NCBI GenBank assembly: GCA_964471165.1
Contig: CAYYEX010000003.1
Coordinates: forward strand, 79,499 to 143,498
Direction of reading: 5' to 3'
Length of the DNA: 64,000 nt
From: an uncultured Candidatus Saccharibacteria bacterium
Lineage (GTDB): Bacteria; Patescibacteriota; Minisyncoccia; Phycocordibacterales; UBA2100
Part shown: one piece after another, positions 1-64,000 of the stretch
How positions within the stretch are numbered: position 1 is the stretch's first letter
How the letters are laid out: each line of letters opens with the position of its first letter
Program-made: the position numbers and the translations under genes
Notes under the pieces: generated by a model
What the model was told of the DNA's origin: nothing
The model's input: the letters and a program-made list of their open reading frames with translations, nothing else
The model's database searches: none

Positions 1-2
1 GA

Positions 3-233
3 GGCCTCTCGTTCCTCCCGCGGTTCGACCACGTATACCGACTCGCGCCATACGAAACGATTACGCGAAAACGCTTTGAGGAACTCACAGCCGCATTCCC
101 CGCTGTTGATTATTCGAAACTGCTCACATACGAACATACTGATGAAACTGAACAGAAGAAGGAGCTCGCCTGCGTTGGTGGTGTGTGCGATATCGACATG
201 GTGATACCATCCGACGCTCACATAAATGCCTAA
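3..233 (+). CDS. 3' end of an upstream gene, 5'-truncated by the window edge (ends ...ELACVGGVCDIDMVIPSDAHINA*)
   Basis: Frame-3 reading is open from the window start and ends at TAA 231-233, overlapping the next start. The translation looks protein-like. The family was not recognised. Confidence 0.35.
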   Translation, partial: GLSFLPRFDHVYRLAPYETITRKRFEELTAAFPAVDYSKLLTYEHTDETEQKKELACVGGVCDIDMVIPSDAHINA

Positions 234-234
234 T

Positions 235-789
235 ATGCTCTATACACGCAAAGGAGACACGGGAACGTCTGGACTTTACGGGACAAAGGAACGACTTCCG
301 AAAGATAGTCCGGTCTACGAAGCGCTCGGCACACTCGATGAGCTCAATTCATGGCTGGGCTACTGCAGAGCACACACGCTCGCACGAGATCAAACCGAGG
401 GGACGGTTGAGTGTGTTCTGTTTACGATACAGGAATGTCTTTTTATTGTGCAAGCCGAGGTGGCGGGTGCGGCGAAACGCATTTCTCAAGCGCACGTTGA
501 CGATCTCGAGCGCATTACAGCAGTGCTCGAAATGCGTATTGAAAATCCACACGCATTCGTAGTCCCCGGTTCCACTGAGCTATCCGGTATGCTCGACTAT
601 GCGCGCTCGGTCAGTCGTAGAGCAGAGCGAACCGTTGTAGCACTCGCGAGCGAGCGAGCGATTTCGCACACGACAAAAGCATATCTCAATCGCCTCTCAA
701 GCCTCCTCTACGCGACCGCTCGATACGTTGCCACCCGAGCAGAAATACAAGAAGTGGCGCCAACCTATACCGGCGCGGTATACAAGTAA
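235..789 (+). CDS. ATP:cob(I)alamin adenosyltransferase, PduO type
   Basis: The N-terminus reads MLYTRKGDTGTSGLYGTKERL, the hallmark PduO/MMAB motif (YTRxGDxGxTSL). Length of about 185 aa fits. An alternative ATG lies at 226. Confidence 0.85.
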   Translation: MLYTRKGDTGTSGLYGTKERLPKDSPVYEALGTLDELNSWLGYCRAHTLARDQTEGTVECVLFTIQECLFIVQAEVAGAAKRISQAHVDDLERITAVLEMRIENPHAFVVPGSTELSGMLDYARSVSRRAERTVVALASERAISHTTKAYLNRLSSLLYATARYVATRAEIQEVAPTYTGAVYK

Positions 790-792
790 TAT

Positions 793-1218
793 ATGAAAAC
801 AATTCGCTCACTGCAGATTTTTGGAGTTCTCGTGATTGTGTTTGGTCTTGTTATTTTCTATGCCGAACGGCCTGCGGGGCCCCTGGAAAATACTGTGCAG
901 GAGAACGTCACGACCGGCACGGCCACCGTGATGATTGAGGGCCTCTATCAAAACAAGTCGATTACGTTGTCCGGCCGCGAATCTCTCCTTGCTATATTGC
1001 GCTCACTCGATGCAACGGACCCGTCACTGCAGCTGGTAACGAAGGAGTACTCCGGGCTCGGTACACTCGTTGAAAGCATGCACGGCATTCGCAACGGAAC
1101 GGATAACAAGTACTGGCAATATACAGTGAACGGCATTATGCCGCAGGTGGGTGCGGACGCGTATATACCCGTACCAGGCGAGGTTATCGAGTGGCGCTTT
1201 TCGGAATCCAAACAATAA
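793..1218 (+). CDS. DUF4430-like (transcobalamin beta-domain-like) secreted or membrane-anchored protein
   Basis: N-terminal TM/signal segment. The C-terminal pattern ...NKYWQYTVNGIMPQVGADAYIPVPGEVIEWRF matches the DUF4430 consensus (yW.y.vNG..ga...l.dGD.I.W.y) as I remember it. Lies 3 nt downstream of the adenosyltransferase gene. Confidence 0.5.
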   Translation: MKTIRSLQIFGVLVIVFGLVIFYAERPAGPLENTVQENVTTGTATVMIEGLYQNKSITLSGRESLLAILRSLDATDPSLQLVTKEYSGLGTLVESMHGIRNGTDNKYWQYTVNGIMPQVGADAYIPVPGEVIEWRFSESKQ

Positions 1219-1220
1219 AT

Positions 1221-1757
1221 ATGATTGCACGAGTTGCTACAATTGTCGGACTAGTCTGCGTGGGCGTTGTCGGACGACTTGTGCCGCACCTGCCGAATGC
1301 TACACCTATCGCCGCAATCACCGTCACTGCGGGACGATACGTGGGGCCAACGGGGGCAATTGTTATCCCACTCGTCTCGATGTTGCTTTCGGATATCGTA
1401 ATCGGATTCTACGACTGGCGGATTCTCCTGTCTGTCTACTTCTCGATTGCATGCATGGGGCTGCTTAGTATTGTCACGCGACACTCACGCAGCGCCATAG
1501 CGACCAGCGTCGTTATTATGGGGTCTTCACTCCTGTTTTTTGTGATTACAAATGCGGCGGTTTGGGCGTTTTCCCCGTGGTTTGAAAAAAGCCTCTCCGG
1601 TCTCCTGTATTCGTACGAACTCGGTCTCCCCTTCCTTCGGAGCATGATGCTCGGCGATTTGGTGTACACGCCACTTCTGCTTGGAGCGGCCGAATGTATT
1701 GCGTTTCTTGCCGTTCTTGCGCGGCACCGCCAGATACGACCAGCATATACCACGTAG
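1221..1757 (+). CDS. small polytopic membrane protein, possibly an ECF-type substrate-capture (S) component
   Basis: About 178 aa with 5-6 hydrophobic helices. Starts 2 nt after the DUF4430-like gene. The longest ORF begins at 1191 but would overlap the upstream stop. Function is inferred from context only. Confidence 0.45.
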   Translation: MIARVATIVGLVCVGVVGRLVPHLPNATPIAAITVTAGRYVGPTGAIVIPLVSMLLSDIVIGFYDWRILLSVYFSIACMGLLSIVTRHSRSAIATSVVIMGSSLLFFVITNAAVWAFSPWFEKSLSGLLYSYELGLPFLRSMMLGDLVYTPLLLGAAECIAFLAVLARHRQIRPAYTT

Positions 1758-1813
1758 AAACACGAAATGTAAAAAGGCTGAAAAATATATAATATCTGCT
1801 AAACTACGCCGCA

Positions 1814-1835
1814 TTGCGGGATCGTCTAATGGTAG
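1814..1835 (+). repeat. 22-nt direct repeat (ttgcgggatcgtctaatggtag), a copy of the 5' end of tRNA-Gln. The second copy lies at 2130-2151 inside the tRNA gene.
   Basis: Exact 22/22 match seen in the sequence. The two copies flank the GIY-YIG ORF. The first copy is followed by two short hairpins (gtcgcc-tccac-ggcgac and ccgcc-tca-ggcgg). Confidence 0.8.
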
Positions 1836-1875
1836 TCGCCTCCACGGCGACCCGCCTCAGGCGGGGACGTAGATT

Positions 1876-2121
1876 ATGTATTACGCATACGTGCTGAAGA
1901 GTGAAAAGAATGGTCGACGCTACGTTGGCTCCACCGATGACTTGAAACGACGTTTGAAGGAACATAACTCGGGAGTCGGCGGAATGTACACGAAAAACAA
2001 TCGACCCTTCACACTGATTTACTACGAGGCATATATTTCGTATGATTTGGCTCGTAAAGCTGAAAGGTTTTATAAGTCAGGTATAGGCAGAGAGATATTG
2101 AAAGGAAAGACCGGTGAGTGA
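1876..2121 (+). CDS. GIY-YIG nuclease family protein (UPF0213/YhbQ-like, 81 aa)
   Basis: YYAYVLKSEKNGRRYVGSTDDLKRRLKEHN is a canonical GIY-YIG motif with conserved R and E. Confidence 0.75.
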   Translation: MYYAYVLKSEKNGRRYVGSTDDLKRRLKEHNSGVGGMYTKNNRPFTLIYYEAYISYDLARKAERFYKSGIGREILKGKTGE

Positions 2122-2130
2122 AGAAATTAT

Positions 2131-2201
2131 TGCGGGATCGTCTAATGGTAGGACTACTCCCTCTGGAGGAGTGTATCTTGGTTCGAGTCCAAGTCCCGCA
2201 G
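2131..2201 (+). tRNA. tRNA-Gln (anticodon CTG)
   Basis: Hand-folded cloverleaf. The acceptor stem tgcggga pairs with tcccgca. D-arm is gtct/ggac. The anticodon stem actcc/ggagt has loop ctCTGga. T-arm is cttgg-ttcgagt-ccaag. Discriminator is G. CCA is not encoded. Confidence 0.8.
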
Positions 2202-2249
2202 CACGAACGAAATGAGCCCAGCACATGAGTGAGTGCTGCGGGACTTGGA
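2187..2249 (+). other. 17-bp perfect inverted repeat (tccaagtcccgcagcac ... gtgctgcgggacttgga, 29-nt loop). It pairs the tRNA-Gln T-arm/3' acceptor strand with downstream sequence.
   Basis: Seen in the sequence. This pairing would compete with the tRNA fold. It could be a processing or attenuation structure. Confidence 0.6.
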
Positions 2250-2380
2250 GGAAAGGGGTCGGGAAAACATTTGTTTTCCCGTGGAGGAAGGCTTGGGAAA
2301 ACACCACAGGAGTGCTTCATGTTTCTAAGGCGGAGTACCGCTAAGAAACATTGGTCGCCTTGGGTTTCCCAGGTGTCCTT

Positions 2381-2395
2381 GTCCCGCAGCACGAA
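2381..2395 (+). repeat. second copy of the tRNA-Gln 3' end (gtcccgcagcacgaa); the first copy is at 2193-2207
   Basis: 15/15 direct repeat located 188 nt downstream of the tRNA. The intervening segment contains several hairpins, for example gggaaaac-attt-gttttccc. Confidence 0.7.
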
Positions 2396-2402
2396 TGAAA
2401 GA

Positions 2403-2425
2403 GCCGCCCTTGTAGGCGGCTTTTT
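2403..2425. terminator. rho-independent terminator hairpin gccgccc-ttgta-ggcggc followed by TTTTT. It is possibly bidirectional, also serving the minus-strand gene ending at 2441.
   Basis: GC stem plus T-tract on the plus strand. The reverse complement is followed by a T-rich stretch. Confidence 0.6.
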
Positions 2426-2440
2426 CAATCAATATGTGAA

Positions 2441-2986
2441 CTACTTGGCTCCTGGAATATCCTCATCGCTCGTTGGAATCTTTTTGAGGGTCTGTACTTG
2501 CTCTTCCTGGTAGGCGGCAATTTTCCACCCATCTTCCGTAGGGATAAGCAACGCCACAAACGGCACCGTGTCTGCGCTTTCCCCTACCGCCTCTTCGCTC
2601 GTCACAAGAATCACTTCACCTGTCATGAGGCGGCCTGCGCCTTGCGCCCTTGTGGTCGCTACACCAAGTCGTGCCGGCCATGGGCTCGATGTGAGTCGAC
2701 CCGGCGCGTGCTCGGGGTTCGCTTTCCAATCGCTGAGCAACTCAGCTGTTACATATGCACTGTAATTTTCTTCGATTGCCTTCGCTACAGCGGCTTTCTC
2801 GCCAATGAGCGACACGTTCTTGAGCTTACCCCCGAATGCTTCGAGTACCGCCTTGGCCCCTGTGTCCGCCCGAGATGCGCGTGCAGCAGGTCCGTAGTAC
2901 AGCCCCAGGAAGCTCGCGGCGATAATAGCGATAATAATGAGTGCAATGGAAATCCAGCGAGTGTTTTGAGTCATGCGGGCCATCAT
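2441..2986 (-). CDS. hypothetical N-terminally membrane-anchored protein (181 aa)
   Basis: The ORF has a single N-terminal hydrophobic helix (WISIALIIIAIIAASFLGLYY). No recognisable family. Confidence 0.5.
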   Translation of the reverse strand: MMARMTQNTRWISIALIIIAIIAASFLGLYYGPAARASRADTGAKAVLEAFGGKLKNVSLIGEKAAVAKAIEENYSAYVTAELLSDWKANPEHAPGRLTSSPWPARLGVATTRAQGAGRLMTGEVILVTSEEAVGESADTVPFVALLIPTEDGWKIAAYQEEQVQTLKKIPTSDEDIPGAK

Positions 2987-3029
2987 ATCCCGTTGACCGG
3001 CAAATTCAATCTTTTATTTCATCTATACT

Positions 3030-3962
3030 TCACTCCTCCTTCACGGGGCATGTTCTGCGATCGCGTCCGAGCGACACTTTCGATTCGTGTACGGCAAACA
3101 CACCCTGCTCGTTAAACGTTACCCGCACCGTGAGCCCTGTTGATACTGCCTCGTTCCAATACTGGTCGAATATAAAGTTCCCGAGCGAATAGTAGATATG
3201 TTTGCCCTTATAGATTTCAGACGCCTGGATGACGTGCGGATGTGCGCCTATCACGAGCTCCGCCCCCGCATCAATAAATTTGTGCGCCAGCGAGATTTCG
3301 CGCTCGGTAGCGGGTTTGTATTCGTCGCCCCAATGAGCGAACACCACGGGGATGCGTTTCTTCTCACGCGCATCGGTAATTTGATTGATAGCGAGCAGTG
3401 GTGTCGAGCCCTCGTCGAACTCGTTGTACCCAATGAGTGTCAGTGGCACGCCATTGCTTTCGACTTCGGAAACGGAATATCCACCCGGTTCTCCGAAATA
3501 ACCCACCTTTGCTGCCTCGAGCGCGCGCACTGTAGAGTCCACTCCTTCCTCTCCAAAGTTATAAATATGATTGTTTCCAAGCGAAACTACGCGCACATTC
3601 TGTCGGTGCAAAAGCGGCGCAACATACTCGGGAAATGTGAAAACAAAATTGTCGTGAGAGCCGACTGCGGAGCCAACACTTTTAGATGGATAGGGTGTAA
3701 TTGGCCCCTCAAGATTCCCCACTGTTAAATCAGCAGCTGCCAATTCTGTGCTTATGCACGAAAAAATGAAGTCGGAACCGTAGGATTGCATCGCTACACG
3801 AATTGAACGATCAAACATCATATCGCCTATGAAAAGCACTTCTGTTGTTGGCGCAGCTGCTCGTGCTGGGGCTGCGATATATGAAATCTCCTGAACGAGC
3901 ATGCCGTAGAAGCCTGCCAATATTCCGGCAGTAATCGTCACGAGCTCTTGGAAGCGCTCCAT
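3030..3962 (-). CDS. CapA-family metallophosphoesterase (poly-gamma-glutamate capsule biosynthesis CapA-like)
   Basis: Motifs LGNNHI, GAHPHV, YSLGNF and HWGDEY are typical of the CapA/PGA_cap family. N-terminal TM anchor. Confidence 0.8.
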   Translation of the reverse strand: MERFQELVTITAGILAGFYGMLVQEISYIAAPARAAAPTTEVLFIGDMMFDRSIRVAMQSYGSDFIFSCISTELAAADLTVGNLEGPITPYPSKSVGSAVGSHDNFVFTFPEYVAPLLHRQNVRVVSLGNNHIYNFGEEGVDSTVRALEAAKVGYFGEPGGYSVSEVESNGVPLTLIGYNEFDEGSTPLLAINQITDAREKKRIPVVFAHWGDEYKPATEREISLAHKFIDAGAELVIGAHPHVIQASEIYKGKHIYYSLGNFIFDQYWNEAVSTGLTVRVTFNEQGVFAVHESKVSLGRDRRTCPVKEE

Positions 3963-3980
3963 TGTGAGTAAGTATATCGC

Positions 3981-4694
3981 TTAGCGTTTCTCAATGTGCG
4001 CAATAATGGCCTGATGGTCGGATACTCCGTCTTGCAGACGAACAGCGGTCACTTCGTAGCCTCGCGTTGAAAACAGTCCGTCGACCACGTACGGCAACGG
4101 CCCGGCACGGTGAAGTAGCGGGTCGATGGTGGTCGTGTATTCAACCGGAATGTTGTCTGTATAGCGTGCAGCGATTCGAGAAAACACATCACCACCGCGG
4201 GGTGCATTAAAATCGCCGCACAGTACAAACTCCCCAGCAGCCGAGAGCACATCCAACATGGCGGGGAGGTCGCGTTGCTGTTCTGCGTTCGTGCCGCCGT
4301 TTGGTGCCCAAGTAAAATGAGTCGTGATAACACGGAATGTTATTCCATCATGCTCCACGTCGCACGAAAGTAACGCGAGGTGTTGAAGTCGAAGAGCTCG
4401 GGTTGTTCGTGCGTCGGTCTCATTTCCGAGATAGTAGTTCTTGGAGGTGGCTGAAATTGTGCGTGAAAAAATACCGACGCCAACTATTGATATATCATCG
4501 GTGTGTCCCGTTTCTTTCGGGTGCAGTCCAAACGGAGCAAACTCACAATTCATTACGAGAGCTTGCTTGAACTGTTCAATATCGTCTTCTTTGAGCTCCT
4601 GCAGACACACCGCGTCGGGGCGAACGCTCTGTAGAAACGGAATAACCCTATCAAGATGCTTCGAGCGCTCAATGTTGAGCGAAACGAGCTTCAT
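3981..4694 (-). CDS. endonuclease/exonuclease/phosphatase (EEP) family protein
   Basis: N-terminal LNIER...CLQEL and C-terminal GDFNAPRGG...SDHQAI are EEP catalytic motifs. Confidence 0.8.
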   Translation of the reverse strand: MKLVSLNIERSKHLDRVIPFLQSVRPDAVCLQELKEDDIEQFKQALVMNCEFAPFGLHPKETGHTDDISIVGVGIFSRTISATSKNYYLGNETDARTTRALRLQHLALLSCDVEHDGITFRVITTHFTWAPNGGTNAEQQRDLPAMLDVLSAAGEFVLCGDFNAPRGGDVFSRIAARYTDNIPVEYTTTIDPLLHRAGPLPYVVDGLFSTRGYEVTAVRLQDGVSDHQAIIAHIEKR

Positions 4695-4703
4695 ATTGTC
4701 ATG

Positions 4704-6371
4704 CTATTTTTCGCCACTCCTCTCGAGAGACGCCTTCAAAAAAGCAGTAAAGAGCGGGTGCGGTGAGAGCGGTCGAGCCTTCAGCTCAGGATGTGCCTGA
4801 GTACCGAGCATAAACGGATGCACACTCACTGGCAGTTCTGCAATCTCCATCAAATGACCATCAGGCGAACGTCCGGAGAATACAAGCCCTGCGCCCTCGA
4901 GCTGTTCAACATAGTCGGGATTCACTTCGTAGCGGTGGCGGTGGCGTTCTGAGATTGACGTTGCACCGTAGGCGTCTGCGGCAATTGTGCCCGCAACCAA
5001 ATCACATTCGTAGCCACCAAGACGCATCGAGCCGCCGTAGTCTTTGCGCGCCAACTTTTCAATTTGTTCGGGCAAGATAGCAATGATTGGATGCGGCGTG
5101 TCTTTGTTAATTTCCGTTGTGTTTGCGTCTTTGAGACCGACAACGTTCCGTGCATATTCAACGGTCATCAGCTGCATGCCGTAGCACAAACCGAAGTACG
5201 GCACCTTATTCTCGCGACAGAATTGAATGGCGTTAATTTTGCCCTCGATACCCGTTTCGCCAAATCCTCCAGGAACGATGATACCGTCATAGCCCGAGAG
5301 CTCAGAAACTTTTGCGGGGTCGGTCTGGTAGGTCTTGGCATTGAGCCAATCAATCTTTGCCTTTACACCTAAATGCGCCGCGGAGTATTTAATCGCTTCG
5401 ATAACAGAGAGGTATGCGTCGGAAAGAACGAAGTCCCCTGTATCAAAATACTTTCCAACAATGCCAATCTTCACAACCTTGGAGCCGTTGTGCATGCGCG
5501 CGGAGAGATTTTTCCACTCCGACAAGTCGGACTCTTGTTTCGCTTCTATATTCAGCTCTCGCAAAATAATGTCGGAGAGTCCATCGGCTTCAAAGTTGAG
5601 CGGCACGTCGTAAATAGAATCAACGTCTGGGGCCGAAATAATGTGTGCCGCTGGGACTGAGCACGAAATCGAAAGTTTTTCTTTGCGCTTCTGATCGAGT
5701 GGCATGTTTGCGCGCGCAATCAAAATATCGGGCTGCACACCATATGAGTTCAGTTGCCGAATCGCGTTCTGGGTCGGTTTGGTTTTCATCTCCCCGATTG
5801 TGCCTGGTACTGGCATGTAGGAGACCATTGCAAAAAGCACATCGCCGTAGTGGCGCAGGTGCATCACGCGGGCCGCGTCTATAAAGAGAGCATTTTGAAA
5901 GTCTCCGATGGTGCCCCCGATTTCAACAACTGTTACATCTGACTTTGCGAGCTCTGCCGCTTTTTCAAAGCGCTGAATGATTTCGTCGCGCACGTGCGGC
6001 ACGGCTTCGACGCATTTTCCGCCGTAACCCAAGTTGCGCTCGCGCTCGATGACATCTTTATAAATCATTCCGGAGGTCATGTAGTCTTCCGGGCCCAAGT
6101 CGCGTCCCAAGAATCGTTCGTAGTTACCCATGTCCTGGTCTGTTTCCAAGCCACTCTCAAGTACGAACACTTCCCCGTGCTCTGTTGGGTTCATGGTGCC
6201 CGCATCAACATTGAGATACGGATCTATTTTTACGAGATTGACGGAGAGCCCGCGGGCAGCGAGAATTTTTCCAATTGAAGCAGTAGTAATTCCCTTGCCG
6301 ACGCCGGACATTACTCCGCCCACGACGAAAATATACTTATGCCCTGCGTGCGCACGCTGCATGGGGTCCAC
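4704..6371 (-). CDS. pyrG: CTP synthase
   Basis: 555 aa. N-terminal KYIFVVGGVMSGVGKGITTASIG synthetase motif plus a C-terminal glutamine amidotransferase domain (GLCYGMQL, HPE). Confidence 0.95.
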   Translation of the reverse strand: MDPMQRAHAGHKYIFVVGGVMSGVGKGITTASIGKILAARGLSVNLVKIDPYLNVDAGTMNPTEHGEVFVLESGLETDQDMGNYERFLGRDLGPEDYMTSGMIYKDVIERERNLGYGGKCVEAVPHVRDEIIQRFEKAAELAKSDVTVVEIGGTIGDFQNALFIDAARVMHLRHYGDVLFAMVSYMPVPGTIGEMKTKPTQNAIRQLNSYGVQPDILIARANMPLDQKRKEKLSISCSVPAAHIISAPDVDSIYDVPLNFEADGLSDIILRELNIEAKQESDLSEWKNLSARMHNGSKVVKIGIVGKYFDTGDFVLSDAYLSVIEAIKYSAAHLGVKAKIDWLNAKTYQTDPAKVSELSGYDGIIVPGGFGETGIEGKINAIQFCRENKVPYFGLCYGMQLMTVEYARNVVGLKDANTTEINKDTPHPIIAILPEQIEKLARKDYGGSMRLGGYECDLVAGTIAADAYGATSISERHRHRYEVNPDYVEQLEGAGLVFSGRSPDGHLMEIAELPVSVHPFMLGTQAHPELKARPLSPHPLFTAFLKASLERSGEK

Positions 6372-6551
6372 TCTAACATACGAAGCGGCAGTACCTGCAG
6401 TTTAAGTCTGGGGGAAAGCCACAAATCGGAGACTGCCTGTACTGGATGCAGTTCGAGGCACGGGAAAGCGGCGCCTGAGCCGTACTGAGCAGTACGGTGA
6501 GGGCGACCGCAGGGTTCTCGTAAAGAAGAAATGCGCCAGTACAGGCAGTCG
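6372..6551 (-). promoter_or_regulatory. structured 180-nt pyrG leader / ftsX-pyrG intergenic region with nested inverted repeats
   Basis: A perfect 15-nt inverted repeat (gactgcctgtactgg at 6431-6445 and ccagtacaggcagtc at 6536-6550) brackets an 18-nt hairpin ccgtactg-ag-cagtacgg at 6480-6497. A further hairpin gcagtacctgcag lies at 6388-6400. Confidence 0.4.
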
Positions 6552-7481
6552 TTACATCTTCAAGTAGCGGCGGACTGCAAGGAAGCTGGACAGTGCTCCG
6601 ATTGCGGTCCCTGCGCCTAGCAGGCTCACAAACATGACCGGGAAGAACTCATTGTAGTACGTAAATACGTTAAAGGAGCCCAAGAAGCGCTCCGAGCCAG
6701 GCCCAAGCCAGAGCGTTACGGGATAGAGAATAGCTATCACAATTACGGTTGAAACGATGCCGTAGAGGATGCCGGTTATCATGAATGGTCCACGGACATA
6801 CCAGTGCCCTGCCCCAACGAGATTCATGACCCCTATCTCGTCTCGCGCGGTGTAGATTGCCAAGCGAATGGTGGTAAACGCGCTCAGGAACGACGAAATG
6901 GCAAGGATGATGGTGATTGCTATACCCATCTTTTGCGATGTCTGGATGATGTTGGTTAAGCGGTCGATTGCTGCCTTGTTCTGGAAAAAGTTCACTTTGT
7001 CGATAAATGTGGCTGAGCCAGTTTGACCCGCAGCCTGATCCTCAAGGTATTTTGCGATTGATTCGTATTGCGAAGTTTCCTTGGCGCGGATTTCGATTGA
7101 GGCCCCGAGCGGGTTGTCGCCAAGCTCCTCGAGTGCCTGGAGGGTAAGCTGGTCGTTCTTGTGTCGCTCCTTGAACTCATTGAGTGCATCTTCGCGGCTC
7201 ACGTATTTCACTGATGCGACCTCTGGAAGCGCCTTGAGGGAGTTCTGTACTGTAGAAATCTGGTCAAGTGATGCGCTCGGTGTAAAGTACACGGTCACGT
7301 CTACCTTGTTGGTGAGCTGCTGAAGCGTGGAATCGAGCGCAGCCAGCGAAATCATCAACACCGCAAAGATTGCCAGTGTGATGGTGAGGTTGAGTATCGC
7401 TGAAAGCGAAATGAATCCATTGCGAACAAATCCGGTTATGCCGTACCGGGTCACTCGTTTCATGCTGAGCCAAAGAGCCAT
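6552..7481 (-). CDS. ftsX: cell division permease FtsX
   Basis: 309 aa with the FtsX topology: an N-terminal TM, a large extracytoplasmic loop and three C-terminal TMs. Lies directly downstream of ftsE. Confidence 0.85.
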   Translation of the reverse strand: MALWLSMKRVTRYGITGFVRNGFISLSAILNLTITLAIFAVLMISLAALDSTLQQLTNKVDVTVYFTPSASLDQISTVQNSLKALPEVASVKYVSREDALNEFKERHKNDQLTLQALEELGDNPLGASIEIRAKETSQYESIAKYLEDQAAGQTGSATFIDKVNFFQNKAAIDRLTNIIQTSQKMGIAITIILAISSFLSAFTTIRLAIYTARDEIGVMNLVGAGHWYVRGPFMITGILYGIVSTVIVIAILYPVTLWLGPGSERFLGSFNVFTYYNEFFPVMFVSLLGAGTAIGALSSFLAVRRYLKM

Positions 7482-7489
7482 AAGAATTT

Positions 7490-7517
7490 AGGTTATAGGT
7501 TATAGGTTATAGGTGGT
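7490..7517. repeat. heptamer microsatellite (AGGTTAT) x3.5 immediately upstream of the ftsX start
   Basis: Reads aggttataggttataggttataggtggt in the sequence. Confidence 0.8.
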
Positions 7518-7578
7518 AGTACACGCATAGAATATTTTGAATCGGACTATTCCCTATCACCTATTCGCTGTAACCTCA

Positions 7579-8310
7579 TCATAATACGTATTTACCCTGC
7601 TTATCGTCTCGCACGACTCTTCCCTGATCCATCGTAACTACGCGGCGACCAACCGAGTCCACGATTGATTTATTGTGTGTAGTAAGCAGCACCGTAGTAC
7701 CAAGGTCGTTGATTTTTTTCAAAATCTCCACAACGTCGTGTGCATTGATTGGGTCGAGGTTGCCTGTTGGTTCATCAGCAATCAATACATCCGGCTGATT
7801 GACGATTGCACGTGCAATCGCGATACGCTGCTGTTCTCCACCAGAGAGCTCGTGCGGGAAGTTCCAGATTTTGTCTGCAAGTCCTACGAGGTCGAGCACG
7901 TGTGGAACGTCGGCCTGAATGTCTTCGTCGGACTTTCCTGCAACCTCAAGTGCGAATGCAATATTTTCGTATACGTTTTTTGTCGGCAACAAACGAAAAT
8001 CCTGGAAAATGGTGCCTATGTTGCGACGCATGCGTAGGAGTTCTTTATCGGAGAGTTCGGTAATCGGTTTGGAGCCAAAATAAACTGCGCCCTCGGTCGG
8101 AAACACTTCTGCAAAGAGCATTTTGAGTAGCGTCGTCTTCCCGGCCCCTGAATGACCCACAATAGATACAAACTCCCCCGGTTCAATACCGAGCGTAACG
8201 TCTGCGACCGCCGGGGCGACGCCCGTAGCGTATATTTTGGTCACTTTGTCGAAATAGATCATGGGAAATTGCATTACCGTAATGCGCACTCGCGCGGCCG
8301 TCTCGGACAA
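7579..8310 (-). CDS. ftsE: cell division ATP-binding protein FtsE
   Basis: Walker A GHSGAGKTT, ABC signature LSGGEQQR and Walker B LIADEPT. The true start may be the internal ATG at 8262 (MIYFDKVTKIY). Confidence 0.85.
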   Translation of the reverse strand: MSETAARVRITVMQFPMIYFDKVTKIYATGVAPAVADVTLGIEPGEFVSIVGHSGAGKTTLLKMLFAEVFPTEGAVYFGSKPITELSDKELLRMRRNIGTIFQDFRLLPTKNVYENIAFALEVAGKSDEDIQADVPHVLDLVGLADKIWNFPHELSGGEQQRIAIARAIVNQPDVLIADEPTGNLDPINAHDVVEILKKINDLGTTVLLTTHNKSIVDSVGRRVVTMDQGRVVRDDKQGKYVL

Positions 8311-8391
8311 TCCAGAGAAACCGAAGAAACTGTCGAATCATTATACCTGAGCCACGAGGCTCTCCAAACCGCGGCTTAACACAGCCGAGCA

Positions 8392-9276
8392 TTACTCCGT
8401 AAGCTTCTTTTCCTCGTCGATGAAGGACTGGATGTCTCCTTCGAGGACTTTTTCCACATCTCTGCGTTCGTGTTCGGTACGGTGGTCCTTCACGAGCTGG
8501 TACGGATGAAGCACGTATGAGCGAATTTGGCTGCCCCATTCGATTTTTGTTGTTGCCGCAACCGAGAGCCCGCGTGATTCTGCGATTTGCGCATCTTCCC
8601 GCAGCTTAAAGAGCTTGCCGCGCAACAATTCGATTGCTTTTTCGCGATTCTGAGCCTGGGAGCGCTCGCTCGTTACTTGGACAGCGAGCCCTGTTGGGAT
8701 ATGCGTCATGCGAACGGCGGTATCACGTTTGTTCACGTTTTGCCCGCCCGGACCACCTGAGCGCGCAACAGATACGTCGAGCTCTTTATCCGGAATCTGC
8801 AGCTCTCCCGCATCTGGGAGCCGTGGCAGTACTTCGACGAGTGAAAACGATGTTTGTCGCTTACCTGCGGAGTTAAACGGCGACATGCGAACCAACCGGT
8901 GCACGCCTGCCTCATGCTTGAGCGTGCCATAGGCGCCGGCGCCTACTACCTCAAACGAAATACTCCGATAGCCGCCCATCGTGTTTGCATTTGATGAGAG
9001 CGCGAGCACTTTCCAGCCCTTCGATGAGACGAATTTCGTATACATTTCATACAGGATGCGAGAAAAATCTTCGGCGTCGTCTCCTCCCGCTCCGGAGACA
9101 ATGGTGACGAGCGCATCTGACTTGTCGTATGCCCCTTTGCCCTCAAGTTTTGCCTTAAGCTCCTGGTACTCTTTGAGCACCTCTTGTGCGTGGTCTTTGT
9201 TCGACCAAAAATCGGCCGCCCCCATCAACGTTTCGATTTCTGCGATACGCGCCTGTATTGCTTCTTTACCTTCCAT
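8392..9276 (-). CDS. prfB: peptide chain release factor 2 (short form, no programmed frameshift)
   Basis: GGQ motif (SGGPGGQNVNK) and the RF2-specific SPF motif. An in-frame TGA lies about 69 nt upstream of the ATG, and a promoter motif abuts the start, so no frameshifted N-terminal extension is present. Confidence 0.9.
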   Translation of the reverse strand: MEGKEAIQARIAEIETLMGAADFWSNKDHAQEVLKEYQELKAKLEGKGAYDKSDALVTIVSGAGGDDAEDFSRILYEMYTKFVSSKGWKVLALSSNANTMGGYRSISFEVVGAGAYGTLKHEAGVHRLVRMSPFNSAGKRQTSFSLVEVLPRLPDAGELQIPDKELDVSVARSGGPGGQNVNKRDTAVRMTHIPTGLAVQVTSERSQAQNREKAIELLRGKLFKLREDAQIAESRGLSVAATTKIEWGSQIRSYVLHPYQLVKDHRTEHERRDVEKVLEGDIQSFIDEEKKLTE

Positions 9277-9283
9277 CCCGGCA

Positions 9284-9300
9284 GTATACCCCGTGAGATA
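9284..9300 (-). promoter_or_regulatory. copy of the 17-nt motif TATCTCACGGGGTATAC, oriented toward prfB. It ends 7 nt before the ATG.
   Basis: Exact motif on the minus strand. One of seven copies in the window. Confidence 0.5.
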
Positions 9301-9338
9301 TTTTGTGAATCTATCGCAACGAATCGAAAGATTGTGTT

Positions 9339-9355
9339 TATCTCACGGGGTATAC
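9339..9355 (+). promoter_or_regulatory. copy of the 17-nt motif TATCTCACGGGGTATAC, oriented toward the tRNA-Thr genes. Divergent from the prfB copy.
   Basis: Exact motif 64 nt upstream of tRNA-Thr(CGT). Confidence 0.5.
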
Positions 9356-9418
9356 AGTCGCATTGATTGAAAAAGCGAGCGGAATAGCGTATTCTCTCTC
9401 TGTTTCGTCTCAGTTTTC

Positions 9419-9494
9419 GCCACCTTAGCTCAGTTGGTAGAGCATCCCCTTCGTAAGGGGAGGGTCCCCGGTTCAAATCCGGGAGGTGGCTCCA
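9419..9494 (+). tRNA. tRNA-Thr (anticodon CGT), CCA encoded
   Basis: Acceptor stem gccacct pairs with aggtggc. Anticodon stem cccc/gggg with loop ttCGTaa. T-loop is ggttcaaatcc. The 3' end reads tCCA. Confidence 0.8.
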
Positions 9495-9549
9495 GGTTGT
9501 ACGCAAAAAATTTTTGTGTGGGCCTCTGTGTGTCGATGGTTTAGTTGGT

Positions 9550-9567
9550 GTAGTGCCGATGTAGCTC
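9550..9567 (+). repeat. 18-nt direct repeat gtagtgccgatgtagctc. This is a copy of the leader plus first 13 nt of tRNA-Thr(GGT); the second copy is at 9663-9680.
   Basis: Exact 18/18 match lying 113 nt upstream of the real tRNA 5' end. The intervening sequence contains the hairpin ctccgg-tgtaa-ccggag. Confidence 0.8.
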
Positions 9568-9667
9568 CCAGCTTCGCTCGTATGTGCTCGAGCTTCGCAG
9601 GACAAGCAGTAGGACTTTTCACTACCGCTTGCACTTCGAAGCTCCGGTGTAACCGGAGCGTAGTAGT

Positions 9668-9743
9668 GCCGATGTAGCTCAGTTGGTAGAGCACGTCCTT
9701 GGTAAGGACGAGGTCTCCGGTTCAATCCCGGACATCGGCTCCA
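9668..9743 (+). tRNA. tRNA-Thr (anticodon GGT), CCA encoded
   Basis: Acceptor stem gccgatg pairs with catcggc. Anticodon stem cgtcc/ggacg with loop ttGGTaa. T-arm is ctccggttcaatcccggac. The 3' end reads tCCA. Confidence 0.8.
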
Positions 9744-9747
9744 GGTT

Positions 9748-10407
9748 TTAGACGATGTGGTAGTCGCGCAGAGATTCGATTGTTGCTGTCAGCGACTCTT
9801 CTGTCAGCGACTCCGGAGTGATTGAGAGTCCCGCGAAGAGTTTCTGTTCAATTTCTACAAGAAATCCGCAATTCTTTTCGAACCGCTCGTCGTTTTCTCC
9901 ATAGTCTGAACGGGCGCGTGCCTTATAGCGCGCGTGGCCCTCGCACAAACGCGTTTCCATTGCAGTTATTCCGTAGGGTGCCGTGCGCTGGTCGGCGTAC
10001 TCGAGTATTTGTAGTTCGGTTGAACCTTCGCGCAGCACAGTCTCAGCCTTCGAAAAGCCCATCGCCTCAATAAGTCCGATAACCCTGTCTGACGCTCCAA
10101 TCTCCTTTGCTATCGCCGAGGTTGCCGTGTGCTCATCAAGGCCGTAGCGCTCCCCACAGTCTTTTTTTACCTCTTGCCAGTACTCAATACCTTTCTCTCC
10201 ATAAAATTCTGGCGGGAATTGCGAAAAGTCGGCTTTCATAATGTTGCCCATGTCATGAAGCAGTCCTGCACGGGTAACCGTGTCAGCATCTGCCTTCAGC
10301 TCACTCGCCATAGCGCGAGCGAGGGCGGCAACCCGCATTTGATGCTGCCGAAGGTTGGGCATAATTCTGTATTTTTCGTACGCCTGCCATGCTGTCATAC
10401 AGGGCAT
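9748..10407 (-). CDS. HD-domain phosphohydrolase
   Basis: H...LLHDMG motif (the HD signature) in a 219-aa protein. Confidence 0.6.
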   Translation of the reverse strand: MPCMTAWQAYEKYRIMPNLRQHQMRVAALARAMASELKADADTVTRAGLLHDMGNIMKADFSQFPPEFYGEKGIEYWQEVKKDCGERYGLDEHTATSAIAKEIGASDRVIGLIEAMGFSKAETVLREGSTELQILEYADQRTAPYGITAMETRLCEGHARYKARARSDYGENDERFEKNCGFLVEIEQKLFAGLSITPESLTEESLTATIESLRDYHIV

Positions 10408-10443
10408 GGTAACAGGGTAATTCTCAAAACCAATAGGAGGTTA

Positions 10444-10459
10444 CACCCCACGAGATAAA
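10444..10459 (-). promoter_or_regulatory. degenerate inverted copy of the 17-nt motif (minus strand TTTATCTCGTGGGGTGT) upstream of the HD-domain gene
   Basis: Matches the motif at roughly 14/17 positions. Divergent from the exact copy at 10493-10509. Confidence 0.35.
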
Positions 10460-10492
10460 CACCCCCGTCGTTCCGCATCATCTATTGCAGCC

Positions 10493-10509
10493 TATCTCAC
10501 GGGGTATAC
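10493..10509 (+). promoter_or_regulatory. copy of the 17-nt motif TATCTCACGGGGTATAC. It ends 7 nt before the ATG of the iron-permease-family gene.
   Basis: Exact motif. The TATACT element occupies a -10-like position for a near-leaderless transcript. Confidence 0.5.
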
Positions 10510-10516
10510 TAGTGGC

Positions 10517-10891
10517 ATGCATGAAATCTTTCGTCGAATTGCCCAAGAAGCAAGTCGCGCCATGGGAGCACCGTGGGCCTTTGCGCTCGCGTGTTTTATA
10601 ACACTCTTATGGGCACTCTCTGGACCATACTTCGGGTATTCCGACACCTGGCAGTTGGTAATTAACACCGCAACAACCGTACTCACCTTCCTTGCGGTCT
10701 TTCTCATTCAAAACACACAGAACCGCGATGCGCATGCCATACACTTGAAACTCGACGAGCTCATCAAAGCGCAGACCGAGGCACGCAACCAACTCATCGA
10801 TGTTGAAGACCTCTCCGATGAGCAGCTCGAAGTCCTCCAAAAGGAGTTTGTTCAATTCCGAGATGACTCAAACGCAGCCGAGCTCAAGTAG
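10517..10891 (+). CDS. low-affinity iron permease family protein (PF04120-like small 2-TM protein)
   Basis: SDTWQLVINTATTVLTFLAVFLIQNTQNRD...HLKLDELIKA closely matches the bacterial Fet4-like family signature as I remember it. Confidence 0.7.
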   Translation: MHEIFRRIAQEASRAMGAPWAFALACFITLLWALSGPYFGYSDTWQLVINTATTVLTFLAVFLIQNTQNRDAHAIHLKLDELIKAQTEARNQLIDVEDLSDEQLEVLQKEFVQFRDDSNAAELK

Positions 10892-10902
10892 CGCTTCAAC
10901 AA

Positions 10903-11433
10903 CTACTTGGTGAGTTCGTTTATCTTTGCCTCCACTTCCGAGATATTCATCGGTCCGTGTTGGTGGTAGAACACCTCGCCTCGGTCGTTGATAAACAACG
11001 TCTCAGGCATCGCATAGCCCTCAATAGATTTATAGAACGCATCGTCAGGATCAAGGAGGAACAGCATACTCTCTCCCACGGCGAGTGCGTCGGTAAACGG
11101 TTTTGCAACCTGCACCGACTCGGCACGATTTGGTGCCAAAATCTGGATGCGGTCTCCGTATTTCTTCTTCAGCGTGGTCAGATTGTTTATTTCGTCTGCG
11201 CAGTACGTGCACCACGTTGCCCACGAATGCACAACGAGAATTTCGCGTTTAAATTGCGATAGTCGCACGTCGGCACCGCTGTAGTCTTTCAGCACAAGTT
11301 CGTATTCTTGTGTGAAGTTCGTAATGCCGGAGCGCGGATGATAGCGCCAGTAGAAAAGTCCGAGCGCAATCAGCACAATGGCAGCGGCAGCAAGCGCGAT
11401 ACGTGTGGCTCGTGACTGTGGCATTACTCGCAT
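10903..11433 (-). CDS. TlpA/redoxin-family thiol-disulfide oxidoreductase, membrane-anchored
   Basis: N-terminal TM. Thioredoxin-fold CxxC motif in SWATWCTYCADE. Confidence 0.75.
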   Translation of the reverse strand: MRVMPQSRATRIALAAAAIVLIALGLFYWRYHPRSGITNFTQEYELVLKDYSGADVRLSQFKREILVVHSWATWCTYCADEINNLTTLKKKYGDRIQILAPNRAESVQVAKPFTDALAVGESMLFLLDPDDAFYKSIEGYAMPETLFINDRGEVFYHQHGPMNISEVEAKINELTK

Positions 11434-11434
11434 A

Positions 11435-13162
11435 TTAACCCGTCCAGTTGAAGAGGAGAATCGAGAAGTCGGCCAAGTTTACCGTATTGTCCTCGTTGAT
11501 ATCGGCATCGGGGTCATCCTCGTTCCAATGCGTGAGCAAAATCGAGAAGTCGACCAAGTTTACTTTTCCGTCTTTATTGATGTCGGAGCGATTGTCGTTA
11601 TCGACCTGTCGCGATGGAGCCTCCCCCACTCCCACGTACACAGGCGCGCTGTATTCACTCGAGGCAGATGGGGTAACTGTTTTTACTTTAATATCATACG
11701 TGCCACGTTTTAAATCTTTTGCGGGGATTGTAAACTCCCAGACTCCACCAGTGCCTGCAGCATTCTCTAGTGAGGTAGACGCTGTGTACTCCTTCGCTAC
11801 CCCCGCTGTGCCACTTGCCGGCACATCGCGAACAATGAGGTGAACGATGGTTCCCGGCACTCCAACGCCGGAGACACGCACACTCTCGGCCAGAGCAACC
11901 GATTCGGAATCGGGCGAAATCGTTGGTGAAAGCAGAACTCCGGTAATACCGTTTACCGTACCGGCATTCAACGTGAGCGTCGAAGAAAAACGTGACGACT
12001 TTCGTGCTCTTGCGTCAGTTGCAAAACTCACGAACGAATAGGTGCCTCGCTCAAGCGCTGAAATTGTTGTGCTAAATGCGCCGCTGCTTCCCGCAAGCAC
12101 GTTGGCCTGCTGCGTGCCGTCTTTCAATATTGTTACCGAGCTGTTTGCTGGTGCAAATCCGGAAATCTTTACCGTTGACTGGAACAGCAGTGAGCTGCCG
12201 CCCGCAAATGAGCCCGCTCCTCCAGAACCACCTGCCCCACCCGCTCCCGTAGACGCAACCCCCGGCGTATTGCCATCCGATGTCGTAACCGTTGGCGTGG
12301 TTGCGAGTGAAAACGTGTGCACGTAGTCGCTCTGTGCTGTTGCTCCGAATGTGTCGCGACAACGGATGTAGTACGAATAGGTTCCCCCGTCAGCGAGGCC
12401 GCTCACAACGCCGTAATGGAGTTGCTGGCCAACCGCTGAAAACGTGTTTGGCATTGATGCATACGTGATTCCAGAGGATGTGGCGTATTTGCAGGTCGCC
12501 ATAACATTTGTTTGAAATGAGAGCTCAACCATGGCGCTTCCAGCCGGAATTGTTCCTGTCGGGAGCGCATTTAATACCTGTGGCGCATTATCGGTGACGA
12601 CAGTCGTAAGCGTAATCGGGGTCACAACCACAAACATTGCTTTGGCGTCGTCGATTGGGGTTGCGCCGTTTGCCGTGTTCACACGAACGCGGTACGAACC
12701 AGGGAGCGCTGGGTTGACGGGCGATACATCTCCAACAACTTGGTGAGTCGCATTCGTGCCAAGAATAACGCGCACTGATTCATTTGCTGCAATGCCACTA
12801 CCCGATGAAAGCGCAATCGTGATTGAACCCGAGGCACCGCTTACAACCGTGACGCCGTCTTCGCTCGCACTCGGTAACGCTGCAAGGTTGTGTTCCGCAT
12901 ACGGTCCGCCGTTGGAGACTGCAACATCAACGTCGGTAAAATCAAATCCTCCGGGAATACTGAAGGCATCTTCGGGAGTAATGGTAATCGTTCCCGATGC
13001 GGGCACTGCGTTTCTGACCGTGAACGTAACAATATGGTTCGCGGCACTCGAAGGCACAGAAGTTGAAATGAGATCCGAAATCGGTGACATGTATCCCGCC
13101 TGTACAGTATGCAAAGCAATGAGCGGTAGCACGAACGTTATTACAACAAGAAAGCGCCGCAT
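11435..13162 (-). CDS. secreted Ig-like/beta-sandwich repeat protein with a C-terminal type-I dockerin domain
   Basis: Signal peptide MRRFLVVITFVLPLIALHTVQA. The ORF extends to 13429, but the start was chosen at 13162 just after the upstream stop. The C-terminal tandem DINKDGKVNLVDFSILL ... DINEDNTVNLADFSILLFNWTG forms canonical dockerin Ca-binding repeats. Confidence 0.7.
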   Translation of the reverse strand: MRRFLVVITFVLPLIALHTVQAGYMSPISDLISTSVPSSAANHIVTFTVRNAVPASGTITITPEDAFSIPGGFDFTDVDVAVSNGGPYAEHNLAALPSASEDGVTVVSGASGSITIALSSGSGIAANESVRVILGTNATHQVVGDVSPVNPALPGSYRVRVNTANGATPIDDAKAMFVVVTPITLTTVVTDNAPQVLNALPTGTIPAGSAMVELSFQTNVMATCKYATSSGITYASMPNTFSAVGQQLHYGVVSGLADGGTYSYYIRCRDTFGATAQSDYVHTFSLATTPTVTTSDGNTPGVASTGAGGAGGSGGAGSFAGGSSLLFQSTVKISGFAPANSSVTILKDGTQQANVLAGSSGAFSTTISALERGTYSFVSFATDARARKSSRFSSTLTLNAGTVNGITGVLLSPTISPDSESVALAESVRVSGVGVPGTIVHLIVRDVPASGTAGVAKEYTASTSLENAAGTGGVWEFTIPAKDLKRGTYDIKVKTVTPSASSEYSAPVYVGVGEAPSRQVDNDNRSDINKDGKVNLVDFSILLTHWNEDDPDADINEDNTVNLADFSILLFNWTG

Positions 13163-13163
13163 A

Positions 13164-14009
13164 CTATAAATCTTTGACGCAGCGGAATCCGGCAGCCTCG
13201 CCTGCGAATGACGAAGGCACCGTAATGTTGATTGCGTATTGTCCTGCATCGGCCTGACTATTCCAGTAGCCGCCGCGCAAAATACCGCGCGTGTCGGTTG
13301 GGTCGAGCCAGAAATAATCGTTGAAAAACGATTCATCGGGAGTGTCGTGGTTAGTCGCAACCGGTGTGCCGTCTCCATCGATTCCCGTAATGTATCCCTC
13401 TTCAGGAAGCTTTTTTCCTTTGAACTCACCGTCGGTCACTGTTTCTTGCATCCACTCCCACGCGTTTCCAATCATGTCATACGCGCCCGACGGCGACACA
13501 CAATCTTTTCGTACGCCTGTTTTGTCCACCGCACCGCTGCCACGCAGACCCACGTTGCAGCTATCACTGGTGAGCGTTTCGCTGTCGGGCGTACCGAGCG
13601 CAGCTTTGTACCACTCAGATGCGCTCGGGAGCCGCTTGCCTGCACGCGCGCACGCATATTCCGCCTGGTCACGCGAAATGTTTCTCCACGGAGACTTTTT
13701 TGCAACGCTCGTCGGCTTACATGCCGAGATGGCAAGGTTATCGCTCGTTTGTGCTTTACTCGCAGGGTCTAGCGATGGACAGGAATCATTGGCAGATGCT
13801 TCATACGCGTCGATGCAGAAACCACCCCCGGTAGTGCCCACAAACGCCATTCCACTCGGGCATCTGCTCGCTTGCCCAGCAACTGCACTAAACGCCGCGC
13901 CGAGCATGGAGTTCTGCGGGGTGTCGCGATTATCAAATGCATTCAAACCGACTGTCGTGAATACGACCGTGCATACTGTCACAACGATCCATCGCAGGAG
14001 CGCTTTCAT
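13164..14009 (-). CDS. formylglycine-generating enzyme (FGE/SUMF1) family protein, secreted
   Basis: GNAWEW, RGGYWNS and GFRCV motifs of the FGE-sulfatase domain. N-terminal signal or anchor. Confidence 0.75.
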   Translation of the reverse strand: MKALLRWIVVTVCTVVFTTVGLNAFDNRDTPQNSMLGAAFSAVAGQASRCPSGMAFVGTTGGGFCIDAYEASANDSCPSLDPASKAQTSDNLAISACKPTSVAKKSPWRNISRDQAEYACARAGKRLPSASEWYKAALGTPDSETLTSDSCNVGLRGSGAVDKTGVRKDCVSPSGAYDMIGNAWEWMQETVTDGEFKGKKLPEEGYITGIDGDGTPVATNHDTPDESFFNDYFWLDPTDTRGILRGGYWNSQADAGQYAINITVPSSFAGEAAGFRCVKDL

Positions 14010-14040
14010 TCACTCTAGTATAACGTGGCCGATGGATATG

Positions 14041-14445
14041 CTACGCAATCATCCGACGTCCGCGTCGGAAATCCATATAGTAGTTTGCGGCAACAAGAAC
14101 GAGCACAAGGATGCTGACGCAAAAACTTGCGGCCGCCAATGTGCGCGTACTGGTGAGCGACCCGCCCGAGATAGCTGCCACAGTTGCTTCGCGCGCATCA
14201 AGATCTGCCTGTTTTTGTGCGAGCTGCTCTGCTGCAGTGTTATACGGATTTGCCGGCACTCCAGCTGTCATGCCAATAACTGCGCTTCCCGCCATAGAGG
14301 CAGCGGTGTTTACCAGGACCTTCGGCGAGTCAATTGATGTGGCATACATAAACAGCGCAAGGGCAATCACAATCGCTGTGCGTCGAATCACCTCTTTTTC
14401 GTGTGAGACTGTATTTGGGCGCTTCTTCATGCATGTATTATGCAA
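14041..14445 (-). CDS. small 2-TM membrane protein
   Basis: ORF with two hydrophobic helices. Overlaps the upstream gene by 8 nt, so it is likely co-transcribed. Confidence 0.45.
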   Translation of the reverse strand: MHNTCMKKRPNTVSHEKEVIRRTAIVIALALFMYATSIDSPKVLVNTAASMAGSAVIGMTAGVPANPYNTAAEQLAQKQADLDAREATVAAISGGSLTSTRTLAAASFCVSILVLVLVAANYYMDFRRGRRMIA

Positions 14446-15511
14446 ACATCAGGAACAAAAGTACGAGGAACATGATGGCGAGGAACAAGAGCGCAAGGGC
14501 TATGATGAGCAGCTTTGGAACCGGCGACTGATTGCGACGCGCATATAAATCTCCCCCACCGCGTCCCCCGCTCATTTCGCGGAGCTTACGCGAGATATAC
14601 ATACGCACGAGCATATAGAGCACCAGGAGTGCCGCGAAGAGTGTGCCGAGCACGGTGAGAATAGGCTTGAGTGGAAGCACCCAGAAACTCGTCGCAGCGG
14701 ATACGGTTTTTCGACCATCTTCGCCGTAAACCATGCTCACAACTGCCTGGTATCTGCCAAATGCAACTCCGTCGTATTCCCACGTTTCAGTAAATGTTTT
14801 ATCGGTTGCCGGGAACACACCCGCCCCTATATCGTTTACTTTGACAACGCCGACTTTCGAACCCCGCATGTCAGTAATTTCTATAAGACCGTGCGGTCGT
14901 AGCAGAACATTACCGAGGTTGGCTATTCGCGTCTGTATATCTACCTGCGCTGCCGAACCATACACAATGTGCCCCGTTGAAAATTCGCGCAGCTGGGCGT
15001 CCTCAACCGCGTCGCCTGCAATGCGTAGATTGATGATTGAGCCAATTTTCAGACCGATTGCAGCCCCGTTCTCTCGCTGCTTCGGCGGTCGTGCGTCCAA
15101 AAAGACGCCGCCAAAGTGCGCACCCGGAGACGCGTCATTCGGCACACGAATGGTAAATGGAACACTTCGCGCTTCGTTGGGCCCGAGTGTAATCTGCGCA
15201 TCCGGCAATTCAATCCACGAACTTAATTCATATGGCGTAATTTCTGTTTCCTCGGAAAAGATTGGCAGGCCCGCATCAGTGAGGCCTGAAATATCTTGTG
15301 CAGTGAGATAGAACGTCTTTTCGCTACTGGAAATATTCGTGACACGAATCGTAAAGTTATAGACTTCGCCAGGATCCGCACGGTCTTCAATAACAGCCGG
15401 CTTGATTTCGATACCTTCTGATAATTGTGCAAATGCAGCGTTTGCCCCTATCAGTAATGTAAGGACGATGACAGATATGCCTACAAGCTGGTTTCGCAGT
15501 GTTGCGTTCAT
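14438..15511 (-). CDS. cell-surface protein with DUF916/CscA-like architecture (signal peptide, ~270-aa ectodomain, TM, cytoplasmic tail)
   Basis: Paralogous to the 17015, 18352 and 36775 proteins. Shared blocks include VPNDASPGAHFGGV, LREFSTGHIVY, NLGNVLLRPHGLIEITDMRGS and GRYQAVVSMVYGEDGRKTVSAATSFWVLP. The family assignment is by architecture and memory, not by search. Confidence 0.55.
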   Translation of the reverse strand: MNATLRNQLVGISVIVLTLLIGANAAFAQLSEGIEIKPAVIEDRADPGEVYNFTIRVTNISSSEKTFYLTAQDISGLTDAGLPIFSEETEITPYELSSWIELPDAQITLGPNEARSVPFTIRVPNDASPGAHFGGVFLDARPPKQRENGAAIGLKIGSIINLRIAGDAVEDAQLREFSTGHIVYGSAAQVDIQTRIANLGNVLLRPHGLIEITDMRGSKVGVVKVNDIGAGVFPATDKTFTETWEYDGVAFGRYQAVVSMVYGEDGRKTVSAATSFWVLPLKPILTVLGTLFAALLVLYMLVRMYISRKLREMSGGRGGGDLYARRNQSPVPKLLIIALALLFLAIMFLVLLFLMFA

Positions 15512-15559
15512 GGTTGCTGATCGAAAAAAGATTATGTGATTACTCTACCACGGCCCCTG

Positions 15560-15597
15560 CATGCAACATCCCCGCTACACTGCGGGGATGTTGCATG
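15560..15597. other. perfect 16-bp hairpin (catgcaacatccccgc-tacact-gcggggatgttgcatg) in the intergenic region between two surface-protein genes
   Basis: Seen in the sequence. Lies between the stop at 15618 and the next start at 15511. It may be a terminator or attenuator without a clear T-tract, or an operator. Confidence 0.6.
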
Positions 15598-15617
15598 AAA
15601 ACAAGACTTTTTCGAGC

Positions 15618-16763
15618 TTAGAAGATAGGTGTTGCGACGTAGGTCAGTGTGTTGGTGTAATCAGAACCTGCTTCCTGCAGCGTTCCGATTTCCAATTTGT
15701 ACGCTACAGTCGTCGAGCCTACACCGGCGGTTACGCCATCAGCTGGAGCGTTGTGATACATCACTTGGCGAGGCACGTTGAATTCACCAGAGAAGAGCTG
15801 TGTGCCGAACTCATCGCCACCTGATAGCACTGCGTCGTCACTCGTGAGGCCGAGGTGTCCATACGTGGCTTCTGTACCAAGTGTATTGAGTGGAGATGTC
15901 CAGGCGGTGGGCGTGCTATTAGCACCATCCTTGAAGGTGTCGATATCAGCACCCGTTGATGAGAGGAGGTTTGTGTCTTCGACAACAGTCACCGAGTAAC
16001 CGAAGGCAGCGTTTGTGACTACGTTCAACCGTTGACCGAGCACTTTTGGCGCACCGGCCGTCAGCGTACCGAAGGCCAGATACGTCGATGAGGAGAATCC
16101 GGTCAGTGTTTCGCCGTTTACAACAGACGATGTAGCCATGCCGGTAATCGAGAATGTGAATGTTGTGTCCACCGAAGCGGTTACAACCACATCGTCGATG
16201 GCAACAACACGCGTTTCGCCGAAGTCGCTGTTACCGCTGTTTGTCATCGTGATGCGGTACGAGCCAGCCGTAATAGGATTGGTGATAATTGGCGTTGAGG
16301 TACCGATAACAAGTGTCTTTGCTCCCGAGGTAACAGTGTCACCCGCGCAGACCGTGAAGGAAAATCCTTCCGAGCCACCGGTGTAATTTTGCGAGAATGT
16401 GACTTCGTCTGACCCACCACCGCATGTGGTAACGAGCGTCATGCCCGTAGTTTGAATCTGCGTCGTGGTTGCTGATGGACCAATCATTGAGAAGTTGCTT
16501 CCTGCAGGATCGAGCACAAATGCCATCACGCTCCCTGCTGGAGATGATGATGCTGTTGTGAAGCGCACAACGTGCTTCGTTGCGACGCCGAGATCGGAAT
16601 CCGACAGCGTGTCGCTGATGCTCGTCACCTGTGCGGCGTCTGCCCTATGCATAAGCAAGGGTGCGCCCGTGGCCCACAGCAAGGTTGCGATGATGAGAAC
16701 CATTGCAAGGGGCGACGAGAGGACCGACGCAGCCGGATGCTTAACTTGTTCGAATAGGTTCAT
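15618..16763 (-). CDS. secreted surface protein (381 aa), partner of the DUF916-like anchor. C-terminal tail ...TLTYVATPIF.
   Basis: Signal peptide, a Thr/Ser/Gly-rich beta-rich composition, and a conserved C-terminal block shared with the 19704-21041 protein (YK[LV]E...Y.[VI].TP[IV]F). Confidence 0.55.
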   Translation of the reverse strand: MNLFEQVKHPAASVLSSPLAMVLIIATLLWATGAPLLMHRADAAQVTSISDTLSDSDLGVATKHVVRFTTASSSPAGSVMAFVLDPAGSNFSMIGPSATTTQIQTTGMTLVTTCGGGSDEVTFSQNYTGGSEGFSFTVCAGDTVTSGAKTLVIGTSTPIITNPITAGSYRITMTNSGNSDFGETRVVAIDDVVVTASVDTTFTFSITGMATSSVVNGETLTGFSSSTYLAFGTLTAGAPKVLGQRLNVVTNAAFGYSVTVVEDTNLLSSTGADIDTFKDGANSTPTAWTSPLNTLGTEATYGHLGLTSDDAVLSGGDEFGTQLFSGEFNVPRQVMYHNAPADGVTAGVGSTTVAYKLEIGTLQEAGSDYTNTLTYVATPIF

Positions 16764-17014
16764 ATAAATAGAACTTTTTTGGCTTCTTTAATAAGCGTGT
16801 TAATTGCGCGAATGTGTCTGCACCCTAGAGAGAAAATACGCGTCCACCTGCTATCGCTCGACCGAAGCAGCTAAAAACGTACGGGGCCTGATAAACTCGC
16901 ATGTGTAAAGTATACGGCATCCTGTTGACAAAGAAGTTGATATCAAGCCAAACCATGTGGATAACGGCCTAAAAACGTGGATTTCTGGGTGGATAACACT
17001 GTGGAGAGCGTGTT

Positions 17015-18355
17015 CTACTGCTGCTCGCGTGGAACATCCGGCCCCATTTGCTCCTGTTGCGGGAGTTCTTTTATCTCGAAACTGCGCGCTGGCACAAGCA
17101 CAGTCGCGAAATAGAGCCATATTCCCGCAATAGATGCGGCAGAAATTACCAGAAACACAAAGAAAAGCTTGTATTTGCGCACAAAGCCCCCAAATGTAAG
17201 TGGTGCGCGATACGTCGGTGTCTCAAGCGGCATATCTATGTGCTTCGCTGATGCGATGCTTCTCAAATCAACAACCCCCTCCTTGATTGGCTGCACCAGC
17301 GCCCGCAACGACGGCATGTGTTCAACGGGTTCTTGTACCTGCCTGTCGGGCACATCAAGATGCTCTGGAATACCCCGATACATGCGCTCAAGCGCAAGTG
17401 CTCGCCGAATGTAGCGGCGGATAAACCAAGTCATGAGAAAGCCAATGAAGAGAATGATTCCGAGAGTAATCGCAGCAGGAACCATCGGGATTACCCAAAA
17501 ATAGGTGGTGGCAGATGTGCTTTGCTTGCCATCATCTCCGTATCCGAGTGTCACGATTGCGCTGTAGCGACCAATGTCGAGCAGATTCTGTTCTCCGCTC
17601 CAGGAAAACTCGAACTTCCGGACGGACCGTGGCAGCACATTGCCAAAGTTACTGTTTTCGTTGATAAGCACCTGTCCGCGCTCCTTACCCCACATGTTAT
17701 AGAGCGTGATTGAACCCTGCGGACGCAGGTGCGTGTTGCCAGTGTTTTCAAAACGAAGCGCGAATTTTGCTTCGGGACGCTGATAGAGCGAGCTATCAGT
17801 TGTGAACTCTCGAATGCGTCCACTCTCTATTATTTCGCCCCTAATACGCACAAATAATAGAGAGGTGACGAAACTCGATACTTTCATATGCGAGCCCGCT
17901 TCGGAATCACTCCCCTTGTACGGACCGACCATTATCGCAGCGTAGTGGCCGCCGGGATCGGCATTCTCCGGAACCTGCACAGTGAATTCAACCTGTGCAC
18001 TTTCTCCCGCTTGAATGGTTATCGGCTCCTTTGATATCGCAATCCATGCACCGAGTGAATCGGTGCGCTTGGGCTCATTCGTAAATGACTCGATGAGTGG
18101 CACAAATTTACCCTGACCACTTTCGCCCTGCGATTCAAAATCAACCACCTGTGCACCATAGGTGACAGCATATGAATTGTTATTGACGACCCGAATGTTG
18201 CTCGTCCACGACTCCCCAGGGCCAACGGTGAGTTGAAAAAGTGGCGGCGTGATTGTGACGGAGAGCGATTCTTGAGCCGACGCCGAGAGCGGCGAAATAA
18301 GCAGTGCTCCAATCATGAGCGCAGCGAGTGACGCGCGCCGCAATGCGAACGTCAT
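17015..18355 (-). CDS. DUF916/CscA-like membrane-anchored surface protein (446 aa) with an extended cytoplasmic tail containing a second TM
   Basis: Paralog of 14438-15511, with shared blocks VPENADPGGHY, IREFTTDSSLY, NTGNTHLRPQGSITLYNMWGK and GRYSAIVTLGYGDDGKQSTSATTYFWVIP. Confidence 0.55.
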   Translation of the reverse strand: MTFALRRASLAALMIGALLISPLSASAQESLSVTITPPLFQLTVGPGESWTSNIRVVNNNSYAVTYGAQVVDFESQGESGQGKFVPLIESFTNEPKRTDSLGAWIAISKEPITIQAGESAQVEFTVQVPENADPGGHYAAIMVGPYKGSDSEAGSHMKVSSFVTSLLFVRIRGEIIESGRIREFTTDSSLYQRPEAKFALRFENTGNTHLRPQGSITLYNMWGKERGQVLINENSNFGNVLPRSVRKFEFSWSGEQNLLDIGRYSAIVTLGYGDDGKQSTSATTYFWVIPMVPAAITLGIILFIGFLMTWFIRRYIRRALALERMYRGIPEHLDVPDRQVQEPVEHMPSLRALVQPIKEGVVDLRSIASAKHIDMPLETPTYRAPLTFGGFVRKYKLFFVFLVISAASIAGIWLYFATVLVPARSFEIKELPQQEQMGPDVPREQQ

Positions 18356-19671
18356 AGTCCGTTTTTGAGGTTGATGACATGTCCAACGTTTCGTTTCTGC
18401 GCCACCTGTGGTTGTGAAGACGTGAGGTCGATGGTGCGCGGGGCCTGCTCGCGCTGCGCGGGAGCTTGCTGCACCTCGTGCACCGCTACCTCGGCTTGCG
18501 TCGCGACATGCGCTGACTCTGGCACAGGCACAGGCACAGCTTCAACAACTGCTGCAGATGCTACTACTTCTGTGCGCTTCTCACGCTTGAAGCGAGCAAA
18601 GAAGCCTTTTTTTACAGGTTTCGGTTGCTCGGGCATGATTGCCGTAAACTTTTTTGGTGCGGCTGCGGGGGTGAGTACCATCCCAACAGGGGCCGGCATA
18701 ACTCCCGCTCCCGCTCCCGCAAGAGCAAATCGCTGCATATGACGGTGTTCAAGCCATCGATGGAAATAGAGAGCCGAAACAATAATCGCAATCACACTCA
18801 CCACAAAAATCGCCGCGAGTTGCTGCCACGGGATAATCCAGAAGAAAACTGTGTCTTGCAACGAACCGCTTTGATTGTTGCCGTAGTCAATATTGAGAAA
18901 CGCCTTGAACTTACCGAAACCCTGCGCAGAACTCCAAGCGCTCGCTAACTGCGCTGCTTGTTCAGGCGTAAACGACTTTCCGTCCGGGTTCACGGGAACC
19001 GAGGCCACTTCCCTGCCTTTGCGGTCGTAGATACGGATTTCTCCCTTTGGCATCAAACTCTGATTGCCTATATTCTCGAGTTGGTAGTTAAATAACACGT
19101 CGTCACCAGAAAAGAAGAAACTGTCGGTGACGAACTTGTTGAGTTGCATAGACTCCTTTATCTCTGCCTGTACATCGGTGTTCACCGTAACAACCCCCAG
19201 CGGGCTTCTGGCTTGCGCCTCTGCCAGTGTGGAACCTTCGTAGAACGAGATATCTGCATGGTAGGTGCCCGGAAGTGCATTGAGACTGACGCGCACTACA
19301 AACGGAATCTCACGCGTCTCGCCCGGTTTCAACTCAACAACGCCGCGTGAGATTTCTATCCAGTTGGCCAGAGAGTCTTTTTTATCATCGGCCCCGAGTG
19401 CTGATACGAACTCTTCTTGCCCTTCCTGAGGCGTCACATCGTTGACGGTTGTGTATAGATTGAGTTTCCGCTGCGTCGTATTGGTAACAGTTATGGCTTC
19501 TTTGAGAATGTCGCGAGCCTTTGCTTTTTCGTCAACGACGACAGGTACAACCGTGAGGTCCGCAGTTGAATCGGCGCGCGCGATAAACGGATAGGAAATA
19601 GCAATGACGGCGAGCACAAACAGAGGAAGAATTGCAAAACGCTGCGTCATATGTGCATGTAGGGACAGCAT
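18352..19671 (-). CDS. DUF916/CscA-like membrane-anchored surface protein (439 aa) with an Ala/Pro/Val-rich cytoplasmic tail
   Basis: Same architecture and motif blocks (LENIGNQSLMPKGEIRIYDRKG ... FFWIIP). A 4-nt overlap with the downstream paralog indicates an operon. Confidence 0.55.
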   Translation of the reverse strand: MLSLHAHMTQRFAILPLFVLAVIAISYPFIARADSTADLTVVPVVVDEKAKARDILKEAITVTNTTQRKLNLYTTVNDVTPQEGQEEFVSALGADDKKDSLANWIEISRGVVELKPGETREIPFVVRVSLNALPGTYHADISFYEGSTLAEAQARSPLGVVTVNTDVQAEIKESMQLNKFVTDSFFFSGDDVLFNYQLENIGNQSLMPKGEIRIYDRKGREVASVPVNPDGKSFTPEQAAQLASAWSSAQGFGKFKAFLNIDYGNNQSGSLQDTVFFWIIPWQQLAAIFVVSVIAIIVSALYFHRWLEHRHMQRFALAGAGAGVMPAPVGMVLTPAAAPKKFTAIMPEQPKPVKKGFFARFKREKRTEVVASAAVVEAVPVPVPESAHVATQAEVAVHEVQQAPAQREQAPRTIDLTSSQPQVAQKRNVGHVINLKNGL

Positions 19672-19703
19672 AACAAGGAAATGTGATGGAATTTATACAC
19701 AGT

Positions 19704-21041
19704 TTAAAAAACGGGGGTTACGATATACACGATTGCTCCCTGATATGCGCCTGCATCCTGCGAATCTCGCACTTCGACTTTATAAATAATATCGGTACTC
19801 GAGGCAGACGTCGGGCCGGAGCCATATGCGACTTCCGTCGGACTCGAAGTAAAGCGCGCGAACGAATCATCTGCCGCGAAACGAATCGAACCACCTTCAA
19901 GCACGTCTTCTCCTGTGTGGTATCCGTAACAACCGGTCGATGTGGCCGAGCACGCACTCGTCCATCCCGCCGGCGAATCGTTCGTAGAGAGTACCGGTGG
20001 AATCTCACGTGCACTCGGGCTGAGCAAGCCCTGGCGCTGATAGGTATAGATTTTGTATCCGTTGTCGGCGTTCGTGGTGACGGTGAGCCGGTGCGCCCCG
20101 ATACGGGGTGTACCCAGTCCAAGCGCTCCAAAACTCACACTTGTTGGCTGCGTGGTGATATCGGTGGTCACACCTTCTGTACTCGCCCCGGATGAGATAC
20201 CTCCAATCGAGAACGAGATTGTGCCACCATCAACCACCAAACTGGGGTACGTCTCACCCGTGTTCAGCGGGACGGGAACATTTGTCACCTTATCGACAAG
20301 GCGGAAGTAATAGACGGTGCTCTCGAGCGCATCTGTTTGTTTAATCGTAAAGTCGAACTCTTTGCGTGTACTGCCAAAAAAGAAGAATGGCGACGTTGTG
20401 GTGCCAGATTTATTATATGAACCACATCCATTGCCCACACTACCCGAACACGCCTGCGGATCAGAAAGCGTTATCTCGGCAATAACGCCGTTGTCCGCGC
20501 CCCCGCCAGGTGCGTAACACCAAACCACCAATGCGCTGCATTCACCATTTTCACCGACGAACACTTCCCCGACCGAGAAGTCGGACGATGTGGAATATTG
20601 CAGACGAAACTTTATATTCGAGTAATCGGGGCCAAGGTTGTTAACAGTGATGCGAAGTTTAAATGGATCGTCGTATGGAATCGCTGACGGGGCAACGTTT
20701 TCCCCTGCATACGGAACGAGAGGCGTTGCTTGAGGCGCATCGTCGTACCAGCGCCAATTTTGCGATGCGAATGGACTGACGTCGGCAGGATACAGGTATC
20801 CGCCTGCGAGTGAGAAACTCGTACTTGTGGATTCACCATCTCCGTTTGGGTCCATTGAACCGAATGCCGTGAAGCTTGAGGTTGTGGAATACCCGCCCAT
20901 CTGTGTGAATCCATTATCGTTCATACGAAAACCGCTACTCGTCAATTCGTCGGCGAGAACGGATGCGGCGGATACCGCAATTATCAAAAACGCACACCCC
21001 GCGCCGAGTATTTTGTTCCTTGCTGTGTGCGAGCGTGTCAT
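19704..21041 (-). CDS. secreted surface protein (445 aa), paralog of the 15618 protein. C-terminal tail ...AIVYIVTPVF.
   Basis: Signal peptide and a conserved C-terminal block (IIYKVEVRDSQDAGAYQGAIVYIVTPVF). Lies upstream of two DUF916-like genes. Confidence 0.55.
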   Translation of the reverse strand: MTRSHTARNKILGAGCAFLIIAVSAASVLADELTSSGFRMNDNGFTQMGGYSTTSSFTAFGSMDPNGDGESTSTSFSLAGGYLYPADVSPFASQNWRWYDDAPQATPLVPYAGENVAPSAIPYDDPFKLRITVNNLGPDYSNIKFRLQYSTSSDFSVGEVFVGENGECSALVVWCYAPGGGADNGVIAEITLSDPQACSGSVGNGCGSYNKSGTTTSPFFFFGSTRKEFDFTIKQTDALESTVYYFRLVDKVTNVPVPLNTGETYPSLVVDGGTISFSIGGISSGASTEGVTTDITTQPTSVSFGALGLGTPRIGAHRLTVTTNADNGYKIYTYQRQGLLSPSAREIPPVLSTNDSPAGWTSACSATSTGCYGYHTGEDVLEGGSIRFAADDSFARFTSSPTEVAYGSGPTSASSTDIIYKVEVRDSQDAGAYQGAIVYIVTPVF

Positions 21042-21043
21042 GG

Positions 21044-21550
21044 CTATTCTCCGGTGCTCGTAATCGGGCCGACTTCGATAATCCTATCGATTGACGGTCG
21101 ATAGATTATTGCTTTCTGCGAAATCATGTACATGAGCACCTTGTCACCGAGTTGCGCGTTTCTGAAAAACGCCTGACCTTCAAGGGCGTGCAGGTCTGTC
21201 ACTGTTGCAAGGGCGGGTGTTTCGCTCTCCGGCAGGAGCATGTGCTCCCCCACGTCGGCAACAAGAGCGCGGACTTCGCGCTCCGTGCCACCAAAGAAAT
21301 AACCCCATAGGTGGGTTATGCCGTAGCCCAGCAGAATTAAAACAACAATTGCAACAACTCCCGCGGCAAGCGTCATAACTGCGCGCTCACGGTTGCGTTT
21401 TGGCGCTGAGCGCGCCCGAGGCACCTCTACCGATTCTGCTTCGCGAGCACGCATATCACTCATCCGCGCTGGTGCGGGTGTTGGTTGCATCGTCTTGCGA
21501 AGGTCGATGGTCATACTATTGTTTCGACCCCTGTATCGACTGAACGACAC
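21044..21550 (-). CDS. small membrane-anchored protein (168 aa)
   Basis: Single TM (VVAIVVLILLGYGITHLWGYFFG). The ectodomain is weakly similar to the adjacent 21516 protein. Confidence 0.4.
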   Translation of the reverse strand: MSFSRYRGRNNSMTIDLRKTMQPTPAPARMSDMRAREAESVEVPRARSAPKRNRERAVMTLAAGVVAIVVLILLGYGITHLWGYFFGGTEREVRALVADVGEHMLLPESETPALATVTDLHALEGQAFFRNAQLGDKVLMYMISQKAIIYRPSIDRIIEVGPITSTGE

Positions 21551-21917
21551 GAGAGGTGTCTTTCATGTTCTCCCAAAACGTTATTGATTCTTTGCGAATA
21601 TATATGGTGTCTTCCGGTCCGTGGAGTTCGCCACCAAGTTTTACGAGATTGAGATTGGACTGCGTAAGTTCGCTCGCCTCTTTGAGGTAATAAACATCGC
21701 TGAGTGTTACGTAGTCGCCGCTTGTGTCAGAAAGCCTACCGAAATACACCTGTCCGCTCTGCAAAAATACTGCCTGATACTTTTCTGCCGATGCAGCAGG
21801 AAACGCAGCCCGGGATTGAAGCGGGCCAATGTAGCTCGTATAGAGCCAGATAGCGACAATAGCGATGAGCGCGTACGTTATTCCCTTAATGAGGCTCTTG
21901 AGAATGAGGTCAATCAT
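21516..21917 (-). CDS. small membrane-anchored protein (133 aa)
   Basis: N-terminal TM. The ORF overlaps the downstream gene. Confidence 0.4.
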   Translation of the reverse strand: MIDLILKSLIKGITYALIAIVAIWLYTSYIGPLQSRAAFPAASAEKYQAVFLQSGQVYFGRLSDTSGDYVTLSDVYYLKEASELTQSNLNLVKLGGELHGPEDTIYIRKESITFWENMKDTSRVVQSIQGSKQ

Positions 21918-21920
21918 ATG

Positions 21921-22817
21921 TTAATTGCTTCTATTAATAGACACTTCTGTTAGTGACGTAACAGGTCGCCAGGACCCTCGTTCACCCTGCTCGCCTATCA
22001 ATAGATAGTACGTGCCATTCTGCACACTCGCAGGCAAATCATCTATTGCATAGTCATACGAACCACTCTCACAGGTATATGCACGATTAAGGATGTACGA
22101 AGCAGGGTCGGTGTCGTAATCAGTTTGATTTTTATAGAGGAGCACAACGTAGTATGCGTCGCTGCATGTTCCCGAAACGTTCACTACTTTTTTCGCGGGA
22201 TCAATCGTTGTTGTTACCGATTCAGTGGAATCACCGAGCTTGCGCTTCGTCGGGAGTGTATTTCCGGAGAGACTCATCACAAACGCAGGCTCAATCTCGG
22301 CATTCAATTGCGCATTCGTGCGCACGTCTTCCTTTGCTGTCTGTATACCAGTGGCAACAATGGTAAGGTCACTCTGTGCTGCAACAGGAATCTCATCAGG
22401 CGCGAGCCCCGCAGGCTCCTCCTCAATCACAATGACATCCGGTATCGATTCCTCGGTCGTCGTTGCCGCCTCAACAGGAATGGTCGTTGCTTCACTCGGG
22501 AGGTCAATCTCGGGATTCGCAGCCTCCTCGAGCAACTCTGCGCTCGCGGTCACTTGCGTGCTGCTTGCTGTCTCCTGCACCACCTCTACAACTGAATCAG
22601 GTTGCGACACCACCGCATCGGGTTCGGTAGGGGTTGATTCCTCTACAACAGTCTCGAGCGGAGTCGCTGGCGCCACTTCTGTCACCTGAGTCACCTCCTC
22701 TGTCACCTGAGTCACCTCCGCTGCAACTGGCTCAACCGGGACGTCTGTTGTTTGCGCAGATGCCGCTGGGGCCACGAGAAGCACAAGTGCACAAAGCAGA
22801 GCGAGAATCTTTTTCAT
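21921..22817 (-). CDS. secreted acidic low-complexity protein with EVTQVT repeats and a Cys-containing C-terminal globular domain
   Basis: Signal peptide MKKILALLCALVLLVAPAASA chosen as the start (the ORF extends to 22916). Repeats such as AEVTQVTEEVTQVTEV. The C-terminal domain has four Cys. Confidence 0.5.
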   Translation of the reverse strand: MKKILALLCALVLLVAPAASAQTTDVPVEPVAAEVTQVTEEVTQVTEVAPATPLETVVEESTPTEPDAVVSQPDSVVEVVQETASSTQVTASAELLEEAANPEIDLPSEATTIPVEAATTTEESIPDVIVIEEEPAGLAPDEIPVAAQSDLTIVATGIQTAKEDVRTNAQLNAEIEPAFVMSLSGNTLPTKRKLGDSTESVTTTIDPAKKVVNVSGTCSDAYYVVLLYKNQTDYDTDPASYILNRAYTCESGSYDYAIDDLPASVQNGTYYLLIGEQGERGSWRPVTSLTEVSINRSN

Positions 22818-22866
22818 AGAAGTGTTATTCGTTGATGTATTTATAAAGGTGTTCATATTTTTTTGG

Positions 22867-25800
22867 TTATCTATCCGTCTCGATATATATTCTGTTAACT
22901 CCGATTTGCGCGGCATTCACGAGGGTGTTGGACGCGTTGCTCATACACGCGTGCGCGACCAACATTTGTGTATTTGCCGGCAGGTCGGTATTCACACTAC
23001 CCTCTTGTAACTTGAGTCCGGTGTTGATGTCGTCGAGCTGCCAATACACAACAGTATCGTTCGGCTTTGCAAAAATATAGAACGCGTATCCTTGATTCGA
23101 TGCGAGTGCTGGTTGATTCGATATCGGCGAAACGCTCGCAAGGCCAGTCGCGTCGTTCGTAATGAACGAAATCGAGGTGGAGCCAGAATTGACCGCAAAG
23201 CCAATCGTACTCGTTCGGATGGTCGGATCAGATGTGCAGAGTGCAGTCGTGCTCGTGGAGAAGCCTACGAACAGTCGGTCGTTTGCAGTCCATGTATCGG
23301 TACCGACGCGCGCCGCGAAGAAGAAGCCTCCCTGCCCTGTACTTGCTCCACGGAAGAACATCGCCTCGGTTCGGGTGCCGACCTGTTGGTTGAGTGTAGT
23401 TACAACACTCGCGAAACGAGAACGACGCTGATTCGTGTAGAAGTTTGTTGTAGTTGGTAACACAATTGCGGCTGTACCAAGGTTTGCGCCAACAGTGCCC
23501 GTCCATACTCCAGCAGCGGCACCGGGATTGAAGTATGTGAGGTTATTCTGCCAAATTGCAGACTGGAATGGAGTATCGACACCGGAGGGCCCCATCCATT
23601 TGGGAACCACACGATTTGCAATTGCCTTTGCGTAAATATCGAGCCCAGAAGTAGGGGTGGCTTGGTCCGTTGTTGTGGCAAGATTCAACACACCAGTATT
23701 CCCCACCGAGAAGAGTGTTTCACCTGTACTGGATGAGATGGTGAATATGTCAGTTGCTTGATTTGCAGCTGCGGTGAGTGCCAGGCGATTAGCGGAAAGA
23801 CTCCAGTTGAAATTCGAGGTCGCGGTGAATGAGCCGTCGACGTTGCGGAATTGCACATCACCCGTAGAACTTGCTGCTTGACCCCCGCAGGTTACCCACG
23901 AACCGTTGTAGCAACGGAACGCCGCTGTATTACTGTTGTAATACATTGCACCGTTCACACCGCTCGATGGGTCGCCCGGTGTATTTTTGGTATCGAGCAC
24001 GAGCCATGTCGGTGTACCACCACCAGTTCCAAGGGTGACTCGGTTATTGATTGTATCGATGCCGAGCACTTGCGGAGTTGATGTGCTACCAAATGTGAGG
24101 CCTGCAGTCGACGAGAAGTTGGATTGGAGCACAAGCGCGTTGGTCGATGTGGACTGAATGGTGCGTGCATAGAATTGTGTTGCTTCCATGAGACTCGACG
24201 ACGCATTGCCAAACTGCTGCAAGCCGCTCCAGACGTTGGGATTTGAAAGGTTGAGCGATATACCAACTGCGCCACTGCCGGGAGAAACAGTGAGTGTTGT
24301 GTTCGTTGCGGTAAGCGAGTTGACGGTGCACACGCCATTGATTGCATAGCATCCGCTCTCCATATTAAATCCTGCCGCACTCGAGGTGGAGGTGAGACGA
24401 ATTGAAAGCGCCTGCAAATTGCCATTCGCCTGCACATTTCCTGAGAATGTTGACGTCGAATTCGTTCCCGTAACATTTATAAATCCTTGGATGGTTGACG
24501 TGCCGGCTACGTCGCCCTGAATCGTGGTTGTTGCGGTAGTTCCGGCAGAGAGCGAGCTTGCACCAACGTCGGTCGCGGCGAGCGACGCAGCGAGCACATT
24601 TGCAAACGTTGAAGCGCCGGTTGCCTGCACATCTATCAGATTGAGTTTTGTGTACATAGTGGAACCAAGCGTTGAGAAGTTGGCCACGTTTCCGATTGAG
24701 AAGATTGAACCCGGTGCAGATGTGGCGATGCCCATGCGGTTCGAGAAGTATGATTTGCCAAACACTTCGAGCATCGCGTCATCGGTTGTTGTTGCTGAGT
24801 TGCCTACGATTACGGCGTAGTTCGGATCCGATGGATAAATCGCCAAGTCGTCGGTCGTTGTTGAGAAGAATCCACCGCCTCCACCGCCGCCTCCACCGCC
24901 CTGCAAGTCGGCCCCCCATGCTGGCAATCCGCCTGCTATTTTCAACACCGCACCATTGCCGCCCGCAGGTAGTGGAACAAGCGTTGTTCCATTGAGTGCA
25001 TAGAGAATATCGCCCGCCGTATACGACGTATTGCCGGTGCCGCCTCGTGTCTCATCCAATGTTCCGACTGTGTCGCTTATATAAATACCGAGCGTCGTAG
25101 TCGCCACGAGGTCGTAACCACCAAGACCATCACCCACGAGCAATTGTCCCCGTGTTGGCGCGGTCGACGTGCCGGTGCCACCATTTGATATACCGAGCAC
25201 GCCAGTTACGTCATTTGCAAGGTCAACGAGCGCCGCAACAACCGACCCGGCAGTGGCTTTCAAGATGCCGGTCACTTTTCCAAAGGTGAAGCTATTCGAT
25301 GCAACAAGATTCGATGATGATGCGACCCCTGTTGCAGCAAAGTTTGTTGATGTTGCGTTGCCGAACATTGCGTTTGCAAATGTTTGTAGCGCCGTGAAAA
25401 TGTTTGCGGTAAACGATTTTGCAACTGTGGTGGATGCGCCGACGAATTCATTCACACGTGACTCCGTGTAATACAAATTCTGTACTCCTTCGACAAGCGA
25501 GTCGGTTGTTGTAGCCAAGCCAATGGATGATGTTGCAACGAGCACATAGCCACCGGCACCGTCGCCCATCAAGAGCTGTCCGTAGGATGGCCCTGAACTC
25601 AAACCGGTACCACCATTGGTAACTGCCATCGTTCCCTGAAACGGACCGTATTCATACACAACCACGATGCCGCTGGCACCGTTGCCGCCGGCTGCGCCCG
25701 TGGCAGTGTCGGCAAGTGCCGCGCCACCACCGCCAGCTCCGTATGTAGTTGCATTCGAGCCCGCGCTCTGTGTGGCAGTGACAACAACCGAACCACCATC

Positions 25801-28800
25801 ACCACCACCACCCCAGTAGCTTGAACCGCCGACACCGCCGAACGCAGTATTCCCCACTTGAGAGTTACCATCCTGACCGTTTCCGCCTGCAACCTGCACA
25901 TCTCCGGCCGTAGCACTTCCCCCGACGCCTCCGGCAAGTGTTCGCGGACCAGCAACAGTATCAGCGGAAACCGCACCCACGCCGCCACTTCCACCACCCG
26001 CGCGGCCAAGCGCTGGACCAAACGATGAATGACCACCCCCGAGTCCGGTGCCTCCGGCTGCGGCGGTACCTCCTGTGCCGCCCGCACCAACTACGACCTG
26101 CACGGAGGTCGTTGCAGTTAAATCAACGTGCAGAAATGCTGTTGCACCCGCTCCTGCGCCACCAGCCGGCACCTCAACAGTTGTCCCATCGCTGTCCGCT
26201 CCTCCGCCCCCGCCTCCGCCTCCAGTTACTATTACTTGTGCAGATGTTGCGCCGGCAGACGGTGTGTACGTAGTTGTGCCGACAGCACTAAATGTTTGTA
26301 TTGCAATCAGTTCGCCACTACCACCTCCCCCTCCTGGCCCGGAAGAAATACACACGCCATCTATTGAGTAGCATCCGTCAGTAATATCGAAACCGTTTGA
26401 ACCCGTTGATGTAGCGGTTGTTGTAAGCGAGCCAATTGTCGCATTCCCGAACGATGCGGTATTTGCACGCGTTTCGGTTGACGACGAGAACGTGGTGAAC
26501 AATGTTGTCGTTGTTGCGTTCGTTGCCGTTATATTTGCAAAGGCATTCGTGCCCGTGTACGTGTTGTTGGTGTTCGTTTTCGGAAGCGCAACGGTATTCT
26601 CGACGAAGTAGTTTGCCGATGTGGTGGAGAATGCATTTCCTTGATTTTGTCCGAGGAAATACGCAGTTGATGTTGTGGAAAATGCGAGACCAAGTGAGGA
26701 GAAGTGTGAGGCGCTGGTTGTAGAGAAGAAGTTGTTCTGTGTTTTCCAATAGTCGGTCGAGGATGTGGAGAAGAAACTGCTCTGAGTTTTCCAGAAATCA
26801 CTCGAGGTGGTGGAGAAAAAGAATCCTTTGTCCACAAGTCCGAGCGATGATGTCGAAAGACGGGAATTGAACGAACCGAAATCCGACGAGCCCAGGTACC
26901 CGCTTGTGGAGCTATCGGCCTGCTGTACCGAGAGCGTTCCTGCACTGAACTGCACCGGGCCGCTGACGGAAACCCCTTGCACGATACCGCCCGCTCCAGT
27001 GTAGAGCATTGAACTTTGAATTCCCGAGATTGTGAGATTTGTCGTCGAAGCGATAGCGGTTGAGAGCGATGTGGTCGTTGCTCCAGTGGCGGAAATATTT
27101 CCAAATGTATTCACGCCAGTGAAGGTGTTGTTGGTAAATGTTTTTGCAATCGTGCTCGAAGCCCCCACGAACGTATTCACCAAACCATTCGAGTAGTACT
27201 TATTCGTTGCTCCTTCAGCGAGAGCATCCGTGGTCGTGCCCGCAATTACAGAAGCCACGCGCGTTGGTGTGTAGTACTGGTTTGAACCCTCGGCGAGATC
27301 TGACGTGCTCTTTGTTGCGAGCCAGGCATTCGACGATGTGGTTGCCCAACGGAACTGGGTAGAGTCCCAAAACGCCACCGAGGTGCTCGAGAAGAAGTAC
27401 CCATTGTCGTAGGTTGAAAGGTCGTATGCAAATGACGAGGTTGAATGGAAGTTGCGCTGTGTTTTCCAATAATCAGCAGACGAGGTTGAATAGCTCTCCC
27501 CCGGGTTCTGCGAGTTAAAATACGCAGCCGACGTTGTGCTAAACGCAAGACCGGCCGCGGCAAAGCTCGACGCGCTCGTCGAAGAGAAGAAGAAGCCTTT
27601 GTCTATACCATTGAGGTATGTCTGCACGCGCGAATCCTGGTAGTACCTGTTGGTACTACCCTCTGCGATAGCATCGGTTGTTGTGGCAGAAAGTGCGGCT
27701 GCAACACGATTCACCGTAAAATATCTATTCGTTGAACCTTCTGCGAGTGCATCGGTGGTGGTTGCGTACCACTGCGCAAGCCCCATGTATGCCCCGAGGT
27801 CACCAAACGCCACGAGTCCGAGCGAGGAAGTTGATACCTGCGTCCAGGTATTTCCCGGCCCTCCTATTAATAGAGCGTTTTGGGATACGGAGTTGAGGCC
27901 GGTACCGCCGCTTGTACCCGAGAGCGCATTACCGAGACTGAGCGTGCCGATTGTGGCGGAACCCGCTGAAGCGGTGTTGGTGTTGATATTCGTGGTTGAT
28001 GCAGTGCCCGTGTAGAGCGTGGTTGTCGTCGCGTTGGTTGCAGAGACTGTGTTGCCAGTAAATGCCCCAGCAATGAGCGAGCCGATAGTTGCGATGTTCG
28101 AGAACAAGCTCGTGGACGATGCCGTGCCTGTGTACGACGATGTCGTCGTAGCGCCAGTAGCTGTTACATTTTGAAACGAGTTTGTTCCCGTGTATGTGTT
28201 GTTTGTAAACGTTTTTGGAATGGTAGTTGATGCGCCGACGTAATATTCGGCCGATGAAGTGGAGAAACCATTTGCCTGATTCTGTGACAAGAAGTACGAA
28301 GCCGAAGTTGTTGAGAACGCGAGTCCGGCCGATGCGAAATTGGATGCAGACGTGGTGGAGAAGAAAAATCCTTTGTTTACGCCGTTGAGATATGTCTGCA
28401 CGCGTGCGTCAGCGTAGTACTTGTTTATTGCACCTTCTGCAAGCGCATCGGTTGTGGTTGCATACCACTGACTCAGTCCGAACTTCAAATCAAGCGCGTT
28501 CTGTAAATCTGTTTGTGCAGAAAGTGTCCCCGTAATTGAGCCCCAGACTAAGGACCCCGATGAGATTCCGAGCGACGACGTTGCCACCAGGTCGTAGCCG
28601 CCCGCATTATTCCCGACAAGGACTTTTCCATATGTAGGCGCTGTCGAAGTGCCCGTGCCGCCATTTGAAATACCAAGTACTCCGGTTACATCGGAAGCGA
28701 GATTGAGGAGTGACGAGCTCACAACACCTGCCACCGACTTGAGCACGCCTGTTGCTTTCCCAAACGTGAATCCGTTCGAGACAACGAGATTCGACGTGGA

Positions 28801-31335
28801 TGCATTCCCTTGAATCATTACTGAGTTTGTACTGGATGCCAACGACACCGTATTCGTGCTCGTAGAAAGGGTCCAATAGCCACTGTCGCCGCTTGCTCCC
28901 CCGCCGTAGCTCTCGAGCGCGATTGACGCGTCAACAAATTTTGGCATGACGAGCACCGAGATGGTGCCAACTCCCGGACCGCTAAACGATTGCAATGCCT
29001 GGCCAAGCGCGTAGCCCGATTCTGAAAGCTTTACGCCGACACCGGCAACATCGGACGCCGCGATGAGATCGCCAGCATTGATGTCGCCGTTGGCGTCACT
29101 TACCGTGGTGCGAATCACACCCGCGAATCCAATGATGTAGGCGTTGGGCTCTCCCTCAAGGCTACCGTTACCAACGAACGCCGCATTATCTGACACGACA
29201 CCAATGAGCGCTTCGCCGGCAGTCGCCTTGCGGTATTCACCGCTGGAGTTCAACGACACGACGTCGCCAACAGCTGCCGATTCACTCAGCTGCATAAATT
29301 CAGCAAAGTCTGCTGCGCCGGATGTTTGCGTGATACCCGTGCCCGCTGTAGAGAGTCGCAAGCTGCCAACACCTCGACCACCCGTATCTGAACCAGCTCC
29401 TACTCCTGCAAAGTATTCAATAAAGCGCGGGCACGTTGTTCCAGATGTACAGGCAGTCGCGTACGGAGTGCGAATGTTCAGACGCAGCACGTTGTTGCCG
29501 GAAGAGAGCGTGTTGTTGTCGTTAGAGATTGCAAACACAGCAGTTCCTGTTGCACTTGTGGGGCCGGTCGCCTGTCCCATAACAGAGACGCGGTACGAGG
29601 GATTCGCAACACCAATGGAAAGCGGTCCGTTGATGGTAGACGTTGCAGTTGTTGAGGTGGATGTGAACGAGCCAAATGAAGCACTCAACGACGAAAAGAG
29701 ATTAGAAAAGATGGACGTTGAGGTCGCTCCTACCATGGTGATATTCGCAAACGAATTCACGCCGATAAACGAGTTGTTTGCGAATGTTTTTGCGATTGAG
29801 GTGGAGCCCGCAATGAAACTATTCACAAGCGAATCATCGTAGTATCGGTTGATTGAACCCTGTGCGAGTGCATCGGTCGTTGTGCCAGCAATCACTCCCG
29901 CAACACGACTCGGCGTGTAGTAGAGATTCGTTCCCTCGGCGAGATTGCTCGTCGATTTAGTTGCAAGCCATGCATCCGAGCTTGTTGTTGCCCAGCGGAA
30001 CTGTGTGGAGTCCCAGAACGCAACCGACGTGGTGGAGAAAAAGTACCCCTTGTCGTAGGTGGAGAGGTCATATGCCAACGACGATGTTGAATGAAAGTTG
30101 TTTTGACTCTTCCAGTAATCTGCCGATGTTGTGGAGAACGATGAGCCGGGATTCACTGAATTGAAGTATTGAGCTGAAGTTGTGGAGAATGAGTTGGCAA
30201 GATAATACGCACCTTCCCGACCGTCGAGTGTTCCCGTCCAATCACCAGAAGTGTTCAGCGTGAGTACGCCGCCAGAGTTTTGCAGTCCCGCTCCGGCGAG
30301 CGAGGTAAAGTATTCGGTTCCTCCGAGACCAAATACGGTTGTGTTCAATGTTGTAGATGTGGCGTTATCAAACTTCGCTCCATTCTGCACTTCAAACTTC
30401 GCAAGCGATGTCGTCGCGGTTCCGCCAACGAGCACCTGATTCGAAGTCGTGGCAGGGCGAACTCCGCTGTTATTGAAAAACGTCCAGTTACCATCGGCGC
30501 CACCGCCACCCCCGGAAAGATCGGTGCCGCATTCAAACTGGCGCGTTGCAGCATTCCATACAAGCTTGTCGTTTGTGCCTGAGCACGAGGTGAGCCCCGC
30601 GCCCGTAAACGTTCCTCCCACATTGAGGTTGGTCGACGAAGCGTTGGTGAGTGTGGTACTCGCGAGCGTGGCATTTGTTACCGTAATATCCGCAAATGCA
30701 TTCACACCGATGAACGTGTTGTTTGCGTATGTTTTCGCAATTGTGCTCGAGGCGTTTACGTAGGCCGCAGCGGAAGACGTTGAGAACGAATTCGCCAAGT
30801 AGTACGCTCCGTTTCTTCCTCCGAGCGTTGCTGAGTTGATTGCGTAACCGGAGGCGGTTACGCGCTGACGCGGCGAGAGATTCTCAAAGCTCTCAGCGCC
30901 GTCGCCCGGGGCGCAGGTGGCACCAACCTTGGTTGCAACTTCAACATTGAGATACACCGCGTCGTTGTCCTCGAAGTTAAAGTCGAGCGTATCTCCGCCA
31001 GCATTCGTGTCTCCGACACCCGCGTTGAAGATACCGTTGCGTACTGAGACGGTCATCGTTGATGGCGCTGCTGTCGGCCAGAGCTTCGAGCCCGCACCAA
31101 CCGTAACGTTGTCGTAAAGGGCAAACTTTACGCAGTAGTCGGTTCCCGTTCCACCAAGAAGCGTCCCCGAGGAATTCATGAGTCGTCCTTGGTAGTTCAT
31201 GATGCGCGGAACTCCAGTTGCGGCGAGCGCAACGCTCGCGCTCGTGCCAAACACAAACATCACGCATGAAAGAATCGCGATAAGTCGCGTTATTCCTCGA
31301 ATCATGCTTACCCATGATTGCGTCTGTGTGTTCAT
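22867..31335 (-). CDS. giant secreted repetitive surface protein (about 2822 aa) with fibre-like Gly/Ser/Thr/Ala/Asn-rich repeats
   Basis: The signal peptide MNTQTQSWVSMIRGITRLIAILSCVMFVFGTSASVALA was chosen as the start (the ORF extends to 31533). Recurrent units include VLGISNGGTGTSTAPT.G.LLVG..GGYDLVAT and LAEG.N.YYT. An internal super-repeat of about 880 aa occurs twice. A distinct C-terminal ~300-aa domain is present. Confidence 0.7.
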   Translation of the reverse strand: MNTQTQSWVSMIRGITRLIAILSCVMFVFGTSASVALAATGVPRIMNYQGRLMNSSGTLLGGTGTDYCVKFALYDNVTVGAGSKLWPTAAPSTMTVSVRNGIFNAGVGDTNAGGDTLDFNFEDNDAVYLNVEVATKVGATCAPGDGAESFENLSPRQRVTASGYAINSATLGGRNGAYYLANSFSTSSAAAYVNASSTIAKTYANNTFIGVNAFADITVTNATLASTTLTNASSTNLNVGGTFTGAGLTSCSGTNDKLVWNAATRQFECGTDLSGGGGGADGNWTFFNNSGVRPATTSNQVLVGGTATTSLAKFEVQNGAKFDNATSTTLNTTVFGLGGTEYFTSLAGAGLQNSGGVLTLNTSGDWTGTLDGREGAYYLANSFSTTSAQYFNSVNPGSSFSTTSADYWKSQNNFHSTSSLAYDLSTYDKGYFFSTTSVAFWDSTQFRWATTSSDAWLATKSTSNLAEGTNLYYTPSRVAGVIAGTTTDALAQGSINRYYDDSLVNSFIAGSTSIAKTFANNSFIGVNSFANITMVGATSTSIFSNLFSSLSASFGSFTSTSTTATSTINGPLSIGVANPSYRVSVMGQATGPTSATGTAVFAISNDNNTLSSGNNVLRLNIRTPYATACTSGTTCPRFIEYFAGVGAGSDTGGRGVGSLRLSTAGTGITQTSGAADFAEFMQLSESAAVGDVVSLNSSGEYRKATAGEALIGVVSDNAAFVGNGSLEGEPNAYIIGFAGVIRTTVSDANGDINAGDLIAASDVAGVGVKLSESGYALGQALQSFSGPGVGTISVLVMPKFVDASIALESYGGGASGDSGYWTLSTSTNTVSLASSTNSVMIQGNASTSNLVVSNGFTFGKATGVLKSVAGVVSSSLLNLASDVTGVLGISNGGTGTSTAPTYGKVLVGNNAGGYDLVATSSLGISSGSLVWGSITGTLSAQTDLQNALDLKFGLSQWYATTTDALAEGAINKYYADARVQTYLNGVNKGFFFSTTSASNFASAGLAFSTTSASYFLSQNQANGFSTSSAEYYVGASTTIPKTFTNNTYTGTNSFQNVTATGATTTSSYTGTASSTSLFSNIATIGSLIAGAFTGNTVSATNATTTTLYTGTASTTNINTNTASAGSATIGTLSLGNALSGTSGGTGLNSVSQNALLIGGPGNTWTQVSTSSLGLVAFGDLGAYMGLAQWYATTTDALAEGSTNRYFTVNRVAAALSATTTDAIAEGSTNRYYQDSRVQTYLNGIDKGFFFSSTSASSFAAAGLAFSTTSAAYFNSQNPGESYSTSSADYWKTQRNFHSTSSFAYDLSTYDNGYFFSSTSVAFWDSTQFRWATTSSNAWLATKSTSDLAEGSNQYYTPTRVASVIAGTTTDALAEGATNKYYSNGLVNTFVGASSTIAKTFTNNTFTGVNTFGNISATGATTTSLSTAIASTTNLTISGIQSSMLYTGAGGIVQGVSVSGPVQFSAGTLSVQQADSSTSGYLGSSDFGSFNSRLSTSSLGLVDKGFFFSTTSSDFWKTQSSFFSTSSTDYWKTQNNFFSTTSASHFSSLGLAFSTTSTAYFLGQNQGNAFSTTSANYFVENTVALPKTNTNNTYTGTNAFANITATNATTTTLFTTFSSSTETRANTASFGNATIGSLTTTATSTGSNGFDITDGCYSIDGVCISSGPGGGGGSGELIAIQTFSAVGTTTYTPSAGATSAQVIVTGGGGGGGGADSDGTTVEVPAGGAGAGATAFLHVDLTATTSVQVVVGAGGTGGTAAAGGTGLGGGHSSFGPALGRAGGGSGGVGAVSADTVAGPRTLAGGVGGSATAGDVQVAGGNGQDGNSQVGNTAFGGVGGSSYWGGGGDGGSVVVTATQSAGSNATTYGAGGGGAALADTATGAAGGNGASGIVVVYEYGPFQGTMAVTNGGTGLSSGPSYGQLLMGDGAGGYVLVATSSIGLATTTDSLVEGVQNLYYTESRVNEFVGASTTVAKSFTANIFTALQTFANAMFGNATSTNFAATGVASSSNLVASNSFTFGKVTGILKATAGSVVAALVDLANDVTGVLGISNGGTGTSTAPTRGQLLVGDGLGGYDLVATTTLGIYISDTVGTLDETRGGTGNTSYTAGDILYALNGTTLVPLPAGGNGAVLKIAGGLPAWGADLQGGGGGGGGGGFFSTTTDDLAIYPSDPNYAVIVGNSATTTDDAMLEVFGKSYFSNRMGIATSAPGSIFSIGNVANFSTLGSTMYTKLNLIDVQATGASTFANVLAASLAATDVGASSLSAGTTATTTIQGDVAGTSTIQGFINVTGTNSTSTFSGNVQANGNLQALSIRLTSTSSAAGFNMESGCYAINGVCTVNSLTATNTTLTVSPGSGAVGISLNLSNPNVWSGLQQFGNASSSLMEATQFYARTIQSTSTNALVLQSNFSSTAGLTFGSTSTPQVLGIDTINNRVTLGTGGGTPTWLVLDTKNTPGDPSSGVNGAMYYNSNTAAFRCYNGSWVTCGGQAASSTGDVQFRNVDGSFTATSNFNWSLSANRLALTAAANQATDIFTISSSTGETLFSVGNTGVLNLATTTDQATPTSGLDIYAKAIANRVVPKWMGPSGVDTPFQSAIWQNNLTYFNPGAAAGVWTGTVGANLGTAAIVLPTTTNFYTNQRRSRFASVVTTLNQQVGTRTEAMFFRGASTGQGGFFFAARVGTDTWTANDRLFVGFSTSTTALCTSDPTIRTSTIGFAVNSGSTSISFITNDATGLASVSPISNQPALASNQGYAFYIFAKPNDTVVYWQLDDINTGLKLQEGSVNTDLPANTQMLVAHACMSNASNTLVNAAQIGVNRIYIETDR
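26800..30700 (-). repeat. two copies of a ~2.6 kb diverged tandem super-repeat inside the giant gene, about 75% nucleotide identity (approximate bounds)
   Basis: The stretch AFWDSTQFRWATTSS[D/N]AWLATKSTS is encoded at about 29.94-30.01 kb and again at about 27.30-27.37 kb. The flanking protein blocks are colinear. Confidence 0.6.
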
Positions 31336-31342
31336 GATAATT

Positions 31343-31732
31343 TTAGGTTTTTTGTTCGAGACGCTGCATTGCGCGCTGATTGAGTCGCTGGTCGAGCGAC
31401 GTTGAAAAGATGTAAAACACGAGCAGCATGAACGCCACACTGATGACAATGAGGGCAACGGAGAGTCGTTTAACGAGACGCGGCGATTCAATCTCGCGCT
31501 GCAATACCTCGAGCATCGTAGGAGTTCCTGCATTTTTGCCCGTAACCTTGCTCTTCTTGTCCCCCATGTAGCTCTTGAGAGCCTCTTCCGTTGTCATCCA
31601 TGCAACGTTGGCAAACACCTGCTTGCCGGGGAGTTTTCCGCTCCGAATGAGTTGTCCAACATAGTCTGGCGTGTAGCCCGACATCGCTGCCGCTTCTCGA
31701 AGTGAAATGTATTCTGATTTTTTTGACATCAT
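31343..31732 (-). CDS. small HTH-domain protein with a C-terminal TM helix (129 aa), immediately upstream of the giant gene
   Basis: The N-terminal stretch YISLREAAAMSGYTPDYVGQLIRSGKLPGKQV looks like an excisionase/MerR-type helix-turn-helix. The C-terminus has the hydrophobic helix LSVALIVISVAFMLLVFYIF. Confidence 0.5.
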   Translation of the reverse strand: MMSKKSEYISLREAAAMSGYTPDYVGQLIRSGKLPGKQVFANVAWMTTEEALKSYMGDKKSKVTGKNAGTPTMLEVLQREIESPRLVKRLSVALIVISVAFMLLVFYIFSTSLDQRLNQRAMQRLEQKT

Positions 31733-31934
31733 ACGTAAATCTCGGGGGTCGATATTGGCTTAATTTCTCAATCTCGAGGGTCGAGATGCCACTGCCCAAT
31801 TGTATAATCCCTATGTTTTTAGCCTATTTTTCGATGTGGACAACTTTTTATCTAAATCTGACTTTTCAGTGATTCCTGACGACTTGTTTTGCAACTTTTG
31901 GGCACGTATTTTGCTTGTCTGAGGCAGGTTCGCC

Positions 31935-31950
31935 TATACCCCGCGGGATA
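31935..31950 (-). promoter_or_regulatory. variant copy of the motif (minus strand TATCCCGCGGGGTATA) in the divergent promoter region
   Basis: Matches the consensus at 13/16 positions. Confidence 0.35.
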
Positions 31951-31985
31951 CACGTGCCTGAATTTGTCGACCTTTCTAGTCGGGC

Positions 31986-32013
31986 TATCTCATGGGGTAT
32001 ACCCCGTGAGATA
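31986..32013. promoter_or_regulatory. 28-nt near-perfect palindrome TATCTCATGGGGTATACCCCGTGAGATA, two overlapping motif copies sharing the GTATAC core
   Basis: Seen in the sequence. One mismatch between the arms. Lies between divergent genes. Confidence 0.55.
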
Positions 32014-32048
32014 GAAAAATCTGAAATAGTTGGTATATCTAGTCCGGG

Positions 32049-32065
32049 TATCTCATGGGGTATAC
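32049..32065 (+). promoter_or_regulatory. copy of the motif TATCTCATGGGGTATAC followed by the RBS GAGGAGG (32069-32075) and the ATG at 32083
   Basis: The motif ends 17 nt before the start codon. The spacing suits a -10 element plus a short leader. Confidence 0.5.
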
Positions 32066-32082
32066 ACTGAGGAGGCTTCTCC

Positions 32083-32859
32083 ATGGGAAAAAGATTGAAG
32101 ATTGCCCTAACCATCCTGGTACTCTCCGGCTTTGTAGCGGGGGGCTATTTTTTCCTTGAATATCGATTCCAGAGTTCATTCGATGCGAACCTTCGTCGTG
32201 CCTTAAAAGCTGTTCAGAAGCCTCATACGTATGAAGTTGCCGTTGAGACATCTACCGCCCTTTCGGGTCGCTATATCGACGTTTTAGGCCTCTACAGACT
32301 CGATTTTGACGCAGACCGATACGCTTCGTACGCGACAACGACTATCACGAACCCGCAGGAGAAGCCGCCAAATAATCGACAGTCGTTTACACTGCAGAAC
32401 CTCTCAATCGGAGATGATATCTTCGTCAAGATTGAGACAGATAGTCCGCAATTAAAGAAAACCATCCCCCAGAGCCCCCAGTGGCAACACTTTCAGTCCA
32501 CCACTATACCGGAGCAATTCAAGGGTATCGCTATAGATGGCCCCGTACTCGACAGTCTTTCACTCCTCTCAAAGAGAGGTGCCTACCTTTCTCTCGAAGG
32601 CGCGCCTGCAATGCGAGAGTTCGCGAGTAGCACGTTCCGTGTCTACATGTTCAAGCTATCCGGGAAGAACCCCTCATCGGGGGGCGGTACCCTGCAATCT
32701 CTCATGGGGCACATTGGCACCGGCACAGTGTCCATATGGCTGAACGAATCTGATTCCGTGCACTTGATACATATGCAGGGCGAAGGCTACTCATCTACAA
32801 CGACCGTTCTGAGTATAAACATCCCGCTTTACCTCGCGGCACCTCAGATAGAGGAATGA
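32083..32859 (+). CDS. hypothetical N-anchored exported protein (258 aa)
   Basis: Strong RBS and N-terminal TM (IALTILVLSGFVAGGYFF). No family recognised. Confidence 0.55.
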   Translation: MGKRLKIALTILVLSGFVAGGYFFLEYRFQSSFDANLRRALKAVQKPHTYEVAVETSTALSGRYIDVLGLYRLDFDADRYASYATTTITNPQEKPPNNRQSFTLQNLSIGDDIFVKIETDSPQLKKTIPQSPQWQHFQSTTIPEQFKGIAIDGPVLDSLSLLSKRGAYLSLEGAPAMREFASSTFRVYMFKLSGKNPSSGGGTLQSLMGHIGTGTVSIWLNESDSVHLIHMQGEGYSSTTTVLSINIPLYLAAPQIEE

Positions 32860-32874
32860 TGCTAAACTTTTCTC

Positions 32875-33657
32875 ATGTTGAGGAGAATCGCTGATTTTGT
32901 ACACCAAATTGGTATTCTCCATGCGATTGCAGTTCTGGTGCTACTTGTTGCCTCGACAACAGTGCTCATCAACCGTGGTAGCTCAATCGTGACGCTCATG
33001 GCTGGAAGTGCCGCCTCGCTCGGCAATGAAACGGTGCTCTATTTTTCACCACACAGCTCCAGCACGCTGAAGGTCGGAGAAACCACCGACGTTGATATTC
33101 GCATCAACACAAAGACCGCAATTAACACTGTGGGTGCCACCATCAAATTCCCGGAGGACTCGCTTGAAGTCGTTGGTATTAGTAAGGAAGATTCGTTCCT
33201 CGACTTGTGGACTGAGGAAACGACCATCAGGGAAGGTACTGGTGAAGTTCACTTTAGCGGTGGCACCCTTACTCCAGGAGGACTCACTGGTGTCGGTACG
33301 ATTGTTACGCTCACAATAAAAGCAAAAAAATCTGGCTCTGCACAAATCTATTTCAAAGACATGCAAATCTTTGCGGCCGACGGGAAGGGTTCCGAGGTAG
33401 AAAGCGGTAAACGCACATACACCTTTGAGATTCCCGAATCAACGCATCAGCTTGCCGGGGCATCTGGAAACATGAATGAAGAAAAGCTTGCACCGCCCAC
33501 CATCGATTTCAACGGTGATGGCAAAATTAACGTCGTCGATCTCTCGATTATGGCGTTCCAGGTCATCGCACCATATAACGCAAAATTCGACCTTGACCGC
33601 GACGGAGCGAGTTCGCTTGCTGACCTTTCGATATTCTTTACGAGAATGCGTGAGTAA
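32875..33657 (+). CDS. cohesin-like domain protein with a C-terminal dockerin (adaptor scaffoldin-like, 260 aa)
   Basis: N-terminal TM/signal. The central domain VLYFSPHSSSTLKVGETTDVDIRINT...IKFPEDSLEVVGISKEDSFLDLW...TIVTLTIKAKKSGSAQI follows the cohesin beta-sandwich pattern. C-terminal dockerin repeats are IDFNGDGKINVVDLSIM ... FDLDRDGASSLADLSIF. Confidence 0.6.
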   Translation: MLRRIADFVHQIGILHAIAVLVLLVASTTVLINRGSSIVTLMAGSAASLGNETVLYFSPHSSSTLKVGETTDVDIRINTKTAINTVGATIKFPEDSLEVVGISKEDSFLDLWTEETTIREGTGEVHFSGGTLTPGGLTGVGTIVTLTIKAKKSGSAQIYFKDMQIFAADGKGSEVESGKRTYTFEIPESTHQLAGASGNMNEEKLAPPTIDFNGDGKINVVDLSIMAFQVIAPYNAKFDLDRDGASSLADLSIFFTRMRE

Positions 33658-33672
33658 CGCTGCCGATTCGCC

Positions 33673-34668
33673 TTACGGCATCCTGCGTCCGCTATTCAAT
33701 GACTTCGCAAGCGTTTTGCGACTGAACAAATATCCGATAATGCCGCCCACTGCGACGAGCAACAACAAGTATGGCAGCGCGAGGCCAAGCATCGGTGTCA
33801 TCGTTTCAACCGCCGCGGCAAAACCTTGCGGTCGTGCCACGATAACTACTTTGTCTGATGCAAAAGTCTCACTTGCCGAGGAAACTTGTACCCATGCGCG
33901 GTATACACCACGCTCTGCCGGTTCTGCTGCAACATACGTAAATGATCCGGTATTGGTGCTTTGAATCGTACTTTCTTTTGGTGCATCGTCTTCAAACTGC
34001 AAAAACACCGACAGTGCGGAGTTTGGCGACGCGGTTCCCTGCAGTACGATGCGCCCGCCGATTGCGACACGGTCGTCGTACCCCATGATAGCCGGCACCT
34101 GGACTGATACACCTTTGACCTCAGGGGTTGGCGTGAGCTCCGGTTCGGCACTGGTCGCAACTACTGTTTGTAGTTCCGGTGCCGGTGGTGTTTCCCTCGC
34201 CACAATAGTGTAAAGCGCAGAGCGCATACCGGTAATGATATTCGTCGCACGAGCATCGTTGAGCAGCAGCGCACCGGAATCTATGTGCACATCTCCCGGT
34301 AGTACGCTTTTTGCTTTGAACGTGATGGTCACGAGGGCTGCGTCGGAGGCAGCGAATCCCTCACCCGCAGTCCCCGAAAAACGCAACGTCCCACTTTCGT
34401 TTGAGAAGACCACAGGAGTGGGCCAGAGTGAAAGGACTGACCCTTGGGTGGATACGCGTTCAACTGAGAGTGCAGCCGGGTTATACGATATATCCGCCTC
34501 TGCGGCATTGGCTGCTACACCGTCGGTGTTCGCGCGGACCACGACTTCAAACGATTCCCCGATGCCGTATGTGGCGCGTGCAGGTGTGATAAACAAAACA
34601 CCTTCTGCTGCTGCCGAAACCGACGGCAATGCGAGAAGAATAAAGAGCGCCGCAAAACGGTATCTCAT
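33673..34668 (-). CDS. cohesin-like domain protein with a C-terminal TM anchor (331 aa)
   Basis: Signal peptide. The segment GVLFITPARATYGIGESFEVVVRANTDG...ADISYNPAALSVERVSTQGSVLSLW...LVTITFKAKSVLPGDVHI aligns by eye with the cohesin pattern (GDtv.v.v......isYdP..L.v......i....F........v.F..........G.fa.i.fk). A Pro/Thr linker follows, then the C-terminal TM LGLALPYLLLLVAVGGIIGYLF. Confidence 0.6.
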   Translation of the reverse strand: MRYRFAALFILLALPSVSAAAEGVLFITPARATYGIGESFEVVVRANTDGVAANAAEADISYNPAALSVERVSTQGSVLSLWPTPVVFSNESGTLRFSGTAGEGFAASDAALVTITFKAKSVLPGDVHIDSGALLLNDARATNIITGMRSALYTIVARETPPAPELQTVVATSAEPELTPTPEVKGVSVQVPAIMGYDDRVAIGGRIVLQGTASPNSALSVFLQFEDDAPKESTIQSTNTGSFTYVAAEPAERGVYRAWVQVSSASETFASDKVVIVARPQGFAAAVETMTPMLGLALPYLLLLVAVGGIIGYLFSRKTLAKSLNSGRRMP

Positions 34669-35627
34669 GCGCTCGTAGTCTTTTTCAGGCGGTCACGACG
34701 CCACATGAAGAGCCCTATACACAGAAGCCCCCCAATGATAAGTGCGAGGATTGTGTAATTCGTTTCCTTCGGAACGCGCACTGGGGCACTGCCCTCTACG
34801 TATGTGCCGAGTCGCTCGTTGCCGGCCTTATCAATTGCCTTTACCTGCACCCCACCGAGAAGCCGCTGATCGCGCAATTCGTGCGGGCTTGTCACCTGCT
34901 TCCATGCGCCGCGCTCAAAAAGCTCGTAGTGATCGATACCGCTCTGTTTGTCCTGTGTGGCAAAAACTGCGTAATAGTTTCCTGCAAACACGCCGCGCGT
35001 TGATTCCACAGTTACCTGGAACTCATCCGGTGGAATTTTATCGCTCCCGACTTCGGCGAGCCATGGATCGCCACTCGAAAGCGGAGTCGGTGAAATTGAG
35101 TATGTGGCGCTCTGCGCGGTAAGTTTTGCAGGGGTAGCAGCACCGTCGTTGAGGTACACGAGCGACGTCTGAGAAATGGAAACTGCGGCACTTTTTTCGC
35201 TCGCCCCAATAACACTGAATACAATCTTACCGAGTACATTCGAAAGAATCGGGTCACCGGGGATGCGTCCGCAGTATCCACCCGGAATACCTCCCGAGAA
35301 GGTTACGACTCCTTTTTGAGTATCAATAACAGGCTCTTCAACCCACAGACTCAGGATTGAATTGCCTTTGCTGAAATCGACAGCACGCAGCGTCTGTGTG
35401 GGATAGCGAACCTCGACGTGCGCGGCGTTGACACACTCGCCCTGGTTATCAATGCGGATGTCCGCGATGAACGTGTCGGAGAGTCCATACGCCCCCTCTG
35501 TTGGATTCACATACAAAATTGCAGCGCTCGCCGTAAATGGCAACAACAGCACAGAGACAGCAGCATATGTCAGGGTCGCCCGAATGATTCGTGACATATT
35601 GTCAGTATAGCGGTTTTTTATATGCAT
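34665..35627 (-). CDS. cohesin-like domain protein with a C-terminal TM anchor (320 aa)
   Basis: Signal peptide. The segment AILYVNPTEGAYGLSDTFIADIRIDNQGECVNAAHVEVRYPTQTLRAVDFSKGNSILSLW...ILSNVLGKIVFSVIGASEKSAAVSI is cohesin-like. C-terminal TM is ILALIIGGLLCIGLFMW. A 4-nt overlap with the preceding gene. Confidence 0.55.
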   Translation of the reverse strand: MHIKNRYTDNMSRIIRATLTYAAVSVLLLPFTASAAILYVNPTEGAYGLSDTFIADIRIDNQGECVNAAHVEVRYPTQTLRAVDFSKGNSILSLWVEEPVIDTQKGVVTFSGGIPGGYCGRIPGDPILSNVLGKIVFSVIGASEKSAAVSISQTSLVYLNDGAATPAKLTAQSATYSISPTPLSSGDPWLAEVGSDKIPPDEFQVTVESTRGVFAGNYYAVFATQDKQSGIDHYELFERGAWKQVTSPHELRDQRLLGGVQVKAIDKAGNERLGTYVEGSAPVRVPKETNYTILALIIGGLLCIGLFMWRRDRLKKTTSA

Positions 35628-35631
35628 ATGG

Positions 35632-36765
35632 TTAGCCCGTCCAGTTAAAGAGCATTATGGAGAAATCACCCAAATTCACGGTCCCATCGCCGTTGAAATC
35701 GCTCTGAATATCGTCGGTGTTCCATTTCAAGAGAAAGATTGAAAAGTCGACGAGGTTCACCTTGGTGTCACCGTTTAAGTCTGCGGTGCCCGTGTCGGCA
35801 AATGCCCCCTCACCTACGCTAAACGATATCGATTTTCCAAATCCAGATTGAATACCGCCATCTTGTTTAAAATACGCTTTCACCGAATGCAGTCCGTCGG
35901 TGAGGGATTTCGTGTCGACGCGAATTGCCCATGCGCCACTGGCGTCCGCTACTGCATTCAATGTAGTTTTTGTTTCCCCGCCAATCTCACTCGCCACGCT
36001 TGCTTTTGGCACCGTAAATCCAGAAACCGTCAGGGGGTCCCCTTTGGGAACCTGTCGTTCGGAGACCGCTATAGTTGGTGGAAAAAACACGTTTGCAACG
36101 GTGGAAACTGCGCTCTGCGCTACATCGAAAACGATTGAGGTCGTTATCGACTCAACTCCGTTTTGATCCTTTGCGGTAAATCCGAACGTTGCTGTGCCGG
36201 GCGTTATGTCGGTTGAGGAAAATTGAAAATCCGCATTCGTATCCGCAAGCGTCGTCCCCTTTACTTTGCCGTCGAGCAAAATATTTACCGTACTATTCGG
36301 ATATGCTTTGCCGCGCAAAACCACACGCGTCTGTGTTTCGGAAACGATGCCGCCGGGTGCTGCGCCTGGCACAAACGGGGTTGAGCCCACTGTCGGCGAA
36401 CCCGAAACGGTTGAGCCAGCAGGTGCGAGCGTGCGACAAGAAAGTGAACAGAGATCCGTTGATATTGTATTGCCATCGTCACACTGCTCTTCGAATCGAA
36501 CCTGCAGAACCCCATCTCCGCAGTATTCTGCAAATGATTGGCAACCAGAATTGCATTTTCTCTCCGCGGTTGTAGAACCGTAGCCACCCAGGTTCGTGCC
36601 GTCGTCACATACTTCCCCCACGCTCGTAAAGGCGTCACCGCACACGAGTAGCGTCACCGAAGTACTGATGTCATCTGCGGCAACACCCTGAATCATTGCG
36701 GCCAAGAGCATCGCTGACGCGATAATAATACCCGGGATGACGAGAGGTTTGTGTGTCGTTCTCAT
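35632..36765 (-). CDS. secreted protein with myxo-type cysteine-rich repeats (CxxDGxxxxxExCDDGN), an Ig-like domain and a C-terminal dockerin
   Basis: CGDAFTSVGEVCDDGTN and CGDGVLQVRFEEQCDDGNT repeats. C-terminal dockerin ADLNGDTKVNLVDFSIFLLKWNTDDIQSDFNGDGTVNLGDFSIMLFNWTG has the same FNWTG ending as the 11435 protein. Confidence 0.65.
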   Translation of the reverse strand: MRTTHKPLVIPGIIIASAMLLAAMIQGVAADDISTSVTLLVCGDAFTSVGEVCDDGTNLGGYGSTTAERKCNSGCQSFAEYCGDGVLQVRFEEQCDDGNTISTDLCSLSCRTLAPAGSTVSGSPTVGSTPFVPGAAPGGIVSETQTRVVLRGKAYPNSTVNILLDGKVKGTTLADTNADFQFSSTDITPGTATFGFTAKDQNGVESITTSIVFDVAQSAVSTVANVFFPPTIAVSERQVPKGDPLTVSGFTVPKASVASEIGGETKTTLNAVADASGAWAIRVDTKSLTDGLHSVKAYFKQDGGIQSGFGKSISFSVGEGAFADTGTADLNGDTKVNLVDFSIFLLKWNTDDIQSDFNGDGTVNLGDFSIMLFNWTG

Positions 36766-36774
36766 GAGGAGTAA

Positions 36775-37782
36775 CTACCGCACCCGTGAAGGTGGTGACT
36801 GATACCCGTTTCTGCGTGCGCGGGAACGTCTGCGGCGCAGCGCGATAAACATAAAGAGTCCAACCAGTATCAGAACTGGAATCAGTACGACTGCGGCAAC
36901 CTTAAGCTTGTCGCTCGTGGAGAGACCCGAGAACCCATACCCCGTGTAACCCTGCACGGCTCCGATAGTAGCGATACTCAGATTGACTTGATTCTGCTGT
37001 GCAATCTCTTCGTCTTCTCCCTTGTAGATTGTGTATTTAGCAGTGTAACGACCAGGAGCAAGACGCGTGGGCAACTCAGCAAGGATTTCTTTAATTGCAA
37101 ACGGTTCAATACGCTCCATTTTGTTTGTATTGTATGTTGTTTCAAGCAATCGTTCCGCCTCGGCATCGTAAATATCAAATTTAACTTTCGTCGGTCCGAA
37201 CACGGCGTTGCCTGTGTTCTCAACAGTCATAAAGAAACGGATTTTCGCTGGGAAAAACAAGCCCCATTTTCGTCGCCCTTCTTCAAGGTCTGATATTCGG
37301 ATGCGGCGCACAGTGAAATCATAAATCTTGTCGACGACTTTAATGTCAACGTCGATTTGTGCGCCGAGTGCAATCGAGACACCCTGCCCAGGTTGGGCAC
37401 CAGTGGAGGATGTGCGGATGCGGATGGTCCCCTGATGACGCGTGTATTCAGCATCCGCCGGCACAGTCACCGAGATTACAATCGGCACCTGTGTTTCTCC
37501 GGCAGGAAGTATGAACGTCGTTCCCCTGTCCACCGTGAACCACGACTCCACTCCAGGAATATTTAAGCTGAGCTCCGCCTTTTGATCATCGGTCGGATCC
37601 GAACGAACAATTGTAATGCGCTGTTGATACACCGTGCCTCTCGTCAGCCGGTCACTCTGTACATACGGCGGCGTAATACCAAAGCCTGCGCTGGCAATTT
37701 TCGGAGCAGAAAAAAACACAACGAATAGCAGCAGTACCGCAAAAGAGTGCAGTGCTAAGAGCCGCCACGGCAGTGACATCAT
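36775..37782 (-). CDS. DUF916/CscA-like membrane-anchored surface protein (335 aa), fourth paralog
   Basis: Signal peptide, an ectodomain with the block FFMTVENTGNAVFGPTKVKFDIYD...GRYTAKYTIYKGEDEE, a TM (AAVVLIPVLILVGLFMFIAL) and a basic tail. Confidence 0.5.
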   Translation of the reverse strand: MMSLPWRLLALHSFAVLLLFVVFFSAPKIASAGFGITPPYVQSDRLTRGTVYQQRITIVRSDPTDDQKAELSLNIPGVESWFTVDRGTTFILPAGETQVPIVISVTVPADAEYTRHQGTIRIRTSSTGAQPGQGVSIALGAQIDVDIKVVDKIYDFTVRRIRISDLEEGRRKWGLFFPAKIRFFMTVENTGNAVFGPTKVKFDIYDAEAERLLETTYNTNKMERIEPFAIKEILAELPTRLAPGRYTAKYTIYKGEDEEIAQQNQVNLSIATIGAVQGYTGYGFSGLSTSDKLKVAAVVLIPVLILVGLFMFIALRRRRSRARRNGYQSPPSRVR

Positions 37783-37860
37783 GGTCTCAATAGTATCACG
37801 GTCGCCTCCCAGAATGTCCAGCGAATACTGGATATTCGAGCGATTACACTACCCCAACTC

Positions 37861-39702
37861 TTACCAGTTCGACGGGTTGCTCTTTTTTGCCGTAATAGTG
37901 TCCTGACCACTGTAGTTACCAGAGAGCGTGATGGAGACTGGAATTGAGATACCGAAGTAGGCGTTTCTGCTTTGCGGCGAAGATGTCGCTGTGGTTTTCG
38001 GCACATTTATGAGTGCAGTGGTGGGCGTGGTCGACGAGGTAAGGACAGTTGCAGCGGCAAATGTAGAGAACGATGTAGATGCAACTCGCTGGTTGCCAAT
38101 GGCAATCTCGCTTGCCGTGTTAATGCCCCCTGCGTCGCAGCTATCCGGTGCGGTCCAGTTAGTACACATGGTGTCTCCGTAAATGTCTTCGTCGAGACCA
38201 ATGTTGCCGTAGGCAAAGAGTGTTGTCGTCGCGGTAACAGGGTCGTTCTGTTCACCTGGCTGCAACGAACCGAATGCAACCGCAGTTTGTGACACGTCGA
38301 ACGCGAGGAAACTACTAACCTCAACGGCGCCGATAGTCTGTTCGGTGAGCGCGCTCGAAGTCGCACCAATTGAGAGTGCGCCATCGTCTGTTGCACGAAC
38401 CGATGCGAGCCAGTTTTCTGCAGTGAATTGTGTTGTTGCGTCTGTTGGGTCTGCGTTGTACCACATTGCAAACGTACAGGTAACGGTGGCATCTGAGTCG
38501 GAATTGCCACTGCAACTGCCAGCATCCTGAGTACAGGTATAGAACGGTGTAAACAATGTGGAAGAAGCGGTGTAGCAGTTATTTGAGTTGTACTGGCCCG
38601 ACGAGAGGCAGCCCGATTGTGTAATGCCTGAACGATACACATTTATGAAATTGGCAGCTACCTCGTTTGTGGACGATGCGTTCACACAACTATTGTTGTC
38701 TACCACTGTAAACTTAACCTTGAATGGGCCCGACGTAGCGTTTGGTACCGTGAGTGTGAGCACACCGGTCGAGGTGGTGCTTTGATTGTAGTCGATGAGC
38801 GAAATCGTTGCTGCCGTTACCGATGGCGCTACGTTTTGAATCTGGAACACCGAAGCAGAACCCTGGAGTGTGGAGGTTGCAGCGAGGTTATTGTCGTCGA
38901 CGATATATGCAAACGCGTTGTAGAAGCGGTCTTGCTGTGGCACAGCAAACGGCGTGGTGCTCGCCGCGTTACTCGCAGCGAGGGTTGAGGTGGCATACGC
39001 GAGGCCGCCCGTACAGTTGCCGTTCGAGAATCCGGCGGTTCGACAGATTACCAATCGCACCTGGTCCGCTGAGCCGAGTGTATCGTTGTCATAGGAACCA
39101 GATGTCCAGGTAACGCTGCCGCCTGGATTAATTGGTCCGTTGTTTGAAATCGAATAGAACACTGGGATGTGGTTTATCACAAATGGCGAGACAGTAACCC
39201 CTGTTCCCTGTTTGGCAGCAACGTTACAGCGAGCGAGCGTTGCATTATTGTCGCAAATCCAGGCAAACCAGGCATTGCTCTCGTTATCGAACGGGGCAAC
39301 GTTTGTGGTAGTGGTTGCTGCGGTAGCCTGGGCGGCACTTGCAGTAAGCGATGAAACAGCCCACTGGTTAGCGCCGCCACCGTTACACGTTGGTGGTGCG
39401 CTGTTGACCGGCGTAGGTGCACTACCCGTTTTACAAATCAGGAGGTAGTAGCTGTCCCCGCTCGAGTCGGTGCCAGTCCCCACGAATGAAAGAACTGAAC
39501 CGGCGTTTGTTGGGGTTGAGGTTGAGGATTCTGTACTTTCCTCGGCATCAATCGTCCACGACGGCGCTGTATTGAGCACCGTTACTGATGTAGAAACGTC
39601 GTCTGCGCTCGCAACCGGCACGTTTACTTCGTAGAGCGTGACCACGCTCACGAGAACAAAACACGCCACAATCGACGTGAATATCGTTATTTTGCCTTCC
39701 AT
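37861..39702 (-). CDS. secreted surface protein (about 613 aa) sharing a ~450-aa C-terminal module with the >5424-aa giant protein
   Basis: The signal/anchor MEGKITIFTSIVACFVLVSVVTLY was chosen as the start (the ORF extends to 39768). Shared blocks are NNCYTASS...CT...YNADPTDATTQFTAENWLASVRATDDG and, at the C-terminus, RNAYFGISIPVSI. These are compared with NNCYKVPS...YFADPTDSGTTYSAENWLASVRVRDASG and DVYWGIAIPIP in the giant. Confidence 0.6.
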   Translation of the reverse strand: MEGKITIFTSIVACFVLVSVVTLYEVNVPVASADDVSTSVTVLNTAPSWTIDAEESTESSTSTPTNAGSVLSFVGTGTDSSGDSYYLLICKTGSAPTPVNSAPPTCNGGGANQWAVSSLTASAAQATAATTTTNVAPFDNESNAWFAWICDNNATLARCNVAAKQGTGVTVSPFVINHIPVFYSISNNGPINPGGSVTWTSGSYDNDTLGSADQVRLVICRTAGFSNGNCTGGLAYATSTLAASNAASTTPFAVPQQDRFYNAFAYIVDDNNLAATSTLQGSASVFQIQNVAPSVTAATISLIDYNQSTTSTGVLTLTVPNATSGPFKVKFTVVDNNSCVNASSTNEVAANFINVYRSGITQSGCLSSGQYNSNNCYTASSTLFTPFYTCTQDAGSCSGNSDSDATVTCTFAMWYNADPTDATTQFTAENWLASVRATDDGALSIGATSSALTEQTIGAVEVSSFLAFDVSQTAVAFGSLQPGEQNDPVTATTTLFAYGNIGLDEDIYGDTMCTNWTAPDSCDAGGINTASEIAIGNQRVASTSFSTFAAATVLTSSTTPTTALINVPKTTATSSPQSRNAYFGISIPVSITLSGNYSGQDTITAKKSNPSNW

Positions 39703-39870
39703 AGAGCGCGTGCGCTTCAGGAATACCGAGAAAGCCTTACTGTGCCTCCGAGAAAGATGTTCGGACATACCTTATGGCAAATCGTACCACTCCTCTCCTT
39801 GAATACGTGGATATGATGTGGATAAGTGCTGTTTTTTTGGCTTCGGACCTCACTTTTTTCCGACTGTGGA

Positions 39871-41079
39871 TTACTTATAGCGAATTGCGTCGAGTGGATT
39901 GATTTTTGCTGCTCGTCGGGCTGGAAAGAGCCCCGTAATGAACCCCACAATACCCGAAAACGAACAGATAAAGAGGAGAAACCAAAGCGGATATTTGAAC
40001 AAACTGACGGACTCTCCCCCGAATTTACTCGCGGCGACGGAGAGAAGTCCATTGAAAAACATCCCGATGCCTCCACCAATGAGGATGCCCACGACACCAC
40101 CCAAAAGGCCCACGATAACCGCCTCCGCCACGAAGAGGATAACGATGTCGGCGGAAGATGCGCCAATCGTACGCATAACGCCGATTTCGGCAGTGCGCTC
40201 AAGGAGTGTAACGGTCATGGTGTTGAACATGCCGATTGCGGAAACGGTCAGCGCGATGCCCCCGAACACAGCGAGTACCGCTTGAATACCTTGGAAGATT
40301 TTGTTTGCTTGTTCGACGGTCTTGGAGAGCGCCGTCACTGTGAATCCTTTCGCGATAATCGCGTCCTGCACTTCAGTGAGCGCCTTGCTATCGATTACTC
40401 GCACTTGTACACGGTCGAAGTACGGGATCCTGAAGTTGGATTCAAATTCATCGAGCGTGATAGCTGCAGCAAGGTTCCCCGCGTCAGACGTAACGCCCTT
40501 AATCTTGTACTGCTTCGGAAGCGTGACCTCTGTCACCTGGTCAGTCCCCTCATTGGGCACGAACACCCGGAACGTGAGCGTCTTGCCGAGAACCTCTTCC
40601 GGTTTTTCGACACCGAAAAGCTTGAGCATTGCGCTTGAGATGACGACGGCGTTGCGATCTTCCGCCGCATCGTCGTTAGTGAACAAGTCCCCAGCAGCAG
40701 CCTGTGTACCGGTGTACAGGAAGTACGACGGCGCGAGGCCCTGAATATTTGCGTTGCCGGTGAGCCCTTCATATGTCACGAGTGTCGGAAACGTGACGAC
40801 TCCAGAAACGTCTTTTACTGCCTCCATCGCCGCGAACGACTCAACCGTCGCTTTATCAAGTACCACTATTTTTGACGCTGGAAACGTTACATTCAATGAC
40901 AGCAAGGAGTCGCCGAGTACGATTTTGTCGAGAATAATACTTTGCAATCCGAAGCCCAGTCCCACGAGCGCGACAACCGCTCCAGTTCCCACACCCATGC
41001 CTAAAATCGTCAACCACGTACGAGACGGGTTCGTTTTGAACATACGAGTGGAGAGCATTGCAATATCGCCTATCTGCAT
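39871..41079 (-). CDS. ABC transporter permease, FtsX/MacB/LolCE family
   Basis: Four-TM FtsX-like topology with a large extracytoplasmic domain. C-terminal ...LFPARRAAKINPLDAIRYK. Abuts the ATPase gene. Confidence 0.7.
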   Translation of the reverse strand: MQIGDIAMLSTRMFKTNPSRTWLTILGMGVGTGAVVALVGLGFGLQSIILDKIVLGDSLLSLNVTFPASKIVVLDKATVESFAAMEAVKDVSGVVTFPTLVTYEGLTGNANIQGLAPSYFLYTGTQAAAGDLFTNDDAAEDRNAVVISSAMLKLFGVEKPEEVLGKTLTFRVFVPNEGTDQVTEVTLPKQYKIKGVTSDAGNLAAAITLDEFESNFRIPYFDRVQVRVIDSKALTEVQDAIIAKGFTVTALSKTVEQANKIFQGIQAVLAVFGGIALTVSAIGMFNTMTVTLLERTAEIGVMRTIGASSADIVILFVAEAVIVGLLGGVVGILIGGGIGMFFNGLLSVAASKFGGESVSLFKYPLWFLLFICSFSGIVGFITGLFPARRAAKINPLDAIRYK

Positions 41080-41080
41080 A

Positions 41081-42427
41081 TCATGTGTGACCTCCCTCGA
41101 GCTCGTTGGGAAGAATTATGTAACCACCCTGCGCAATCAACTTTTCCATGTGTACACCTATCATATATGCAACACGCTCCTCAATTTCGGCTCCACCGAG
41201 CTTTTTTTCGAGCAACAATCGCTCCGCAAATTGATCAGCATCAGTGATACCTCCCACACGATCAGCTACGCACTCTCGTAGTGTTTGATGCTGTTCCTGC
41301 GTGAGGTGGAATCCGACCTCCTCGTTCAAATAGGTGAGCAAACGCTCGACGAACTTCTGTTGGTGCATAAACGCATTGTCATTGCTCACCTCCTGACGGA
41401 AACGCTGCACATCGATAGAGTAGCGGATGAGACTAAATATTCGTCGCGACATTTCTGCGACCTCTTCCGGACGAATCCCGACGCCTCCATTGTGGAATGG
41501 CTTCGCTAAGTACTCAGAAAACATCTGTTCATTCATCGTGCCCTTGAGCACATACAGGATTCCCTTCTCGAGTCGCTCCAGCTGTGAGAAGCCGATAGAC
41601 TGCGTGACAAAATTCACCACACTCTTCACCTTGAGCTCCACTGGTTCGGCATACGGATACATGCGCGCGAGCTGCTCAATCTCGGTTACGATATTTTCAC
41701 CCGGCTTCACGTGCATAATCTGATCTTTCTCAGGATTCACGACGATGCGACGCAATCGTCCATCGCGCATGTAGAACACGCGGTGCGCATACGGCAGATA
41801 CTTCGCGTCGTGAGTCACGAGAATAACCGTTTTACGGTCCTTTTCGTTAATTTCTTTAAACGAATCCATCACGTGTTCGGCAGAAATTGAGTCAAGGTTA
41901 CCAACCGGCTCGTCGGCCAAAAGAATTTCTGGGTCGTTGATGAGCGCGCGCGCAACAGCCACACGCTGTTGCTGACCGCCAGACATGAGTGCCGGCAATT
42001 TGTTTTCCACGCGCTCCGGCACACCGAATCTGCGCAGCAACTTCGCGGCCCGCGCCCAACGTTCTTTCTGCTCGATTCCGAGAAAGAGCATTGGAAGCGC
42101 CACGTTGTCGAGCACATTCAATGACGCTATGAGGTTGAATTGCTGGTACACGATGCCAATCGTGGTTTGCTGGTAGCGATTGAGTTCCGCAGGCGTGTAC
42201 GCATAAATGTCTTCATTCTGGACAAGCATTTTACCGTCAGATGGCGGCACTCCGCCGAGCATCGTGTAGAGCAGCGTGGATTTGCCACAGCCGGAGGGCC
42301 CGAACAGAATGATGTACTCGCGCGGATAGATTTCTATATTGATGTCTTGGAGCGCTTTAAATTCATTCACTTGACCCTTGTTGTAGGTGATGTGCATGCC
42401 CTCCGTTCTGATAGATGTTTTTGCCAT
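41081..42427 (-). CDS. ABC transporter ATP-binding protein (MacB-like) with a ~220-aa C-terminal extension of unknown function
   Basis: Walker A GPSGCGKST, signature LSGGQQQRVAVARAL and Walker B LLADEPVGNLD. About 220 further residues follow that lack recognisable motifs. Confidence 0.75.
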   Translation of the reverse strand: MAKTSIRTEGMHITYNKGQVNEFKALQDINIEIYPREYIILFGPSGCGKSTLLYTMLGGVPPSDGKMLVQNEDIYAYTPAELNRYQQTTIGIVYQQFNLIASLNVLDNVALPMLFLGIEQKERWARAAKLLRRFGVPERVENKLPALMSGGQQQRVAVARALINDPEILLADEPVGNLDSISAEHVMDSFKEINEKDRKTVILVTHDAKYLPYAHRVFYMRDGRLRRIVVNPEKDQIMHVKPGENIVTEIEQLARMYPYAEPVELKVKSVVNFVTQSIGFSQLERLEKGILYVLKGTMNEQMFSEYLAKPFHNGGVGIRPEEVAEMSRRIFSLIRYSIDVQRFRQEVSNDNAFMHQQKFVERLLTYLNEEVGFHLTQEQHQTLRECVADRVGGITDADQFAERLLLEKKLGGAEIEERVAYMIGVHMEKLIAQGGYIILPNELEGGHT

Positions 42428-42428
42428 A

Positions 42429-43868
42429 CTATTTGCCGATGTTTTCCACCCAACCGAATGTGCCCTGGAAGTTCTGGAGAATGATGTCGATGATGCTCTT
42501 TTCCTTAATTGGTGTGATAAGCACGAAGTCTTCAGAACGCGATTCGTTCTGCCCCTCGTCGTTACAGATTACCCAGAACTGGTACACCGTCGCCGGAGTA
42601 AAGCCGACAATCACCTGCGTGTGTGCCGTGAGCGGATTTGTCTCTTTGAGCGTGAACTCAGCCCCATCGCTCCCTGTACCAGTCGAAAGCCCCTGCGAAT
42701 AGAACACTTGGCAGGTAGCAGGCTCGTCGGTCTCCCACGCAATGATGGTTTGGATTTTCACATCTTCCCCCGGAAAGAGTGTCGATTCGTTCTTCACCTT
42801 GGTGATTGCCGGAGCAATCACGTCACGGATTGTGATGAATTGAAACGGCTGACTCTCTGCATTGTCTCCGTCTTGGTTGGTGGTTCGCACTATTGCGGAA
42901 TAGCGCGTACCGAACTCCAAATCTGCAAGCAGCACGTTCTGCTGGGCCGCAAATACCGAGGAGCCCGCAACTTTTGTGAGCTTCGTGCGCGTGTTGGTGT
43001 ATTCCACAATTCCGCGGGCGAGTACTCCCCCCGTATCCCATGAGATTACGGCCGACTTTTCTTGGATGCGGGAGACTTTCACATTTCGCACCGAAGGCAA
43101 AATGGACTTCGTTTTGAAGGTGTCGTCCTCGCTTTCCCCCGTCAGCCCAGTGGAATCATCGGATACCACCTTGAAGTGGTACGTGGTTGACGGATCAAGT
43201 CCGATGACGTCAACAACGTGACGCGAAACTGCTTCGTTCGGGTCACCCTGCGCAATTGTGTAATCACTCGTACCGCCATTGAAATCACTCTCTGGCGCAA
43301 GATACACCATCGAGCTTGATTCACGATCCGTCGTCCACACGATAGTTGCAGTTGTCTGGTCAACAGTAACGCGAGGCAACCCCAGGATAGTCGGTGGCTT
43401 CAGGATGTCCCCCGCCGTTTCTTTGACCTGTTCGTTAATCTCGAGAATTGCCTCGGGCTCAGTGATTTTTTTGATGTCTTTAATGATTCGCTCCTTGATT
43501 TTCACCTGGTCGTCCTTGGTCGTAAAAACAAACCCAGCGGTCGTATTTTTGTTGCCATCTGCATCTGTTGAAACGACCCGGAAATGGTAGGTGGTGGCGG
43601 GCTCAAGGTTGTCGATAGTGAGCGAATGATCCTTCTTATCGAAGGCGCTATCGCGCACGGTACCGAAGCGTTCGTCGAGACCGAAGTTTATCGTGGCATC
43701 GGTATTTTTGTCGGTCGACCACGTGACTGTAGCCGAATCAGATTTTATGTCTGTTATCTTAACAGCTGAGATTTCCGCTGCGTACACACGCAACCCGAGC
43801 AATATCACAAAGGCGCCCACGATAACGATGCTTATGGTGCGCGTTCGCTCTTGAGAAAATGGATTCAT
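42429..43868 (-). CDS. membrane-anchored protein with three or four fibronectin type III-like domains
   Basis: Start chosen at MNPFSQERTRTISIVIVGAFVILLGL, the N-terminal TM. Repeated ATVTWSTD...TTYHFRVVS and TTYHFKVVS patterns are typical of Fn3 or purple-acid-phosphatase N-terminal-like domains. Confidence 0.55.
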   Translation of the reverse strand: MNPFSQERTRTISIVIVGAFVILLGLRVYAAEISAVKITDIKSDSATVTWSTDKNTDATINFGLDERFGTVRDSAFDKKDHSLTIDNLEPATTYHFRVVSTDADGNKNTTAGFVFTTKDDQVKIKERIIKDIKKITEPEAILEINEQVKETAGDILKPPTILGLPRVTVDQTTATIVWTTDRESSSMVYLAPESDFNGGTSDYTIAQGDPNEAVSRHVVDVIGLDPSTTYHFKVVSDDSTGLTGESEDDTFKTKSILPSVRNVKVSRIQEKSAVISWDTGGVLARGIVEYTNTRTKLTKVAGSSVFAAQQNVLLADLEFGTRYSAIVRTTNQDGDNAESQPFQFITIRDVIAPAITKVKNESTLFPGEDVKIQTIIAWETDEPATCQVFYSQGLSTGTGSDGAEFTLKETNPLTAHTQVIVGFTPATVYQFWVICNDEGQNESRSEDFVLITPIKEKSIIDIILQNFQGTFGWVENIGK

Positions 43869-43942
43869 AACAAAAAACAGTGCGCGTGGCACTGTTTAGT
43901 GTATCATCCGTCGGCTTCGATTTTTTTAAAGCTGCGGAAAAA

Positions 43943-44266
43943 TCAGGAGCGATGTGCGTTCCTGCGCATCCAAATCAAGATAAAAAATACTCCAAGAACG
44001 ATAATGGTGATTGCCAGCGGACTATAGAAGTAAAACGTGGATGGTCTGGTGCACGAAAGGTAGTCGGCGGTATTTCCATCACAAAATTTATCCGCCTGGA
44101 AACTTAAGAACCCGATGAGCGTCAGCGCGACGCCAACAAACAATCCCATATCGCGCGCGATCGTGGAGAGTGCGCGTGAGACAAAATCAAACAAAGAGTC
44201 TACTGCACGCATAAAACTGCCCGACTTCGGGGCTCGTTCGTGTCCATGCTCGTAGTGATCCTCCAT
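43943..44266 (-). CDS. small 2-TM membrane protein
   Basis: ORF with two hydrophobic helices. Confidence 0.4.
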   Translation of the reverse strand: MEDHYEHGHERAPKSGSFMRAVDSLFDFVSRALSTIARDMGLFVGVALTLIGFLSFQADKFCDGNTADYLSCTRPSTFYFYSPLAITIIVLGVFFILIWMRRNAHRS

Positions 44267-44374
44267 ACTGTCGTGCCATTGTACTCTATAGATTCTCCCT
44301 TGCCATCATCGTTTTCCCCTAACACATACCGCCGCAATCAGCGGCGGTAGCGGTGTCTCATATCGAACGCTATC

Positions 44375-46930
44375 TTATCGGATTAATATAAGTCTTGGGG
44401 CAAGTGCGCTGTTCCCCGCATCAGCCGCGCCCTCCCTTGAGTAGAATTCGACACCCCCCGCCTGCGCTTCGCTTGTTTTCTTAATTAACCACTGGAATGA
44501 GTTATTCAGCACATCCTGCGTTACATCCCATTCCATTTCACCGGTTTGATTGTTCAGTATCGTCACGGAAGGTGCTGTAGCTGCTGCGAACGTTCCCCCG
44601 TTCCACTGTGTTGAGCAGTCATCATTTTGGTTCTGTATGAGGATATCTGTTGCACAGTTCCAAGTCGCACCTTCTCCAGTACCGCGTGTGGATTGATTAT
44701 TTGGCAAGCCACTATCTTTGCCGTTGCCCTCAGCGAAACCCTCCGTAAGACGATGGGCATCAATTGTGCGACCAGACGCTCCCCAGCCAGTACCATTCTC
44801 GGCGATTGTAAGCACAAGTTTTGCAGATGTAAGGCCGCCGTGCGAATTAATATAGTTTGTTATAGCAGCATAATCGAATGCGACGAGTGAGCGATTATGT
44901 CCCGATGTTTGTACGAACAAATGTGGATTTGCGCCTTCGTTTCGGTTCTGCGCCCCTTCTCGCAAAAAGCTGTCCGCGATTGTGGTCAGTTCGAGTGGAG
45001 GAATTGGTATCCCGCTAATATAAATCCAGATATCAATTGATGTTGTGCGTATCGGATTGCCGTTGTCTGTGGCACTAAGGACAAACTTAACAGCAGCAGG
45101 TGTAGACGTTGGCGTCCACGAGAACTCGCCCGCTTGTGCGTCAAATGTCGCACCGTACGGTAACCCAGATGCAGACAGGGTTACGGCATCACCGTCAGGG
45201 TCGGTAGCTGAAACGGTGAATTGCAGGGGTGAGTTGAGGTTCACAGCCTGAACCTCGTAATACCCGTCGAATGTTGGTGCGCGATTTGTATTATTCACCG
45301 TAATCGAGATTGACTGACTCGACGAGGCTACAGGTGATCCATTGTCTGTCGCAACGAATGTAACGCTCGGGTACGTGCCTGCCTGTTCATACGTAGGTGT
45401 CCAGGAAAAAGTCCCCGTTTGTGAATCAAATGACGCGCCGCTCGGCAAATTGTTCGCGGACAAAGTGATGATATCCCCTTGATCAGAATCAGTCGCAGAA
45501 ACGGTGAATGTGAGCGTCTGATTTTCACCCACAGTCCTATTTCCGATTGGTGTGAGAACTGGTGCGTGATTTGGCGTAACGAACAATGGATTTGGCGTTA
45601 TAAACACGTCCTGCTCTGCATTTGTATCGCCCTGCACAACATTTGAAGCACTCGAATCAAAAACAATGTACTGTCCGTCATCACTCAGCGCGACAGTAAT
45701 ACCGCCGCCCGCCTGCGAGCCGTCGGCAGCAACACTTACGCGTACCGTAGATCCATTACTCATGTCATGGACGAACGTGTCGAAAACTCCGTTCGTGTCG
45801 CCTGTCACAAAATGTTCGTAAGCTGAACTGAATGCGACGTAACGGCCGTCAGCACTCATGGACAAATTACTCCTGTCTGCGTTTCCCTGACTGCCGTCTG
45901 AGGCGACATCTACGCGAGTCGTGACGCCCGTCATCATGTCATGGACAAATACATCTTCGCCGGCAATATCACCCGCGGCATTCGTGTCGTTTGGGACAAG
46001 ATTGGAAGCAAAGGATGCAAATGCCACATAGCGCCCGTCTGCACTGATAGCTATTCTGGCCTTCCCATCTGATGAGGAATTTCCTTGGCTTCCATCTGAC
46101 GCAACACTAGCGAGGCTGGTTGAACCGGTTACCAGGTCGTGAACAAACGTGTCAGCAGCTCCATTTGTGTCGCCTGGCACGAGGCTGGAGTCTGTAGAGA
46201 TAAATACGACGTACCGCCCGTCTGAGCTTATTGTCGGGGTTATTACAACGCCGCCATTTCCCTGACTGCCGTCAGAGGCAACATCGACCCGAATCGTGGT
46301 ACCTGTTAACCGGTCATGAACAAATGCGTCAGGAGCTCCATTTGTATCCCCTGCAACAAGATTGGAAGCGCTTGATATAAATACAACATAACGACCATTT
46401 GCGCTTATTGTTCCCCCGCTAGAGTTCGCATTTCCTTGGCTGCCGTCAGACGCAACGCTCACGCGGGATGTGGTACCTGTCACCGTATCATGCAGAAACA
46501 CATCACTCTGCGCGTTAGAATCGCCTGCTACAAGATTTGATGCGCTTGAAACAAATGCGACGTAACGACCATCTGCGCTTATCGTGGCAACTTGTGAGTC
46601 CCCGTTTGCCTGAGTGCCGTCGGACGCCACATTGACTCGTGATGTAATACCATTCAACCTGTCGTGAACGAAAATATCCGTCCCAACAGCACTTGAAGCG
46701 TTATTCGTATCGCCCGGTACGAGATTGTCCGCACGGGATTCAAATGCCACGTATCGAGCATCTGCACTAATCGAGCCGCGCGTGGATACTGAATTCCCTT
46801 GAGTCCCGTCAGACGCAACACTTACAAGTTGCGGAAATGTGTCTGCGAATACAGGCAATGCAAGTAACAGGGATAAAGCAACTACTCCCAAAACAGTGCC
46901 CGTACCGCGAGCTGTTGAAATTGTGTGCAT
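44375..46930 (-). CDS. secreted PD40/TolB-like beta-propeller repeat protein with two cadherin-like or He_PIG-like Ig domains and a C-terminal globular domain
   Basis: Signal MHTISTARGTGTVLGVVALSLLLALPVFA chosen as the start. About eight copies of SVASDGSQGN..S....ISADGRYVAF.S.ASNLV.GDTNG..DVFVHD..TG.T.RV. Then two HAPVLTPIGNRTV...ATDSDQGD... units. Confidence 0.6.
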   Translation of the reverse strand: MHTISTARGTGTVLGVVALSLLLALPVFADTFPQLVSVASDGTQGNSVSTRGSISADARYVAFESRADNLVPGDTNNASSAVGTDIFVHDRLNGITSRVNVASDGTQANGDSQVATISADGRYVAFVSSASNLVAGDSNAQSDVFLHDTVTGTTSRVSVASDGSQGNANSSGGTISANGRYVVFISSASNLVAGDTNGAPDAFVHDRLTGTTIRVDVASDGSQGNGGVVITPTISSDGRYVVFISTDSSLVPGDTNGAADTFVHDLVTGSTSLASVASDGSQGNSSSDGKARIAISADGRYVAFASFASNLVPNDTNAAGDIAGEDVFVHDMMTGVTTRVDVASDGSQGNADRSNLSMSADGRYVAFSSAYEHFVTGDTNGVFDTFVHDMSNGSTVRVSVAADGSQAGGGITVALSDDGQYIVFDSSASNVVQGDTNAEQDVFITPNPLFVTPNHAPVLTPIGNRTVGENQTLTFTVSATDSDQGDIITLSANNLPSGASFDSQTGTFSWTPTYEQAGTYPSVTFVATDNGSPVASSSQSISITVNNTNRAPTFDGYYEVQAVNLNSPLQFTVSATDPDGDAVTLSASGLPYGATFDAQAGEFSWTPTSTPAAVKFVLSATDNGNPIRTTSIDIWIYISGIPIPPLELTTIADSFLREGAQNRNEGANPHLFVQTSGHNRSLVAFDYAAITNYINSHGGLTSAKLVLTIAENGTGWGASGRTIDAHRLTEGFAEGNGKDSGLPNNQSTRGTGEGATWNCATDILIQNQNDDCSTQWNGGTFAAATAPSVTILNNQTGEMEWDVTQDVLNNSFQWLIKKTSEAQAGGVEFYSREGAADAGNSALAPRLILIR

Positions 46931-46996
46931 AGAGGTAAACAAATGATCGTAATGCGAATCATTGTAACAAACATTCAATTGAATATTTGTTCTTGT

Positions 46997-47683
46997 TTAC
47001 TGCAAGCCCATGTCTTTCGCCAGGAGCGTCATCGTTTCAGTGTTCTTTTCCAGCTCCTTGTATAGATTGGAGCGCTTGTTGAACTGCTCCTCGAGCTGCG
47101 GGATGAGGTCGTTGAGATATTGCTTGTGCGCATCTGTCACTTCTCCCCCATCATCAATGATGCGCTCAAACACTTCGTTGGTGTAGTAATCGGCACGATA
47201 GGACAATCCGCGGATATCAGCTATAACCTCGGCCTGTTTTTTGGCAATGGACACGAGCTCTCGCATCTCAGAGCGGTGGCGGAAAATCCCGAAAGAATGT
47301 GCGCGCTTATCGAGATTGTTCCGATGTGACTCAACCGCGTCTCCTTGTGTTTTTATCTCATCGATTTGCGCTTCTATATCGTTGAGGTGTGCAATTCCCT
47401 GTCGCGCTTTCTCAAGCCGCTCGGAGGTACTCATATCCACCTGAAGCACCTGCGCGAGTAACATGTCCACCTGCTGACGAATCGGATTTGCTTCGGCTCC
47501 CGGCTTGAATGCTGCAACAGCAAAACTTTGCTGTGCGGGCATGAATACCGCATATTCTTTCTCAAATTGTTCTTCGCTCCAGAGTGCATACACGCCGAGA
47601 GCGCCCAATACAAACACCGCCGCAAGTGTGATACGTGCAATCGTGCGGAGTGTACTTTTTGGTTTTCGAATTCTTGTGGTCAT
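46997..47683 (-). CDS. hypothetical N-anchored coiled-coil protein (228 aa)
   Basis: N-terminal TM (IARITLAAVFVLGALGVYALW). The rest is rich in E/K/Q/L and predicted helical. Confidence 0.45.
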   Translation of the reverse strand: MTTRIRKPKSTLRTIARITLAAVFVLGALGVYALWSEEQFEKEYAVFMPAQQSFAVAAFKPGAEANPIRQQVDMLLAQVLQVDMSTSERLEKARQGIAHLNDIEAQIDEIKTQGDAVESHRNNLDKRAHSFGIFRHRSEMRELVSIAKKQAEVIADIRGLSYRADYYTNEVFERIIDDGGEVTDAHKQYLNDLIPQLEEQFNKRSNLYKELEKNTETMTLLAKDMGLQ

Positions 47684-47716
47684 AGAATAGTGCGGATTGC
47701 TACAAACAAATCATCA

Positions 47717-50700
47717 TCACGGCGCGGCAGCCTCAAAGTAATTGGTGCCGGACTGCACGCCAGTCCCCGTCGGAATCGGAATCGCGATACCCCAGTAGAC
47801 GTCACTGCTCGTCGGCGTAGACGAGGCCGTTACCTTTGGAATACTCAGGCCCGCGTTCGTTGATGCGCCAGTGAGGAATGCACAAACCGAGCAGGCTGAA
47901 TACGTAAATGTACTTGTAGAGTACTGCTGACTACCGACCGGTATCGAGCCAAGCGCCGTCCCCGAGAGTCGAATATCTGTCGGAACGTTTCCGGTATTGA
48001 GTACCGTGGTCGTAGCGACACGAGAGCCCGTGTCGGAGCCTGGCGTCATGCCAGGAACGGCGTCGTCATCGTATGTAATAGAGGTGCTCACCGATAGTCC
48101 GCGCACCGTGAGCATCTCCGCACCACTTGATGTGGCAGACCCATAGAGACCCGAGGCATCTCGTACACGCACACTTGCAAGCCAGTTTTCAGCACTATAC
48201 GTAGTGCCCGAATCGGTTGGGTCTGCGAAATACTGCACCAACGCCGAGCACGTGAGTGTGCACGAATTACCAGAACATAGGGTGAGCGAGCACGACGGAA
48301 CCTTGTAGCAGTTGTTGTCGTTGCCTGTGCACGAGGAGCCGACACCGGAGCGGAATATTGATGACGACGCCGCCAAGATGTCGGTGTATCCGTTGAGGTC
48401 GGTTACGGTACCAGTTGCAGATATTGTGGTTGTGGTGCCTTCGGTGAGCGGGATTCCGGAGATTGTTTGGCTCAGCGGCCAATTGAAGTTTGTGATAGAC
48501 GGTGAGTGAGCAATTACCACTTCGGCAACGTGGTCGTAACTATCGAGGCTACCCGGGAACGCCAGTGATGGGCGCGATGTGCGGAAACAGTATGCACTTG
48601 CGATCGCATTTGTGGTGAGCTGGAAATTATATTCGACTTCGGTCGCATAGTTTGTTCCGACATTGTTCGAGGACGAATCATTCGATGGATCCTCGACCGC
48701 CTTGCCTTGGACAAAGCTCATGTTTGCCGGACGGGAGAGCAAGTCTGAAATTGCGGCCTGGTCGGCAAATTGCGAAGACGTGGTCATACATGCCGCTTTG
48801 CCGTTACATCCAGAAGAAGTTTTCGGTACATCCTCGTAGTCATTGTATGAAACAGATTCGCAGTTTAACGAATTACCCTTCGGCGCAAATTGCAGACGCA
48901 GCTGCTCGCTCGTGAGTGCAGAGCCGGTATTTTGCACGGTGAAGCGCACACGTAGGTTCTGCCCCGTCTGCATACCATTGAGCACAGTGTCTTCCGCTGC
49001 AGCCCAAGTCGCGCCTCCACTCGTTTGTTCACCGCCGAAGAGATACGTCGGTGCCGCAGCAACATACGGACGGGCCGAATAGAAGTCCCAGCCTCCGTGC
49101 TGGTACCAGAAGCCGAAGCCCATACCACCTGTTGTGTACGCAGAACTTGTGCCGCTGACGGTTGCGAACACCGCACCCGCGCTGTTGTAGACCGTTACAT
49201 TGATCGCGTTGCCAGCGCTCAGCCAGTCAATCTTCACCTCATACCAACCAGTCGTAAACGTTACTGTTGTAGACGCAATCAACGTACCGCTACCGTCGTT
49301 CGATGTTGCATCTTTCACGAGTGCCACCTTTTCAGTCGGGTACTGATCGAGACAGACCGCATAGTTCGAACCGGAACCCTGTACCGCAAAGAACGTACAC
49401 GGCTCATCTTCCCAATCGATATCCATGTACTGGAAGAAGCGAATCGTACTGTCGCGCGGAATCAGCGAGCCAGCGCGGTAGACACCACCAGCGGTTGTCT
49501 TTGAACTTCTCTGATCGGGGTCAGGCGGTTGTCTCGCAGCAAGTCCATAGGTGTAATTGTGCTGGAAGCCCGCATTTGTACCAAAATACACATTCGGAGT
49601 GTCCGCGTTCGTATATTCCGTAATGTTATTGTCCTCGAAGTCGTCGAAGAATGTGAAGGTGTTTGATCCGTCACCACCGTCCGATACCCCTGAGTTCCCA
49701 TAGTACATATAGACAACAGCAGAACCGTTTGCGGGAATTGACGAAAGTCGCACCCAGACGGTCGACGATGCAGAGGCGATCGATTTCTCTATATAGTATG
49801 GGATGGTTGTTGTGCCGGTTGAGTCGGTGAAACGCAAGTCTTCGAAGTCACTCTGCATATCAGAATCGTAATCAACGACGATCTGCACTGCCTGATTTGT
49901 GAGTGTGCTTGCTGTAGAATTTGAGATCGCAATTCTCTTTCGCTTCGTCCACGACGCGTTGTACCATTCGCTGTCCGGCACGCCAACGCCACCGTCGTCT
50001 GCACGCCATCGGTAATGGCCCTGGTTCACGAACAGACACGCGCTGTCGCTCCATCGTACTGAGCCGCACGAGTCTCCCCCGTCGCTGTCGTAGCTTTCTC
50101 CGGCGAAGTTTCCATTGTGGTTGAGGAACGTCCACGCGCTGATTGGACTCCCCGTGCGCACAACGTTGAAGCCACTCGATATACCGGTTGTCGTTGCAAA
50201 CGAAACGTAGTTAATTTGCTTACTTGCGTTGGCATCTATTACCGAGCCGGCAAGCGTAATCATCGCGCCGCCGGTTACACCGAGCTGGATGTCGCCGTAA
50301 TCGAGCGAGGTGATGCTCGGAGTCCCCGAGAAGTTTAGACCGCTCGGGTCGGTATTTCGGATTTGGTAGTGTGATGCGTTGAGCGTGCCGCCCGTTACAG
50401 AGAACGCAAAGCGTCCGGCCCCTTGATTCTGAATCGTAGTCGTGGCGGTTGATCCCAAGATTTCGAGTGTGCCGCCGGAGAGCGTAACCGATGAAGAGGA
50501 TGCTATTTTTACATTCACCCTGCGAGATAAGCCTCCGAGCAACGTTCCGTCGAAGTCGTATGCGTAATTCCAGTAATCCGTGCCCGTGGAGTGAACAAAC
50601 GCACCCCAGATATAGAGATCGCCGTCGACTGACGTGCCATCGATTGCCGCGTTGTCCTGCGAATACAAAGAGCCCGTACTGTTGACCGTCGTTGTCGCAG

Positions 50701-53700
50701 CGGTTGAATTCCACATGCGCACATGTGTGCTTGTCCCAACAGAGAGCGTCCCGTATACGTCACTGCCTGCAGACTTTGTATTAATAGAGTAACTCGTTCC
50801 GGAGTAAAGCGAGAGCGTGGTTGTTGCCCATGTGGTTGCGGCACCACCCACGCCATTGGTGAATACGCCGCCAACCGCAAGTGTTTTTCCGTTTGCGAGC
50901 GTGAACGATGCTGCTGCACTAATAGTGGTGTCTACAGTTGAAGTCGCATTTTGCGAAATAGTCCAACCGCCGGTTGCACTATTAAATATGAGGGATGCAA
51001 AACTTGAACTGCCCGTGTCCACAGTCTTCCCTGTTGTTGTTGCGTTCAATGTAACGGTGCCACTACCCGCAGTAAATCCGCCACCCGCCGTATTCCAGGA
51101 ACCCCCGACCGTAAATACTCCAGTCGGCAATGTGGTAGTGCCGTTCAAAATCGTAAAGTCGCGCGTCGCTGTTGCATTTGTGTCTGAGAACGTCCAGCCT
51201 CCGCCGACACCGTCGACGAGCACATTGTAGAGCGACGAGCCCCCGGTCCGTATCAACTTACCGGTAGCGTTTGCAGTGAGCTTGAGTGTTCCGGTGCCAA
51301 CTGTGAGCGTGCCAAAATTCTGGATTGAACCACCGACTGTAAGCTGTGTTGTGGGTGCAGTCACTGTTCCAGTTGTTACGGTGAAATTGTTTGACGATGT
51401 TGCGGTCGAATCTACGAACGACCACGTGCCGCCTGAACCATTGAAGTCGATGTTATAGAGTGAGCTGCCGTTCACACGCACGCTCTTGCCAGAGGCGGTC
51501 GAATTCAGAAGCACCGTACCGTTGTTGTGCTGGAAGATGCCGCCCGTGTTTTGGAACGAGCCGCCGATTGTCGTAGTTGCACTCGGCATCGTTACTGTGC
51601 CTGTTGTAATCGTGAAGTCGTTGAGCGCAGTCATTGTACTGCTGCCGAAAGCCCAGTTGCCGCCGATTCCATTAAAGACAACGTTGTACAAACTAGAGGT
51701 ATTGAGCGTAATTGTTTTTCCGGTGGTCGTTGCGGTCATGGTGAACGTGGAGAGCGCGCTCGTGAGTGTGGCTCCACTGTCTATTAATAGAGAGCCGCCG
51801 ATTGAGTGCGCTTGTGCGCCAGATGCAGTGAAGGTTGCCCCCGGGAATACTTCGAGCGTACCGTCCCACGCAGTTCCCGAGCCCCCGCTGGTAAGCGTGA
51901 CGTTACCTGCCGGCGCAAAAGTCTTGTTTGTAAACACGATGAGTTTGATGTTCGGCTCGACTACGAGCGTGTTTGTGCCGGCAATCGTTGCATTGAACGG
52001 AATATCGCTATCCTGGTCGGAGTCGTATTGCGTCATCGCTGCGATCGTTATTGGGTTTACATCTTCGTGACGAACAATCACGCGATTCTCGTAGAGATGC
52101 ATGTTGGAAATACTGCTAATCGGATCAACAGAGACGTTCGCAGCACGTCGCCCACCAGCAGTGTCGAGGAATACAGTAATAGTGTCCCCTGGATTGAACG
52201 CAACACCCGGGATTGAATAGAGGCCAGTCGACGAATTGCACGAAGATGTGTAGCTCCCGGCTCCCTGAATCTTCAGTCGTACAACTTGAGTGGAGTTATC
52301 GCAGACGGTACTCACGGTTGTTCCTTCGTCGGAATACACATTGCCCTCGATTGTGATGTTGGACGCGCTGTCATCCCATCGGAGGTAGCCCGGATCACCC
52401 GCTGGATCAGAGTCGAGTGCCTCGCCGTCGAAGTCGCCGTAGTGCAGATTGAATTTCCATGATGAAACCGAACTCCCGGTCGCAAGCACGTTGAATCCTG
52501 ACCCCACTGCGGTGGAGAAATTGTTTCGTGCGAAAATCTTGAGCGGATTTGCGTCAATAACTGAGCTGGCAACCGTAATCATCGTGCCACCGTTCACATT
52601 CAGGAGATAGTCACCGTCGGAAAGCGAGGTGATGGTCGGCGCTCCCGAGAAACTAAGTCCGTTCGTGTCGGTATCGCGCAACTGATAGTACTGCGCATTG
52701 AATGTGCCACCTGTGACCGTGAACGCATAGCGACCCGCCCCTTGATTGGCAATGGTTGTCGTGGCGGTACTCGTGCCTGCGATATCGAGTCCTCCACCTG
52801 AGAATGTGAGCGAACTTGATGTTGCAATGCGCACACTCACCGCGCGCGGTGTTGAAGTACTCAGCGACGTGCCGTCGAAGTCGGTTACATAGCTCCAGTA
52901 GTCATTGCCAGAGGAGCGCGTGTAGGCTCCCCAGATGTAGAGGCTGCCATCAACTCCTGCGTGGTCCTGCGAGTAGAGCGAACCAGTGGAGTTTACGGTC
53001 GTTGTCGCAGCCGAAGAGTTCCACATGCGCACACGGGTGGAAGCATCAACAAGCAGTGTTCCGTATGTGTCTCCCGTGCTCGAACGTGTGTTGAGTGAGT
53101 AACTTGTACCCGAGTAGAGCGAGAGCGTCGACGTTGCCCACGTTGTCGCAGAATCAGTAACCGAGTTGGTGAACGTGCCACCGACCGCGAGTGTTCTGTT
53201 CGGTGAGAGCGTGAACGCACTTGCGTTGGTAATCGACATGTCGTTTGTCGACGTAGCGTTTTGTGAGATCGTCCATCCGCCGCCTATACCGTTAAACACA
53301 AGTCGGTAGAACGAAGATGCCCCTGGATCTATCGTTTCTCCGGTGTCAGTCGAGTTAAAGTTTACGTCGCCGTTTGAATGCGTAAACGCACCCGCGTTAC
53401 TCCAACTGCCGCCAACATTGAACACGTTCACGTTCGAGGCGGTCACTATACTCGACGCCCCGATTGCTACGTTGCCGCTCACTGTGACCGTCGGATCGTT
53501 CGTGTTTATATCTACGGATACCGGATTCGCGCCACCGATATTCAATGCGGTTGCAGAGAGCGACCCTCCGCGAAGTGTGTACACCGGTGTACCCGCAGTT
53601 GCAGGAGTGAAATAGAGTGCCGCGTAGGACGTATCGGCAATCGTTGTGGCAGCGCTCGAGGTAAAGAAGAACGGCGCAGTCTGTGCATTGAATGTACCGT

Positions 53701-56700
53701 TCACGATAAACGGTGTGTTTGCGCCGGTGAGTACCCAATTCGTGGAACTCGCGTTGAGCGTCTGTCCGGTTGCAATAATGAGCGCGTTGGAAACAGTCGT
53801 GGAACCGACACCCGTTTTGGATGTGGTATCTGTGGTGCCCGAGCCAAATACAAGACTGTTGAAACTCCACGGCGAAACACTGCCGAAGACGCCCGTTGCT
53901 GAGAGTTGTACGGTACCGCCAGTCATCGCGATTGTACCCGCGCCGGTCATGCTTCCCGCAGAAACATGAAGGTCTCCCGTGCCAGATAGCGTACCCGCAC
54001 TTATCGTAAACGTGTTGCTTGCAGTGGTCGTGGCCGTACTCACAAGCGACCATCCGCCGCCTACTCCGTTAAAGATGAGGTCGTAGAATGAAATCGGAAT
54101 GCTGGAATAGATGACCTTGCCAGACGTGGTCGCGGTAAATGTGAACGTTGAGTTCGCCGTCGTAAACGTGGCACCCGAAGCAACAGCAAGTCCGCCGCCG
54201 ATGCCGTGTGTCTCGGTACCGGTTGCGACGAATGCCGAGCTTGTGGCAAGCATGAGTCTGCCGTCACGTGCATCACCTGAGCCACCGCTTGTAAGCGTTA
54301 CGTTTCCCCCCGGTGTAAATGTTTTTCCTGCCCACACGTAGAGTTCGGTGTTTGGACTCAGTGTAAATGTTGCCGGTGGTGTGCTCGTGGCGGCGGCAAA
54401 CGGAATGTCGGAGTCCTGTGTATTTGTGAACACAGCAACCTGCTCAATCGTAATCGGCGAGGTGTCCTCATGGCGGACAATGACCGCATTTTCATACAAA
54501 TCAAAGTTTGCAATGTCGGTCGTTGGAGTGCGCGAAATGGTAACCGCTCGCCTGCCGCCGTTTGTGTCGAGAAACGCAGTGAGCACGACTTCGCCGGCGA
54601 TTGCGACGCCCGCAATTGAATACGCTCCCGTACCTGCGTTGCACGAACCAGTATATGAGGTCACACCGTTTACAACCACACGTACCGACTGTGTCGAGCC
54701 GTCACATGGTGGATTTCCGATTGCAGTGGCGCCATTGTCCGAGTACACCCGACCGGCGACTGTGATGGTGAGATTCGAGTCATCCCATCGGATGAATCCG
54801 GGATTTCCACCTGGATCGATATCAAAACTTTCACCCGCATAATTTCCATAGTGATTACGGAACCACCAATACGAACTCGGTGTTCCCGTTTCGGTAATGT
54901 TGAATCCTGTGGTGATGCCGGTCGAGGTTGCAAAACTTGCACGTTGAATCTGCAGCGCAGCGTTTGCATCGACTACGGTACTTGCAATCGTGAGCATTGT
55001 GCCTCCGTTTGAACTCAAGACGTAATCGCCGTCGGCAAGTGAAGTCACGGACACTGAGCCTGATATATTGAGACCGTTTGCATCGGTGTTTCGTACACGA
55101 TAGTACTGCGCGTTGATGGTGCCGCCTGCAACATTCAATGCATATGCGCCTGCTCCCTGATTCGAGACGGTGCTCGATGCGGTTGCGGAGCCGATGAATT
55201 GCAGGAGTCCCCCATTGAACGTGAGTGTCGAGGACGAGGCGACTTTTACATTGACCGCGCGTGCGGAACCGCCGAGCGGCGTACCGTCGAAGTCGTTTCC
55301 GTAGGTCCAGAATTCGGTACCAGCACCGCGCGTGTAGTCGCCGTAGATATAGAGGTCTCCATCGACGCCCGCATTGTCTTGTGAATACAGTGAGCTCCCT
55401 GATCCGACCACCGCAATCGTCGTCGAGGAATTCCACATACTTACCTTTGTGCTCGTAGAGAGCACCAGTGTCGCGTACGAATCCCCCGCATTCGTTTTTG
55501 TATTAATAGAGTACGTACCGCCCGAATACAACGTGAGCGTAGTGCCAGTCCATGTCGTGCTCGCCGGTGCAAGCGAGTTCGTGAACGTGCCTCCCACGCC
55601 GAGCGCGAAACCGCTCGTGAGCACAAATGATGCCGCATTGTTGAGAATAAAGTTATTTGTTGACGTTGCGCTCTGCGAGATGGTCCAGCCACCGGTGGCG
55701 CTGTCGAAGAGCGTGTTATAGAACGAAGATGCGCCCGGTTGAATGGTGTATCCCGACCCTGCGGCATTGAATCGCACGGAGCCGTTGTTGTGCATAAAGG
55801 CACCACCCGCATTCGTCCATGAGCCACCAACCGCAAAGGTTCCGGATGGAAGCGTGGGCGTACCGCTTTCAAAGCGGACACTACCGGTTGACGTTGCAGA
55901 AGCATCGTTAAAGGTCCACGTGCCGCCGGAGCCGGAAAACGTAAGGTTGAATGTATCGGAGCCGGAGAACTGCAGTACCTGCGCGTTCGTTGCAGTGAGT
56001 TTTAGTGTGCCGTTGTTATGCGCAAACGAACCGCCAGTTTTTATGAATGAGCCTCCAACCACGAGTGTTCCTGTTGGGAATGTCACCGCACCCTGCGTGA
56101 TGCGCATTGTTCTGGATGACGTGGCGTTCGCGCTACCAAACGACCACGCTCCAGTGCCTGAGAATGTGAGGTCGTAGAAACTCGAGGCGCCGGGAGTTAC
56201 CGATTTACCGGCGGACGCAGCGTTAAACAGAACGACTCCATTGTTGTGCTGGAACGTACCAGCACTTGTTGTAAACGAGCCCGTAACCGTCGTGGTGGAA
56301 GAAGGAAGCGTAACTGTTCCCGCAGTGAGCGTGAGGTCGTTGCCGGCAGTAACAGGACCGGTGAATGCCCAGTTTCCTCCAGTACCGTTGAAGACAATAT
56401 TGTAGAAACTTGAAGAGCCCGGCGTGATTGTCTTTCCCGTTGTCGTTGCCGTAAACGAAACCGTTCCATTCTGTGCAAGAAATGAGTTGTTATTTGTGAA
56501 ATTGCCCAGAATCTCGAGCGCGTAGTTACTGTTTACGTTGAACGTGTCGTCAGCGCCGATTGTAAGATTGGTAACTTTTGCGGCCGCACCGAGAAGTACG
56601 GTTTTCGCAGTTCCGTCAATGGTTGTGGTACCGAGGTCCTGTTTTGCAACCGTATTATCCGTCCATGTCGAAGACGACGTCCCGTCGAATGTTGTCGTTG

Positions 56701-59700
56701 CACTCCCCTTTGCAAACACGCCGGAGGCACCGAAGGTAAGATTTCCACCAATAGTTACCTGCTGGGAGCCAGGCGAGAGCGTGCCGAAATTGACCGTGAG
56801 CGTGCCGTCGACATCTAAGAGACTCGAAAGTGTCCACGTGGCCGCGCCAGAGCTTTGCCCGAACGTTACGTTATTAAATGTTGCGAGTGTTGCCCCCGTT
56901 GAGTCGATTGATTGGCTCGACGTTGTTGCGGTGAAAATGATGGTCGATGCATCTTTATTGAAGGTGGCGTTGTTGTCCCACGAGCCCGAGAACGAGAGCG
57001 TGTTGCCGTCGGCGGTAAGCGTCCCGTTGTTTTCCAATCCGTACGCGGCTACGTTTCCGCTCGAAGCGCTGTCAGGACGGAATATGTTGGAGGCCTTAAC
57101 CCAAATTTCGATGTCGTTACAGGAGCCCGATGAACTCAAGCAAGTCGCAAGGTCGTTCCCCGCATCAACATCATAGAAAATATCTTCGTCAGCCGAAACC
57201 GAATTGTCGTATTGCGATATATTCGTATTCGTTATTGTTTGATTATCGTCGGAACCGAGAGAGAGATGATGTTCGTACATCGTAAGGCCCGTGACGTCTC
57301 CGTTGCCATCGTATTTGGTGATAGCAACGGCTTCGTTTGCTTCCGCTGCCCCGTCCACAAACACTGTTACGATGTCGTCTTCGAACACAGTAACGTTTGC
57401 AATGGTGAAGCTACCGCCAGAAATCGTAGCGGTCTTACCTGCCTGGACAACGCCGTTGACTGCAACGGCAACGATGCCGCTCGTAACGTTCGTTGACTGG
57501 TCGTACTGCTGAACAGTCCCGGAAACATTAATTCCTTGTGCCCAGGTGAGAGTCCAGTCGTTGAGTGTCGGGCAGTTACCGGAAACACAGGCGAGATCTG
57601 CTTTCATGCGAATGGTGCTGTAGGTGAGCCGGTTCACATTCGAAATATCTATCGGGGACGTGGTCGTGCCGGTCGAGTTGCCTGGAATAACGGCATCCGG
57701 AATCAGGGCCCACGAACTTGTTGATGTGAAGTATTCGACGTGGAGGCGCACTGTGCTCGAACCAGGTGTGGTTTTACTGAATGAAATGGCACCCCATTTC
57801 GGACCACTGCCATTACCAAAAACAATCGACGACGACTCAACAGTACCCGCCACGAACGCCGGGTAGCGTCGGGCCACGATATCGATTGGAATTGTTGGCG
57901 GTACGACTGTCGTTATGGAGTTTGTCTCTATCACCTGCTTGGTCGACCAGGTTGTCCCGTTCCAAAAACTGAATTCGTATTCAGTATCTGCATCGTCATA
58001 AACCAAAACCAGGATGAGCCCGTCCCCGGTACGTGCGGTTCGCACTTCTGCTGAGTCGAACATCGTGTTCATGACTGCCGGCGCCGTGGTTGCGCTTCCG
58101 TTCCAGGACTCGTACTCGATTTGTGTAGTATCAGAGTGAACCATCATCGTGTACCCGTCACGAGAACCCGCCGTCTCGTATTCACACGAGACGGGTCTGC
58201 CGTTGACGCTGTTTCCCAGTGCCTCGACTTCCGTAGTTCCACTCCACGATGAGCCTGTCCATGTCGCGTATCCAATATCGGAATCAGCATCGACGTAACA
58301 GAGCGTCATACGATCGGTTCCTACATCACGCGTAATACGACCGTCTTCGAAATCGTTTCCGGTTGCAACCGTTGAGGTTGCGGCCCACGCACTTCCGTTC
58401 CATGAGCTCCAGACAAAACTATTGAGTGTTCCGTTGGAGACCGCAATAACCGCCTGTCCGCCACTCTCCTCATATTCTGCGGCTATGCCCTCGTTGGCCA
58501 CCGTGGCCTGCGCACCCGGGCGCAAAGTATTTCCCCATGCTGAACCACTCCACACCTGCGCTTCATAGTCGACTGTGCCCGTGGTCGTGTCTCGCACAAT
58601 TAGTATGATTTCGTCCGACGTCGGGTCGGATATGAGCTTCACCCATTCGCAATTTGTTGAAACGCCCAACGTGATTGTAGAGGTCGCAGTCCAACTCGAA
58701 CCGTTCCATACGCGATATGTTGCCTCGGTTCCGTAACACGCCACCACGAGCGCATCCCCTGATGATGTTTCGTACGCAACATCAAATCCCCGCTGTGTTG
58801 GGTCGGAAACTGCAGTGTTCATGCGCGCAATATTTCCTGCTGTGTCCGTCACACCATCAATCACTTGTGCATCAACAACACCCGTTGAACCTTCGGTTGC
58901 AATGATGTATTCATCTCGCGTTGGGGCTGCCGCTGTTTCCTCGAAACGAATCGTGTCTCCAACAGACACTCCCGAAAGTTCACTTCCCCACACAAGTCCG
59001 TTCCAGAATCGGAAGCGCGGCACCTGTACTGTTAGCTCCGAATACACCATGAGTGCTTCTTTAATTGTGGTCGTGATTTGTGCCTTACCCGCACTCGTTT
59101 CAATGTCGGTGAGCGTGTTCGAAAGAAATTGTTCGTTTGTTGTTTGGAACCACGTTGATACGTTCACAGAAGTGTCGATAGTAAAGCTGCGCAAATCCGA
59201 CCACACCGACCACACATTGCCGCCTGCAGGGTCAATGGCGCGAACTTTCCACCAGTAGGTTGTTCCATCTGTGAGCGCATCGGCTGCTTGGAGTTTGAAA
59301 TTGATGAGATTGTTCTGGGTAAACGGAGATGTGTCCGACGAGGACGCACTGTTGGTGAAGCCCGCGTCTAGACTCGAGCGACGAGTGGTTGAAGCAGTAA
59401 AGTCCTGTGTGGTAGAAATCGTAACCTCGTATACGAGGTCGTCACTCTGTGGGTCGGTTGATTTGAACGTGAAAGTCGGCGTTGTTGTGGCTGTTTTTTC
59501 GTTGTCGAAGAGTGCTGTGACGGACGGCTGTTCAACCGCAAACCCCCATTGAATGGTCCAGTCAAGCAGGTGCGGCGTGAGGCCACTGTTTGTCATGTTG
59601 GCGCGCACCCGAATCTGGTTATAAATTGTCGGGCTCACGGAAAGGAGTGACACCGGAGACGTGTCGTACCCGACCGCGTTACCGGACAGGTCAGAATCCG

Positions 59701-62700
59701 GAATGAGTTCCCACGCAGCGCCGTCGTAGTATTCGATGTGATAGTGAATATCGCTCGATGTCTCGGTGTCCGTAAACGAGAGCTCGCCCCACGCGTTGCC
59801 GGTTGCCTTCCAATCAAAGTCGATGAGCGAACTCGAGGTGGTACCGGTCGTAAACGGCGGCGTAATGATGACATCGTTGGTCGATGTAGCTTCCGTATCT
59901 TCGTGGTCGTCGGATGCAAATTGGTAGAGCGTCGTTTGCTTCCACGTAGAAATAGTGACGGATGTATCGACTGTAAAACTCTGAATGTTCGACCATGGAC
60001 TCCATTCCGTTGATTTATTTCTGTCTTTTCCGCGGGCACGCCAGTAGTACGTGGTCCCGTTTGACAGTGCAGTGGTCGGCACAAAGCGCGTCGATTGCCC
60101 AGGTGTAAAAGGGTCCTTATCCGACGGAGTGGTGAGGTTAGTAAACTCGTCGAGGTTTGTTTGCGAATCACGGTCAATATTCACTGAACCAAATGCAGAA
60201 TCGTCATCGATTTGTATCTGGTAGGTAATGTCGTCGGACTCCGGGTCTTCGGACACAAATTGGAACCACGGGGTGGTCGACGCGAGTGACTCGTTGTTAA
60301 ATGGAGCCTCAAGAGTGGGAGCCCCTGGCGCAGAGTCTGTAATGAGACTTGGATAAAAATCGTATTCGCTCAGTGCAACGCCCGAGTCAGTAACAACACG
60401 GAAGCAGTAGTTTGTATTTCCACTCGCATTATGCTGAATCGCCCAGTCCCATTCACCTTCATTGCCTACTGAAACCGAGGTCGGGTTTGCAGCCGAATCG
60501 TTCGTTTCCTCGTAGCTTTCATTTGAGTCACTGACTAATAGCAATGTCGTCGGTACTGTTGCACCGTCGGAGAGTGACGCGTTATCATATCCTCGCCATG
60601 CGGCTGTGGTGGAACCTACCGCACCGACATCCTGCCAAGTCATAGACGCACTACACGTAGCCCCGGCGGCATATTGCAGCTTGAGTCGGAGGTCTCCAAC
60701 TGAGAGGGTCACGTTTTCATTCAGCACACCCATGCGTAATCGCAAAACGTCATTTGGAGATGGTGAATAAATCACCGGTATGGGTGAATCTTCTGCCAAA
60801 TCAGTACCACCCGAAGGCCATGCGTCGGTTGGTGTGAGCGACGTCGCATGATTTGCGTACCACCTGAAATGCGTTTGGGTGAGGTATGGCTGACGTTCCC
60901 ACGAAACAGACCAATCATCGATTTGTGGCGCGCTCGTGTTTGAGGTGCTAAACGAGGCGCGCAAACAAATGCGATTGTATGTCGATGTCGAAAGCGCGGA
61001 GATATTCATCGGCGACGAAGTGGCATCGAACCCGACGGAGTTCCCCGGCAGCGTGCCGTCGGGCACCAGCGTGGTGCAGCCGCTGCCGCCATCGTAGAGC
61101 ACCTGCACCACCACATCGGTGCCCGAGGGCTCCGTTGTGTGCCAGAGAATCTCGCCCCACGTCAGTTGGCTTGGCACGAGGTCAAAGTCGATAATACTGC
61201 TCGTCATGGTCCCGGAAGACGACTCGAACACTTGCGCCGCCATATCGATTGGCTGATAGAACGGCGTGGTTGTAGCGGAGGGCGTTGACTCAAGCGCCGT
61301 TGCTGTTGACCACGAGGTTCCATTCCAATCTGAGAAGTCGTAGCGCGAATTCACATCGTCGTGGAAGAATGCCAAAATTCCGCCCGCTGCAGTTCGCACA
61401 GAACTCACCGTCCACGAGTCTTGTACAGTGCTGATTGTTGCCTCCGCTGCCCACGACGTCCCATTCCAATATTGATAGCGAGCAGCGGTAGTATCAGAGT
61501 ATGAAAGCATCACGTAGCCATCGCGACCCGCAGTAGTTTCGTACTGACAATCCACCGCGCGCCCGGTATTCGCGTTGCCTACCGTATCGCGCTCATCGCC
61601 CGCCGCAGTAAATGCATCCCATGCATTTCCATCCCATACGAGGGTGCCTATGTCGGCATCTTGATCGATGTAACAGAGGGACATGGCATCCGAGCCAACA
61701 TCACGTCGGAGCCGTCCCCACTCGAAATCGTCACCGAGTGCTTGGGTTTGTGTAATACCCCATGATGTGCCATTCCACGAACTCCACACAAATCCGCTCG
61801 TAATCCCGTTGGATACTGCGATAATCGCTTGGTCACCTGATTCCTCGTATTCCACGGCGATTCCCTCGTGGGCGACATCAGACATTGAGCCCAGTGTCTT
61901 TACGTTCCCCCACGCACTGCCGTCCCACACTTGTGCTTCGTATATGGAACCAGTATCACGCTCAACGAGAATAATTTCATCGGAAAGCGGGTCGGCGGCA
62001 AGCTGAATGTATTCGCAGTTATTAGCGCTCGTGATGTTCACGGTTGCAGGAGCGCTCCATGACGAACCGTTCCACACTCGATACGATGGGTCGGCATCGC
62101 CGTCGCAATACACCGTCATAATGTCTCCGGAGACTGTTTCGTAGGCAAGATTAAATCCGCGCCGCTGGTTGTTTGTGACGCCGGTCGTCATTTCTGTAAC
62201 AGTGCCCCATGTGTCGGCAACGCCGTCGAATATTTGTACGTTCACGTCGTTTTGGTTGTCCTGTGTGCCGAGAACGTATTCGTCTCGTGTGGGCGATGCT
62301 TTTGTTATCACCCACTGAACAACGCCGCCGATGGAATTCGCGGAGCTCTCCGAACTCCATGCGGTACCATTCCAGATTCGGTAGCGTGGTGTTTGCACAG
62401 TTCCCTCTCCGTAGGCAACAAGTGCTTCTTCTGACGGAGAAATGGCGAGACGCGCGGCGTCGGAACCGAATGTTTCGGCTCCACTCATTGTATTGGTATC
62501 GAACTGCACATCAGTTGTTTGGAACCATTGCGATGGTTCAGTGCCCGCAAGGTAGGTAAAGCTCGTCGTGGTTGCCCACGCACCGTATGCTGAACCACTT
62601 TCTTTTGCTCGCACTCGCCAGTAGTACGTCGTACCGGAAACAAGCGGAGTCTGAATCGTAAAACGAACTCGTTCGGTTTCATTGAACGGCGAGGTATCTG

Positions 62701-64000
62701 CAGGCGTGGTTAAGTTTTGGAAACAATCAGGTGAGCAACCAGTTTCGACATCGGATGTTCTATCGCCAATCGGAGAAGAGTCGAGATCGGAGTCATCGTC
62801 CCACTGTACTTGGTACAAAATGGTGTCCACTCCATCGGGGTCCGATGCACTGAATTCGAAGACCGGTGTCGATGTACCCATTCGTTCGTTTGCAAACGGG
62901 ATGTCATAGAGCGTCGGCGCACTCGGCGAAGCGCCGCCGGCACGCTTTGCAAATACCGCAGTGCGGTATGGCGGAAGACTCGATGTTGTCGAAAACGCAG
63001 AAATGCTAATCGAGTGCACATGCGCTGCCGTCGATACGTTTGTGCCCGCAACGTTTGCTCGCGAGACCGTGCCACTCGGTCCCAACGAGTTAAATCCTGT
63101 AACATCGGTATGTGTGTGCGTGGAAGCGCCACCGCTGGTGCCGTATGTCGTTGATGCTTTTGCAAAACGATTCGCGAACGGTTCGGTAGAACTTGAAACC
63201 GTGCTCCAACCTGGCGGCGGATCTCCGCTCCACATCGCAATCATGTCGTTGGTTGGTGAGGATGTTGCGGTCAGTTTACCGAAGATAGCTTCCATGTACG
63301 GTGGTTCGTGAGTATCGCTCAGCGTTGTTGTGCTTACCGCGTGTGTGTGGGCAGCAGCAGCAACTGAAATGGCAGTGCCTGGGTTTTGTGCGAGCACGGT
63401 GGAAACGGCTGCGCCCGTTGTGCCAGAGACATCGTGTTTGTGCGTGTTTGAACCACCAGTCGTTCCGACAGTCGACGTACTTTCGCCGCGGATATAGCTT
63501 CCGTTTGGGGCAGTGTAGGCAGTCCAGCCCGAAGGGACCGCTGCATCAAACATTACAATTGCCCCTGCTGGAATGGTTGGTGGCTCTCCCGCTGAGGTGT
63601 ACTGAATGATTGCGAGCTGCCGGTATGCAGGCAAGGAACTCGTTGCGGTAACTGTTGGAGTAAGTGAGTGGGTGTGTGCAACAACCGGTGTCGCTTGGTT
63701 GTTTGCCCCAACTGTTTGTGATGCGGCGGAGGCAGTTACGGCGCCCGTTGCAGTGTGTGCAAATGTGGCCGCGCCACCATTAGTTCCAGCAGTCGATGAG
63801 CCCATGACGAAGCGTTGATAGAAACTGTCGGCGGGCAAGCACGATACGCATGTCCAGCTTGGTGGAATCCACGCTTGGTCCCAATACACCAACATGTTTC
63901 CGACGGCGTCGGAAGCGATTTTCCACTGACGCGGTTCCTCGAACGGTATACCGTCCCCACTCTGCACCTTTGCTGGGCCGAGAAGATACATGTAGGGAGA
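47717..64000 (-). CDS. giant multidomain surface protein, longer than 5424 aa and 5'-truncated (N-terminus beyond the window end)
   Basis: A single uninterrupted minus-strand ORF. It contains tandem phage tail-collar-like repeats (PSGWT...HTH...LPPY), three Fn3-like units, three copies of a ~140-aa domain, two propeller-like segments (EAQVW[DS]GSAWGN), beta-helix-like ~65-aa repeats (FYN..F.G.GG.W.F...GG.F.HNNG), three ~790-aa super-repeats, DUF2341 (RWRADDGG...DLRFTDSTGTTTIPYYIE...VYMYYGN), a LamG-like domain and a C-terminal module shared with the 37861 protein. Confidence 0.8.
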   Translation of the reverse strand, partial: SPYMYLLGPAKVQSGDGIPFEEPRQWKIASDAVGNMLVYWDQAWIPPSWTCVSCLPADSFYQRFVMGSSTAGTNGGAATFAHTATGAVTASAASQTVGANNQATPVVAHTHSLTPTVTATSSLPAYRQLAIIQYTSAGEPPTIPAGAIVMFDAAVPSGWTAYTAPNGSYIRGESTSTVGTTGGSNTHKHDVSGTTGAAVSTVLAQNPGTAISVAAAAHTHAVSTTTLSDTHEPPYMEAIFGKLTATSSPTNDMIAMWSGDPPPGWSTVSSSTEPFANRFAKASTTYGTSGGASTHTHTDVTGFNSLGPSGTVSRANVAGTNVSTAAHVHSISISAFSTTSSLPPYRTAVFAKRAGGASPSAPTLYDIPFANERMGTSTPVFEFSASDPDGVDTILYQVQWDDDSDLDSSPIGDRTSDVETGCSPDCFQNLTTPADTSPFNETERVRFTIQTPLVSGTTYYWRVRAKESGSAYGAWATTTSFTYLAGTEPSQWFQTTDVQFDTNTMSGAETFGSDAARLAISPSEEALVAYGEGTVQTPRYRIWNGTAWSSESSANSIGGVVQWVITKASPTRDEYVLGTQDNQNDVNVQIFDGVADTWGTVTEMTTGVTNNQRRGFNLAYETVSGDIMTVYCDGDADPSYRVWNGSSWSAPATVNITSANNCEYIQLAADPLSDEIILVERDTGSIYEAQVWDGSAWGNVKTLGSMSDVAHEGIAVEYEESGDQAIIAVSNGITSGFVWSSWNGTSWGITQTQALGDDFEWGRLRRDVGSDAMSLCYIDQDADIGTLVWDGNAWDAFTAAGDERDTVGNANTGRAVDCQYETTAGRDGYVMLSYSDTTAARYQYWNGTSWAAEATISTVQDSWTVSSVRTAAGGILAFFHDDVNSRYDFSDWNGTSWSTATALESTPSATTTPFYQPIDMAAQVFESSSGTMTSSIIDFDLVPSQLTWGEILWHTTEPSGTDVVVQVLYDGGSGCTTLVPDGTLPGNSVGFDATSSPMNISALSTSTYNRICLRASFSTSNTSAPQIDDWSVSWERQPYLTQTHFRWYANHATSLTPTDAWPSGGTDLAEDSPIPVIYSPSPNDVLRLRMGVLNENVTLSVGDLRLKLQYAAGATCSASMTWQDVGAVGSTTAAWRGYDNASLSDGATVPTTLLLVSDSNESYEETNDSAANPTSVSVGNEGEWDWAIQHNASGNTNYCFRVVTDSGVALSEYDFYPSLITDSAPGAPTLEAPFNNESLASTTPWFQFVSEDPESDDITYQIQIDDDSAFGSVNIDRDSQTNLDEFTNLTTPSDKDPFTPGQSTRFVPTTALSNGTTYYWRARGKDRNKSTEWSPWSNIQSFTVDTSVTISTWKQTTLYQFASDDHEDTEATSTNDVIITPPFTTGTTSSSLIDFDWKATGNAWGELSFTDTETSSDIHYHIEYYDGAAWELIPDSDLSGNAVGYDTSPVSLLSVSPTIYNQIRVRANMTNSGLTPHLLDWTIQWGFAVEQPSVTALFDNEKTATTTPTFTFKSTDPQSDDLVYEVTISTTQDFTASTTRRSSLDAGFTNSASSSDTSPFTQNNLINFKLQAADALTDGTTYWWKVRAIDPAGGNVWSVWSDLRSFTIDTSVNVSTWFQTTNEQFLSNTLTDIETSAGKAQITTTIKEALMVYSELTVQVPRFRFWNGLVWGSELSGVSVGDTIRFEETAAAPTRDEYIIATEGSTGVVDAQVIDGVTDTAGNIARMNTAVSDPTQRGFDVAYETSSGDALVVACYGTEATYRVWNGSSWTATSTITLGVSTNCEWVKLISDPTSDEIILIVRDTTTGTVDYEAQVWSGSAWGNTLRPGAQATVANEGIAAEYEESGGQAVIAVSNGTLNSFVWSSWNGSAWAATSTVATGNDFEDGRITRDVGTDRMTLCYVDADSDIGYATWTGSSWSGTTEVEALGNSVNGRPVSCEYETAGSRDGYTMMVHSDTTQIEYESWNGSATTAPAVMNTMFDSAEVRTARTGDGLILVLVYDDADTEYEFSFWNGTTWSTKQVIETNSITTVVPPTIPIDIVARRYPAFVAGTVESSSIVFGNGSGPKWGAISFSKTTPGSSTVRLHVEYFTSTSSWALIPDAVIPGNSTGTTTSPIDISNVNRLTYSTIRMKADLACVSGNCPTLNDWTLTWAQGINVSGTVQQYDQSTNVTSGIVAVAVNGVVQAGKTATISGGSFTIANVTVFEDDIVTVFVDGAAEANEAVAITKYDGNGDVTGLTMYEHHLSLGSDDNQTITNTNISQYDNSVSADEDIFYDVDAGNDLATCLSSSGSCNDIEIWVKASNIFRPDSASSGNVAAYGLENNGTLTADGNTLSFSGSWDNNATFNKDASTIIFTATTSSQSIDSTGATLATFNNVTFGQSSGAATWTLSSLLDVDGTLTVNFGTLSPGSQQVTIGGNLTFGASGVFAKGSATTTFDGTSSSTWTDNTVAKQDLGTTTIDGTAKTVLLGAAAKVTNLTIGADDTFNVNSNYALEILGNFTNNNSFLAQNGTVSFTATTTGKTITPGSSSFYNIVFNGTGGNWAFTGPVTAGNDLTLTAGTVTLPSSTTTVTGSFTTSAGTFQHNNGVVLFNAASAGKSVTPGASSFYDLTFSGTGAWSFGSANATSSRTMRITQGAVTFPTGTLVVGGSFIKTGGSFAHNNGTLKLTATNAQVLQFSGSDTFNLTFSGSGGTWTFNDASATSTGSVRFESGTPTLPSGTFAVGGSWTNAGGAFMHNNGSVRFNAAGSGYTIQPGASSFYNTLFDSATGGWTISQSATSTNNFILNNAASFVLTSGFALGVGGTFTNSLAPASTTWTGTTLTLYSGGTYSINTKTNAGDSYATLVLSTSTKVSMWNSSTTIAVVGSGSSLYSQDNAGVDGDLYIYGDYTRGAGTEFWTYGNDFDGTPLGGSARAVNVKVASSSTLTFNGGLLQFIGSATASSTVSNQGAGAYALNVAGGTINAQYYRVRNTDANGLNISGSVSVTSLADGDYVLSSNGGTMLTIASTVVDANAALQIQRASFATSTGITTGFNITETGTPSSYWWFRNHYGNYAGESFDIDPGGNPGFIRWDDSNLTITVAGRVYSDNGATAIGNPPCDGSTQSVRVVVNGVTSYTGSCNAGTGAYSIAGVAIAGEVVLTAFLDTNGGRRAVTISRTPTTDIANFDLYENAVIVRHEDTSPITIEQVAVFTNTQDSDIPFAAATSTPPATFTLSPNTELYVWAGKTFTPGGNVTLTSGGSGDARDGRLMLATSSAFVATGTETHGIGGGLAVASGATFTTANSTFTFTATTSGKVIYSSIPISFYDLIFNGVGGGWSLVSTATTTASNTFTISAGTLSGTGDLHVSAGSMTGAGTIAMTGGTVQLSATGVFGSVSPWSFNSLVFGSGTTDTTSKTGVGSTTVSNALIIATGQTLNASSTNWVLTGANTPFIVNGTFNAQTAPFFFTSSAATTIADTSYAALYFTPATAGTPVYTLRGGSLSATALNIGGANPVSVDINTNDPTVTVSGNVAIGASSIVTASNVNVFNVGGSWSNAGAFTHSNGDVNFNSTDTGETIDPGASSFYRLVFNGIGGGWTISQNATSTNDMSITNASAFTLSPNRTLAVGGTFTNSVTDSATTWATSTLSLYSGTSYSLNTRSSTGDTYGTLLVDASTRVRMWNSSAATTTVNSTGSLYSQDHAGVDGSLYIWGAYTRSSGNDYWSYVTDFDGTSLSTSTPRAVSVRIATSSSLTFSGGGLDIAGTSTATTTIANQGAGRYAFTVTGGTFNAQYYQLRDTDTNGLSFSGAPTITSLSDGDYLLNVNGGTMITVASSVIDANPLKIFARNNFSTAVGSGFNVLATGSSVSSWKFNLHYGDFDGEALDSDPAGDPGYLRWDDSASNITIEGNVYSDEGTTVSTVCDNSTQVVRLKIQGAGSYTSSCNSSTGLYSIPGVAFNPGDTITVFLDTAGGRRAANVSVDPISSISNMHLYENRVIVRHEDVNPITIAAMTQYDSDQDSDIPFNATIAGTNTLVVEPNIKLIVFTNKTFAPAGNVTLTSGGSGTAWDGTLEVFPGATFTASGAQAHSIGGSLLIDSGATLTSALSTFTMTATTTGKTITLNTSSLYNVVFNGIGGNWAFGSSTMTALNDFTITTGTVTMPSATTTIGGSFQNTGGIFQHNNGTVLLNSTASGKSVRVNGSSLYNIDFNGSGGTWSFVDSTATSSNNFTVTTGTVTAPTTQLTVGGSIQNFGTLTVGTGTLKLTANATGKLIRTGGSSLYNVLVDGVGGGWTFSDTNATATRDFTILNGTTTLPTGVFTVGGSWNTAGGGFTAGSGTVTLNATTTGKTVDTGSSSFASLIFNSATGGWTISQNATSTVDTTISAAASFTLANGKTLAVGGVFTNGVGGAATTWATTTLSLYSGTSYSINTKSAGSDVYGTLSVGTSTHVRMWNSTAATTTVNSTGSLYSQDNAAIDGTSVDGDLYIWGAFVHSTGTDYWNYAYDFDGTLLGGLSRRVNVKIASSSSVTLSGGTLEILGSTATTTIQNQGAGRFAFSVTGGTLNASHYQIRNTDPSGLNFSGTPSITSLDYGDIQLGVTGGAMITLAGSVIDANASKQINYVSFATTTGISSGFNVVRTGSPISAWTFLNHNGNFAGESYDSDGGDSCGSVRWSDSACLFVNQGHYRWRADDGGVGVPDSEWYNASWTKRKRIAISNSTASTLTNQAVQIVVDYDSDMQSDFEDLRFTDSTGTTTIPYYIEKSIASASSTVWVRLSSIPANGSAVVYMYYGNSGVSDGGDGSNTFTFFDDFEDNNITEYTNADTPNVYFGTNAGFQHNYTYGLAARQPPDPDQRSSKTTAGGVYRAGSLIPRDSTIRFFQYMDIDWEDEPCTFFAVQGSGSNYAVCLDQYPTEKVALVKDATSNDGSGTLIASTTVTFTTGWYEVKIDWLSAGNAINVTVYNSAGAVFATVSGTSSAYTTGGMGFGFWYQHGGWDFYSARPYVAAAPTYLFGGEQTSGGATWAAAEDTVLNGMQTGQNLRVRFTVQNTGSALTSEQLRLQFAPKGNSLNCESVSYNDYEDVPKTSSGCNGKAACMTTSSQFADQAAISDLLSRPANMSFVQGKAVEDPSNDSSSNNVGTNYATEVEYNFQLTTNAIASAYCFRTSRPSLAFPGSLDSYDHVAEVVIAHSPSITNFNWPLSQTISGIPLTEGTTTTISATGTVTDLNGYTDILAASSSIFRSGVGSSCTGNDNNCYKVPSCSLTLCSGNSCTLTCSALVQYFADPTDSGTTYSAENWLASVRVRDASGLYGSATSSGAEMLTVRGLSVSTSITYDDDAVPGMTPGSDTGSRVATTTVLNTGNVPTDIRLSGTALGSIPVGSQQYSTSTFTYSACSVCAFLTGASTNAGLSIPKVTASSTPTSSDVYWGIAIPIPTGTGVQSGTNYFEAAAP
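49950..57000 (-). repeat. three tandem ~2.36-2.4 kb diverged super-repeats inside the giant gene (approximate bounds)
   Basis: The landmark GGT.NA[QS][YH]Y..R.TD is encoded at about 55.10, 52.69 and 50.37 kb. The protein blocks SLYSG.SYS.NT...MWNS...LYSQD.AGVDG.LYI.G are colinear in each unit. Confidence 0.65.

Follow-up and report, generated by a model that had tools for sequence, protein, structure and literature searches.

Judged by likeness, the closest tested analogue of the locus described here is phage SegB. This free-standing GIY-YIG homing endonuclease of the T4/T6 phages cuts within tRNA genes, with which it is also statistically associated, and drives a recombination-dependent duplication of tRNA-plus-segB segments, and a C-terminally truncated variant is not toxic (PMC13096335). 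The locus shares with SegB a GIY-YIG nuclease gene embedded among tRNA genes. However, SegB is a phage protein that has a C-terminal part beyond its catalytic domain, is not nested in a tRNA gene and has no hairpin module, whereas the protein of the locus is an 81-aa Slx1-like catalytic domain encoded in a bacterial chromosome. In its family, size, Tyr/Tyr/Gly/Arg/His/Glu set and lack of an auxiliary domain, the latter resembles YazA and YhbQ (PDB 1zg2 and 1ywl). Dunin-Horkawicz et al. 2006 (PMC1564403) regarded the prokaryotic Slx1-like proteins as housekeeping nucleases with mostly vertical inheritance; the UPF0213 proteins are taken to be nucleases with a probable role in repair or housekeeping, and neither nesting in tRNA genes nor a hairpin is reported for them there or in the literature searched.

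Mitochondrial double-hairpin elements are short and GC-rich, are considered mobile, insert into genes and stay in the transcripts (PMC2800124). The fungal mitochondrial cases concern organellar protein-coding genes, whereas here a bacterial tRNA gene is concerned, and the hairpin of the locus, in contrast to these elements, is invariant, marks the junction precisely and is not a dispersed repeat within the 64 kb. As in the case of islands and prophages in tRNA genes, a tRNA is the target, a partial duplicate is left and function is restored by element-borne sequence (PMC9897764). Unlike these islands, the cassette comes with no recombinase, is shorter than 600 bp, sits in the D-loop and carries a whole tRNA. 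The REP/RAYT and IS200/IS605 systems rely on HUH (Y1) enzymes, and their hairpins are dispersed in many copies. With these the locus shares a small nuclease gene lying between conserved GC-rich palindromes that co-vary with the protein subfamily, but its enzyme is of the GIY-YIG type and its hairpins are confined to tRNA loops beside the ORF. In the atp6 gene of Allomyces, a free-standing endonuclease ORF was reportedly inserted together with a duplicated gene end, the displaced original end becoming a pseudogene; here, similarly, the nuclease ORF would have come in together with host-gene sequence that replaces part of the original. Searches of the full-text literature turned up no account of minimal GIY-YIG genes that sit within bacterial tRNA genes and have hairpins at the junctions, and the GIY-YIG cassette, which is present beside tRNA genes in many uncultured bacteria, seems to be undescribed.

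In the window, by which we mean the whole 64-kb stretch of DNA that was analysed, the anatomy of the locus was established around an intact tRNA-Gln(CUG) gene (2131-2202, plus strand; ARAGORN; Rfam tRNA, 56.6 bits, E 2.8e-10). This tRNA is the functional (replacement) copy and starts 9 nt after the stop codon of a stand-alone GIY-YIG nuclease ORF of 81 aa (1876-2121, plus strand). Upstream of the ORF lies the displaced 5′ part of a tRNA-Gln gene (1813-1835, plus strand), an exact 23/23 repeat of 2129-2151 that holds the leader AT and tRNA nts 1-21 (the 5′ strand of the acceptor stem, the 5′ strand of the D-stem and the D-loop). By our arithmetic, about 1e-8 chance matches of this length are expected within 1.1 kb, and the same fragment occurs in the same place in all close relatives. 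The initial annotation had already noted this duplication, one base too short (1814-1835), together with the other repeats of the locus, all of which are real. It had also envisaged that the repeats might vanish; a second (Logan) assembly of the same sample is identical base for base over 1..2164 and from 2273 onwards, and both the 5′ and the 3′ repeats are reproduced in it, which rules out an assembly artefact for these two. The stretch 2165-2272, which holds an inverted repeat, is spanned by the 173-kb ENA contig only.

Since tRNA genes are common integration sites at which partial tRNA duplicates are left (PMC9897764), the repeats could be the attL and attR of a classical integrase-mediated integration. 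The gene content contradicts such a scar: no integrase or recombinase gene was found within the 5 kb searched on either side, no tyrosine or serine recombinase lies beside the repeats, and the two 5′ repeats are only 316 bp apart with the nuclease ORF as the sole gene inside. The duplication of the 5′ 21 nt, the insertion point in the D-loop and the presence of both 5′ and 3′ fragments likewise speak against an integrase, which makes this explanation extremely improbable.

On the 3′ side, a second direct copy of the tRNA 3′ end (nts 57-72) with 16 nt of trailer is present at 2375-2405 (plus strand) and is 28/32 identical to 2187-2218 with one gap, a longer repeat than had been claimed. The best reading is that it is what erosion has left of the 3′ end of an interrupted resident tRNA gene; fuller equivalents, carrying nts 22-72, are found in the related loci L168-L171, L089 and L024. 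As the initial annotation stated, a rho-independent terminator follows (2402-2425, plus strand; hairpin 2402-2421 and a T-run, -22 kcal/mol, z = -7.5), which is common to the convergent gene 2441-2974 on the minus strand. Between the intact tRNA and the 3′ repeat, an inverted copy of the tRNA 3′ end (nts 58-72 and two trailer bases; 2233-2249, minus strand) forms a perfect 17-bp stem with 2188-2204; the length had been reported correctly, and the coordinates had been off by one. In the minimum-energy fold of 2131-2252 (-55 kcal/mol, z = -4.6), this stem replaces the acceptor and T arms of the tRNA. Hence, the processing or attenuation device that had been suggested would compete with the tRNA fold, but the inverted repeat is absent from all relatives compared and, as it is not conserved, is most likely rearrangement debris specific to the window locus. 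It is followed by a strongly self-complementary spacer (2252-2374; -62.3 kcal/mol, z = -4.7) that resembles neither other loci nor the remainder of the 64-kb window nor the hairpin/tRNA model. A search of 2250-2374 for a degenerate right-hand hairpin or tRNA nts 22-56 gave a best local alignment that was matched by 122/500 shuffles.

A double hairpin of 30 nt (1836-1865, plus strand; fold -19.1 kcal/mol, z = -3.4), overlooked in the initial annotation, is the most conserved non-coding feature of the locus. It lies exactly between tRNA nts 21 and 22 and consists of HP1 (1836-1850, plus strand, TCGCC-TCCAC-GGCGA) and HP2 (1851-1865, plus strand, CCCGCC-TCA-GGCGGG). The GAC that comes next (1866-1868, plus strand) corresponds to tRNA nts 22-24, in the 3′ strand of the D-stem, and there the tRNA homology ends; the intact tRNA reads GGTAG directly followed by GAC at 2147-2154, and GGAC after the hairpin is invariant in 11/11 loci. 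The GGGGAC looks like the ribosome-binding site of the ORF; its SD-like GGGGA, which precedes the ATG by 7-10 nt, shares bases with the 3′ strand of HP2. Across 11 loci the hairpin stems are 99% identical, compared to 32% for the four-fold sites of the ORF and 34% for the upstream flank. This identity, in the face of saturated synonymous sites, indicates that the part upstream of the ORF is a maintained cis element rather than neutral debris. The stems are invariant within a subfamily and show compensated variants between subfamilies. Mismatches in the hairpins near ORFs, counted to tell a role as RNA from one as DNA, are G·T and T·G in 10 cases and A·C and C·A in 9, which favours neither. By our tally, a reading of the unit as one long hairpin was weak: its outer pair is Watson-Crick in 5/10 loci, a wobble in one and a mismatch in the other four. 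About 20 nt upstream of the 5′ fragment, a -10-like box, TATAAT, can be read from the sequence (1788-1793, plus strand), and A/T-rich -10-like boxes are present 10-25 nt upstream of the fragment in all relatives. Because a consensus promoter scan did not flag the TATAAT, we infer its role: it is putatively the tRNA's original promoter, from which a single transcript running through fragment, hairpin, ORF and tRNA would now start.

The ORF, which the initial annotation had correctly called a GIY-YIG gene, matches Pfam PF01541 (E 4e-16), with residues 1-68 aligned to model positions 1-70 of 78, and the UPF0213 proteins 1zg2 (E 1.2e-8) and 1ywl (E 1.1e-7) in the PDB. By these matches, the protein is a predicted nuclease of the prokaryotic Slx1-like/UPF0213 (YazA, YhbQ) type. 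Y16, R26, H30 and E63 do not vary among 21 homologues, conservation of Y5, G18 and E51 is 90% or more, and the window protein has every one of these residues. The catalytic domain stands alone, with no second Pfam domain, and the NCBIfam model for group-I-intron endonucleases covers residues 5-32 only (25.5 bits against a cut-off of 56). This very large family of minimal GIY-YIG proteins comprises 6,944 cluster representatives, and most of the best 150 are 80-130 aa long. Among family members pN is 0.09-0.25, compared to a pS of 0.70-1.07, and the ORF is, by this measure, under strong purifying selection, as are the hairpin stems. Since synonymous sites are saturated between members, the copies are old and a recent transfer is not demonstrated. 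In the phage and plasmid collections (tblastn in the case of phage records), every match was below 60% identity; many of the phage matches fell in unannotated records, and the annotated ones were generic GIY-YIG nuclease genes, one being yazA. No further copies of the ORF were found in the 64-kb window.

The window locus is, by its sequence, a member of a conserved cassette family in Parcubacteria, in which tRNA-Gln nts 1-21, the double hairpin, nts 22-24, the ORF and an intact tRNA-Gln follow each other on the same strand. A tRNA-Gln lies 5-44 nt downstream of every close homologue examined that has sequence beyond the ORF. The wider family was surveyed at 145 unique homologue loci from several phyla: 77/145 have a tRNA on the same strand no more than 150 nt away, compared to about 2.9 expected from the tRNA density elsewhere in the same 145 loci, and none (0/145) has one on the opposite strand; the presumed target gene is thus physically linked to the nuclease ORF. 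The order fragment-hairpin-GAC-ORF-tRNA-Gln recurs amid different neighbouring genes (L003/L008, L004, L009, L088-L099 and L168-L187) and at tRNA-Gln(CUG) as well as tRNA-Gln(UUG) genes. Duplicated tRNA fragments around the ORF are general in the wider family, the subfamilies differ in the tRNA isotype occupied, and some loci hold two cassettes. The initial annotation had viewed the pattern as the scar of an insertion or recombination event; a nuclease-linked event at a tRNA gene agrees with these data, whereas a one-off scar does not, as the architecture is present at every close homologue.

The interrupted-gene arrangement can be seen directly in the fuller relatives L168, L024 and L108. In L168 the resident tRNA-Gln is split at 21/22 by a hairpin, the ORF, the cassette's own tRNA and another hairpin; the upstream fragment has the acceptor strand TGCGGGA and the downstream half (nts 22-72) ends in the matching TCCCGCAG, whereas the cassette tRNA has a different acceptor stem, TGCCGGA/TCCGGCA. 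In L024 and L108, direct repeats of 34 nt and 47 nt that include the hairpin stand on either side of the cassette. By comparison, the best reading of the 5′ fragment and 3′ repeat of the window is that a single resident tRNA gene was interrupted and that these, its two ends, flank the cassette. At the same locus and with the same protein, L172 differs from L171 in that exactly the right-hand hairpin and the resident 3′ half are missing, and the short form found in the window could have arisen from such a deletion. The initial annotation had proposed that repeats occurring in relatives without the nuclease gene and without polymorphism would count against a mobile origin; the relatives always carry the gene and structural polymorphism exists (L171 versus L172), and by this comparison a mobile origin is not refuted. 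A cassette-free allele of the window locus or of a related locus was not found among the homologues recovered, including those of the upstream DUF6580 gene, which are at most 59% identical, and exact-protein matches for both flanking genes came from the source genome only.

The insertions in tRNA loops might instead be intervening sequences that are removed at the RNA level, as a group I intron, an archaeal-type intron or a split tRNA. In L168, the resident halves keep all four stems, including a compensated D-stem pair, and pairing between the two quasi-palindromic hairpin units is conceivable, much as split tRNAs have complementary leaders. A bacterial split tRNA whose hairpin-bounded insert is removed as RNA may exist in relatives such as L168. 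In the window, however, the resident 3′ half lacks nts 22-56, so that nothing functional could be spliced, and this erosion rules out a split tRNA there. In addition, a complete tRNA is always present alongside, and the acceptor strands are mismatched in many interrupted copies (L089, L093). Rfam searches (E <= 1 over 1-12000 and E <= 0.1 in 8 related loci) returned tRNA matches only, with no intron or ribozyme. A group I intron is contradicted by the lack of a match to a ribozyme core and by an uninterrupted tRNA with the insertion in the D-loop rather than the anticodon loop, in line with the earlier argument that the intact tRNA speaks against an intron. Removal at the RNA level is thus a very unlikely account of the locus.

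Another explanation is that the nuclease is a stable vertical passenger of the tRNA-Gln unit, with no ongoing mobility and with the repeats as ancient relics. The fragment and hairpin would then be the 5′ leader of the ORF, acting in mRNA stabilisation, in masking the ribosome-binding site or in autoregulatory binding by the protein, and the tRNA would be matured from the same precursor. The copies are old and yet the ORF and hairpin stems are under strong purifying selection, the ORF and tRNA invariably share a strand and are separated by spacers that could not hold a promoter, and the 3′ strand of HP2 overlaps the SD-like motif, all of which such a domesticated operon would account for. Moreover, the Slx1-like proteins have been judged to be mostly vertical, and some are fused to TrmH, a tRNA D-loop methyltransferase (PMC1564403). 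However, second hairpin copies with no ORF after them lie downstream of the cassette tRNA (L089, L092, L095 and L168-L171), and the interrupted tRNA halves, nested hairpin insertions, strain indels and nonsense allele (L095) are traces of a selfish element. Neither the occupation of different tRNA isotypes by the subfamilies nor the pairs of cassettes fit this explanation, and stems that are invariant rather than compensated point to a sequence-specific recognition beyond RNA folding. We consider domestication unlikely.

The hairpins could also be the termini of a transposon-like element, with the GIY-YIG enzyme acting on its own double hairpin as a cruciform or as ssDNA. Staggered cuts around a target hairpin followed by fill-in would give long direct repeats containing the hairpin, and solo hairpins would be footprints or miniatures. 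In agreement with this, two hairpin units bound cassettes, and the direct repeats of 34-47 nt include the hairpin (L024, with 34 nt, L108, with 47 nt, and L168). Solo hairpins are found in otherwise identical tRNA copies (L068, L075, L046), interrupted copies have gained extra hairpins in their D-, anticodon and T-loops (L048, L089, L127), covarying inverted repeats bracket the ORF in tRNA-less relatives, and the pattern of stem variation within and between subfamilies also fits. The protein family is also related to Slx1, a structure-selective nuclease (PMC7017083; PMC1564403). On the other hand, the hairpin pattern occurs once in the 64-kb window even with 3 mismatches tolerated, unlike the dispersed copies of REP, MITE and double-hairpin elements, and a right-hand hairpin is not detectable in the window. 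In the related loci examined, hairpin copies are located next to the GIY-YIG ORF or within neighbouring remnants of tRNAs. We know of no GIY-YIG enzyme that carries out transposition, and a hydrolytic nuclease by itself is unable to join DNA. A transposon-like element of this kind is decidedly unlikely.

The explanation that we favour, and which is probably though by no means certainly correct, is that of a selfish tRNA-targeting nuclease cassette, which sits inside tRNA genes, supplies a replacement tRNA and uses the tRNA promoter. The cassette would consist of the invariant double hairpin, a minimal GIY-YIG gene and a complete tRNA-Gln, inserted into the D-loop of a tRNA-Gln at nts 21/22. 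The upstream 23-nt repeat would be the interrupted gene's 5′ end, displaced but still preceded by its promoter, the complete tRNA after the ORF the working replacement, and the repeated 3′ end and trailer before the terminator the rest of the interrupted gene's 3′ half, with the 17-bp inverted repeat and structured spacer as debris of a local break repair. From the arrangement, we infer that the nuclease breaks DNA in or beside the tRNA gene or its hairpin, and that recombinational repair from a cassette-bearing copy fills the break with a copy of hairpin, ORF and tRNA. Pairing would be with the 21-nt fragment at the left end and with tRNA nts 22-72 at the right end, which would duplicate parts of the tRNA and keep a functional tRNA for the host. 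The ORF, having no promoter of its own, would be expressed from the tRNA promoter in a fragment-hairpin-ORF-tRNA transcript, from which ordinary tRNA processing would excise the tRNA. The hairpin would be a sequence-specific cis element, possibly the recognition site of the nuclease or the terminus of the element, and HP2 may mask the ribosome-binding site and limit nuclease expression.

Several observations count against the selfish cassette. No cassette-free allele was recovered, the copies are old, and the prokaryotic Slx1-like proteins have been regarded as mostly vertical (PMC1564403). The restored tRNA keeps the D-loop sequence of the would-be target, and the immunity of the carrier allele is therefore not accounted for; furthermore, the 81-aa protein lacks the DNA-binding domain by which characterised homing endonucleases recognise their sites. 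The central tRNA of the window shares 2 leader and 16 trailer bases with the flanking fragments, which fits a local duplication at least as well as the import of a foreign tRNA. The bolder proposal is that a minimal nuclease, specific for both structure and sequence, recognises the hairpins at its own cassette's termini and moves or copies this whole-tRNA cassette into the loop-coding parts of tRNA genes, as an unrecognised kind of mobile element. It is possible, but we lean against it; it would provide a first concrete biological role for the widespread UPF0213 family, and the cassettes would be vehicles of tRNA gene turnover in CPR bacteria and Bacteroidota.

If the selfish cassette is real, it would provide a role for the very large family of minimal GIY-YIG proteins, whose function is unknown despite solved structures. 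In CPR bacteria, with their reduced genomes, it would also open a route of tRNA gene turnover, in which a selfish cassette interrupts, replaces and possibly exchanges tRNA genes and is hard to lose because it carries a working tRNA. The nuclease, at 81 aa, is unusually small and is paired with a defined candidate recognition hairpin of 30 nt, which makes the proposal directly testable. For annotation, tRNA fragments, hairpin-bearing pseudo-tRNAs and the short 'hypothetical' ORFs called across them would share one cause.

The genes neighbouring the locus encode RNR, a Cob adenosyltransferase, DUF4430 and DUF6580 proteins, an unknown 177-aa protein, PGA_cap and Exo_endo_phos proteins and CTP synthase. 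In the window, a 49-aa ORF call overlaps the tRNA-Gln.

We found an intact tRNA-Gln(CUG) at 2131-2202, on which ARAGORN and Rfam agree, downstream of a GIY-YIG ORF at 1876-2121 (PF01541, E 4e-16), both as proposed in the initial annotation. The repeats that it had placed around this tRNA were recovered as well: a repeat finder returned an exact 23-nt direct repeat (1813-1835 = 2129-2151), made of two leader bases and tRNA nt 1-21, a perfect 17-bp inverted repeat (2188-2204/2233-2249) and a further copy of the 3′ end of the tRNA at 2375-2400. Local alignment made the last of these longer (2187-2218 versus 2375-2405, 28/32 positions, one gap), covering tRNA nt 57-72 and 16 nt of trailer, with a strong terminator hairpin downstream at 2402-2425. 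By our own arithmetic, the chance expectation within 1.1 kb is about 1e-8 for the 23-nt and 3e-5 for the 17-nt repeat, and hence both are far above chance. The source annotation also has a 49-aa ORF antisense across the tRNA-Gln (2077-2226; minus strand, 3202-3351 in the fetched locus L001), which is almost certainly spurious.

Directly 3′ of the upstream tRNA fragment lies a feature absent from the initial annotation, a 30-nt GC-rich double hairpin (1836-1865; -19.1 kcal/mol, z = -3.4) composed of HP1 (1836-1850, TCGCC-TCCAC-GGCGA) and HP2 (1851-1865, CCCGCC-TCA-GGCGGG). It is immediately followed by GAC, which is tRNA nt 22-24, so that the upstream copy represents tRNA nt 1-24 interrupted in the D-loop by a 30-nt insert placed precisely at 21/22; the ORF starts 7 nt past GAC. 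Across eleven distinct loci, mean pairwise identity is 99% for the hairpin stems and junction (25 nt), 81% for the tRNA 5′ fragment (21 nt), 34% for the 25 nt upstream of the fragment and 32% at four-fold degenerate sites of the adjacent ORF. For the ORF itself, pN is 0.09-0.25 versus a pS of 0.70-1.07, and both hairpin and protein have therefore been held by selection over a long divergence. Within the subfamily of the window, hairpin variation is confined to the loops, and more distant subfamilies carry other stem sequences that are again self-complementary. This points to a hairpin-forming site that would be recognised sequence-specifically, rather than to folding alone. The longest perfect hairpin of the window lies elsewhere, at 15560-15597 (16-bp stem, 6-nt loop, CATGCAACATCCCCGC TACACT GCGGGGATGTTGCATG).

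The protein is a bare catalytic domain, with Y5, Y16, G18, R26, H30 and E63 conserved, and its nearest solved structures are the UPF0213 proteins BH0048 (1zg2) and EF2693 (1ywl). These have been assigned to a prokaryotic Slx1-like branch with a minimal fold that lacks the C-terminal Asn (Dunin-Horkawicz et al., PMC1564403), Slx1 being a structure-selective nuclease (PMC7017083). Cassette copies can decay, as indicated by a TAG at codon 10 of an otherwise intact ORF (homologue locus L095, 26-274; its orthologue in L092 is intact) and by an Asp replacing the conserved Gly of the YIG motif in a Zambryskibacteria homologue (locus L096, protein P0024).

We then compared close homologues that share 72-87% identity with the ORF, taken from public metagenomes and genomes; to judge by the source names of the closest of these, the organism of the window belongs to the Parcubacteria and is Kaiserbacteria-like. 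In every case where the contig extends past the ORF, a tRNA-Gln (CUG or UUG) lies 5-44 nt downstream on the same strand, and this pairing persists amid quite different neighbour genes. Upstream of the ORF, where enough sequence was fetched, we see a fragment of tRNA-Gln followed by this double hairpin and by GGAC. The fragment measures 21-22 nt in eleven distinct loci and is shortened to 5 nt in L090, and the gapped scaffold L181 has neither fragment nor hairpin. The arrangement is a conserved architecture and no scar peculiar to this locus.

A fuller form, in locus L168, shows how the parts of this architecture relate. Its order is fragment (acceptor strand TGCGGGA), hairpin unit, ORF, complete tRNA-Gln, second hairpin unit and tRNA nt 22-72, the last ending in TCCCGCAG, which matches the upstream fragment, whereas the inner tRNA-Gln has a different acceptor stem (TGCCGGA/TCCGGCA). 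Hence, a resident tRNA-Gln was split at 21/22 by a cassette carrying its own tRNA. The same split is found in L024 (tRNA-Arg, Bacteroidota) and L108, where the hairpin is part of direct repeats of 34 and 47 nt. That the insert is an intron, or the locus a split tRNA, is very improbable and conceivable only for some relatives, on account of the intact resident halves in L168; in the window, it is ruled out, as the 3′ half is eroded and no ribozyme was found. An integrase att scar can be practically discounted, since the 5 kb searched on either side hold no recombinase gene. In L168, the resident halves (2440-2461 and 2879-2943, about 430 nt apart) retain perfect acceptor, anticodon and T stems and a D-stem with a compensated pair (ATCT from the 5′ fragment against GGAT from the 3′ half), and the 3′ part scores 28.7 bits with Rfam. 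In the long forms (L168 2759-2855, L178 2750-2851, L089, L093, L098, L099), a 9-14-bp leader/trailer helix flanks the cassette tRNA and extends its acceptor stem; its sequence differs at every locus with complementarity kept (TTGGCGTTAAAC/GTTTGACGCCAA, TCGTGCGCGATGC/GCATCGCGCACGA), and the tRNA of the window has none.

In the window, the tRNA at 2131-2202 is the working copy, and of the interrupted gene, 1813-1835 is the displaced 5′ end and 2375-2405 is best read as the eroded 3′ end. Two leader bases (the last two) and 16 trailer bases of the central tRNA recur in the flanking fragments, which argues that, in this genome, working copy and fragments come from the same gene and not from a distant donor, through either a putative local duplication or homing from one homologous allele to another. 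No right-hand hairpin or anticodon-arm remnant could be demonstrated in 2250-2374. Two metagenomic contigs with an identical protein at the same locus differ in exactly the right-hand hairpin and the resident 3′ half, present in L171 and missing from L172, and a comparable deletion could have produced the forms without this hairpin, including the window. The spacer 2252-2374 is strongly self-complementary (-62.3 kcal/mol, z = -4.7; hairpins at 2260-2281 and 2319-2351) and resembles neither any fetched locus nor the remaining window. The 17-bp inverted repeat, which in a long precursor is predicted to out-compete the tRNA acceptor and T arms (-55 kcal/mol), has no counterpart in any relative compared and is therefore best seen as an inverted partial duplication that break repair would have left. 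A second, independent assembly of the same sample (k=31) matches 1-2164 and 2273 onwards exactly, one contig ending at 2164, in the anticodon loop, and the next starting at 2273; 2165-2272, including the inverted repeat, is thus spanned by the 173-kb contig only.

The wider family is large and comprises, at E <= 1e-3, 6,944 cluster representatives (50% identity). We collected 145 unique homologue loci by scanning one genome per species and metagenomes, from Patescibacteria, Bacteroidota, Omnitrophota, Planctomycetota and other groups. A same-strand tRNA lies within 150 nt in 77 of these (55 after the ORF, 22 before), compared to about 2.9 expected from tRNA density elsewhere in the same loci, and none of the 145 has an opposite-strand tRNA within this distance. 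The tRNA isotype tracks the protein subfamily (Gln, Arg, Ser, Asn, Leu, Pro and others). As a rule, the ORF is surrounded by duplicated pieces of tRNA, and where tRNA copies are partial or extra, GC-rich hairpins lie in their loop-coding parts, at D-loop position 17 or 21/22, in the anticodon loop (35/36, Ser group) or in the T-loop (56/57). A domesticated, immobile operon, with the hairpin as a purely RNA-level control element, would fit the old age and strong constraint; it is nevertheless doubtful, leaving unexplained the second hairpin copies without an ORF, the split tRNA halves, the strain-level indels and the paralogous cassettes at different tRNAs. A hairpin-ended, transposon-like element whose nuclease cuts its own hairpins would account for the direct repeats containing the hairpin, for solo hairpins in otherwise identical tRNA copies (L068, L075, L046) and for covarying inverted repeats around the ORF in tRNA-less relatives. 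We consider it unlikely, as the hairpin is single-copy in the window and we know of no GIY-YIG transposase.

The anatomy of these loci suggests that we are probably dealing with a selfish nuclease cassette that targets tRNA genes. The nuclease would break DNA in or beside the tRNA gene or its hairpin, and the break would be repaired from a cassette-bearing copy, with pairing to the 21-nt fragment at the left end and to tRNA nt 22-72 at the right, which would bring in the hairpin and the ORF together with the tRNA 5′ part or a whole tRNA. Such repair would account for the duplication of tRNA parts as well as for the constant presence of a functional tRNA. The same-strand rule, spacers of 4-20 nt and a TATAAT box that precedes the 5′ fragment by about 20 nt suggest that the ORF may be transcribed from the captured tRNA promoter, with the tRNA processed out of the same RNA. 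The HP2 3′ strand overlaps the likely ribosome-binding site, and so HP2 may restrain translation. Among tested systems, phage SegB comes closest: this GIY-YIG endonuclease cleaves within tRNA genes, shows a significant association with them and causes segments of tRNA plus segB to be duplicated in a recombination-dependent manner (PMC13096335). The chief weak point of the selfish-cassette reading is that we recovered no allele free of the cassette. Homologues of the neighbouring genes reach 59% identity at most, and look-ups by exact protein gave this genome alone; ongoing mobility is thus something that we infer.

It is already known that tRNA genes serve as insertion targets, that there are GIY-YIG homing endonucleases and that SegB is linked to tRNA, but we found no description, in the full-text literature searched, the 2006 superfamily analysis (PMC1564403) or Rfam, of a minimal Slx1-like GIY-YIG gene nested in a bacterial tRNA D-loop with an invariant double hairpin at the junction, a replacement tRNA carried along and a wide distribution in CPR bacteria and Bacteroidota. 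The cassette would give a very large family of orphan proteins a function that can be tested.

Several further arrangements were observed. Bacteroidota tRNA-Arg loci follow the same logic with other hairpins (L024 2441-3000, L059 2432-2491, L068 2733-2834, L075 2301-2918, L046 2315-2815); they include tRNA copies that differ from the intact tRNA beside them by nothing but a hairpin insert of 28-107 nt at D-loop position 17, and a 20-nt perfect palindrome, CCTGCCTGCCGGCAGGCAGG, occupies the D-loop in two genera and two different tRNA-Arg genes. In tRNA-less homologues, inverted repeats bracket the ORF (for example, ATCCCGTTAGAGA ... TCTCTAACGGGAT), one arm standing 4-10 nt ahead of the start codon, the other overlapping the stop codon (L011, L013, L017, L021, L023, L028, L031, L035, L041, L044, L045, L052 and L066, as well as L012, L025, L032, L047 and L061; the L012 pair is 19 bp, CCCCCACCTATCAAGACTT/AAGTCTTGATAGGTGGGGG). 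The arms always match each other, their sequence varies by subfamily, and L041, L052 and L066 have additional solo copies close by. In the FtsX neighbourhood (L168-L177), a second GIY-YIG ORF (80 aa, other subfamily) follows the first cassette, and strains differ in a 122-aa ORF between the two and in the next gene, PPDK or a DEAD-box helicase. In the genome of the closest homologue (L003), ARAGORN finds no tRNA at 5680-6160, where a second GIY-YIG ORF (5796-6047), 2.5 kb away, is flanked on both sides by T-loop-like debris (GTTCGAATC, GATTCGAATCC). Upstream of the window locus (1-1757), a run of genes for a class II-type ribonucleotide reductase, Cob(I)alamin adenosyltransferase, DUF4430 and DUF6580 resembles a cluster for the handling of B12.

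Follow-up and report, generated by a model that had tools for sequence, protein, structure and literature searches.

A 17-nt motif at leaderless-type promoters of Patescibacteria is probably the end of a miniature inverted-repeat element with GIY-YIG nuclease-coding relatives

The recurrent 17-mer TATCTCAYGGGGTATAC, found repeatedly within the window (the whole 64-kb stretch of DNA analysed in this work), is probably the outer end of a miniature inverted-repeat element placed in a duplicated-looking TATA of the -10 boxes of leaderless genes, and this element has coding relatives that carry a GIY-YIG nuclease gene. The repeats have a defined architecture, are positionally linked to start codons and are present or absent at orthologous promoters; one insertion shows a target duplication, GIY-YIG genes are bracketed by the repeats, and the repeats co-vary with the encoded protein.

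The element proper would consist of CCCCRTGAGATA, a variable interior and TATCTCAYGGGG, where the interior would comprise about 8, 35 or 72 nt or, in units of about 300 nt, a single gene for an 80-aa GIY-YIG nuclease. It would sit in a TATA (TAYA) target, apparently duplicated on both sides. Many genes of these Paceibacteria seem to be leaderless, with the -10 box TGnTATAnT located 6-8 nt before the start codon, and it is the TATA of such boxes that the element would occupy. Following insertion, the gene-side TATA together with the original "nT" would re-form the -10 hexamer, whose upstream neighbour is then the element end (with a G kept at -14), and the far side would retain the old upstream half (TGn-TATA), presumably promoter-dead as TATAnC. 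A unit inserting into the TATA beside another unit would produce a 28-nt palindrome.

The first-pass annotation had reported a recurrent 17-nt motif in divergent intergenic regions, and this motif is real: six exact copies and two degenerate ones (3 mismatches each) were found in the window. The chance expectation is 0.02 matches (mean of dinucleotide shuffles), and six or more matches were reached in none of 100 shuffles. The earlier copy list was right about the motif, but there are six exact copies and not five, and the coordinates of the two degenerate copies were off by 1-3 nt. All eight copies reside in the window's three intergenic regions with a strand switch. The window has no further credible copy, the matches to the 12-mer with 2 mismatches elsewhere in it being at chance level. 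The copies form four units (A-D), listed below together with the neighbouring genes and one comparator site.

8392-9276, minus strand: release-factor gene with PCRF and RF-1 domains (Pfam)
9284-9300, minus strand: unit A left arm, exact copy; terminal inverted repeat 9289-9300 (TATCTCACGGGG read outward), TATA 9285-9288, flanking C 9284; hexamer TATACT (including the T at 9283), then 6 nt, then the release-factor ATG at 9276
9301-9338: unit A interior, 38 nt, without conservation in the spacer comparison
9339-9355, plus strand: unit A right arm, exact copy; terminal inverted repeat 9339-9350, TATA 9351-9354, hexamer TATACA
9419: start of tRNA-Thr, 63 nt downstream of the unit A right arm
10441-10457, minus strand: unit B left arm, decayed, degenerate copy; terminal inverted repeat 10446-10457 with 1 mismatch, flank TACA
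10458-10492: unit B interior, 35 nt
10493-10509, plus strand: unit B right arm, exact copy; terminal inverted repeat 10493-10504, TATA 10505-10508; hexamer TATACT 10505-10510, then 6 nt, then the ATG at 10517
10517-10891, plus strand: low-affinity iron permease gene (Pfam)
14017-14022, minus strand: comparator "empty site", plain TATACT, 7 nt before the ATG at 14009 of the gene 13164-14009
31934-31950, minus strand: unit C left arm, degenerate copy; terminal inverted repeat 31939-31950 with 2 mismatches, TATA 31935-31938
31951-31985: unit C interior, 35 nt
31986-32013: 28-nt palindrome of two exact copies, 31986-32002 (plus strand) and 31997-32013 (minus strand); right terminal inverted repeat of unit C 31986-31997, shared TATA 31998-32001, left terminal inverted repeat of unit D 32002-32013
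32014-32048: unit D interior, 35 nt
32049-32065, plus strand: unit D right arm, exact copy; terminal inverted repeat 32049-32060, TATA 32061-32064, hexamer TATACA

The 17-mer can be divided into a 12-nt terminal inverted repeat (CCCCRTGAGATA ... TATCTCAYGGGG), TATA and one flanking base, and the TATA part appears to be the duplicated target. Outward-facing inverted pairs ("-+"), which account for 85 of 131 arrays, enclose about 8, 35 or 72 nt of DNA without conservation, and the start-to-start offsets fall into classes of -11, about 25, about 52 and about 89. The non-coding units are 32-100 nt long with 12-nt inverted ends; besides the four units of the window, several were present in each of many MAGs. 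As in MITEs, they are small, non-coding, bounded by terminal inverted repeats and found in several copies per genome, and they have coding partners with the same ends (the GIY-YIG units of about 300 nt). An internal sequence common to the family copies was not found: shared interiors occur only in one MAG (CAYPGH01, 3 contigs) and in one tandem pair (L080). The near absence of interior sharing within genomes implies that the ends are kept by something beyond youth alone. A MITE family with recent activity would not usually look like this. Few decayed relics were found, and both points count against the mobile-element reading.

The 28-nt palindrome noted previously was confirmed as two copies overlapping via GTATAC. 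The same offset of -11 recurs 11 times in other genomes, all 11 of these short-offset unit junctions having exactly one TATA in common, and no other short offset between units was seen among them. In the window, the interiors of units C and D are about 57% identical (counted by eye), which suggests that the two units may be an old tandem duplicate.

Orthologous sites give indications of insertion. At the release-factor promoter, L022 has an empty site, and the window, L109, L090 and L091 have elements with differing interiors. The window carries a plain TATACT at 14009-14041, and in the L029 ortholog this very TATA holds a full element. Altogether, 18 empty orthologous sites were found, and most of those read by eye display TATAnT 6-9 nt before the ATG. 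Moreover, the GIY-YIG gene of L092 is broken by an in-frame insertion of 39 nt (a 35-nt unit and TACA), and its four intact homologs have a single TAYA at the insertion point. Finally, three contigs of one MAG that are not linked to each other carry the same 101-nt unit between unrelated flanks. The presence and absence at orthologous promoters, the in-frame insertion with a target duplication, the tandem units with one common TATA and the identical units at unlinked loci all argue that TATCTCAYGGGG belongs to a dispersed insertion element, as its terminal inverted repeat.

The target duplication itself is harder to read, since TATA is a palindrome and the direct- and inverted-repeat interpretations tie in most units. 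Flanks of TCTA/TCTA and CTTA/CCTA speak for a duplication; the comparison of non-TATA flanks mostly tied. For the variant family CCCCGTTAGATA, it is as an inverted repeat and not as a duplication that the outermost 4-6 nt behave. No target duplication was found outside the arms at any of the boundaries and lengths tried.

The coding relatives have the same ends and one GIY-YIG gene (L059, L064, L079, L092, L116-118, L182, L196, and L198), and three units of about 300 nt each enclose this ORF only. Its product of about 80 aa matches only PF01541 (GIY-YIG; E 1e-13 to 1e-16) and T5orf172 in Pfam, being a stand-alone GIY-YIG domain without a separate DNA-binding domain. Tight inverted repeats bracket 58 of 75 metagenomic GIY-YIG genes, compared with 3 of 75 in shuffled controls. 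Across 51 loci, the distance between repeat variants tracks the distance between proteins (Mantel Spearman r = 0.32, reached by 0 of 999 permutations), and near the variant GIY-YIG genes there are cognate short non-coding repeat pairs, one kind per variant family. No classical transposase was found between distant arms in the sampled loci, only the GIY-YIG units of about 300 nt. We know of no described prokaryotic transposase of the GIY-YIG fold, which, like the missing DNA-binding domain, counts against the mobile-element reading. The GIY-YIG protein may be what recognises and mobilises the element ends.

The position of the motif with respect to genes was assessed with a crude home-made gene caller, in loci selected for carrying the motif, which limits the weight of these counts. 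Of 145 exact copies, 62 are followed by an ORF of at least 60 aa whose start lies at motif position 25, 26 or 27 (neighbouring positions: 1-2 each). ATG is enriched at positions 25-27, and 97 of 141 copies carry T at position 18. When only gene-facing arms are considered, T occupies position 18 in 78 of 101 (77%), giving TATAnT with a start codon 6-8 nt further on, whereas the 51 non-facing arms have C there in 39 cases (76%) and T in 4; in 22 of them the next base, at position 19, is A (complement of TGn). A TAnnnT peak was seen 6-8 nt upstream of start codons, the 766 called genes giving 209 occurrences of the hexamer. Among the element-free promoters of leaderless type, 49% have T at -15 and 52% have G at -14. 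TATAnT followed by a start codon 6-8 nt on is, by its sequence, the layout of a -10 box for leaderless mRNA of the sigma-70 type, also at the window genes 9276 and 10517. Judging from this layout, TATAnT would fire as a promoter with the start at motif position +25. No -35 or UP-like signal was found upstream of the motif. A better conservation of gene-facing arms was also considered and rejected, as the difference (0.13 vs. 0.51 mismatches) shrinks to 0.21 vs. 0.37 without ascertainment bias.

In the window, the gap between arm and ATG is 7 nt at the release-factor gene (9276), 7 nt at the iron permease gene (10517) and 17 nt at the 32083 gene, where a GAGGAGG stretch lies downstream of the unit D right arm. 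The earlier statement that the copies end 7-17 nt before the ATG is valid for these three; for the others the gap to the next gene is 34 nt (HD gene), 63 nt (tRNA-Thr) and about 200 nt or more (31732). A full TATAnT is present in only two of the eight arms and TATACA in two more, which counts against the proposed explanation. The hexamer of the unit B left arm, TGTAAC, which faces the HD-domain gene (ATG 10407), is no -10 box, and that of the unit C left arm, TATAGG, is without T at -7. The release-factor gene and the iron permease gene are both predicted to be leaderless, with the unit A left arm and the unit B right arm, respectively, as their promoters; the permease ortholog in L029 has an arrangement matching that of the unit B right arm and its gene. 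The proposed connection of the motif with promoters thus holds in that its TATAC(T) end appears to behave as a -10 hexamer, with leaderless start codons following 6-8 nt later, and the likeness to an extended -10 extends to the G kept at -14 but not to GGGG, which is not a canonical TGn.

The motif occurs in at least 115 matching stretches of genome contigs. Among the matches listed, about 108 bear Patescibacteria-type or unassigned MAG labels, and about 7 single matches in records labelled as other phyla or Komeilibacteria were set aside, so that the motif is, as had been supposed, lineage-specific, being confined almost exclusively to Patescibacteria/Paceibacteria MAGs among the matches listed. 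One copy was located on a conjugative element of a contig labelled Bryobacterales, which hints at spread beyond CPR. Viral contigs gave 14 single, unpaired matches, estimated to be near chance level, and a phage origin was rejected on this ground. The 148 downstream proteins match 150 different Pfam families and are too diverse for a narrow regulon. The motif was also rejected as the general housekeeping promoter of the lineage; it is present in about a third of the divergent junctions of motif-bearing loci and in 0 of 69 non-ascertained junctions, which show ordinary sigma-70 promoters.

The first-pass annotation called the motif a candidate promoter or operator element; the promoter association stands, but the conserved TATCTCAYGGGG is better regarded as the repeat end of a dispersed insertion element. 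An unlikely, though the most serious, alternative is a composite promoter selected in place, where TATCTCAYGGGG would be read by a sigma or general transcription factor replacing the -35 and the pairs would be bidirectional. It would be compatible with the start codon lying 6-8 nt past TATAnT in about 40% of copies, with the lack of a -35 signal upstream, with the diverse housekeeping genes downstream, with solo arms facing genes by 27 to 4 and with the motif occupying all three divergent regions of the window. Nevertheless, among the 66 pairs with both flanks assigned, 45 lie in co-directional junctions and only 21 in divergent ones, so that one arm faces a gene 3' end with C at -7, and these 3'-facing arms still keep the 16-nt core (27 of 38 exact with ascertainment controlled). 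The spacing classes are discrete and the offsets of 11, 25, 52 and 89 bp (about 1.05, 2.4, 4.95 and 8.5 turns) have no consistent helical phase, other junctions of the same genomes use TTGACA-N17-TATAAT or TGnTATAnT, and the motif is missing from all 69 non-ascertained divergent junctions. What is more, a plain -10 serves the same genes in relatives, and one copy lies within a coding sequence.

Hardly probable is a REP/BIME-like extragenic hairpin that would act on RNA or ssDNA by stabilising, terminating or processing transcripts, and whose promoter-like geometry would be a coincidence. The whole unit A indeed folds into a hairpin with a 17-bp stem (DNA -19.4 kcal/mol, z -7.0), those mini units whose spacer is GCGGCTTTGCC form almost perfect hairpins, and many units lie between co-directional genes. 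Against it, the stem is not followed by a U-tract, some units are placed directly past an intrinsic terminator (L044, L022), and neither the start-codon peak at 25-27 nor the T versus C difference at position 18 would be predicted; in Rfam, the gathering threshold was reached by tRNAs only, and no family overlapped the units at E up to 1. Least credible of all, with a very small probability, is an operator for a dimeric repressor or activator, e.g., the product of ORF 31343-31732, with palindromes and pairs binding a dimer or tetramer. The inverted copies and the perfect 28-nt palindrome speak for it, but a single arm is asymmetric and without internal dyad symmetry, the pair spacing varies (-11, 25, 52, 89) instead of showing fixed half-sites, and two units with a common TATA account for the palindrome, which is formed by two abutting element ends and not, as had been suggested, a dimer-binding site. 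The ORF previously taken for an HTH regulator has no Pfam domain, an HTH included. A local regulator is also hard to reconcile with a motif that is spread over many genomes and species and precedes genes of unrelated function, and the motif also brackets the nuclease gene.

Compared with the insertion-element reading of the repeats, a further proposal is only tentative: the units of about 300 bp could be autonomous mobile elements of an unrecognised class, whose nuclease would recognise the ends and the TATA target, and which, with their non-coding derivatives, would specifically colonise the leaderless -10 boxes of CPR bacteria, supplying a working promoter junction. These units would then rank among the smallest known autonomous mobile elements, and a part of the promoter set in these reduced genomes would be built on selfish DNA. 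The sharpest "promoter motif" of these genomes would turn out to be a transposon end, by which motif-based promoter and regulon predictions in CPR genomes may be misled. A safe target, the -10 TATA of leaderless genes, would have been found, where insertion rebuilds rather than destroys the promoter and selfish DNA could be tolerated in extremely streamlined genomes. CPR/Patescibacteria cannot be grown alone, and to our knowledge almost nothing is known of their promoters and mobile DNA. Our search of the literature on the sequence, on CPR promoters and on GIY-YIG proteins with inverted repeats, MITEs or UPF0213 returned no description of such elements, subscription journals being mostly outside its coverage.

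Among known systems, the leaderless extended -10 (TGn) promoters of Actinobacteria and Deinococcus-Thermus are similar in that the hexamer precedes the start codon by 6-8 nt, a -35 is lacking and G occupies -14, but in the units described here the hexamer follows 12 nt of invariant repeat end, TATCTCAYGGGG, instead of TGn. Rickettsia palindromic elements (RPE) are likewise small palindromic repeats, inserted in frame in genes as is the 39-nt insertion of L092; here, such an in-gene copy is exceptional (one was seen) and most copies are intergenic, at promoters. The Correia elements (CREE) of Neisseria and other bacterial MITEs are alike in size (about 50-150 bp), in having terminal inverted repeats and in falling into discrete length classes. 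Correia elements have a TA-containing target, and their -10-like ends create or modify neighbouring promoters. The sequence described here is unrelated to theirs, its interiors are without conservation between copies, its position is tightly coupled to leaderless start codons, its coding relative is a GIY-YIG nuclease and not a DDE transposase, and, unlike CREE, the family spans many Patescibacteria lineages and not one genus.

GIY-YIG homing endonucleases combine the catalytic domain with a DNA-binding module and are encoded within introns or inteins, or by free-standing genes in phage genomes. The free-standing genes (I-TevI family) resemble the units described here in the catalytic domain, the selfish-element context and the asymmetric, long recognition-like sequences. 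By contrast, the protein analysed in this work has about 80 aa, i.e., the catalytic domain alone, and its gene is chromosomal, lies between inverted repeats and, unlike homing endonuclease genes, has non-coding derivatives at many loci. The REPIN/RAYT system, in which REP doublets form hairpins and are accompanied by a REP-associated tyrosine transposase, is similar in its short extragenic repeats arranged as inverted pairs with discrete spacings, interiors less conserved than the arms, tandem clusters and one small protein gene bracketed by inverted repeats that co-vary with the protein. It differs in that the gene bracketed here encodes an 80-aa GIY-YIG nuclease (PF01541) in place of the Y1 (HUH) transposase (PF01797), single arms are non-palindromic, there is evidence for a 4-bp target duplication, and the elements are located in -10 boxes at the 5' ends of genes rather than at 3' ends. 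If the proposal is true, the 80-aa GIY-YIG nuclease and its co-evolving inverted repeats would constitute a new repeat/enzyme partnership, a functional parallel to RAYT/REPIN.

The 17-mer TATCTCAYGGGGTATAC, which consists of a 12-nt terminal inverted repeat, TATA and one flanking base (an arm), is present in six exact copies in the window (G+C content of 52%), compared with a mean of 0.02 in shuffled sequence, and two degenerate copies accompany them:

9284-9300, minus strand, exact 17-mer copy
9339-9355, plus strand, exact 17-mer copy
10441-10457, minus strand, degenerate copy, three mismatches
10493-10509, plus strand, exact 17-mer copy
31934-31950, minus strand, degenerate copy, three mismatches
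31986-32002, plus strand, exact 17-mer copy
31997-32013, minus strand, exact 17-mer copy
32049-32065, plus strand, exact 17-mer copy

All eight are confined to three points at which gene orientation switches from minus to plus, and at each of them a minus copy lies to the left of a plus copy, with inner ends 35-38 nt apart. No further credible copies were found within the window; a one-mismatch 12-nt end (TCTCTCATGGGG; 32698-32709, plus strand) in the coding region of gene 32083-32859 has no partner arm and is probably a chance occurrence.

An exact-match scan, using one genome per species, yielded at least 115 stretches with the motif. About 108 of those listed bear (in public records, the source of all taxon labels used here) Patescibacteria-type or unassigned MAG labels (Kaiserbacteria, Nomurabacteria, Campbellbacteria, Paceibacterota, Parcubacteria, TPA assemblies labelled "Saccharibacteria" and some only "bacterium"), which upholds the lineage specificity proposed in the first-pass annotation. 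Seven of the matches listed, all single, were set aside (labels of other phyla in six cases and of Komeilibacteria in one); among these records, L092 contains real units and L043, also of Patescibacteria, a probable decayed pair. In viral contigs there were only 14 matches, all single and unpaired, which is estimated to be near chance level. The comparison loci (L-numbers) were fetched for containing the motif, and their genes were called with a home-made ORF and codon-usage caller; the nearest relatives of the window among them are MAGs labelled Paceibacteria/Patescibacteria. Within the fetched loci the motif is near-invariant: 144 copies are exact, 66 differ at one position (position 17 in 43 of these), 14 have two mismatches and 17 have three, beyond which there is only noise.

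Of 141 copies, 97 have T at position 18, i.e., the first base after the 17-mer (giving TATAnT). ATG is enriched at positions 25-27, and no -35-like signal was found upstream of the copies. Correspondingly, 62 of the 145 exact copies are followed by an ORF of at least 60 codons starting at position 25, 26 or 27, and neighbouring positions have one or two such starts each. The same geometry is lineage-wide: among 766 crudely called genes of L001-L115 and the window, TAnnnT is found 209 times at 6-8 nt upstream of the start codon (background, about 10-25 per position). Taken together, the T at position 18, the start-codon peak and the TAnnnT peak suggest, as positional evidence only, that the TATAC(T) end of the motif behaves as the -10 box of leaderless genes, and to this extent the promoter association noted earlier stands. 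Leaderless organization is common in these loci, with TATACT as a common -10 form; among element-free promoters of the leaderless type, 49% have T at -15 and 52% have G at -14 (extended -10, TGn).

A general promoter of the lineage was considered and rejected, as the motif occupies only 32 of 101 divergent junctions in motif-bearing loci and none of 69 once the junction for which the locus was fetched is set aside; motif-free junctions have ordinary TTGACA-N17-TATAAT promoters or TATAnT near the ATG. A regulon was likewise rejected, because the proteins encoded downstream have unrelated housekeeping functions (e.g., MreB, RecA, TGT, PheS, enolase and CorA) and form 171 sequence clusters among 203 proteins, with 150 Pfam families among 148 proteins. 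The motif had also been read as the site of a dimeric regulator, possibly the small HTH-TM protein encoded at 31343-31732. This was not borne out: there is no dyad symmetry within an arm, pairs are variably spaced, the 28-nt palindrome is a junction of two units, and the ORF in question has no recognisable domain.

Among 131 arrays, 85 are outward-facing minus-plus pairs (units), 32 are solo arms and the remainder are longer arrays. Start-to-start offsets of pairs fall into sharp classes, i.e., -11 (11 cases, the 28-nt palindrome), 23-29 (14), 50-56 (48) and 84-94 (33). Unit interiors are unrelated between genomes and usually also within one genome. In the shortest units (start offset about 28; L008, L010, L036 and L092), an 11-12-nt interior, GCGGC(T/G)(T/A)(T/A)(T)GCC, which lengthens the hairpin, is conserved across genomes; the 35- and 72-nt classes have unconserved interiors. 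Pairs lie in 27 plus-plus and 18 minus-minus co-directional junctions, versus 21 divergent ones, and between co-directional genes one arm points at the 3' end of the upstream gene. Position 18 is T in 78 of the 101 arms that face a gene 5' end. Among the 51 non-facing arms, 39 have C there and only four have T (with A at position 19 in 22 of the 51), so that their flank reads on the opposite strand as TGn followed by TATA, the 5' half of an extended -10 promoter. Solo arms face genes in 27 cases and do not in four. With ascertainment controlled, 40 of 48 gene-facing and 27 of 38 non-facing arms are exact over 16 positions; both kinds are well conserved, therefore promoter use alone is an insufficient explanation of arm conservation.

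Orthologous sites with and without the element point to insertion. The start region of window gene 13164-14009 reads ...CACGT TATACT AGAGTGA ATG, without any element, while its ortholog in L029 has ...GCGT TATAA CCCCATGAGATA - 69 nt - TATCTCACGGGG TATAAT TTCTGTA ATG. Similarly, the release-factor promoter is plain in L022 (TGC TATACT GCCCGC ATG) and holds units differing in size and interior in the window, L109, L090 and L091. Altogether, there were 18 "empty" sites at orthologous genes, and TATAnT lies 6-9 nt before ATG in most of the sites read by eye. The boundaries are defined by a 39-nt in-frame insert in a GIY-YIG gene of L092, CAGTTC TACA CCCCGTTAGATG GCGGCGTTGCC TATCTCATGGGG TACA CCGGA, at a point where four intact homologs have TT(T/C) TAYA once; the element proper would thus comprise the 12-nt ends and the interior, with 4-bp TAYA duplicated. 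In most units, target duplication and a longer inverted repeat are indistinguishable, since TATA is itself a palindrome, and in one variant repeat family the outer bases act as inverted repeat. A unit inserting into the TATA flanking another unit predicts a single common TATA, as seen in all 11 short-offset junctions, which explains the palindrome 31986-32013. Moreover, in MAG CAYPGH01 an identical 101-nt unit, including the interior, is present on three unlinked contigs with unrelated flanks.

The window has four units, none of which matched an Rfam family:

9284-9355, arms minus and plus, unit A, between the release-factor and tRNA-Thr genes
10441-10509, arms minus and plus, unit B, left arm decayed (TGTAAC)
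31934-32065, units C and D in tandem, one TATA common to both

The units form long hairpins (unit A folded as DNA: -19.4 kcal/mol, z -7.0). The release-factor (ATG 9276) and iron-permease (ATG 10517) genes each have TATACT, 6 nt and then ATG, and units A and B are predicted to drive the release-factor operon leftward and the permease, respectively, via this hexamer. Rightward TATACA of unit A possibly drives two tRNA-Thr genes, and the decayed arm of unit B is unlikely to serve the HD gene. A promoter role of units C and D is doubtful, because position 18 is not T in any of the four arms (TATAGG, TATACC, TATACC and TATACA). The release-factor gene (8392-9276, minus strand; 294 aa) appears leaderless, and no frameshift ORF was found upstream of it. 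Its product seems to lack the N-terminal domain, as the PCRF match begins at profile position 85 of 194, the same position as in the L091 ortholog (298 aa translated). Long runs of genes on a single strand are dominated by two giant minus-strand ORFs, 22867-31533 (2,888 aa) and 47717-64000 (over 5,400 aa, continuing beyond the window end), and gene 32875-33657 encodes cohesin and dockerin domains.

According to the proposed model, the element would reside in the TATA of TGnTATAnT promoters. On the gene side, TATAnT would be regained behind the element end and G at -14 kept; on the far side, TGn-TATA would be retained, reading TATAnC outward. As essential genes (release factor, PheS, RecA and MreB) carry the element, we infer that the junction must be promoter-competent. 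Simple recent transposition explains neither why interiors are unshared nor why decayed ends are scarce, which suggests either rapid deletion of dead copies in streamlined genomes or selection/homogenisation acting on the ends.

Pairs about 300 nt apart in L059, L064 and L079 each enclose only one ORF of 80-86 aa, in either orientation, encoding a GIY-YIG catalytic domain (PF01541, E 1e-13 to 1e-16); in sequence, the nearest solved structure is that of a UPF0213 protein (weak, E 0.0018). This family of about 80 aa comprises over 1,500 protein clusters, assigned to a Patescibacteria group where an organism is named. A metagenome scan gave at least 80 loci; among the matches listed, the closest relatives have exact canonical ends on both sides and about a dozen are bracketed by one-mismatch variants. 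When inverted repeats were sought without presupposing the motif, they hugged 58 of 75 testable GIY-YIG genes versus 3 of 75 with shuffled flanks. They form a related series (CCCCGTGAGATA, CCCCGTTAGATA, CCCCGTTAGAGA, ATCCCGTTAGAGACA, CCCCGTGAAATA, CCCCGTGGAATA, CCCTGTGRAATA and others), whose distances follow those of the GIY-YIG proteins (Mantel r = 0.32, 0/999 permutations). Near variant genes there are additional short pairs of the matching variant (12 copies in 148 kb; estimated expectation below 1). We infer a role of the nuclease in recognising or moving the ends.

In L196 and L198, the unit is an opposite-strand insert of about 300 nt within a run of minus-strand genes, and in L196 its left TATA plus AT forms a TATAAT located 8 nt upstream of the start codon (ATG) of a gene encoding 2,389 aa. 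At L116 2476-2503, L117 824-853 and L196 9976-10003, the inward repeat end plus two bases forms an extended -10, TGAGATAAT, 7-8 nt before the ATG of the enclosed gene, which may therefore lack a leader and use its own inverted repeat as promoter; this signal is absent in L059 and the variant repeat families. The window itself has an 81-aa GIY-YIG gene (1876-2121; 44-46% identity to the repeat-bracketed family) directly before tRNA-Gln (2131-2202). No inverted repeats surround it; a 23-nt perfect direct repeat (1813-1835 and 2129-2151), equal to the tRNA-Gln 5' end plus two preceding bases, brackets it, and region 1813-2151 looks like a different insertion type, into or beside a tRNA gene, duplicating its 5' part.

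The region L092 3480-3900 (contig CAWCER010000013.1, labelled Bryobacterales) holds three members of the element family in about 450 nt, namely one mini unit, one GIY-YIG unit and a second mini unit located inside the gene of the latter. They adjoin a VirD4/TraG coupling-protein gene with close homologs (70-92% identity), the few named being from Bryobacteraceae, Nitrospiraceae and Pyrinomonadaceae MAGs, which suggests carriage on a conjugative element outside CPR, with mis-binning as the alternative. GIY-YIG genes are among those predicted to have been transferred from Patescibacteria to other bacteria (PMC12455944). In the searchable literature library, there was no description of the 17-mer sequence or of bacterial GIY-YIG genes bracketed by inverted repeats. 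Unrelated to the motif is L196 16900-17780, where a 235-aa gene with a weak Y1 transposase match (PF01797) has the palindrome CCATCAAGGCG(A/T)CGCCTTGATGG on both sides, forming a separate element, REP/RAYT- or IS200-like, in this Parcubacteria genome.

Follow-up and report, generated by a model that had tools for sequence, protein, structure and literature searches.

What do cohesin and dockerin modules assemble when they occur together on a bacterial contig without the enzymes that they usually organise? This question is raised by a 64-kb stretch of DNA (the window) from an uncultured, ultra-small bacterium (CPR/Paceibacteria), in which a preliminary description had proposed a repurposed display platform. 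When the six reading frames were scanned with a strict motif, exactly three dockerin sites emerged, at 11584(-), 33505(+) and 35700(-). The proteins containing dockerins and cohesins are organised as follows (DNA coordinates, strand, name and layout):

11435..13162 (-), IgDoc: signal peptide, head (~170 aa, common to the b381 family), middle region, two Ig-like domains, class-1 dockerin with FNWTG end (DNA 11438-11605)
32875..33657 (+), CohDoc: N-terminal hydrophobic helix (aa 14-32), cohesin (aa 53-186; DNA 33031-33432), disordered linker (aa 192-204), class-2 dockerin (aa 207-260; DNA 33493-33654)
33673..34668 (-), CohTM_A: signal peptide, cohesin (about aa 22-160; DNA 34189-34605), single Ig-like spacer, C-terminal membrane helix (hydropathy peak, aa 287-305; DNA 33754-33810)
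34665..35627 (-), CohTM_B: signal peptide, cohesin (about aa 35-180; DNA 35088-35525), Ig-like domain with DKQSG...DKAGN motif (about aa 190-285), C-terminal membrane helix (hydropathy peak, aa 291-309; DNA 34701-34757)
35632..36765 (-), CysDoc: signal peptide, Cys-rich DUF4215 / myxo_disulf_rpt head (aa about 40-111), two Ig-like domains (Big_6 / Ca_tandemer-like), class-1 dockerin with FNWTG end (aa 322-377; DNA 35635-35802)

All three cohesins that had been proposed were recovered, two of them above the gathering threshold of Pfam Cohesin PF00963 (24.1 bits) and the third by hhalign and its predicted fold. CohTM_A scores 35.5 bits at aa 36-127, its orthologues (~580 aa) reach 45.1 bits and additionally match Big_13, and CohDoc scores 28.6 bits at aa 61-176. 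CohTM_B, whose start is placed at 35597 in public gene calls (310 aa), has no match in Pfam; it is still a cohesin as judged from its predicted fold and from the comparison of its family profile with the cohesin of CohTM_A (hhalign probability 98.4%, E 8e-15), and the three modules mutually match in BLASTP searches at ~1e-11. In the AlphaFold2 model of CohDoc (pLDDT 81.7), the dockerin helices span residues 220-231 and 248-259, and its pTM of only 0.55 implies that the arrangement of the domains is not given by the model. The top 50 Foldseek matches of this protein are cohesins throughout, including that of Archaeoglobus fulgidus (2xdh), with the OlpC cohesin 4dh2_A as best match (E 5.7e-10, TM 0.72). 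The C-terminal anchors described for CohTM_A and CohTM_B are supported by hydropathy and by an AlphaFold2 helix predicted at 282-308, and a basic tail follows each hydropathy peak. CohDoc itself is probably tethered to the membrane by its N-terminal helix. CohTM_B further stands out in that 55 columns and the GGIPGGYCGRIPGDP loop are invariant, and in having a Cys pair; since this conservation far exceeds the needs of a passive socket, the protein may have a second function.

The dockerins consist of a duplicated 22-residue F-hand and fall into two conserved sequence classes, with class 2 found on CohDoc only. Relative to the Pfam Dockerin_1 threshold of 22.9 bits, IgDoc scores 25.1 bits, CysDoc is placed exactly at threshold and CohDoc falls below it with 20.5 bits, its orthologues reaching 27.5 and 30.9 bits. 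In 69 class-1 sequences, the calcium-ligand positions 1 and 12 are Asp in 100% and position 3 is Asn in 97%, position 5 is Asp in 100% of first repeats and Asp or Asn in 73% and 23% of second repeats, and Asn occupies position 9 in 97% of first and 59% of second repeats. The W-T-G end of this class is invariant, and the FNWTG tail noticed earlier is indeed common to IgDoc and CysDoc, which share LFNWTG as terminus. All three dockerins claimed in the preliminary description are thus present, but they are not uniformly canonical type-I modules: that of CohDoc belongs to the distinct and more divergent class 2, and its assignment to the D-x-N-x-D-G-x-V-N-x-x-D-F-S-I type was rejected. Family profiles match solved dockerins in the PDB, which are the sole matches of IgDoc and which appear for CysDoc as 4fl4_A, 2y3n_B and 1daq, together with a pappalysin Cys repeat. 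HMM searches and predicted folds both agree with the modules as assigned.

CysDoc and IgDoc each have conserved orthologues, and both follow the layout head, Ig, Ig, dockerin. For IgDoc, we consider ATG 13162 as the most likely start (575 aa, including the signal peptide), rather than GTG 13429 of the longest ORF; its orthologues (~570 aa) contain PF00404, PF19077 and PF17936. The C-terminal 249 aa of the protein, comprising the Ig-Ig-dockerin cassette, are 34% identical to aa 145-377 of CysDoc, and an unassigned stretch of ~150 aa separates the cassette from a head that is homologous to the N-terminal domain of b381 (hhalign 99.3%). In b381 proteins, this type of head is found on a different C-terminal domain, and the shared cassette and the swapped head form the pattern expected of an exchangeable dockerin anchoring module. 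As described previously, the cargo is composed of Ig-like and Cys-rich modules and not of enzymes: Pfam and NCBIfam searches of the dockerin proteins returned only Big_6, Big_13 and DUF4215 / myxo_disulf_rpt (for CysDoc, DUF4215 at 35, Big_6 at 21.7 and myxo_disulf_rpt at 42 bits), and no enzyme domains were found on CysDoc or IgDoc.

Conservation was assessed in 80 genome loci from Paceibacteria-type Patescibacteria (CPR). Across these loci, CysDoc, CohTM_B, CohTM_A and CohDoc recur in this order, with the complete set found in 43 of them; most of the others are cut by contig ends. The four genes are usually preceded by those of a MacB-type ABC transporter, an fn3 protein, a 635-aa protein and a WxLIP-like membrane protein. 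CohTM_A was detected in 74/80 loci in a six-frame HMM search, and CysDoc is located upstream of CohTM_B in 68/80, either adjacent to it or across a b381-type gene, as in Kaiserbacteria-like loci, where b381 orthologues lie between the two. In the window, CysDoc and CohTM_B are 4 nt apart, CohTM_B and CohTM_A overlap by 4 nt, and CohDoc is convergent to CohTM_A at a separation of 15 nt; the ~19 kb spanning 13.2-32.8 kb are occupied by other surface-protein genes. Up to 10 kb from each of the 80 loci, all dockerin carriers are of the CysDoc or CohDoc type. The locus is a conserved gene set and not a sporadic collection of adhesins. A description of it was not found in the literature, and it adds a conserved syntenic example to the known non-cellulosomal cohesin-dockerin systems.

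We consider it likely that these genes encode a conserved envelope module of Paceibacteria, in which secreted proteins of non-enzymatic nature would be held at the cytoplasmic membrane by cohesin-dockerin pairing. The three single-cohesin membrane proteins CohTM_A, CohTM_B and CohDoc would act as sockets, and the class-1 dockerins of CysDoc and IgDoc and the class-2 dockerin of CohDoc as plugs. Calcium-dependent docking would then generate a linear stalk that runs from the membrane and TM helix through Ig, the cohesin::dockerin pair and two further Ig domains to the head, with the Ig spacer preceding the membrane helix in CohTM_A and CohTM_B keeping the cohesin off the membrane and the cargo head being outermost. 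As core pair, we infer CysDoc on CohTM_B, with the dockerin of CohDoc binding to CohTM_A and its cohesin receiving IgDoc as second class-1 plug, in a putative stoichiometry of three plugs for three sockets. Among plugs, conservation is highest for class-1 dockerins (mean p-distance 0.37), and among sockets for CohTM_B (0.51); in four loci whose downstream sequence extends over at least 3.5 kb, only CysDoc and CohTM_B are kept. CohDoc is always accompanied by CohTM_A (52/52 loci), an argument for pairing that is confounded by its position beyond CohTM_A, where a single rearrangement deletes both; a mirror-tree test did not discriminate between candidate partners. Of the proposed display platform, the membrane-anchored sockets are retained. 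Its interchangeable cargo is not, since plugs and sockets are conserved orthologues encoded together in 43/80 loci with no other carrier within 10 kb, and our best reading is thus a non-covalent surface stalk of fixed hetero-oligomeric composition instead of a mix-and-match scaffold. It probably serves to present binding heads by which the bacterium would attach to a host cell or to a substrate, 'adhesive' being a term suggested solely by the domain types.

Non-cellulosomal cohesin-dockerin modules were reportedly surveyed by Peer and colleagues in 2009. Such a pair is found in A. fulgidus (PDB 2xdh), and in Clostridium perfringens cohesin modules reside on glycoside hydrolases, the GH33 sialidase NanJ and the GH84 protein NagJ (PDB 2vo8, 2jh2, 2w1n), with dockerins also carried by glycoside hydrolases, whereas the carriers described here are non-enzymatic. 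The present locus differs from these pairs in that its cohesins belong to integral membrane proteins ending in TM helices, that its dockerins are of two classes and that synteny is kept across a class-level lineage. As in the scaffoldins of Clostridia (OlpA/OlpB/OlpC/SdbA of C. thermocellum, ScaA/ScaB of Acetivibrio cellulolyticus), cohesins at the surface would hold dockerin-tagged partners, but anchoring is by membrane helices instead of SLH domains or sortase, and each protein contains one cohesin instead of a tandem array. CohDoc resembles an adaptor scaffoldin, as had been suggested, in combining both modules in one protein; unlike known adaptor scaffoldins, which are secreted, it is probably membrane-tethered. 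By description, CysDoc and IgDoc resemble SEML1_0315 from another Patescibacteria lineage, an essential dockerin-domain envelope protein of the saccharibacterium Southlakia epibionticum with a speculated role in host adhesion (Wang et al., 2023, PMC10633639). That report describes neither a cohesin partner nor a locus for SEML1_0315; a locus with candidate cohesin partners is present here.

The four genes are embedded in a wider conserved cluster (MacB-type ABC transporter, WxLIP-like membrane proteins) that the preliminary description had overlooked:

36775-37782 (-), p335TM: WxLIP-like Ig protein with C-terminal membrane helix, syntenic partner
37861-39768 (-), p635: Cys-rich secreted protein, syntenic partner
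39871-41079 (-), MacB/FtsX-type permease (MacB_PCD 73 bits, FtsX 58)
41081-42427 (-), ABC ATPase with 220-aa C-terminal extension (ABC_tran 106 bits)
42429-43892 (-), single-pass protein with fn3 / Pur_ac_phosph_N repeats (89-102 bits)

p335TM (hhalign 98% to WxLIP-like proteins) and p635 are kept in the same order in 54/80 and 55/80 loci. p635 has neither a Pfam nor a PDB match; its C-terminal domain recurs as the end of a neighbouring giant 5425-aa protein (aa 380-611 versus aa 5210-5406, 34% identity).

It is conceivable, if unlikely, that the cohesin and dockerin genes encode not a stand-alone display but one part of a larger envelope machine powered by ATP and comprising the giant protein, p229, p107, the fn3 protein, ATPase, permease, p635, p335TM, CysDoc, CohTM_B, CohTM_A and CohDoc, in which the transporter would serve mechanical work or export and cohesin-dockerin contacts would join extracellular parts. 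MacB/FtsX-type ABC systems (FtsEX, LolCDE, MacAB) are known for mechanotransmission to extracytoplasmic partners, and every product of the cluster is membrane-embedded or secreted. Its gene order is shared by many lineages, with permease, ATPase and fn3 protein in 44/80, 39/80 and 34/80 loci despite many of these being incomplete, and the permease is the best conserved protein of the cluster (median identity 62%); the domain shared by p635 and the giant protein points in the same direction. However, long conserved gene strings are typical of CPR genomes and synteny by itself does not prove a physical or functional link, no domain connects the transporter with cohesin or dockerin, and six loci (L009, L030, L031, L036, L058, L062) lack the transporter in the available upstream sequence. 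Somewhat more doubtful still is that the resemblance to cohesins and dockerins is limited to the fold and that the modules do not interact, the cohesin-like ones serving as Ig-like spacers or binding glycans or ligands, and the dockerin-like ones being Ca2+-stabilised EF-hand pairs or wall-polymer binders. That the proteins organise enzymes after all, as a minimal complex of the cellulosome or amylosome kind whose dockerin-tagged hydrolases are encoded outside the window, is highly improbable: the window covers 64 kb of a 173.5-kb contig and a few distant relatives of the IgDoc stalk region (P0418, P0420, P0421) have Pfam domains of the esterase, lectin or alginate-lyase type, but these relatives match only 16-34% of the query and have no recorded dockerin, dockerin-bearing enzymes are absent within 10 kb of all 80 loci, and, as the preliminary description had stated for glycoside hydrolases, no catalytic glycoside hydrolase, CBM or other CAZyme domain was found in the scanned ORFs of the window (most of 43), nor CAZymes among the dockerin carriers of the 80 loci. 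One cohesin per socket protein likewise argues against a multi-enzyme scaffold, and Paceibacteria have reduced genomes. The Ruminococcus bromii amylosome, a cohesin-dockerin assembly for non-cellulose use (Ze et al., 2015, PMC4611034), organises GH13 glycoside hydrolases, in contrast to the fixed stalk favoured here, for which no enzymes were seen in the data examined.

A second linked surface module (13164..21041) adjoins IgDoc:

13164-14009 (-), FGE-sulfatase-domain protein
14438, 17015 and 18352 (-), WxLIP_PGBD-like membrane proteins (14438 protein, 31.5 bits versus a threshold of 27.3)
15618-16763 (-), b381: secreted beta-rich protein
19704-21041 (-), b445: secreted beta-rich protein

WxL or Csc-type surface-protein clusters of Firmicutes, in which DUF916 (WxLIP_PGBD) membrane proteins are accompanied by WxL proteins, were reportedly described by Siezen in 2006 and by Galloway-Pena in 2015. 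The surroundings of the cohesin and dockerin genes, though not these genes themselves, resemble such clusters in their neighbouring WxLIP_PGBD-like proteins with C-terminal TM helices, each paired with secreted beta-rich proteins; none of 22 partner proteins matches Pfam WxL and no LPXTG protein was seen. The order b381-type, WxLIP, p130, FGE-sulfatase, IgDoc is kept in two further loci (L083 and L084).

The window encodes the following proteins that carry a cohesin, a dockerin or both:

11435-13429 (longest open reading frame): IgDoc, a cargo protein with a head, two Ig domains and a class-1 dockerin
32875-33657 (+): CohDoc, with an N-terminal hydrophobic helix, a cohesin, a linker and a class-2 dockerin
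33673-34668 (-): CohTM_A, with a signal peptide, a cohesin, an Ig-like spacer and a C-terminal membrane helix
34665-35627 (-): CohTM_B, of the same organization as CohTM_A
35632-36765 (-): CysDoc, a cargo protein organized as IgDoc

The presence of cohesins in three of these proteins, which had been proposed in the preliminary description, is borne out for CohDoc and CohTM_A by scores of 28.6 and 35.5 bits against Pfam family PF00963, both above the curated threshold of 24.1 bits. For CohTM_B, where the same search gives no match, it is borne out by the profile of its family, which aligns to the cohesin of CohTM_A with an hhalign probability of 98.4% (E 8e-15). A member of this family (P0033) reaches 26.5 bits against PF00963. 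The predicted fold is a nine-stranded β-sandwich of the jelly-roll type that is superposable on solved cohesins, and the top 50 matches in a structure search with the model of CohDoc (pLDDT 81.7) are exclusively cohesins, including the non-cellulosomal representatives from Archaeoglobus fulgidus (2xdh) and Clostridium perfringens. Based on the Pfam scores, the profile match and the structural matches, we thus consider all three cohesins as real. The CohTM_B family is large, with more than 1749 homologues, of which the best 120 show 50-75% identity. In a library clustered at 50% identity, it still has 1441 representatives at E≤1e-30. An alignment of 32 of its sequences contains 55 invariant columns, and its conservation far exceeds the needs of a passive socket. 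The cohesin of CohTM_B also harbors a conserved Cys55/Cys109 pair and an invariant inserted loop GGIPGGYCGRIPGDP at residues ~103-117 of the 310-aa form, of which residues 112-117 show low pLDDT in the model. Its second, Ig-like domain (DKQSG...DKAGN) recurs in 31 tandem copies in a protein of 4269 aa (P0215) and in 18 in a protein of 2468 aa (P0216), and its tandem repetition in such giant proteins elsewhere identifies it as a common stalk repeat.

The dockerins of IgDoc, CohDoc and CysDoc are similarly manifested in their sequences. Dockerins of type I consist of two tandem segments of about 22 residues, each with a 12-residue Ca2+ loop containing Asp or Asn at positions 1, 3, 5, 9 and 12 and a helix, and this duplicated arrangement is found here. 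With respect to the curated threshold of Pfam Dockerin_1 (PF00404) of 22.9 bits, IgDoc scores above (25.1 bits), CysDoc exactly at (22.9 bits) and CohDoc below (20.5 bits), although orthologues of the latter reach 27.5, 30.9 and 23.5 bits and one CysDoc orthologue 24.3 bits. The family profiles of CysDoc and IgDoc match the solved cellulosomal dockerins 4fl4_A, 2y3n_B, 1daq and 2yik (E ~5e-4 to 8e-4), and a strict scan for the loop motif in six frames of the 64 kb returns exactly three sites, one in each of the three proteins. Together, the Pfam scores (via orthologues in case of CohDoc), the motif scan and the profile matches confirm the three dockerins initially noticed, and the window thus encodes three sockets and three plugs.

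The dockerins fall into two classes. In class 1 (69 sequences), both repeats contain D at position 1 (100%), N at position 3 (97%) and D at position 12 (100%), while position 5 is D in 100% of first repeats and D (73%) or N (23%) in second repeats, and position 9 is N in 97% and 59%, respectively. Its consensus starts with D-x-N-x-D-G-K-V-N-L-V-D-F-S-I-x-L-x-x-W and ends with D-x-N-x-D-G-x-V-N-L-x-D-F-S-I-M-L-F-N-W-T-G followed by the stop codon. The F-S-I motif, the W and the Ca2+ ligand positions are 97-100% conserved, except for the lower values at positions 5 and 9 of repeat 2, and the terminal W-T-G is invariant. In class 2 (38 sequences), D is found at positions 1 and 12 in all cases and at position 5 in 89-97%, with N or D at position 3. 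The class thus retains the Asp residues of the loops, whereas its helix faces differ from class 1. Across the loci described below, dockerins are confined to two types of protein, with class 1 found on CysDoc, and in the window also on IgDoc, and class 2 restricted to the C-terminus of CohDoc. The existence of two classes implies at least two cohesin specificities.

In both cargo proteins, the dockerin follows the same cassette, since residues 417-664 of IgDoc and 145-377 of CysDoc share 34% identity and thus define a common Ig-Ig-dockerin unit equipped with different heads. The head of CysDoc is a Cys-rich DUF4215/myxo_disulf_rpt repeat, which also matches pappalysin. The head of IgDoc is homologous to the N-terminal domain of b381, a secreted β-rich protein (hhalign 99.3%, E 8e-21), where it is followed by a C-terminal domain unlike that of IgDoc and in common with b445, a second protein of this kind. 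The occurrence of one head on two different C-terminal modules would be expected if these were alternative anchors. Orthologues of IgDoc are conserved proteins of about 570 aa with matches to dockerin, Big_13 and Big_6, and the protein most likely starts at the ATG at position 13162, directly after the stop codon of the upstream gene, which yields 575 aa including a signal peptide.

The C-terminal membrane anchors attributed to CohTM_A and CohTM_B are supported by hydropathy and by AlphaFold2 helices, and both proteins contain signal peptides and basic tails following the membrane helix. CohDoc instead displays a single strongly hydrophobic N-terminal helix (aa 2-49, hydropathy 2.59) preceding its cohesin, which a disordered linker (aa 192-204) connects to a dockerin of two helices (220-231 and 248-259; AlphaFold2, pLDDT 80-85). 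This N-terminal helix may act as permanent membrane anchor rather than as cleaved signal. In adaptor scaffoldins, a secreted protein chain carries one or several cohesins along with a dockerin of other specificity and connects two further components. CohDoc, for which a resemblance to such proteins had been proposed, likewise combines both modules in one chain, and its dockerin class differs from that of the cargo, but it may be anchored by its N-terminal helix rather than secreted, and a bridging role would be putative.

The window forms part of a 173.5-kb metagenome contig (ENA ERZ27247837, k141_1527275). To place its genes into a wider context, we have used two invariant peptide motifs of the CohTM_B family to search GTDB, with each species represented by a single genome. 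In this way, 148 loci were confirmed, of which 80 were analysed with 10-kb flanks and their gene content assigned by BLASTP and six-frame HMM searches. The closest loci are from genomes of Candidatus Paceibacterota, Paceibacteria, Minisyncoccia, Adlerbacteria, Kaiserbacteria and similar groups, which identifies the source organism as a member of the CPR/Patescibacteria of the Paceibacteria (Parcubacteria) type. Genes recur in the order giant protein, p229, p107, fn3 protein, ABC ATPase, MacB/FtsX-type permease, p635, p335TM, CysDoc, CohTM_B, CohTM_A and CohDoc, with b381 located between CysDoc and CohTM_B in Kaiserbacteria-like genomes. Loci of latter genomes also contain a gene for a 220-aa protein between CohTM_A and CohDoc. 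The clade of the window carries a gene termed x258 upstream of CohDoc, which we considered as its counterpart and rejected, as no homology between the two could be detected (hhalign probability 1%). All four cohesin and dockerin genes are present in 43 of the 80 loci, with most exceptions being cut by contig ends. In the window, CysDoc and CohTM_B lie 4 nt apart, CohTM_B and CohTM_A overlap by 4 nt, and CohDoc is convergent with CohTM_A at a distance of 15 nt. A scan for promoters and terminators between 31 and 40.5 kb showed no excess of sites over shuffled sequence. IgDoc resides in a conserved context of its own, consisting of b381-type proteins, a WxLIP-like membrane protein, a 130-aa protein, an FGE-sulfatase-domain protein and IgDoc itself. 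In one locus (L029:3177-7442), three tandem CohTM_A-like paralogues of 402, 436 and 581 aa follow CohTM_B, as a local expansion of sockets.

From the co-encoding of dockerins and cohesins across the 80 loci we can only infer that a dockerin would bind its cognate cohesin in a Ca2+-dependent manner. In the assembly that we propose, the cohesin of CohTM_A or CohTM_B would be held off the membrane by its Ig spacer, which is longer and contains Big_13 in orthologues of about 580 aa, and a secreted head-Ig-Ig-dockerin protein would plug into it to form a stalk with the head outermost. Concerning the pairing of partners, CohDoc is never found without CohTM_A (both present in 52/52 loci). Of the loci whose downstream sequence extends for 5 kb or more, twelve contain CysDoc, CohTM_B and CohTM_A and lack CohDoc, and in four loci with 3.5 kb or more downstream, CysDoc and CohTM_B alone remain. 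Among plugs and sockets, conservation is highest for the class-1 dockerin and the cohesin of CohTM_B. Because of this co-occurrence and conservation, with gene order as a confounding factor, we favour an arrangement where CysDoc and CohTM_B would form a core pair and the dockerin of CohDoc and CohTM_A an accessory pair, which would leave the cohesin of CohDoc free for a second class-1 plug. A mirror-tree assignment from domain distance matrices of 35 loci did not discriminate between partners, as shared phylogeny dominates (all r 0.55-0.87).

The described features set the system apart from cellulosomes, where dockerins are borne by glycoside hydrolases or other CAZymes, multi-cohesin scaffoldins usually contain a CBM, and anchoring to the cell wall proceeds via SLH repeats or sortase LPXTG signals. 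Here, each of the three cohesin proteins contains a single cohesin and no CBM, and anchoring of CohTM_A and CohTM_B would be by C-terminal transmembrane helices with basic tails. In searches with Pfam, NCBIfam and profiles, we did not find a catalytic domain on the dockerin proteins, and neither a catalytic glycoside hydrolase nor CBM, SLH or LPXTG elements in the cohesin and dockerin proteins or the other window ORFs scanned, in agreement with the initially described lack of associated glycoside hydrolases. The sole glycosidase-related match, to Ig_Rha78A_N in the giant protein, concerns an N-terminal domain of Ig type, and none of the 80 loci has a further dockerin carrier at a distance of up to 10 kb. 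It is formally possible that dockerin-tagged enzymes are encoded elsewhere in the genome, beyond the 64 kb examined. Since multi-cohesin scaffoldin, dockerin-tagged CAZyme and SLH or sortase anchor were each searched for and not found in the ORFs scanned, the system is not a cellulosome and, as judged from its sequences, would work like a cohesin-dockerin anchoring pair. Of the initial view of a cellulosome-like system repurposed to display adhesive modules, the architecture stands, whereas the proposed roles in adhesion, as adaptor and as display platform would be putative or require revision.

Non-cellulosomal cohesins and dockerins occur in all three domains of life, with examples in A. fulgidus, in glycoside hydrolases of C. 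perfringens and in the amylosome of R. bromii, and were reportedly surveyed by Peer et al. in 2009. The Paceibacteria (Parcubacteria), which belong to the most abundant of the uncultured bacteria, presumably live in attachment to other cells, and little has been described of the molecules on their surface. In a full-text search of the literature on cohesins and dockerins in CPR, Parcubacteria, Patescibacteria and Paceibacteria, we found no description of the locus. The closest relation is to a dockerin-domain protein of the envelope, reported to be essential, in the saccharibacterium Southlakia epibionticum (PMC10633639). The NCBI pipeline already names some CohTM_B homologues 'cohesin domain-containing protein [Minisyncoccia bacterium]', while the integral-membrane single-cohesin proteins, the non-enzymatic orthologous cargo, the two lineage-specific dockerin classes and the class-wide synteny appear to be undescribed. 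With a surface complex that is conserved throughout the class and composed of well-understood and easily expressed binding modules, attachment and the displayed molecules would become directly testable. For the cohesin-dockerin field, the system would be a case where the pair serves as a fixed joint in a structure built on integral membrane proteins whose partners are non-enzymatic, and it would add two new specificity classes of dockerins as possible orthogonal connectors.

Between about 11 kb and its end at 64 kb, the window mostly encodes secreted or membrane proteins, which include the following neighbours:

13164-14009 (-): protein with FGE-sulfatase (SUMF1-like) domain and N-terminal membrane helix, directly upstream of IgDoc
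14438-21041 (-): three paralogous WxLIP_PGBD-like proteins with C-terminal TM helices (14438, 17015, 18352), together with b381 (15618-16763) and b445 (19704-21041), assigned by Pfam and hhalign
22867-31533 (-): secreted protein of 2888 aa with Gly_rich_2 and a Peptidase_G2 intramolecular-chaperone autoproteolytic domain
37861-39768 and 47717-63991 (-): p635 and the giant protein (>5425 aa, runs off the window), with a common C-terminal region
39871-43892 (-): MacB_PCD/FtsX permease, ABC ATPase with an unassigned C-terminal extension of ~220 aa, and fn3/Pur_ac_phosph_N repeat protein
44375-46978 (-): PD40/He_PIG protein of 867 aa, an insertion between p229 and p107 in comparison with the gene order of other loci

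The last ~230 aa of p635 and ~200 aa of the giant protein are 34% identical, and their common region may, by sequence, serve as shared anchoring or assembly domain. Pfam matches of the giant protein are confined to Ig_Rha78A_N and DUF2341, while p635 has none and the search of the PDB with its family profile was empty. The permease, ATPase and fn3 protein accompany the cohesin genes in synteny in about half of the loci, and within the cluster, conservation is highest for the permease (62% median identity). In light of the neighbouring surface components, the domain shared by p635 and the giant protein and the highly conserved permease, it is conceivable, though in our view unlikely, that the cohesin and dockerin genes provide the extracellular coupling elements of an undescribed, lineage-defining envelope apparatus of Paceibacteria. 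In such an apparatus, the MacB-type ABC transporter and its fn3 partner would power the assembly, tensioning or remodelling of stalks and the giant surface protein for attaching to or feeding on host cells, with the GGIPGGYCGRIPGDP loop and Cys pair of CohTM_B conferring a second activity beyond dockerin binding.

Domains of the Peptidase_G2 type are typical of phage tail-spike or endosialidase-type proteins, and homologues of the 2888-aa protein adjoin the cohesin locus in L003, L013, L015, L024 and L083. The adjacency of the FGE-sulfatase protein and IgDoc is kept in L083 and L084, where the former is duplicated. The membrane protein p335TM (36775-37782) is related to the three WxLIP_PGBD-like proteins (hhalign 98%), of which the one at 14438 scores 31.5 against a threshold of 27.3 and those at 17015 and 18352 score below. 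Clusters of the WxL or Csc type combine a DUF916/WxLIP_PGBD membrane protein with secreted WxL-domain (PF13731) proteins. The common C-terminal domain of b381 and b445, which ends in ..Y.ATP.F, and their WxLIP-like neighbours led us to consider both as WxL-domain proteins, an assignment that we rejected as 0/22 members of the b381/b445 family match Pfam WxL at E≤5 and profile searches of the PDB gave no matches. The likeness to WxL clusters is thus one of resemblance only. A 166-aa ORF at 9225-9725 (-) is spurious, as it overlaps two tRNA-Thr genes on the + strand (9419-9494 and 9668-9743), and a separate FtsE/FtsX pair is located at 6552-8310.
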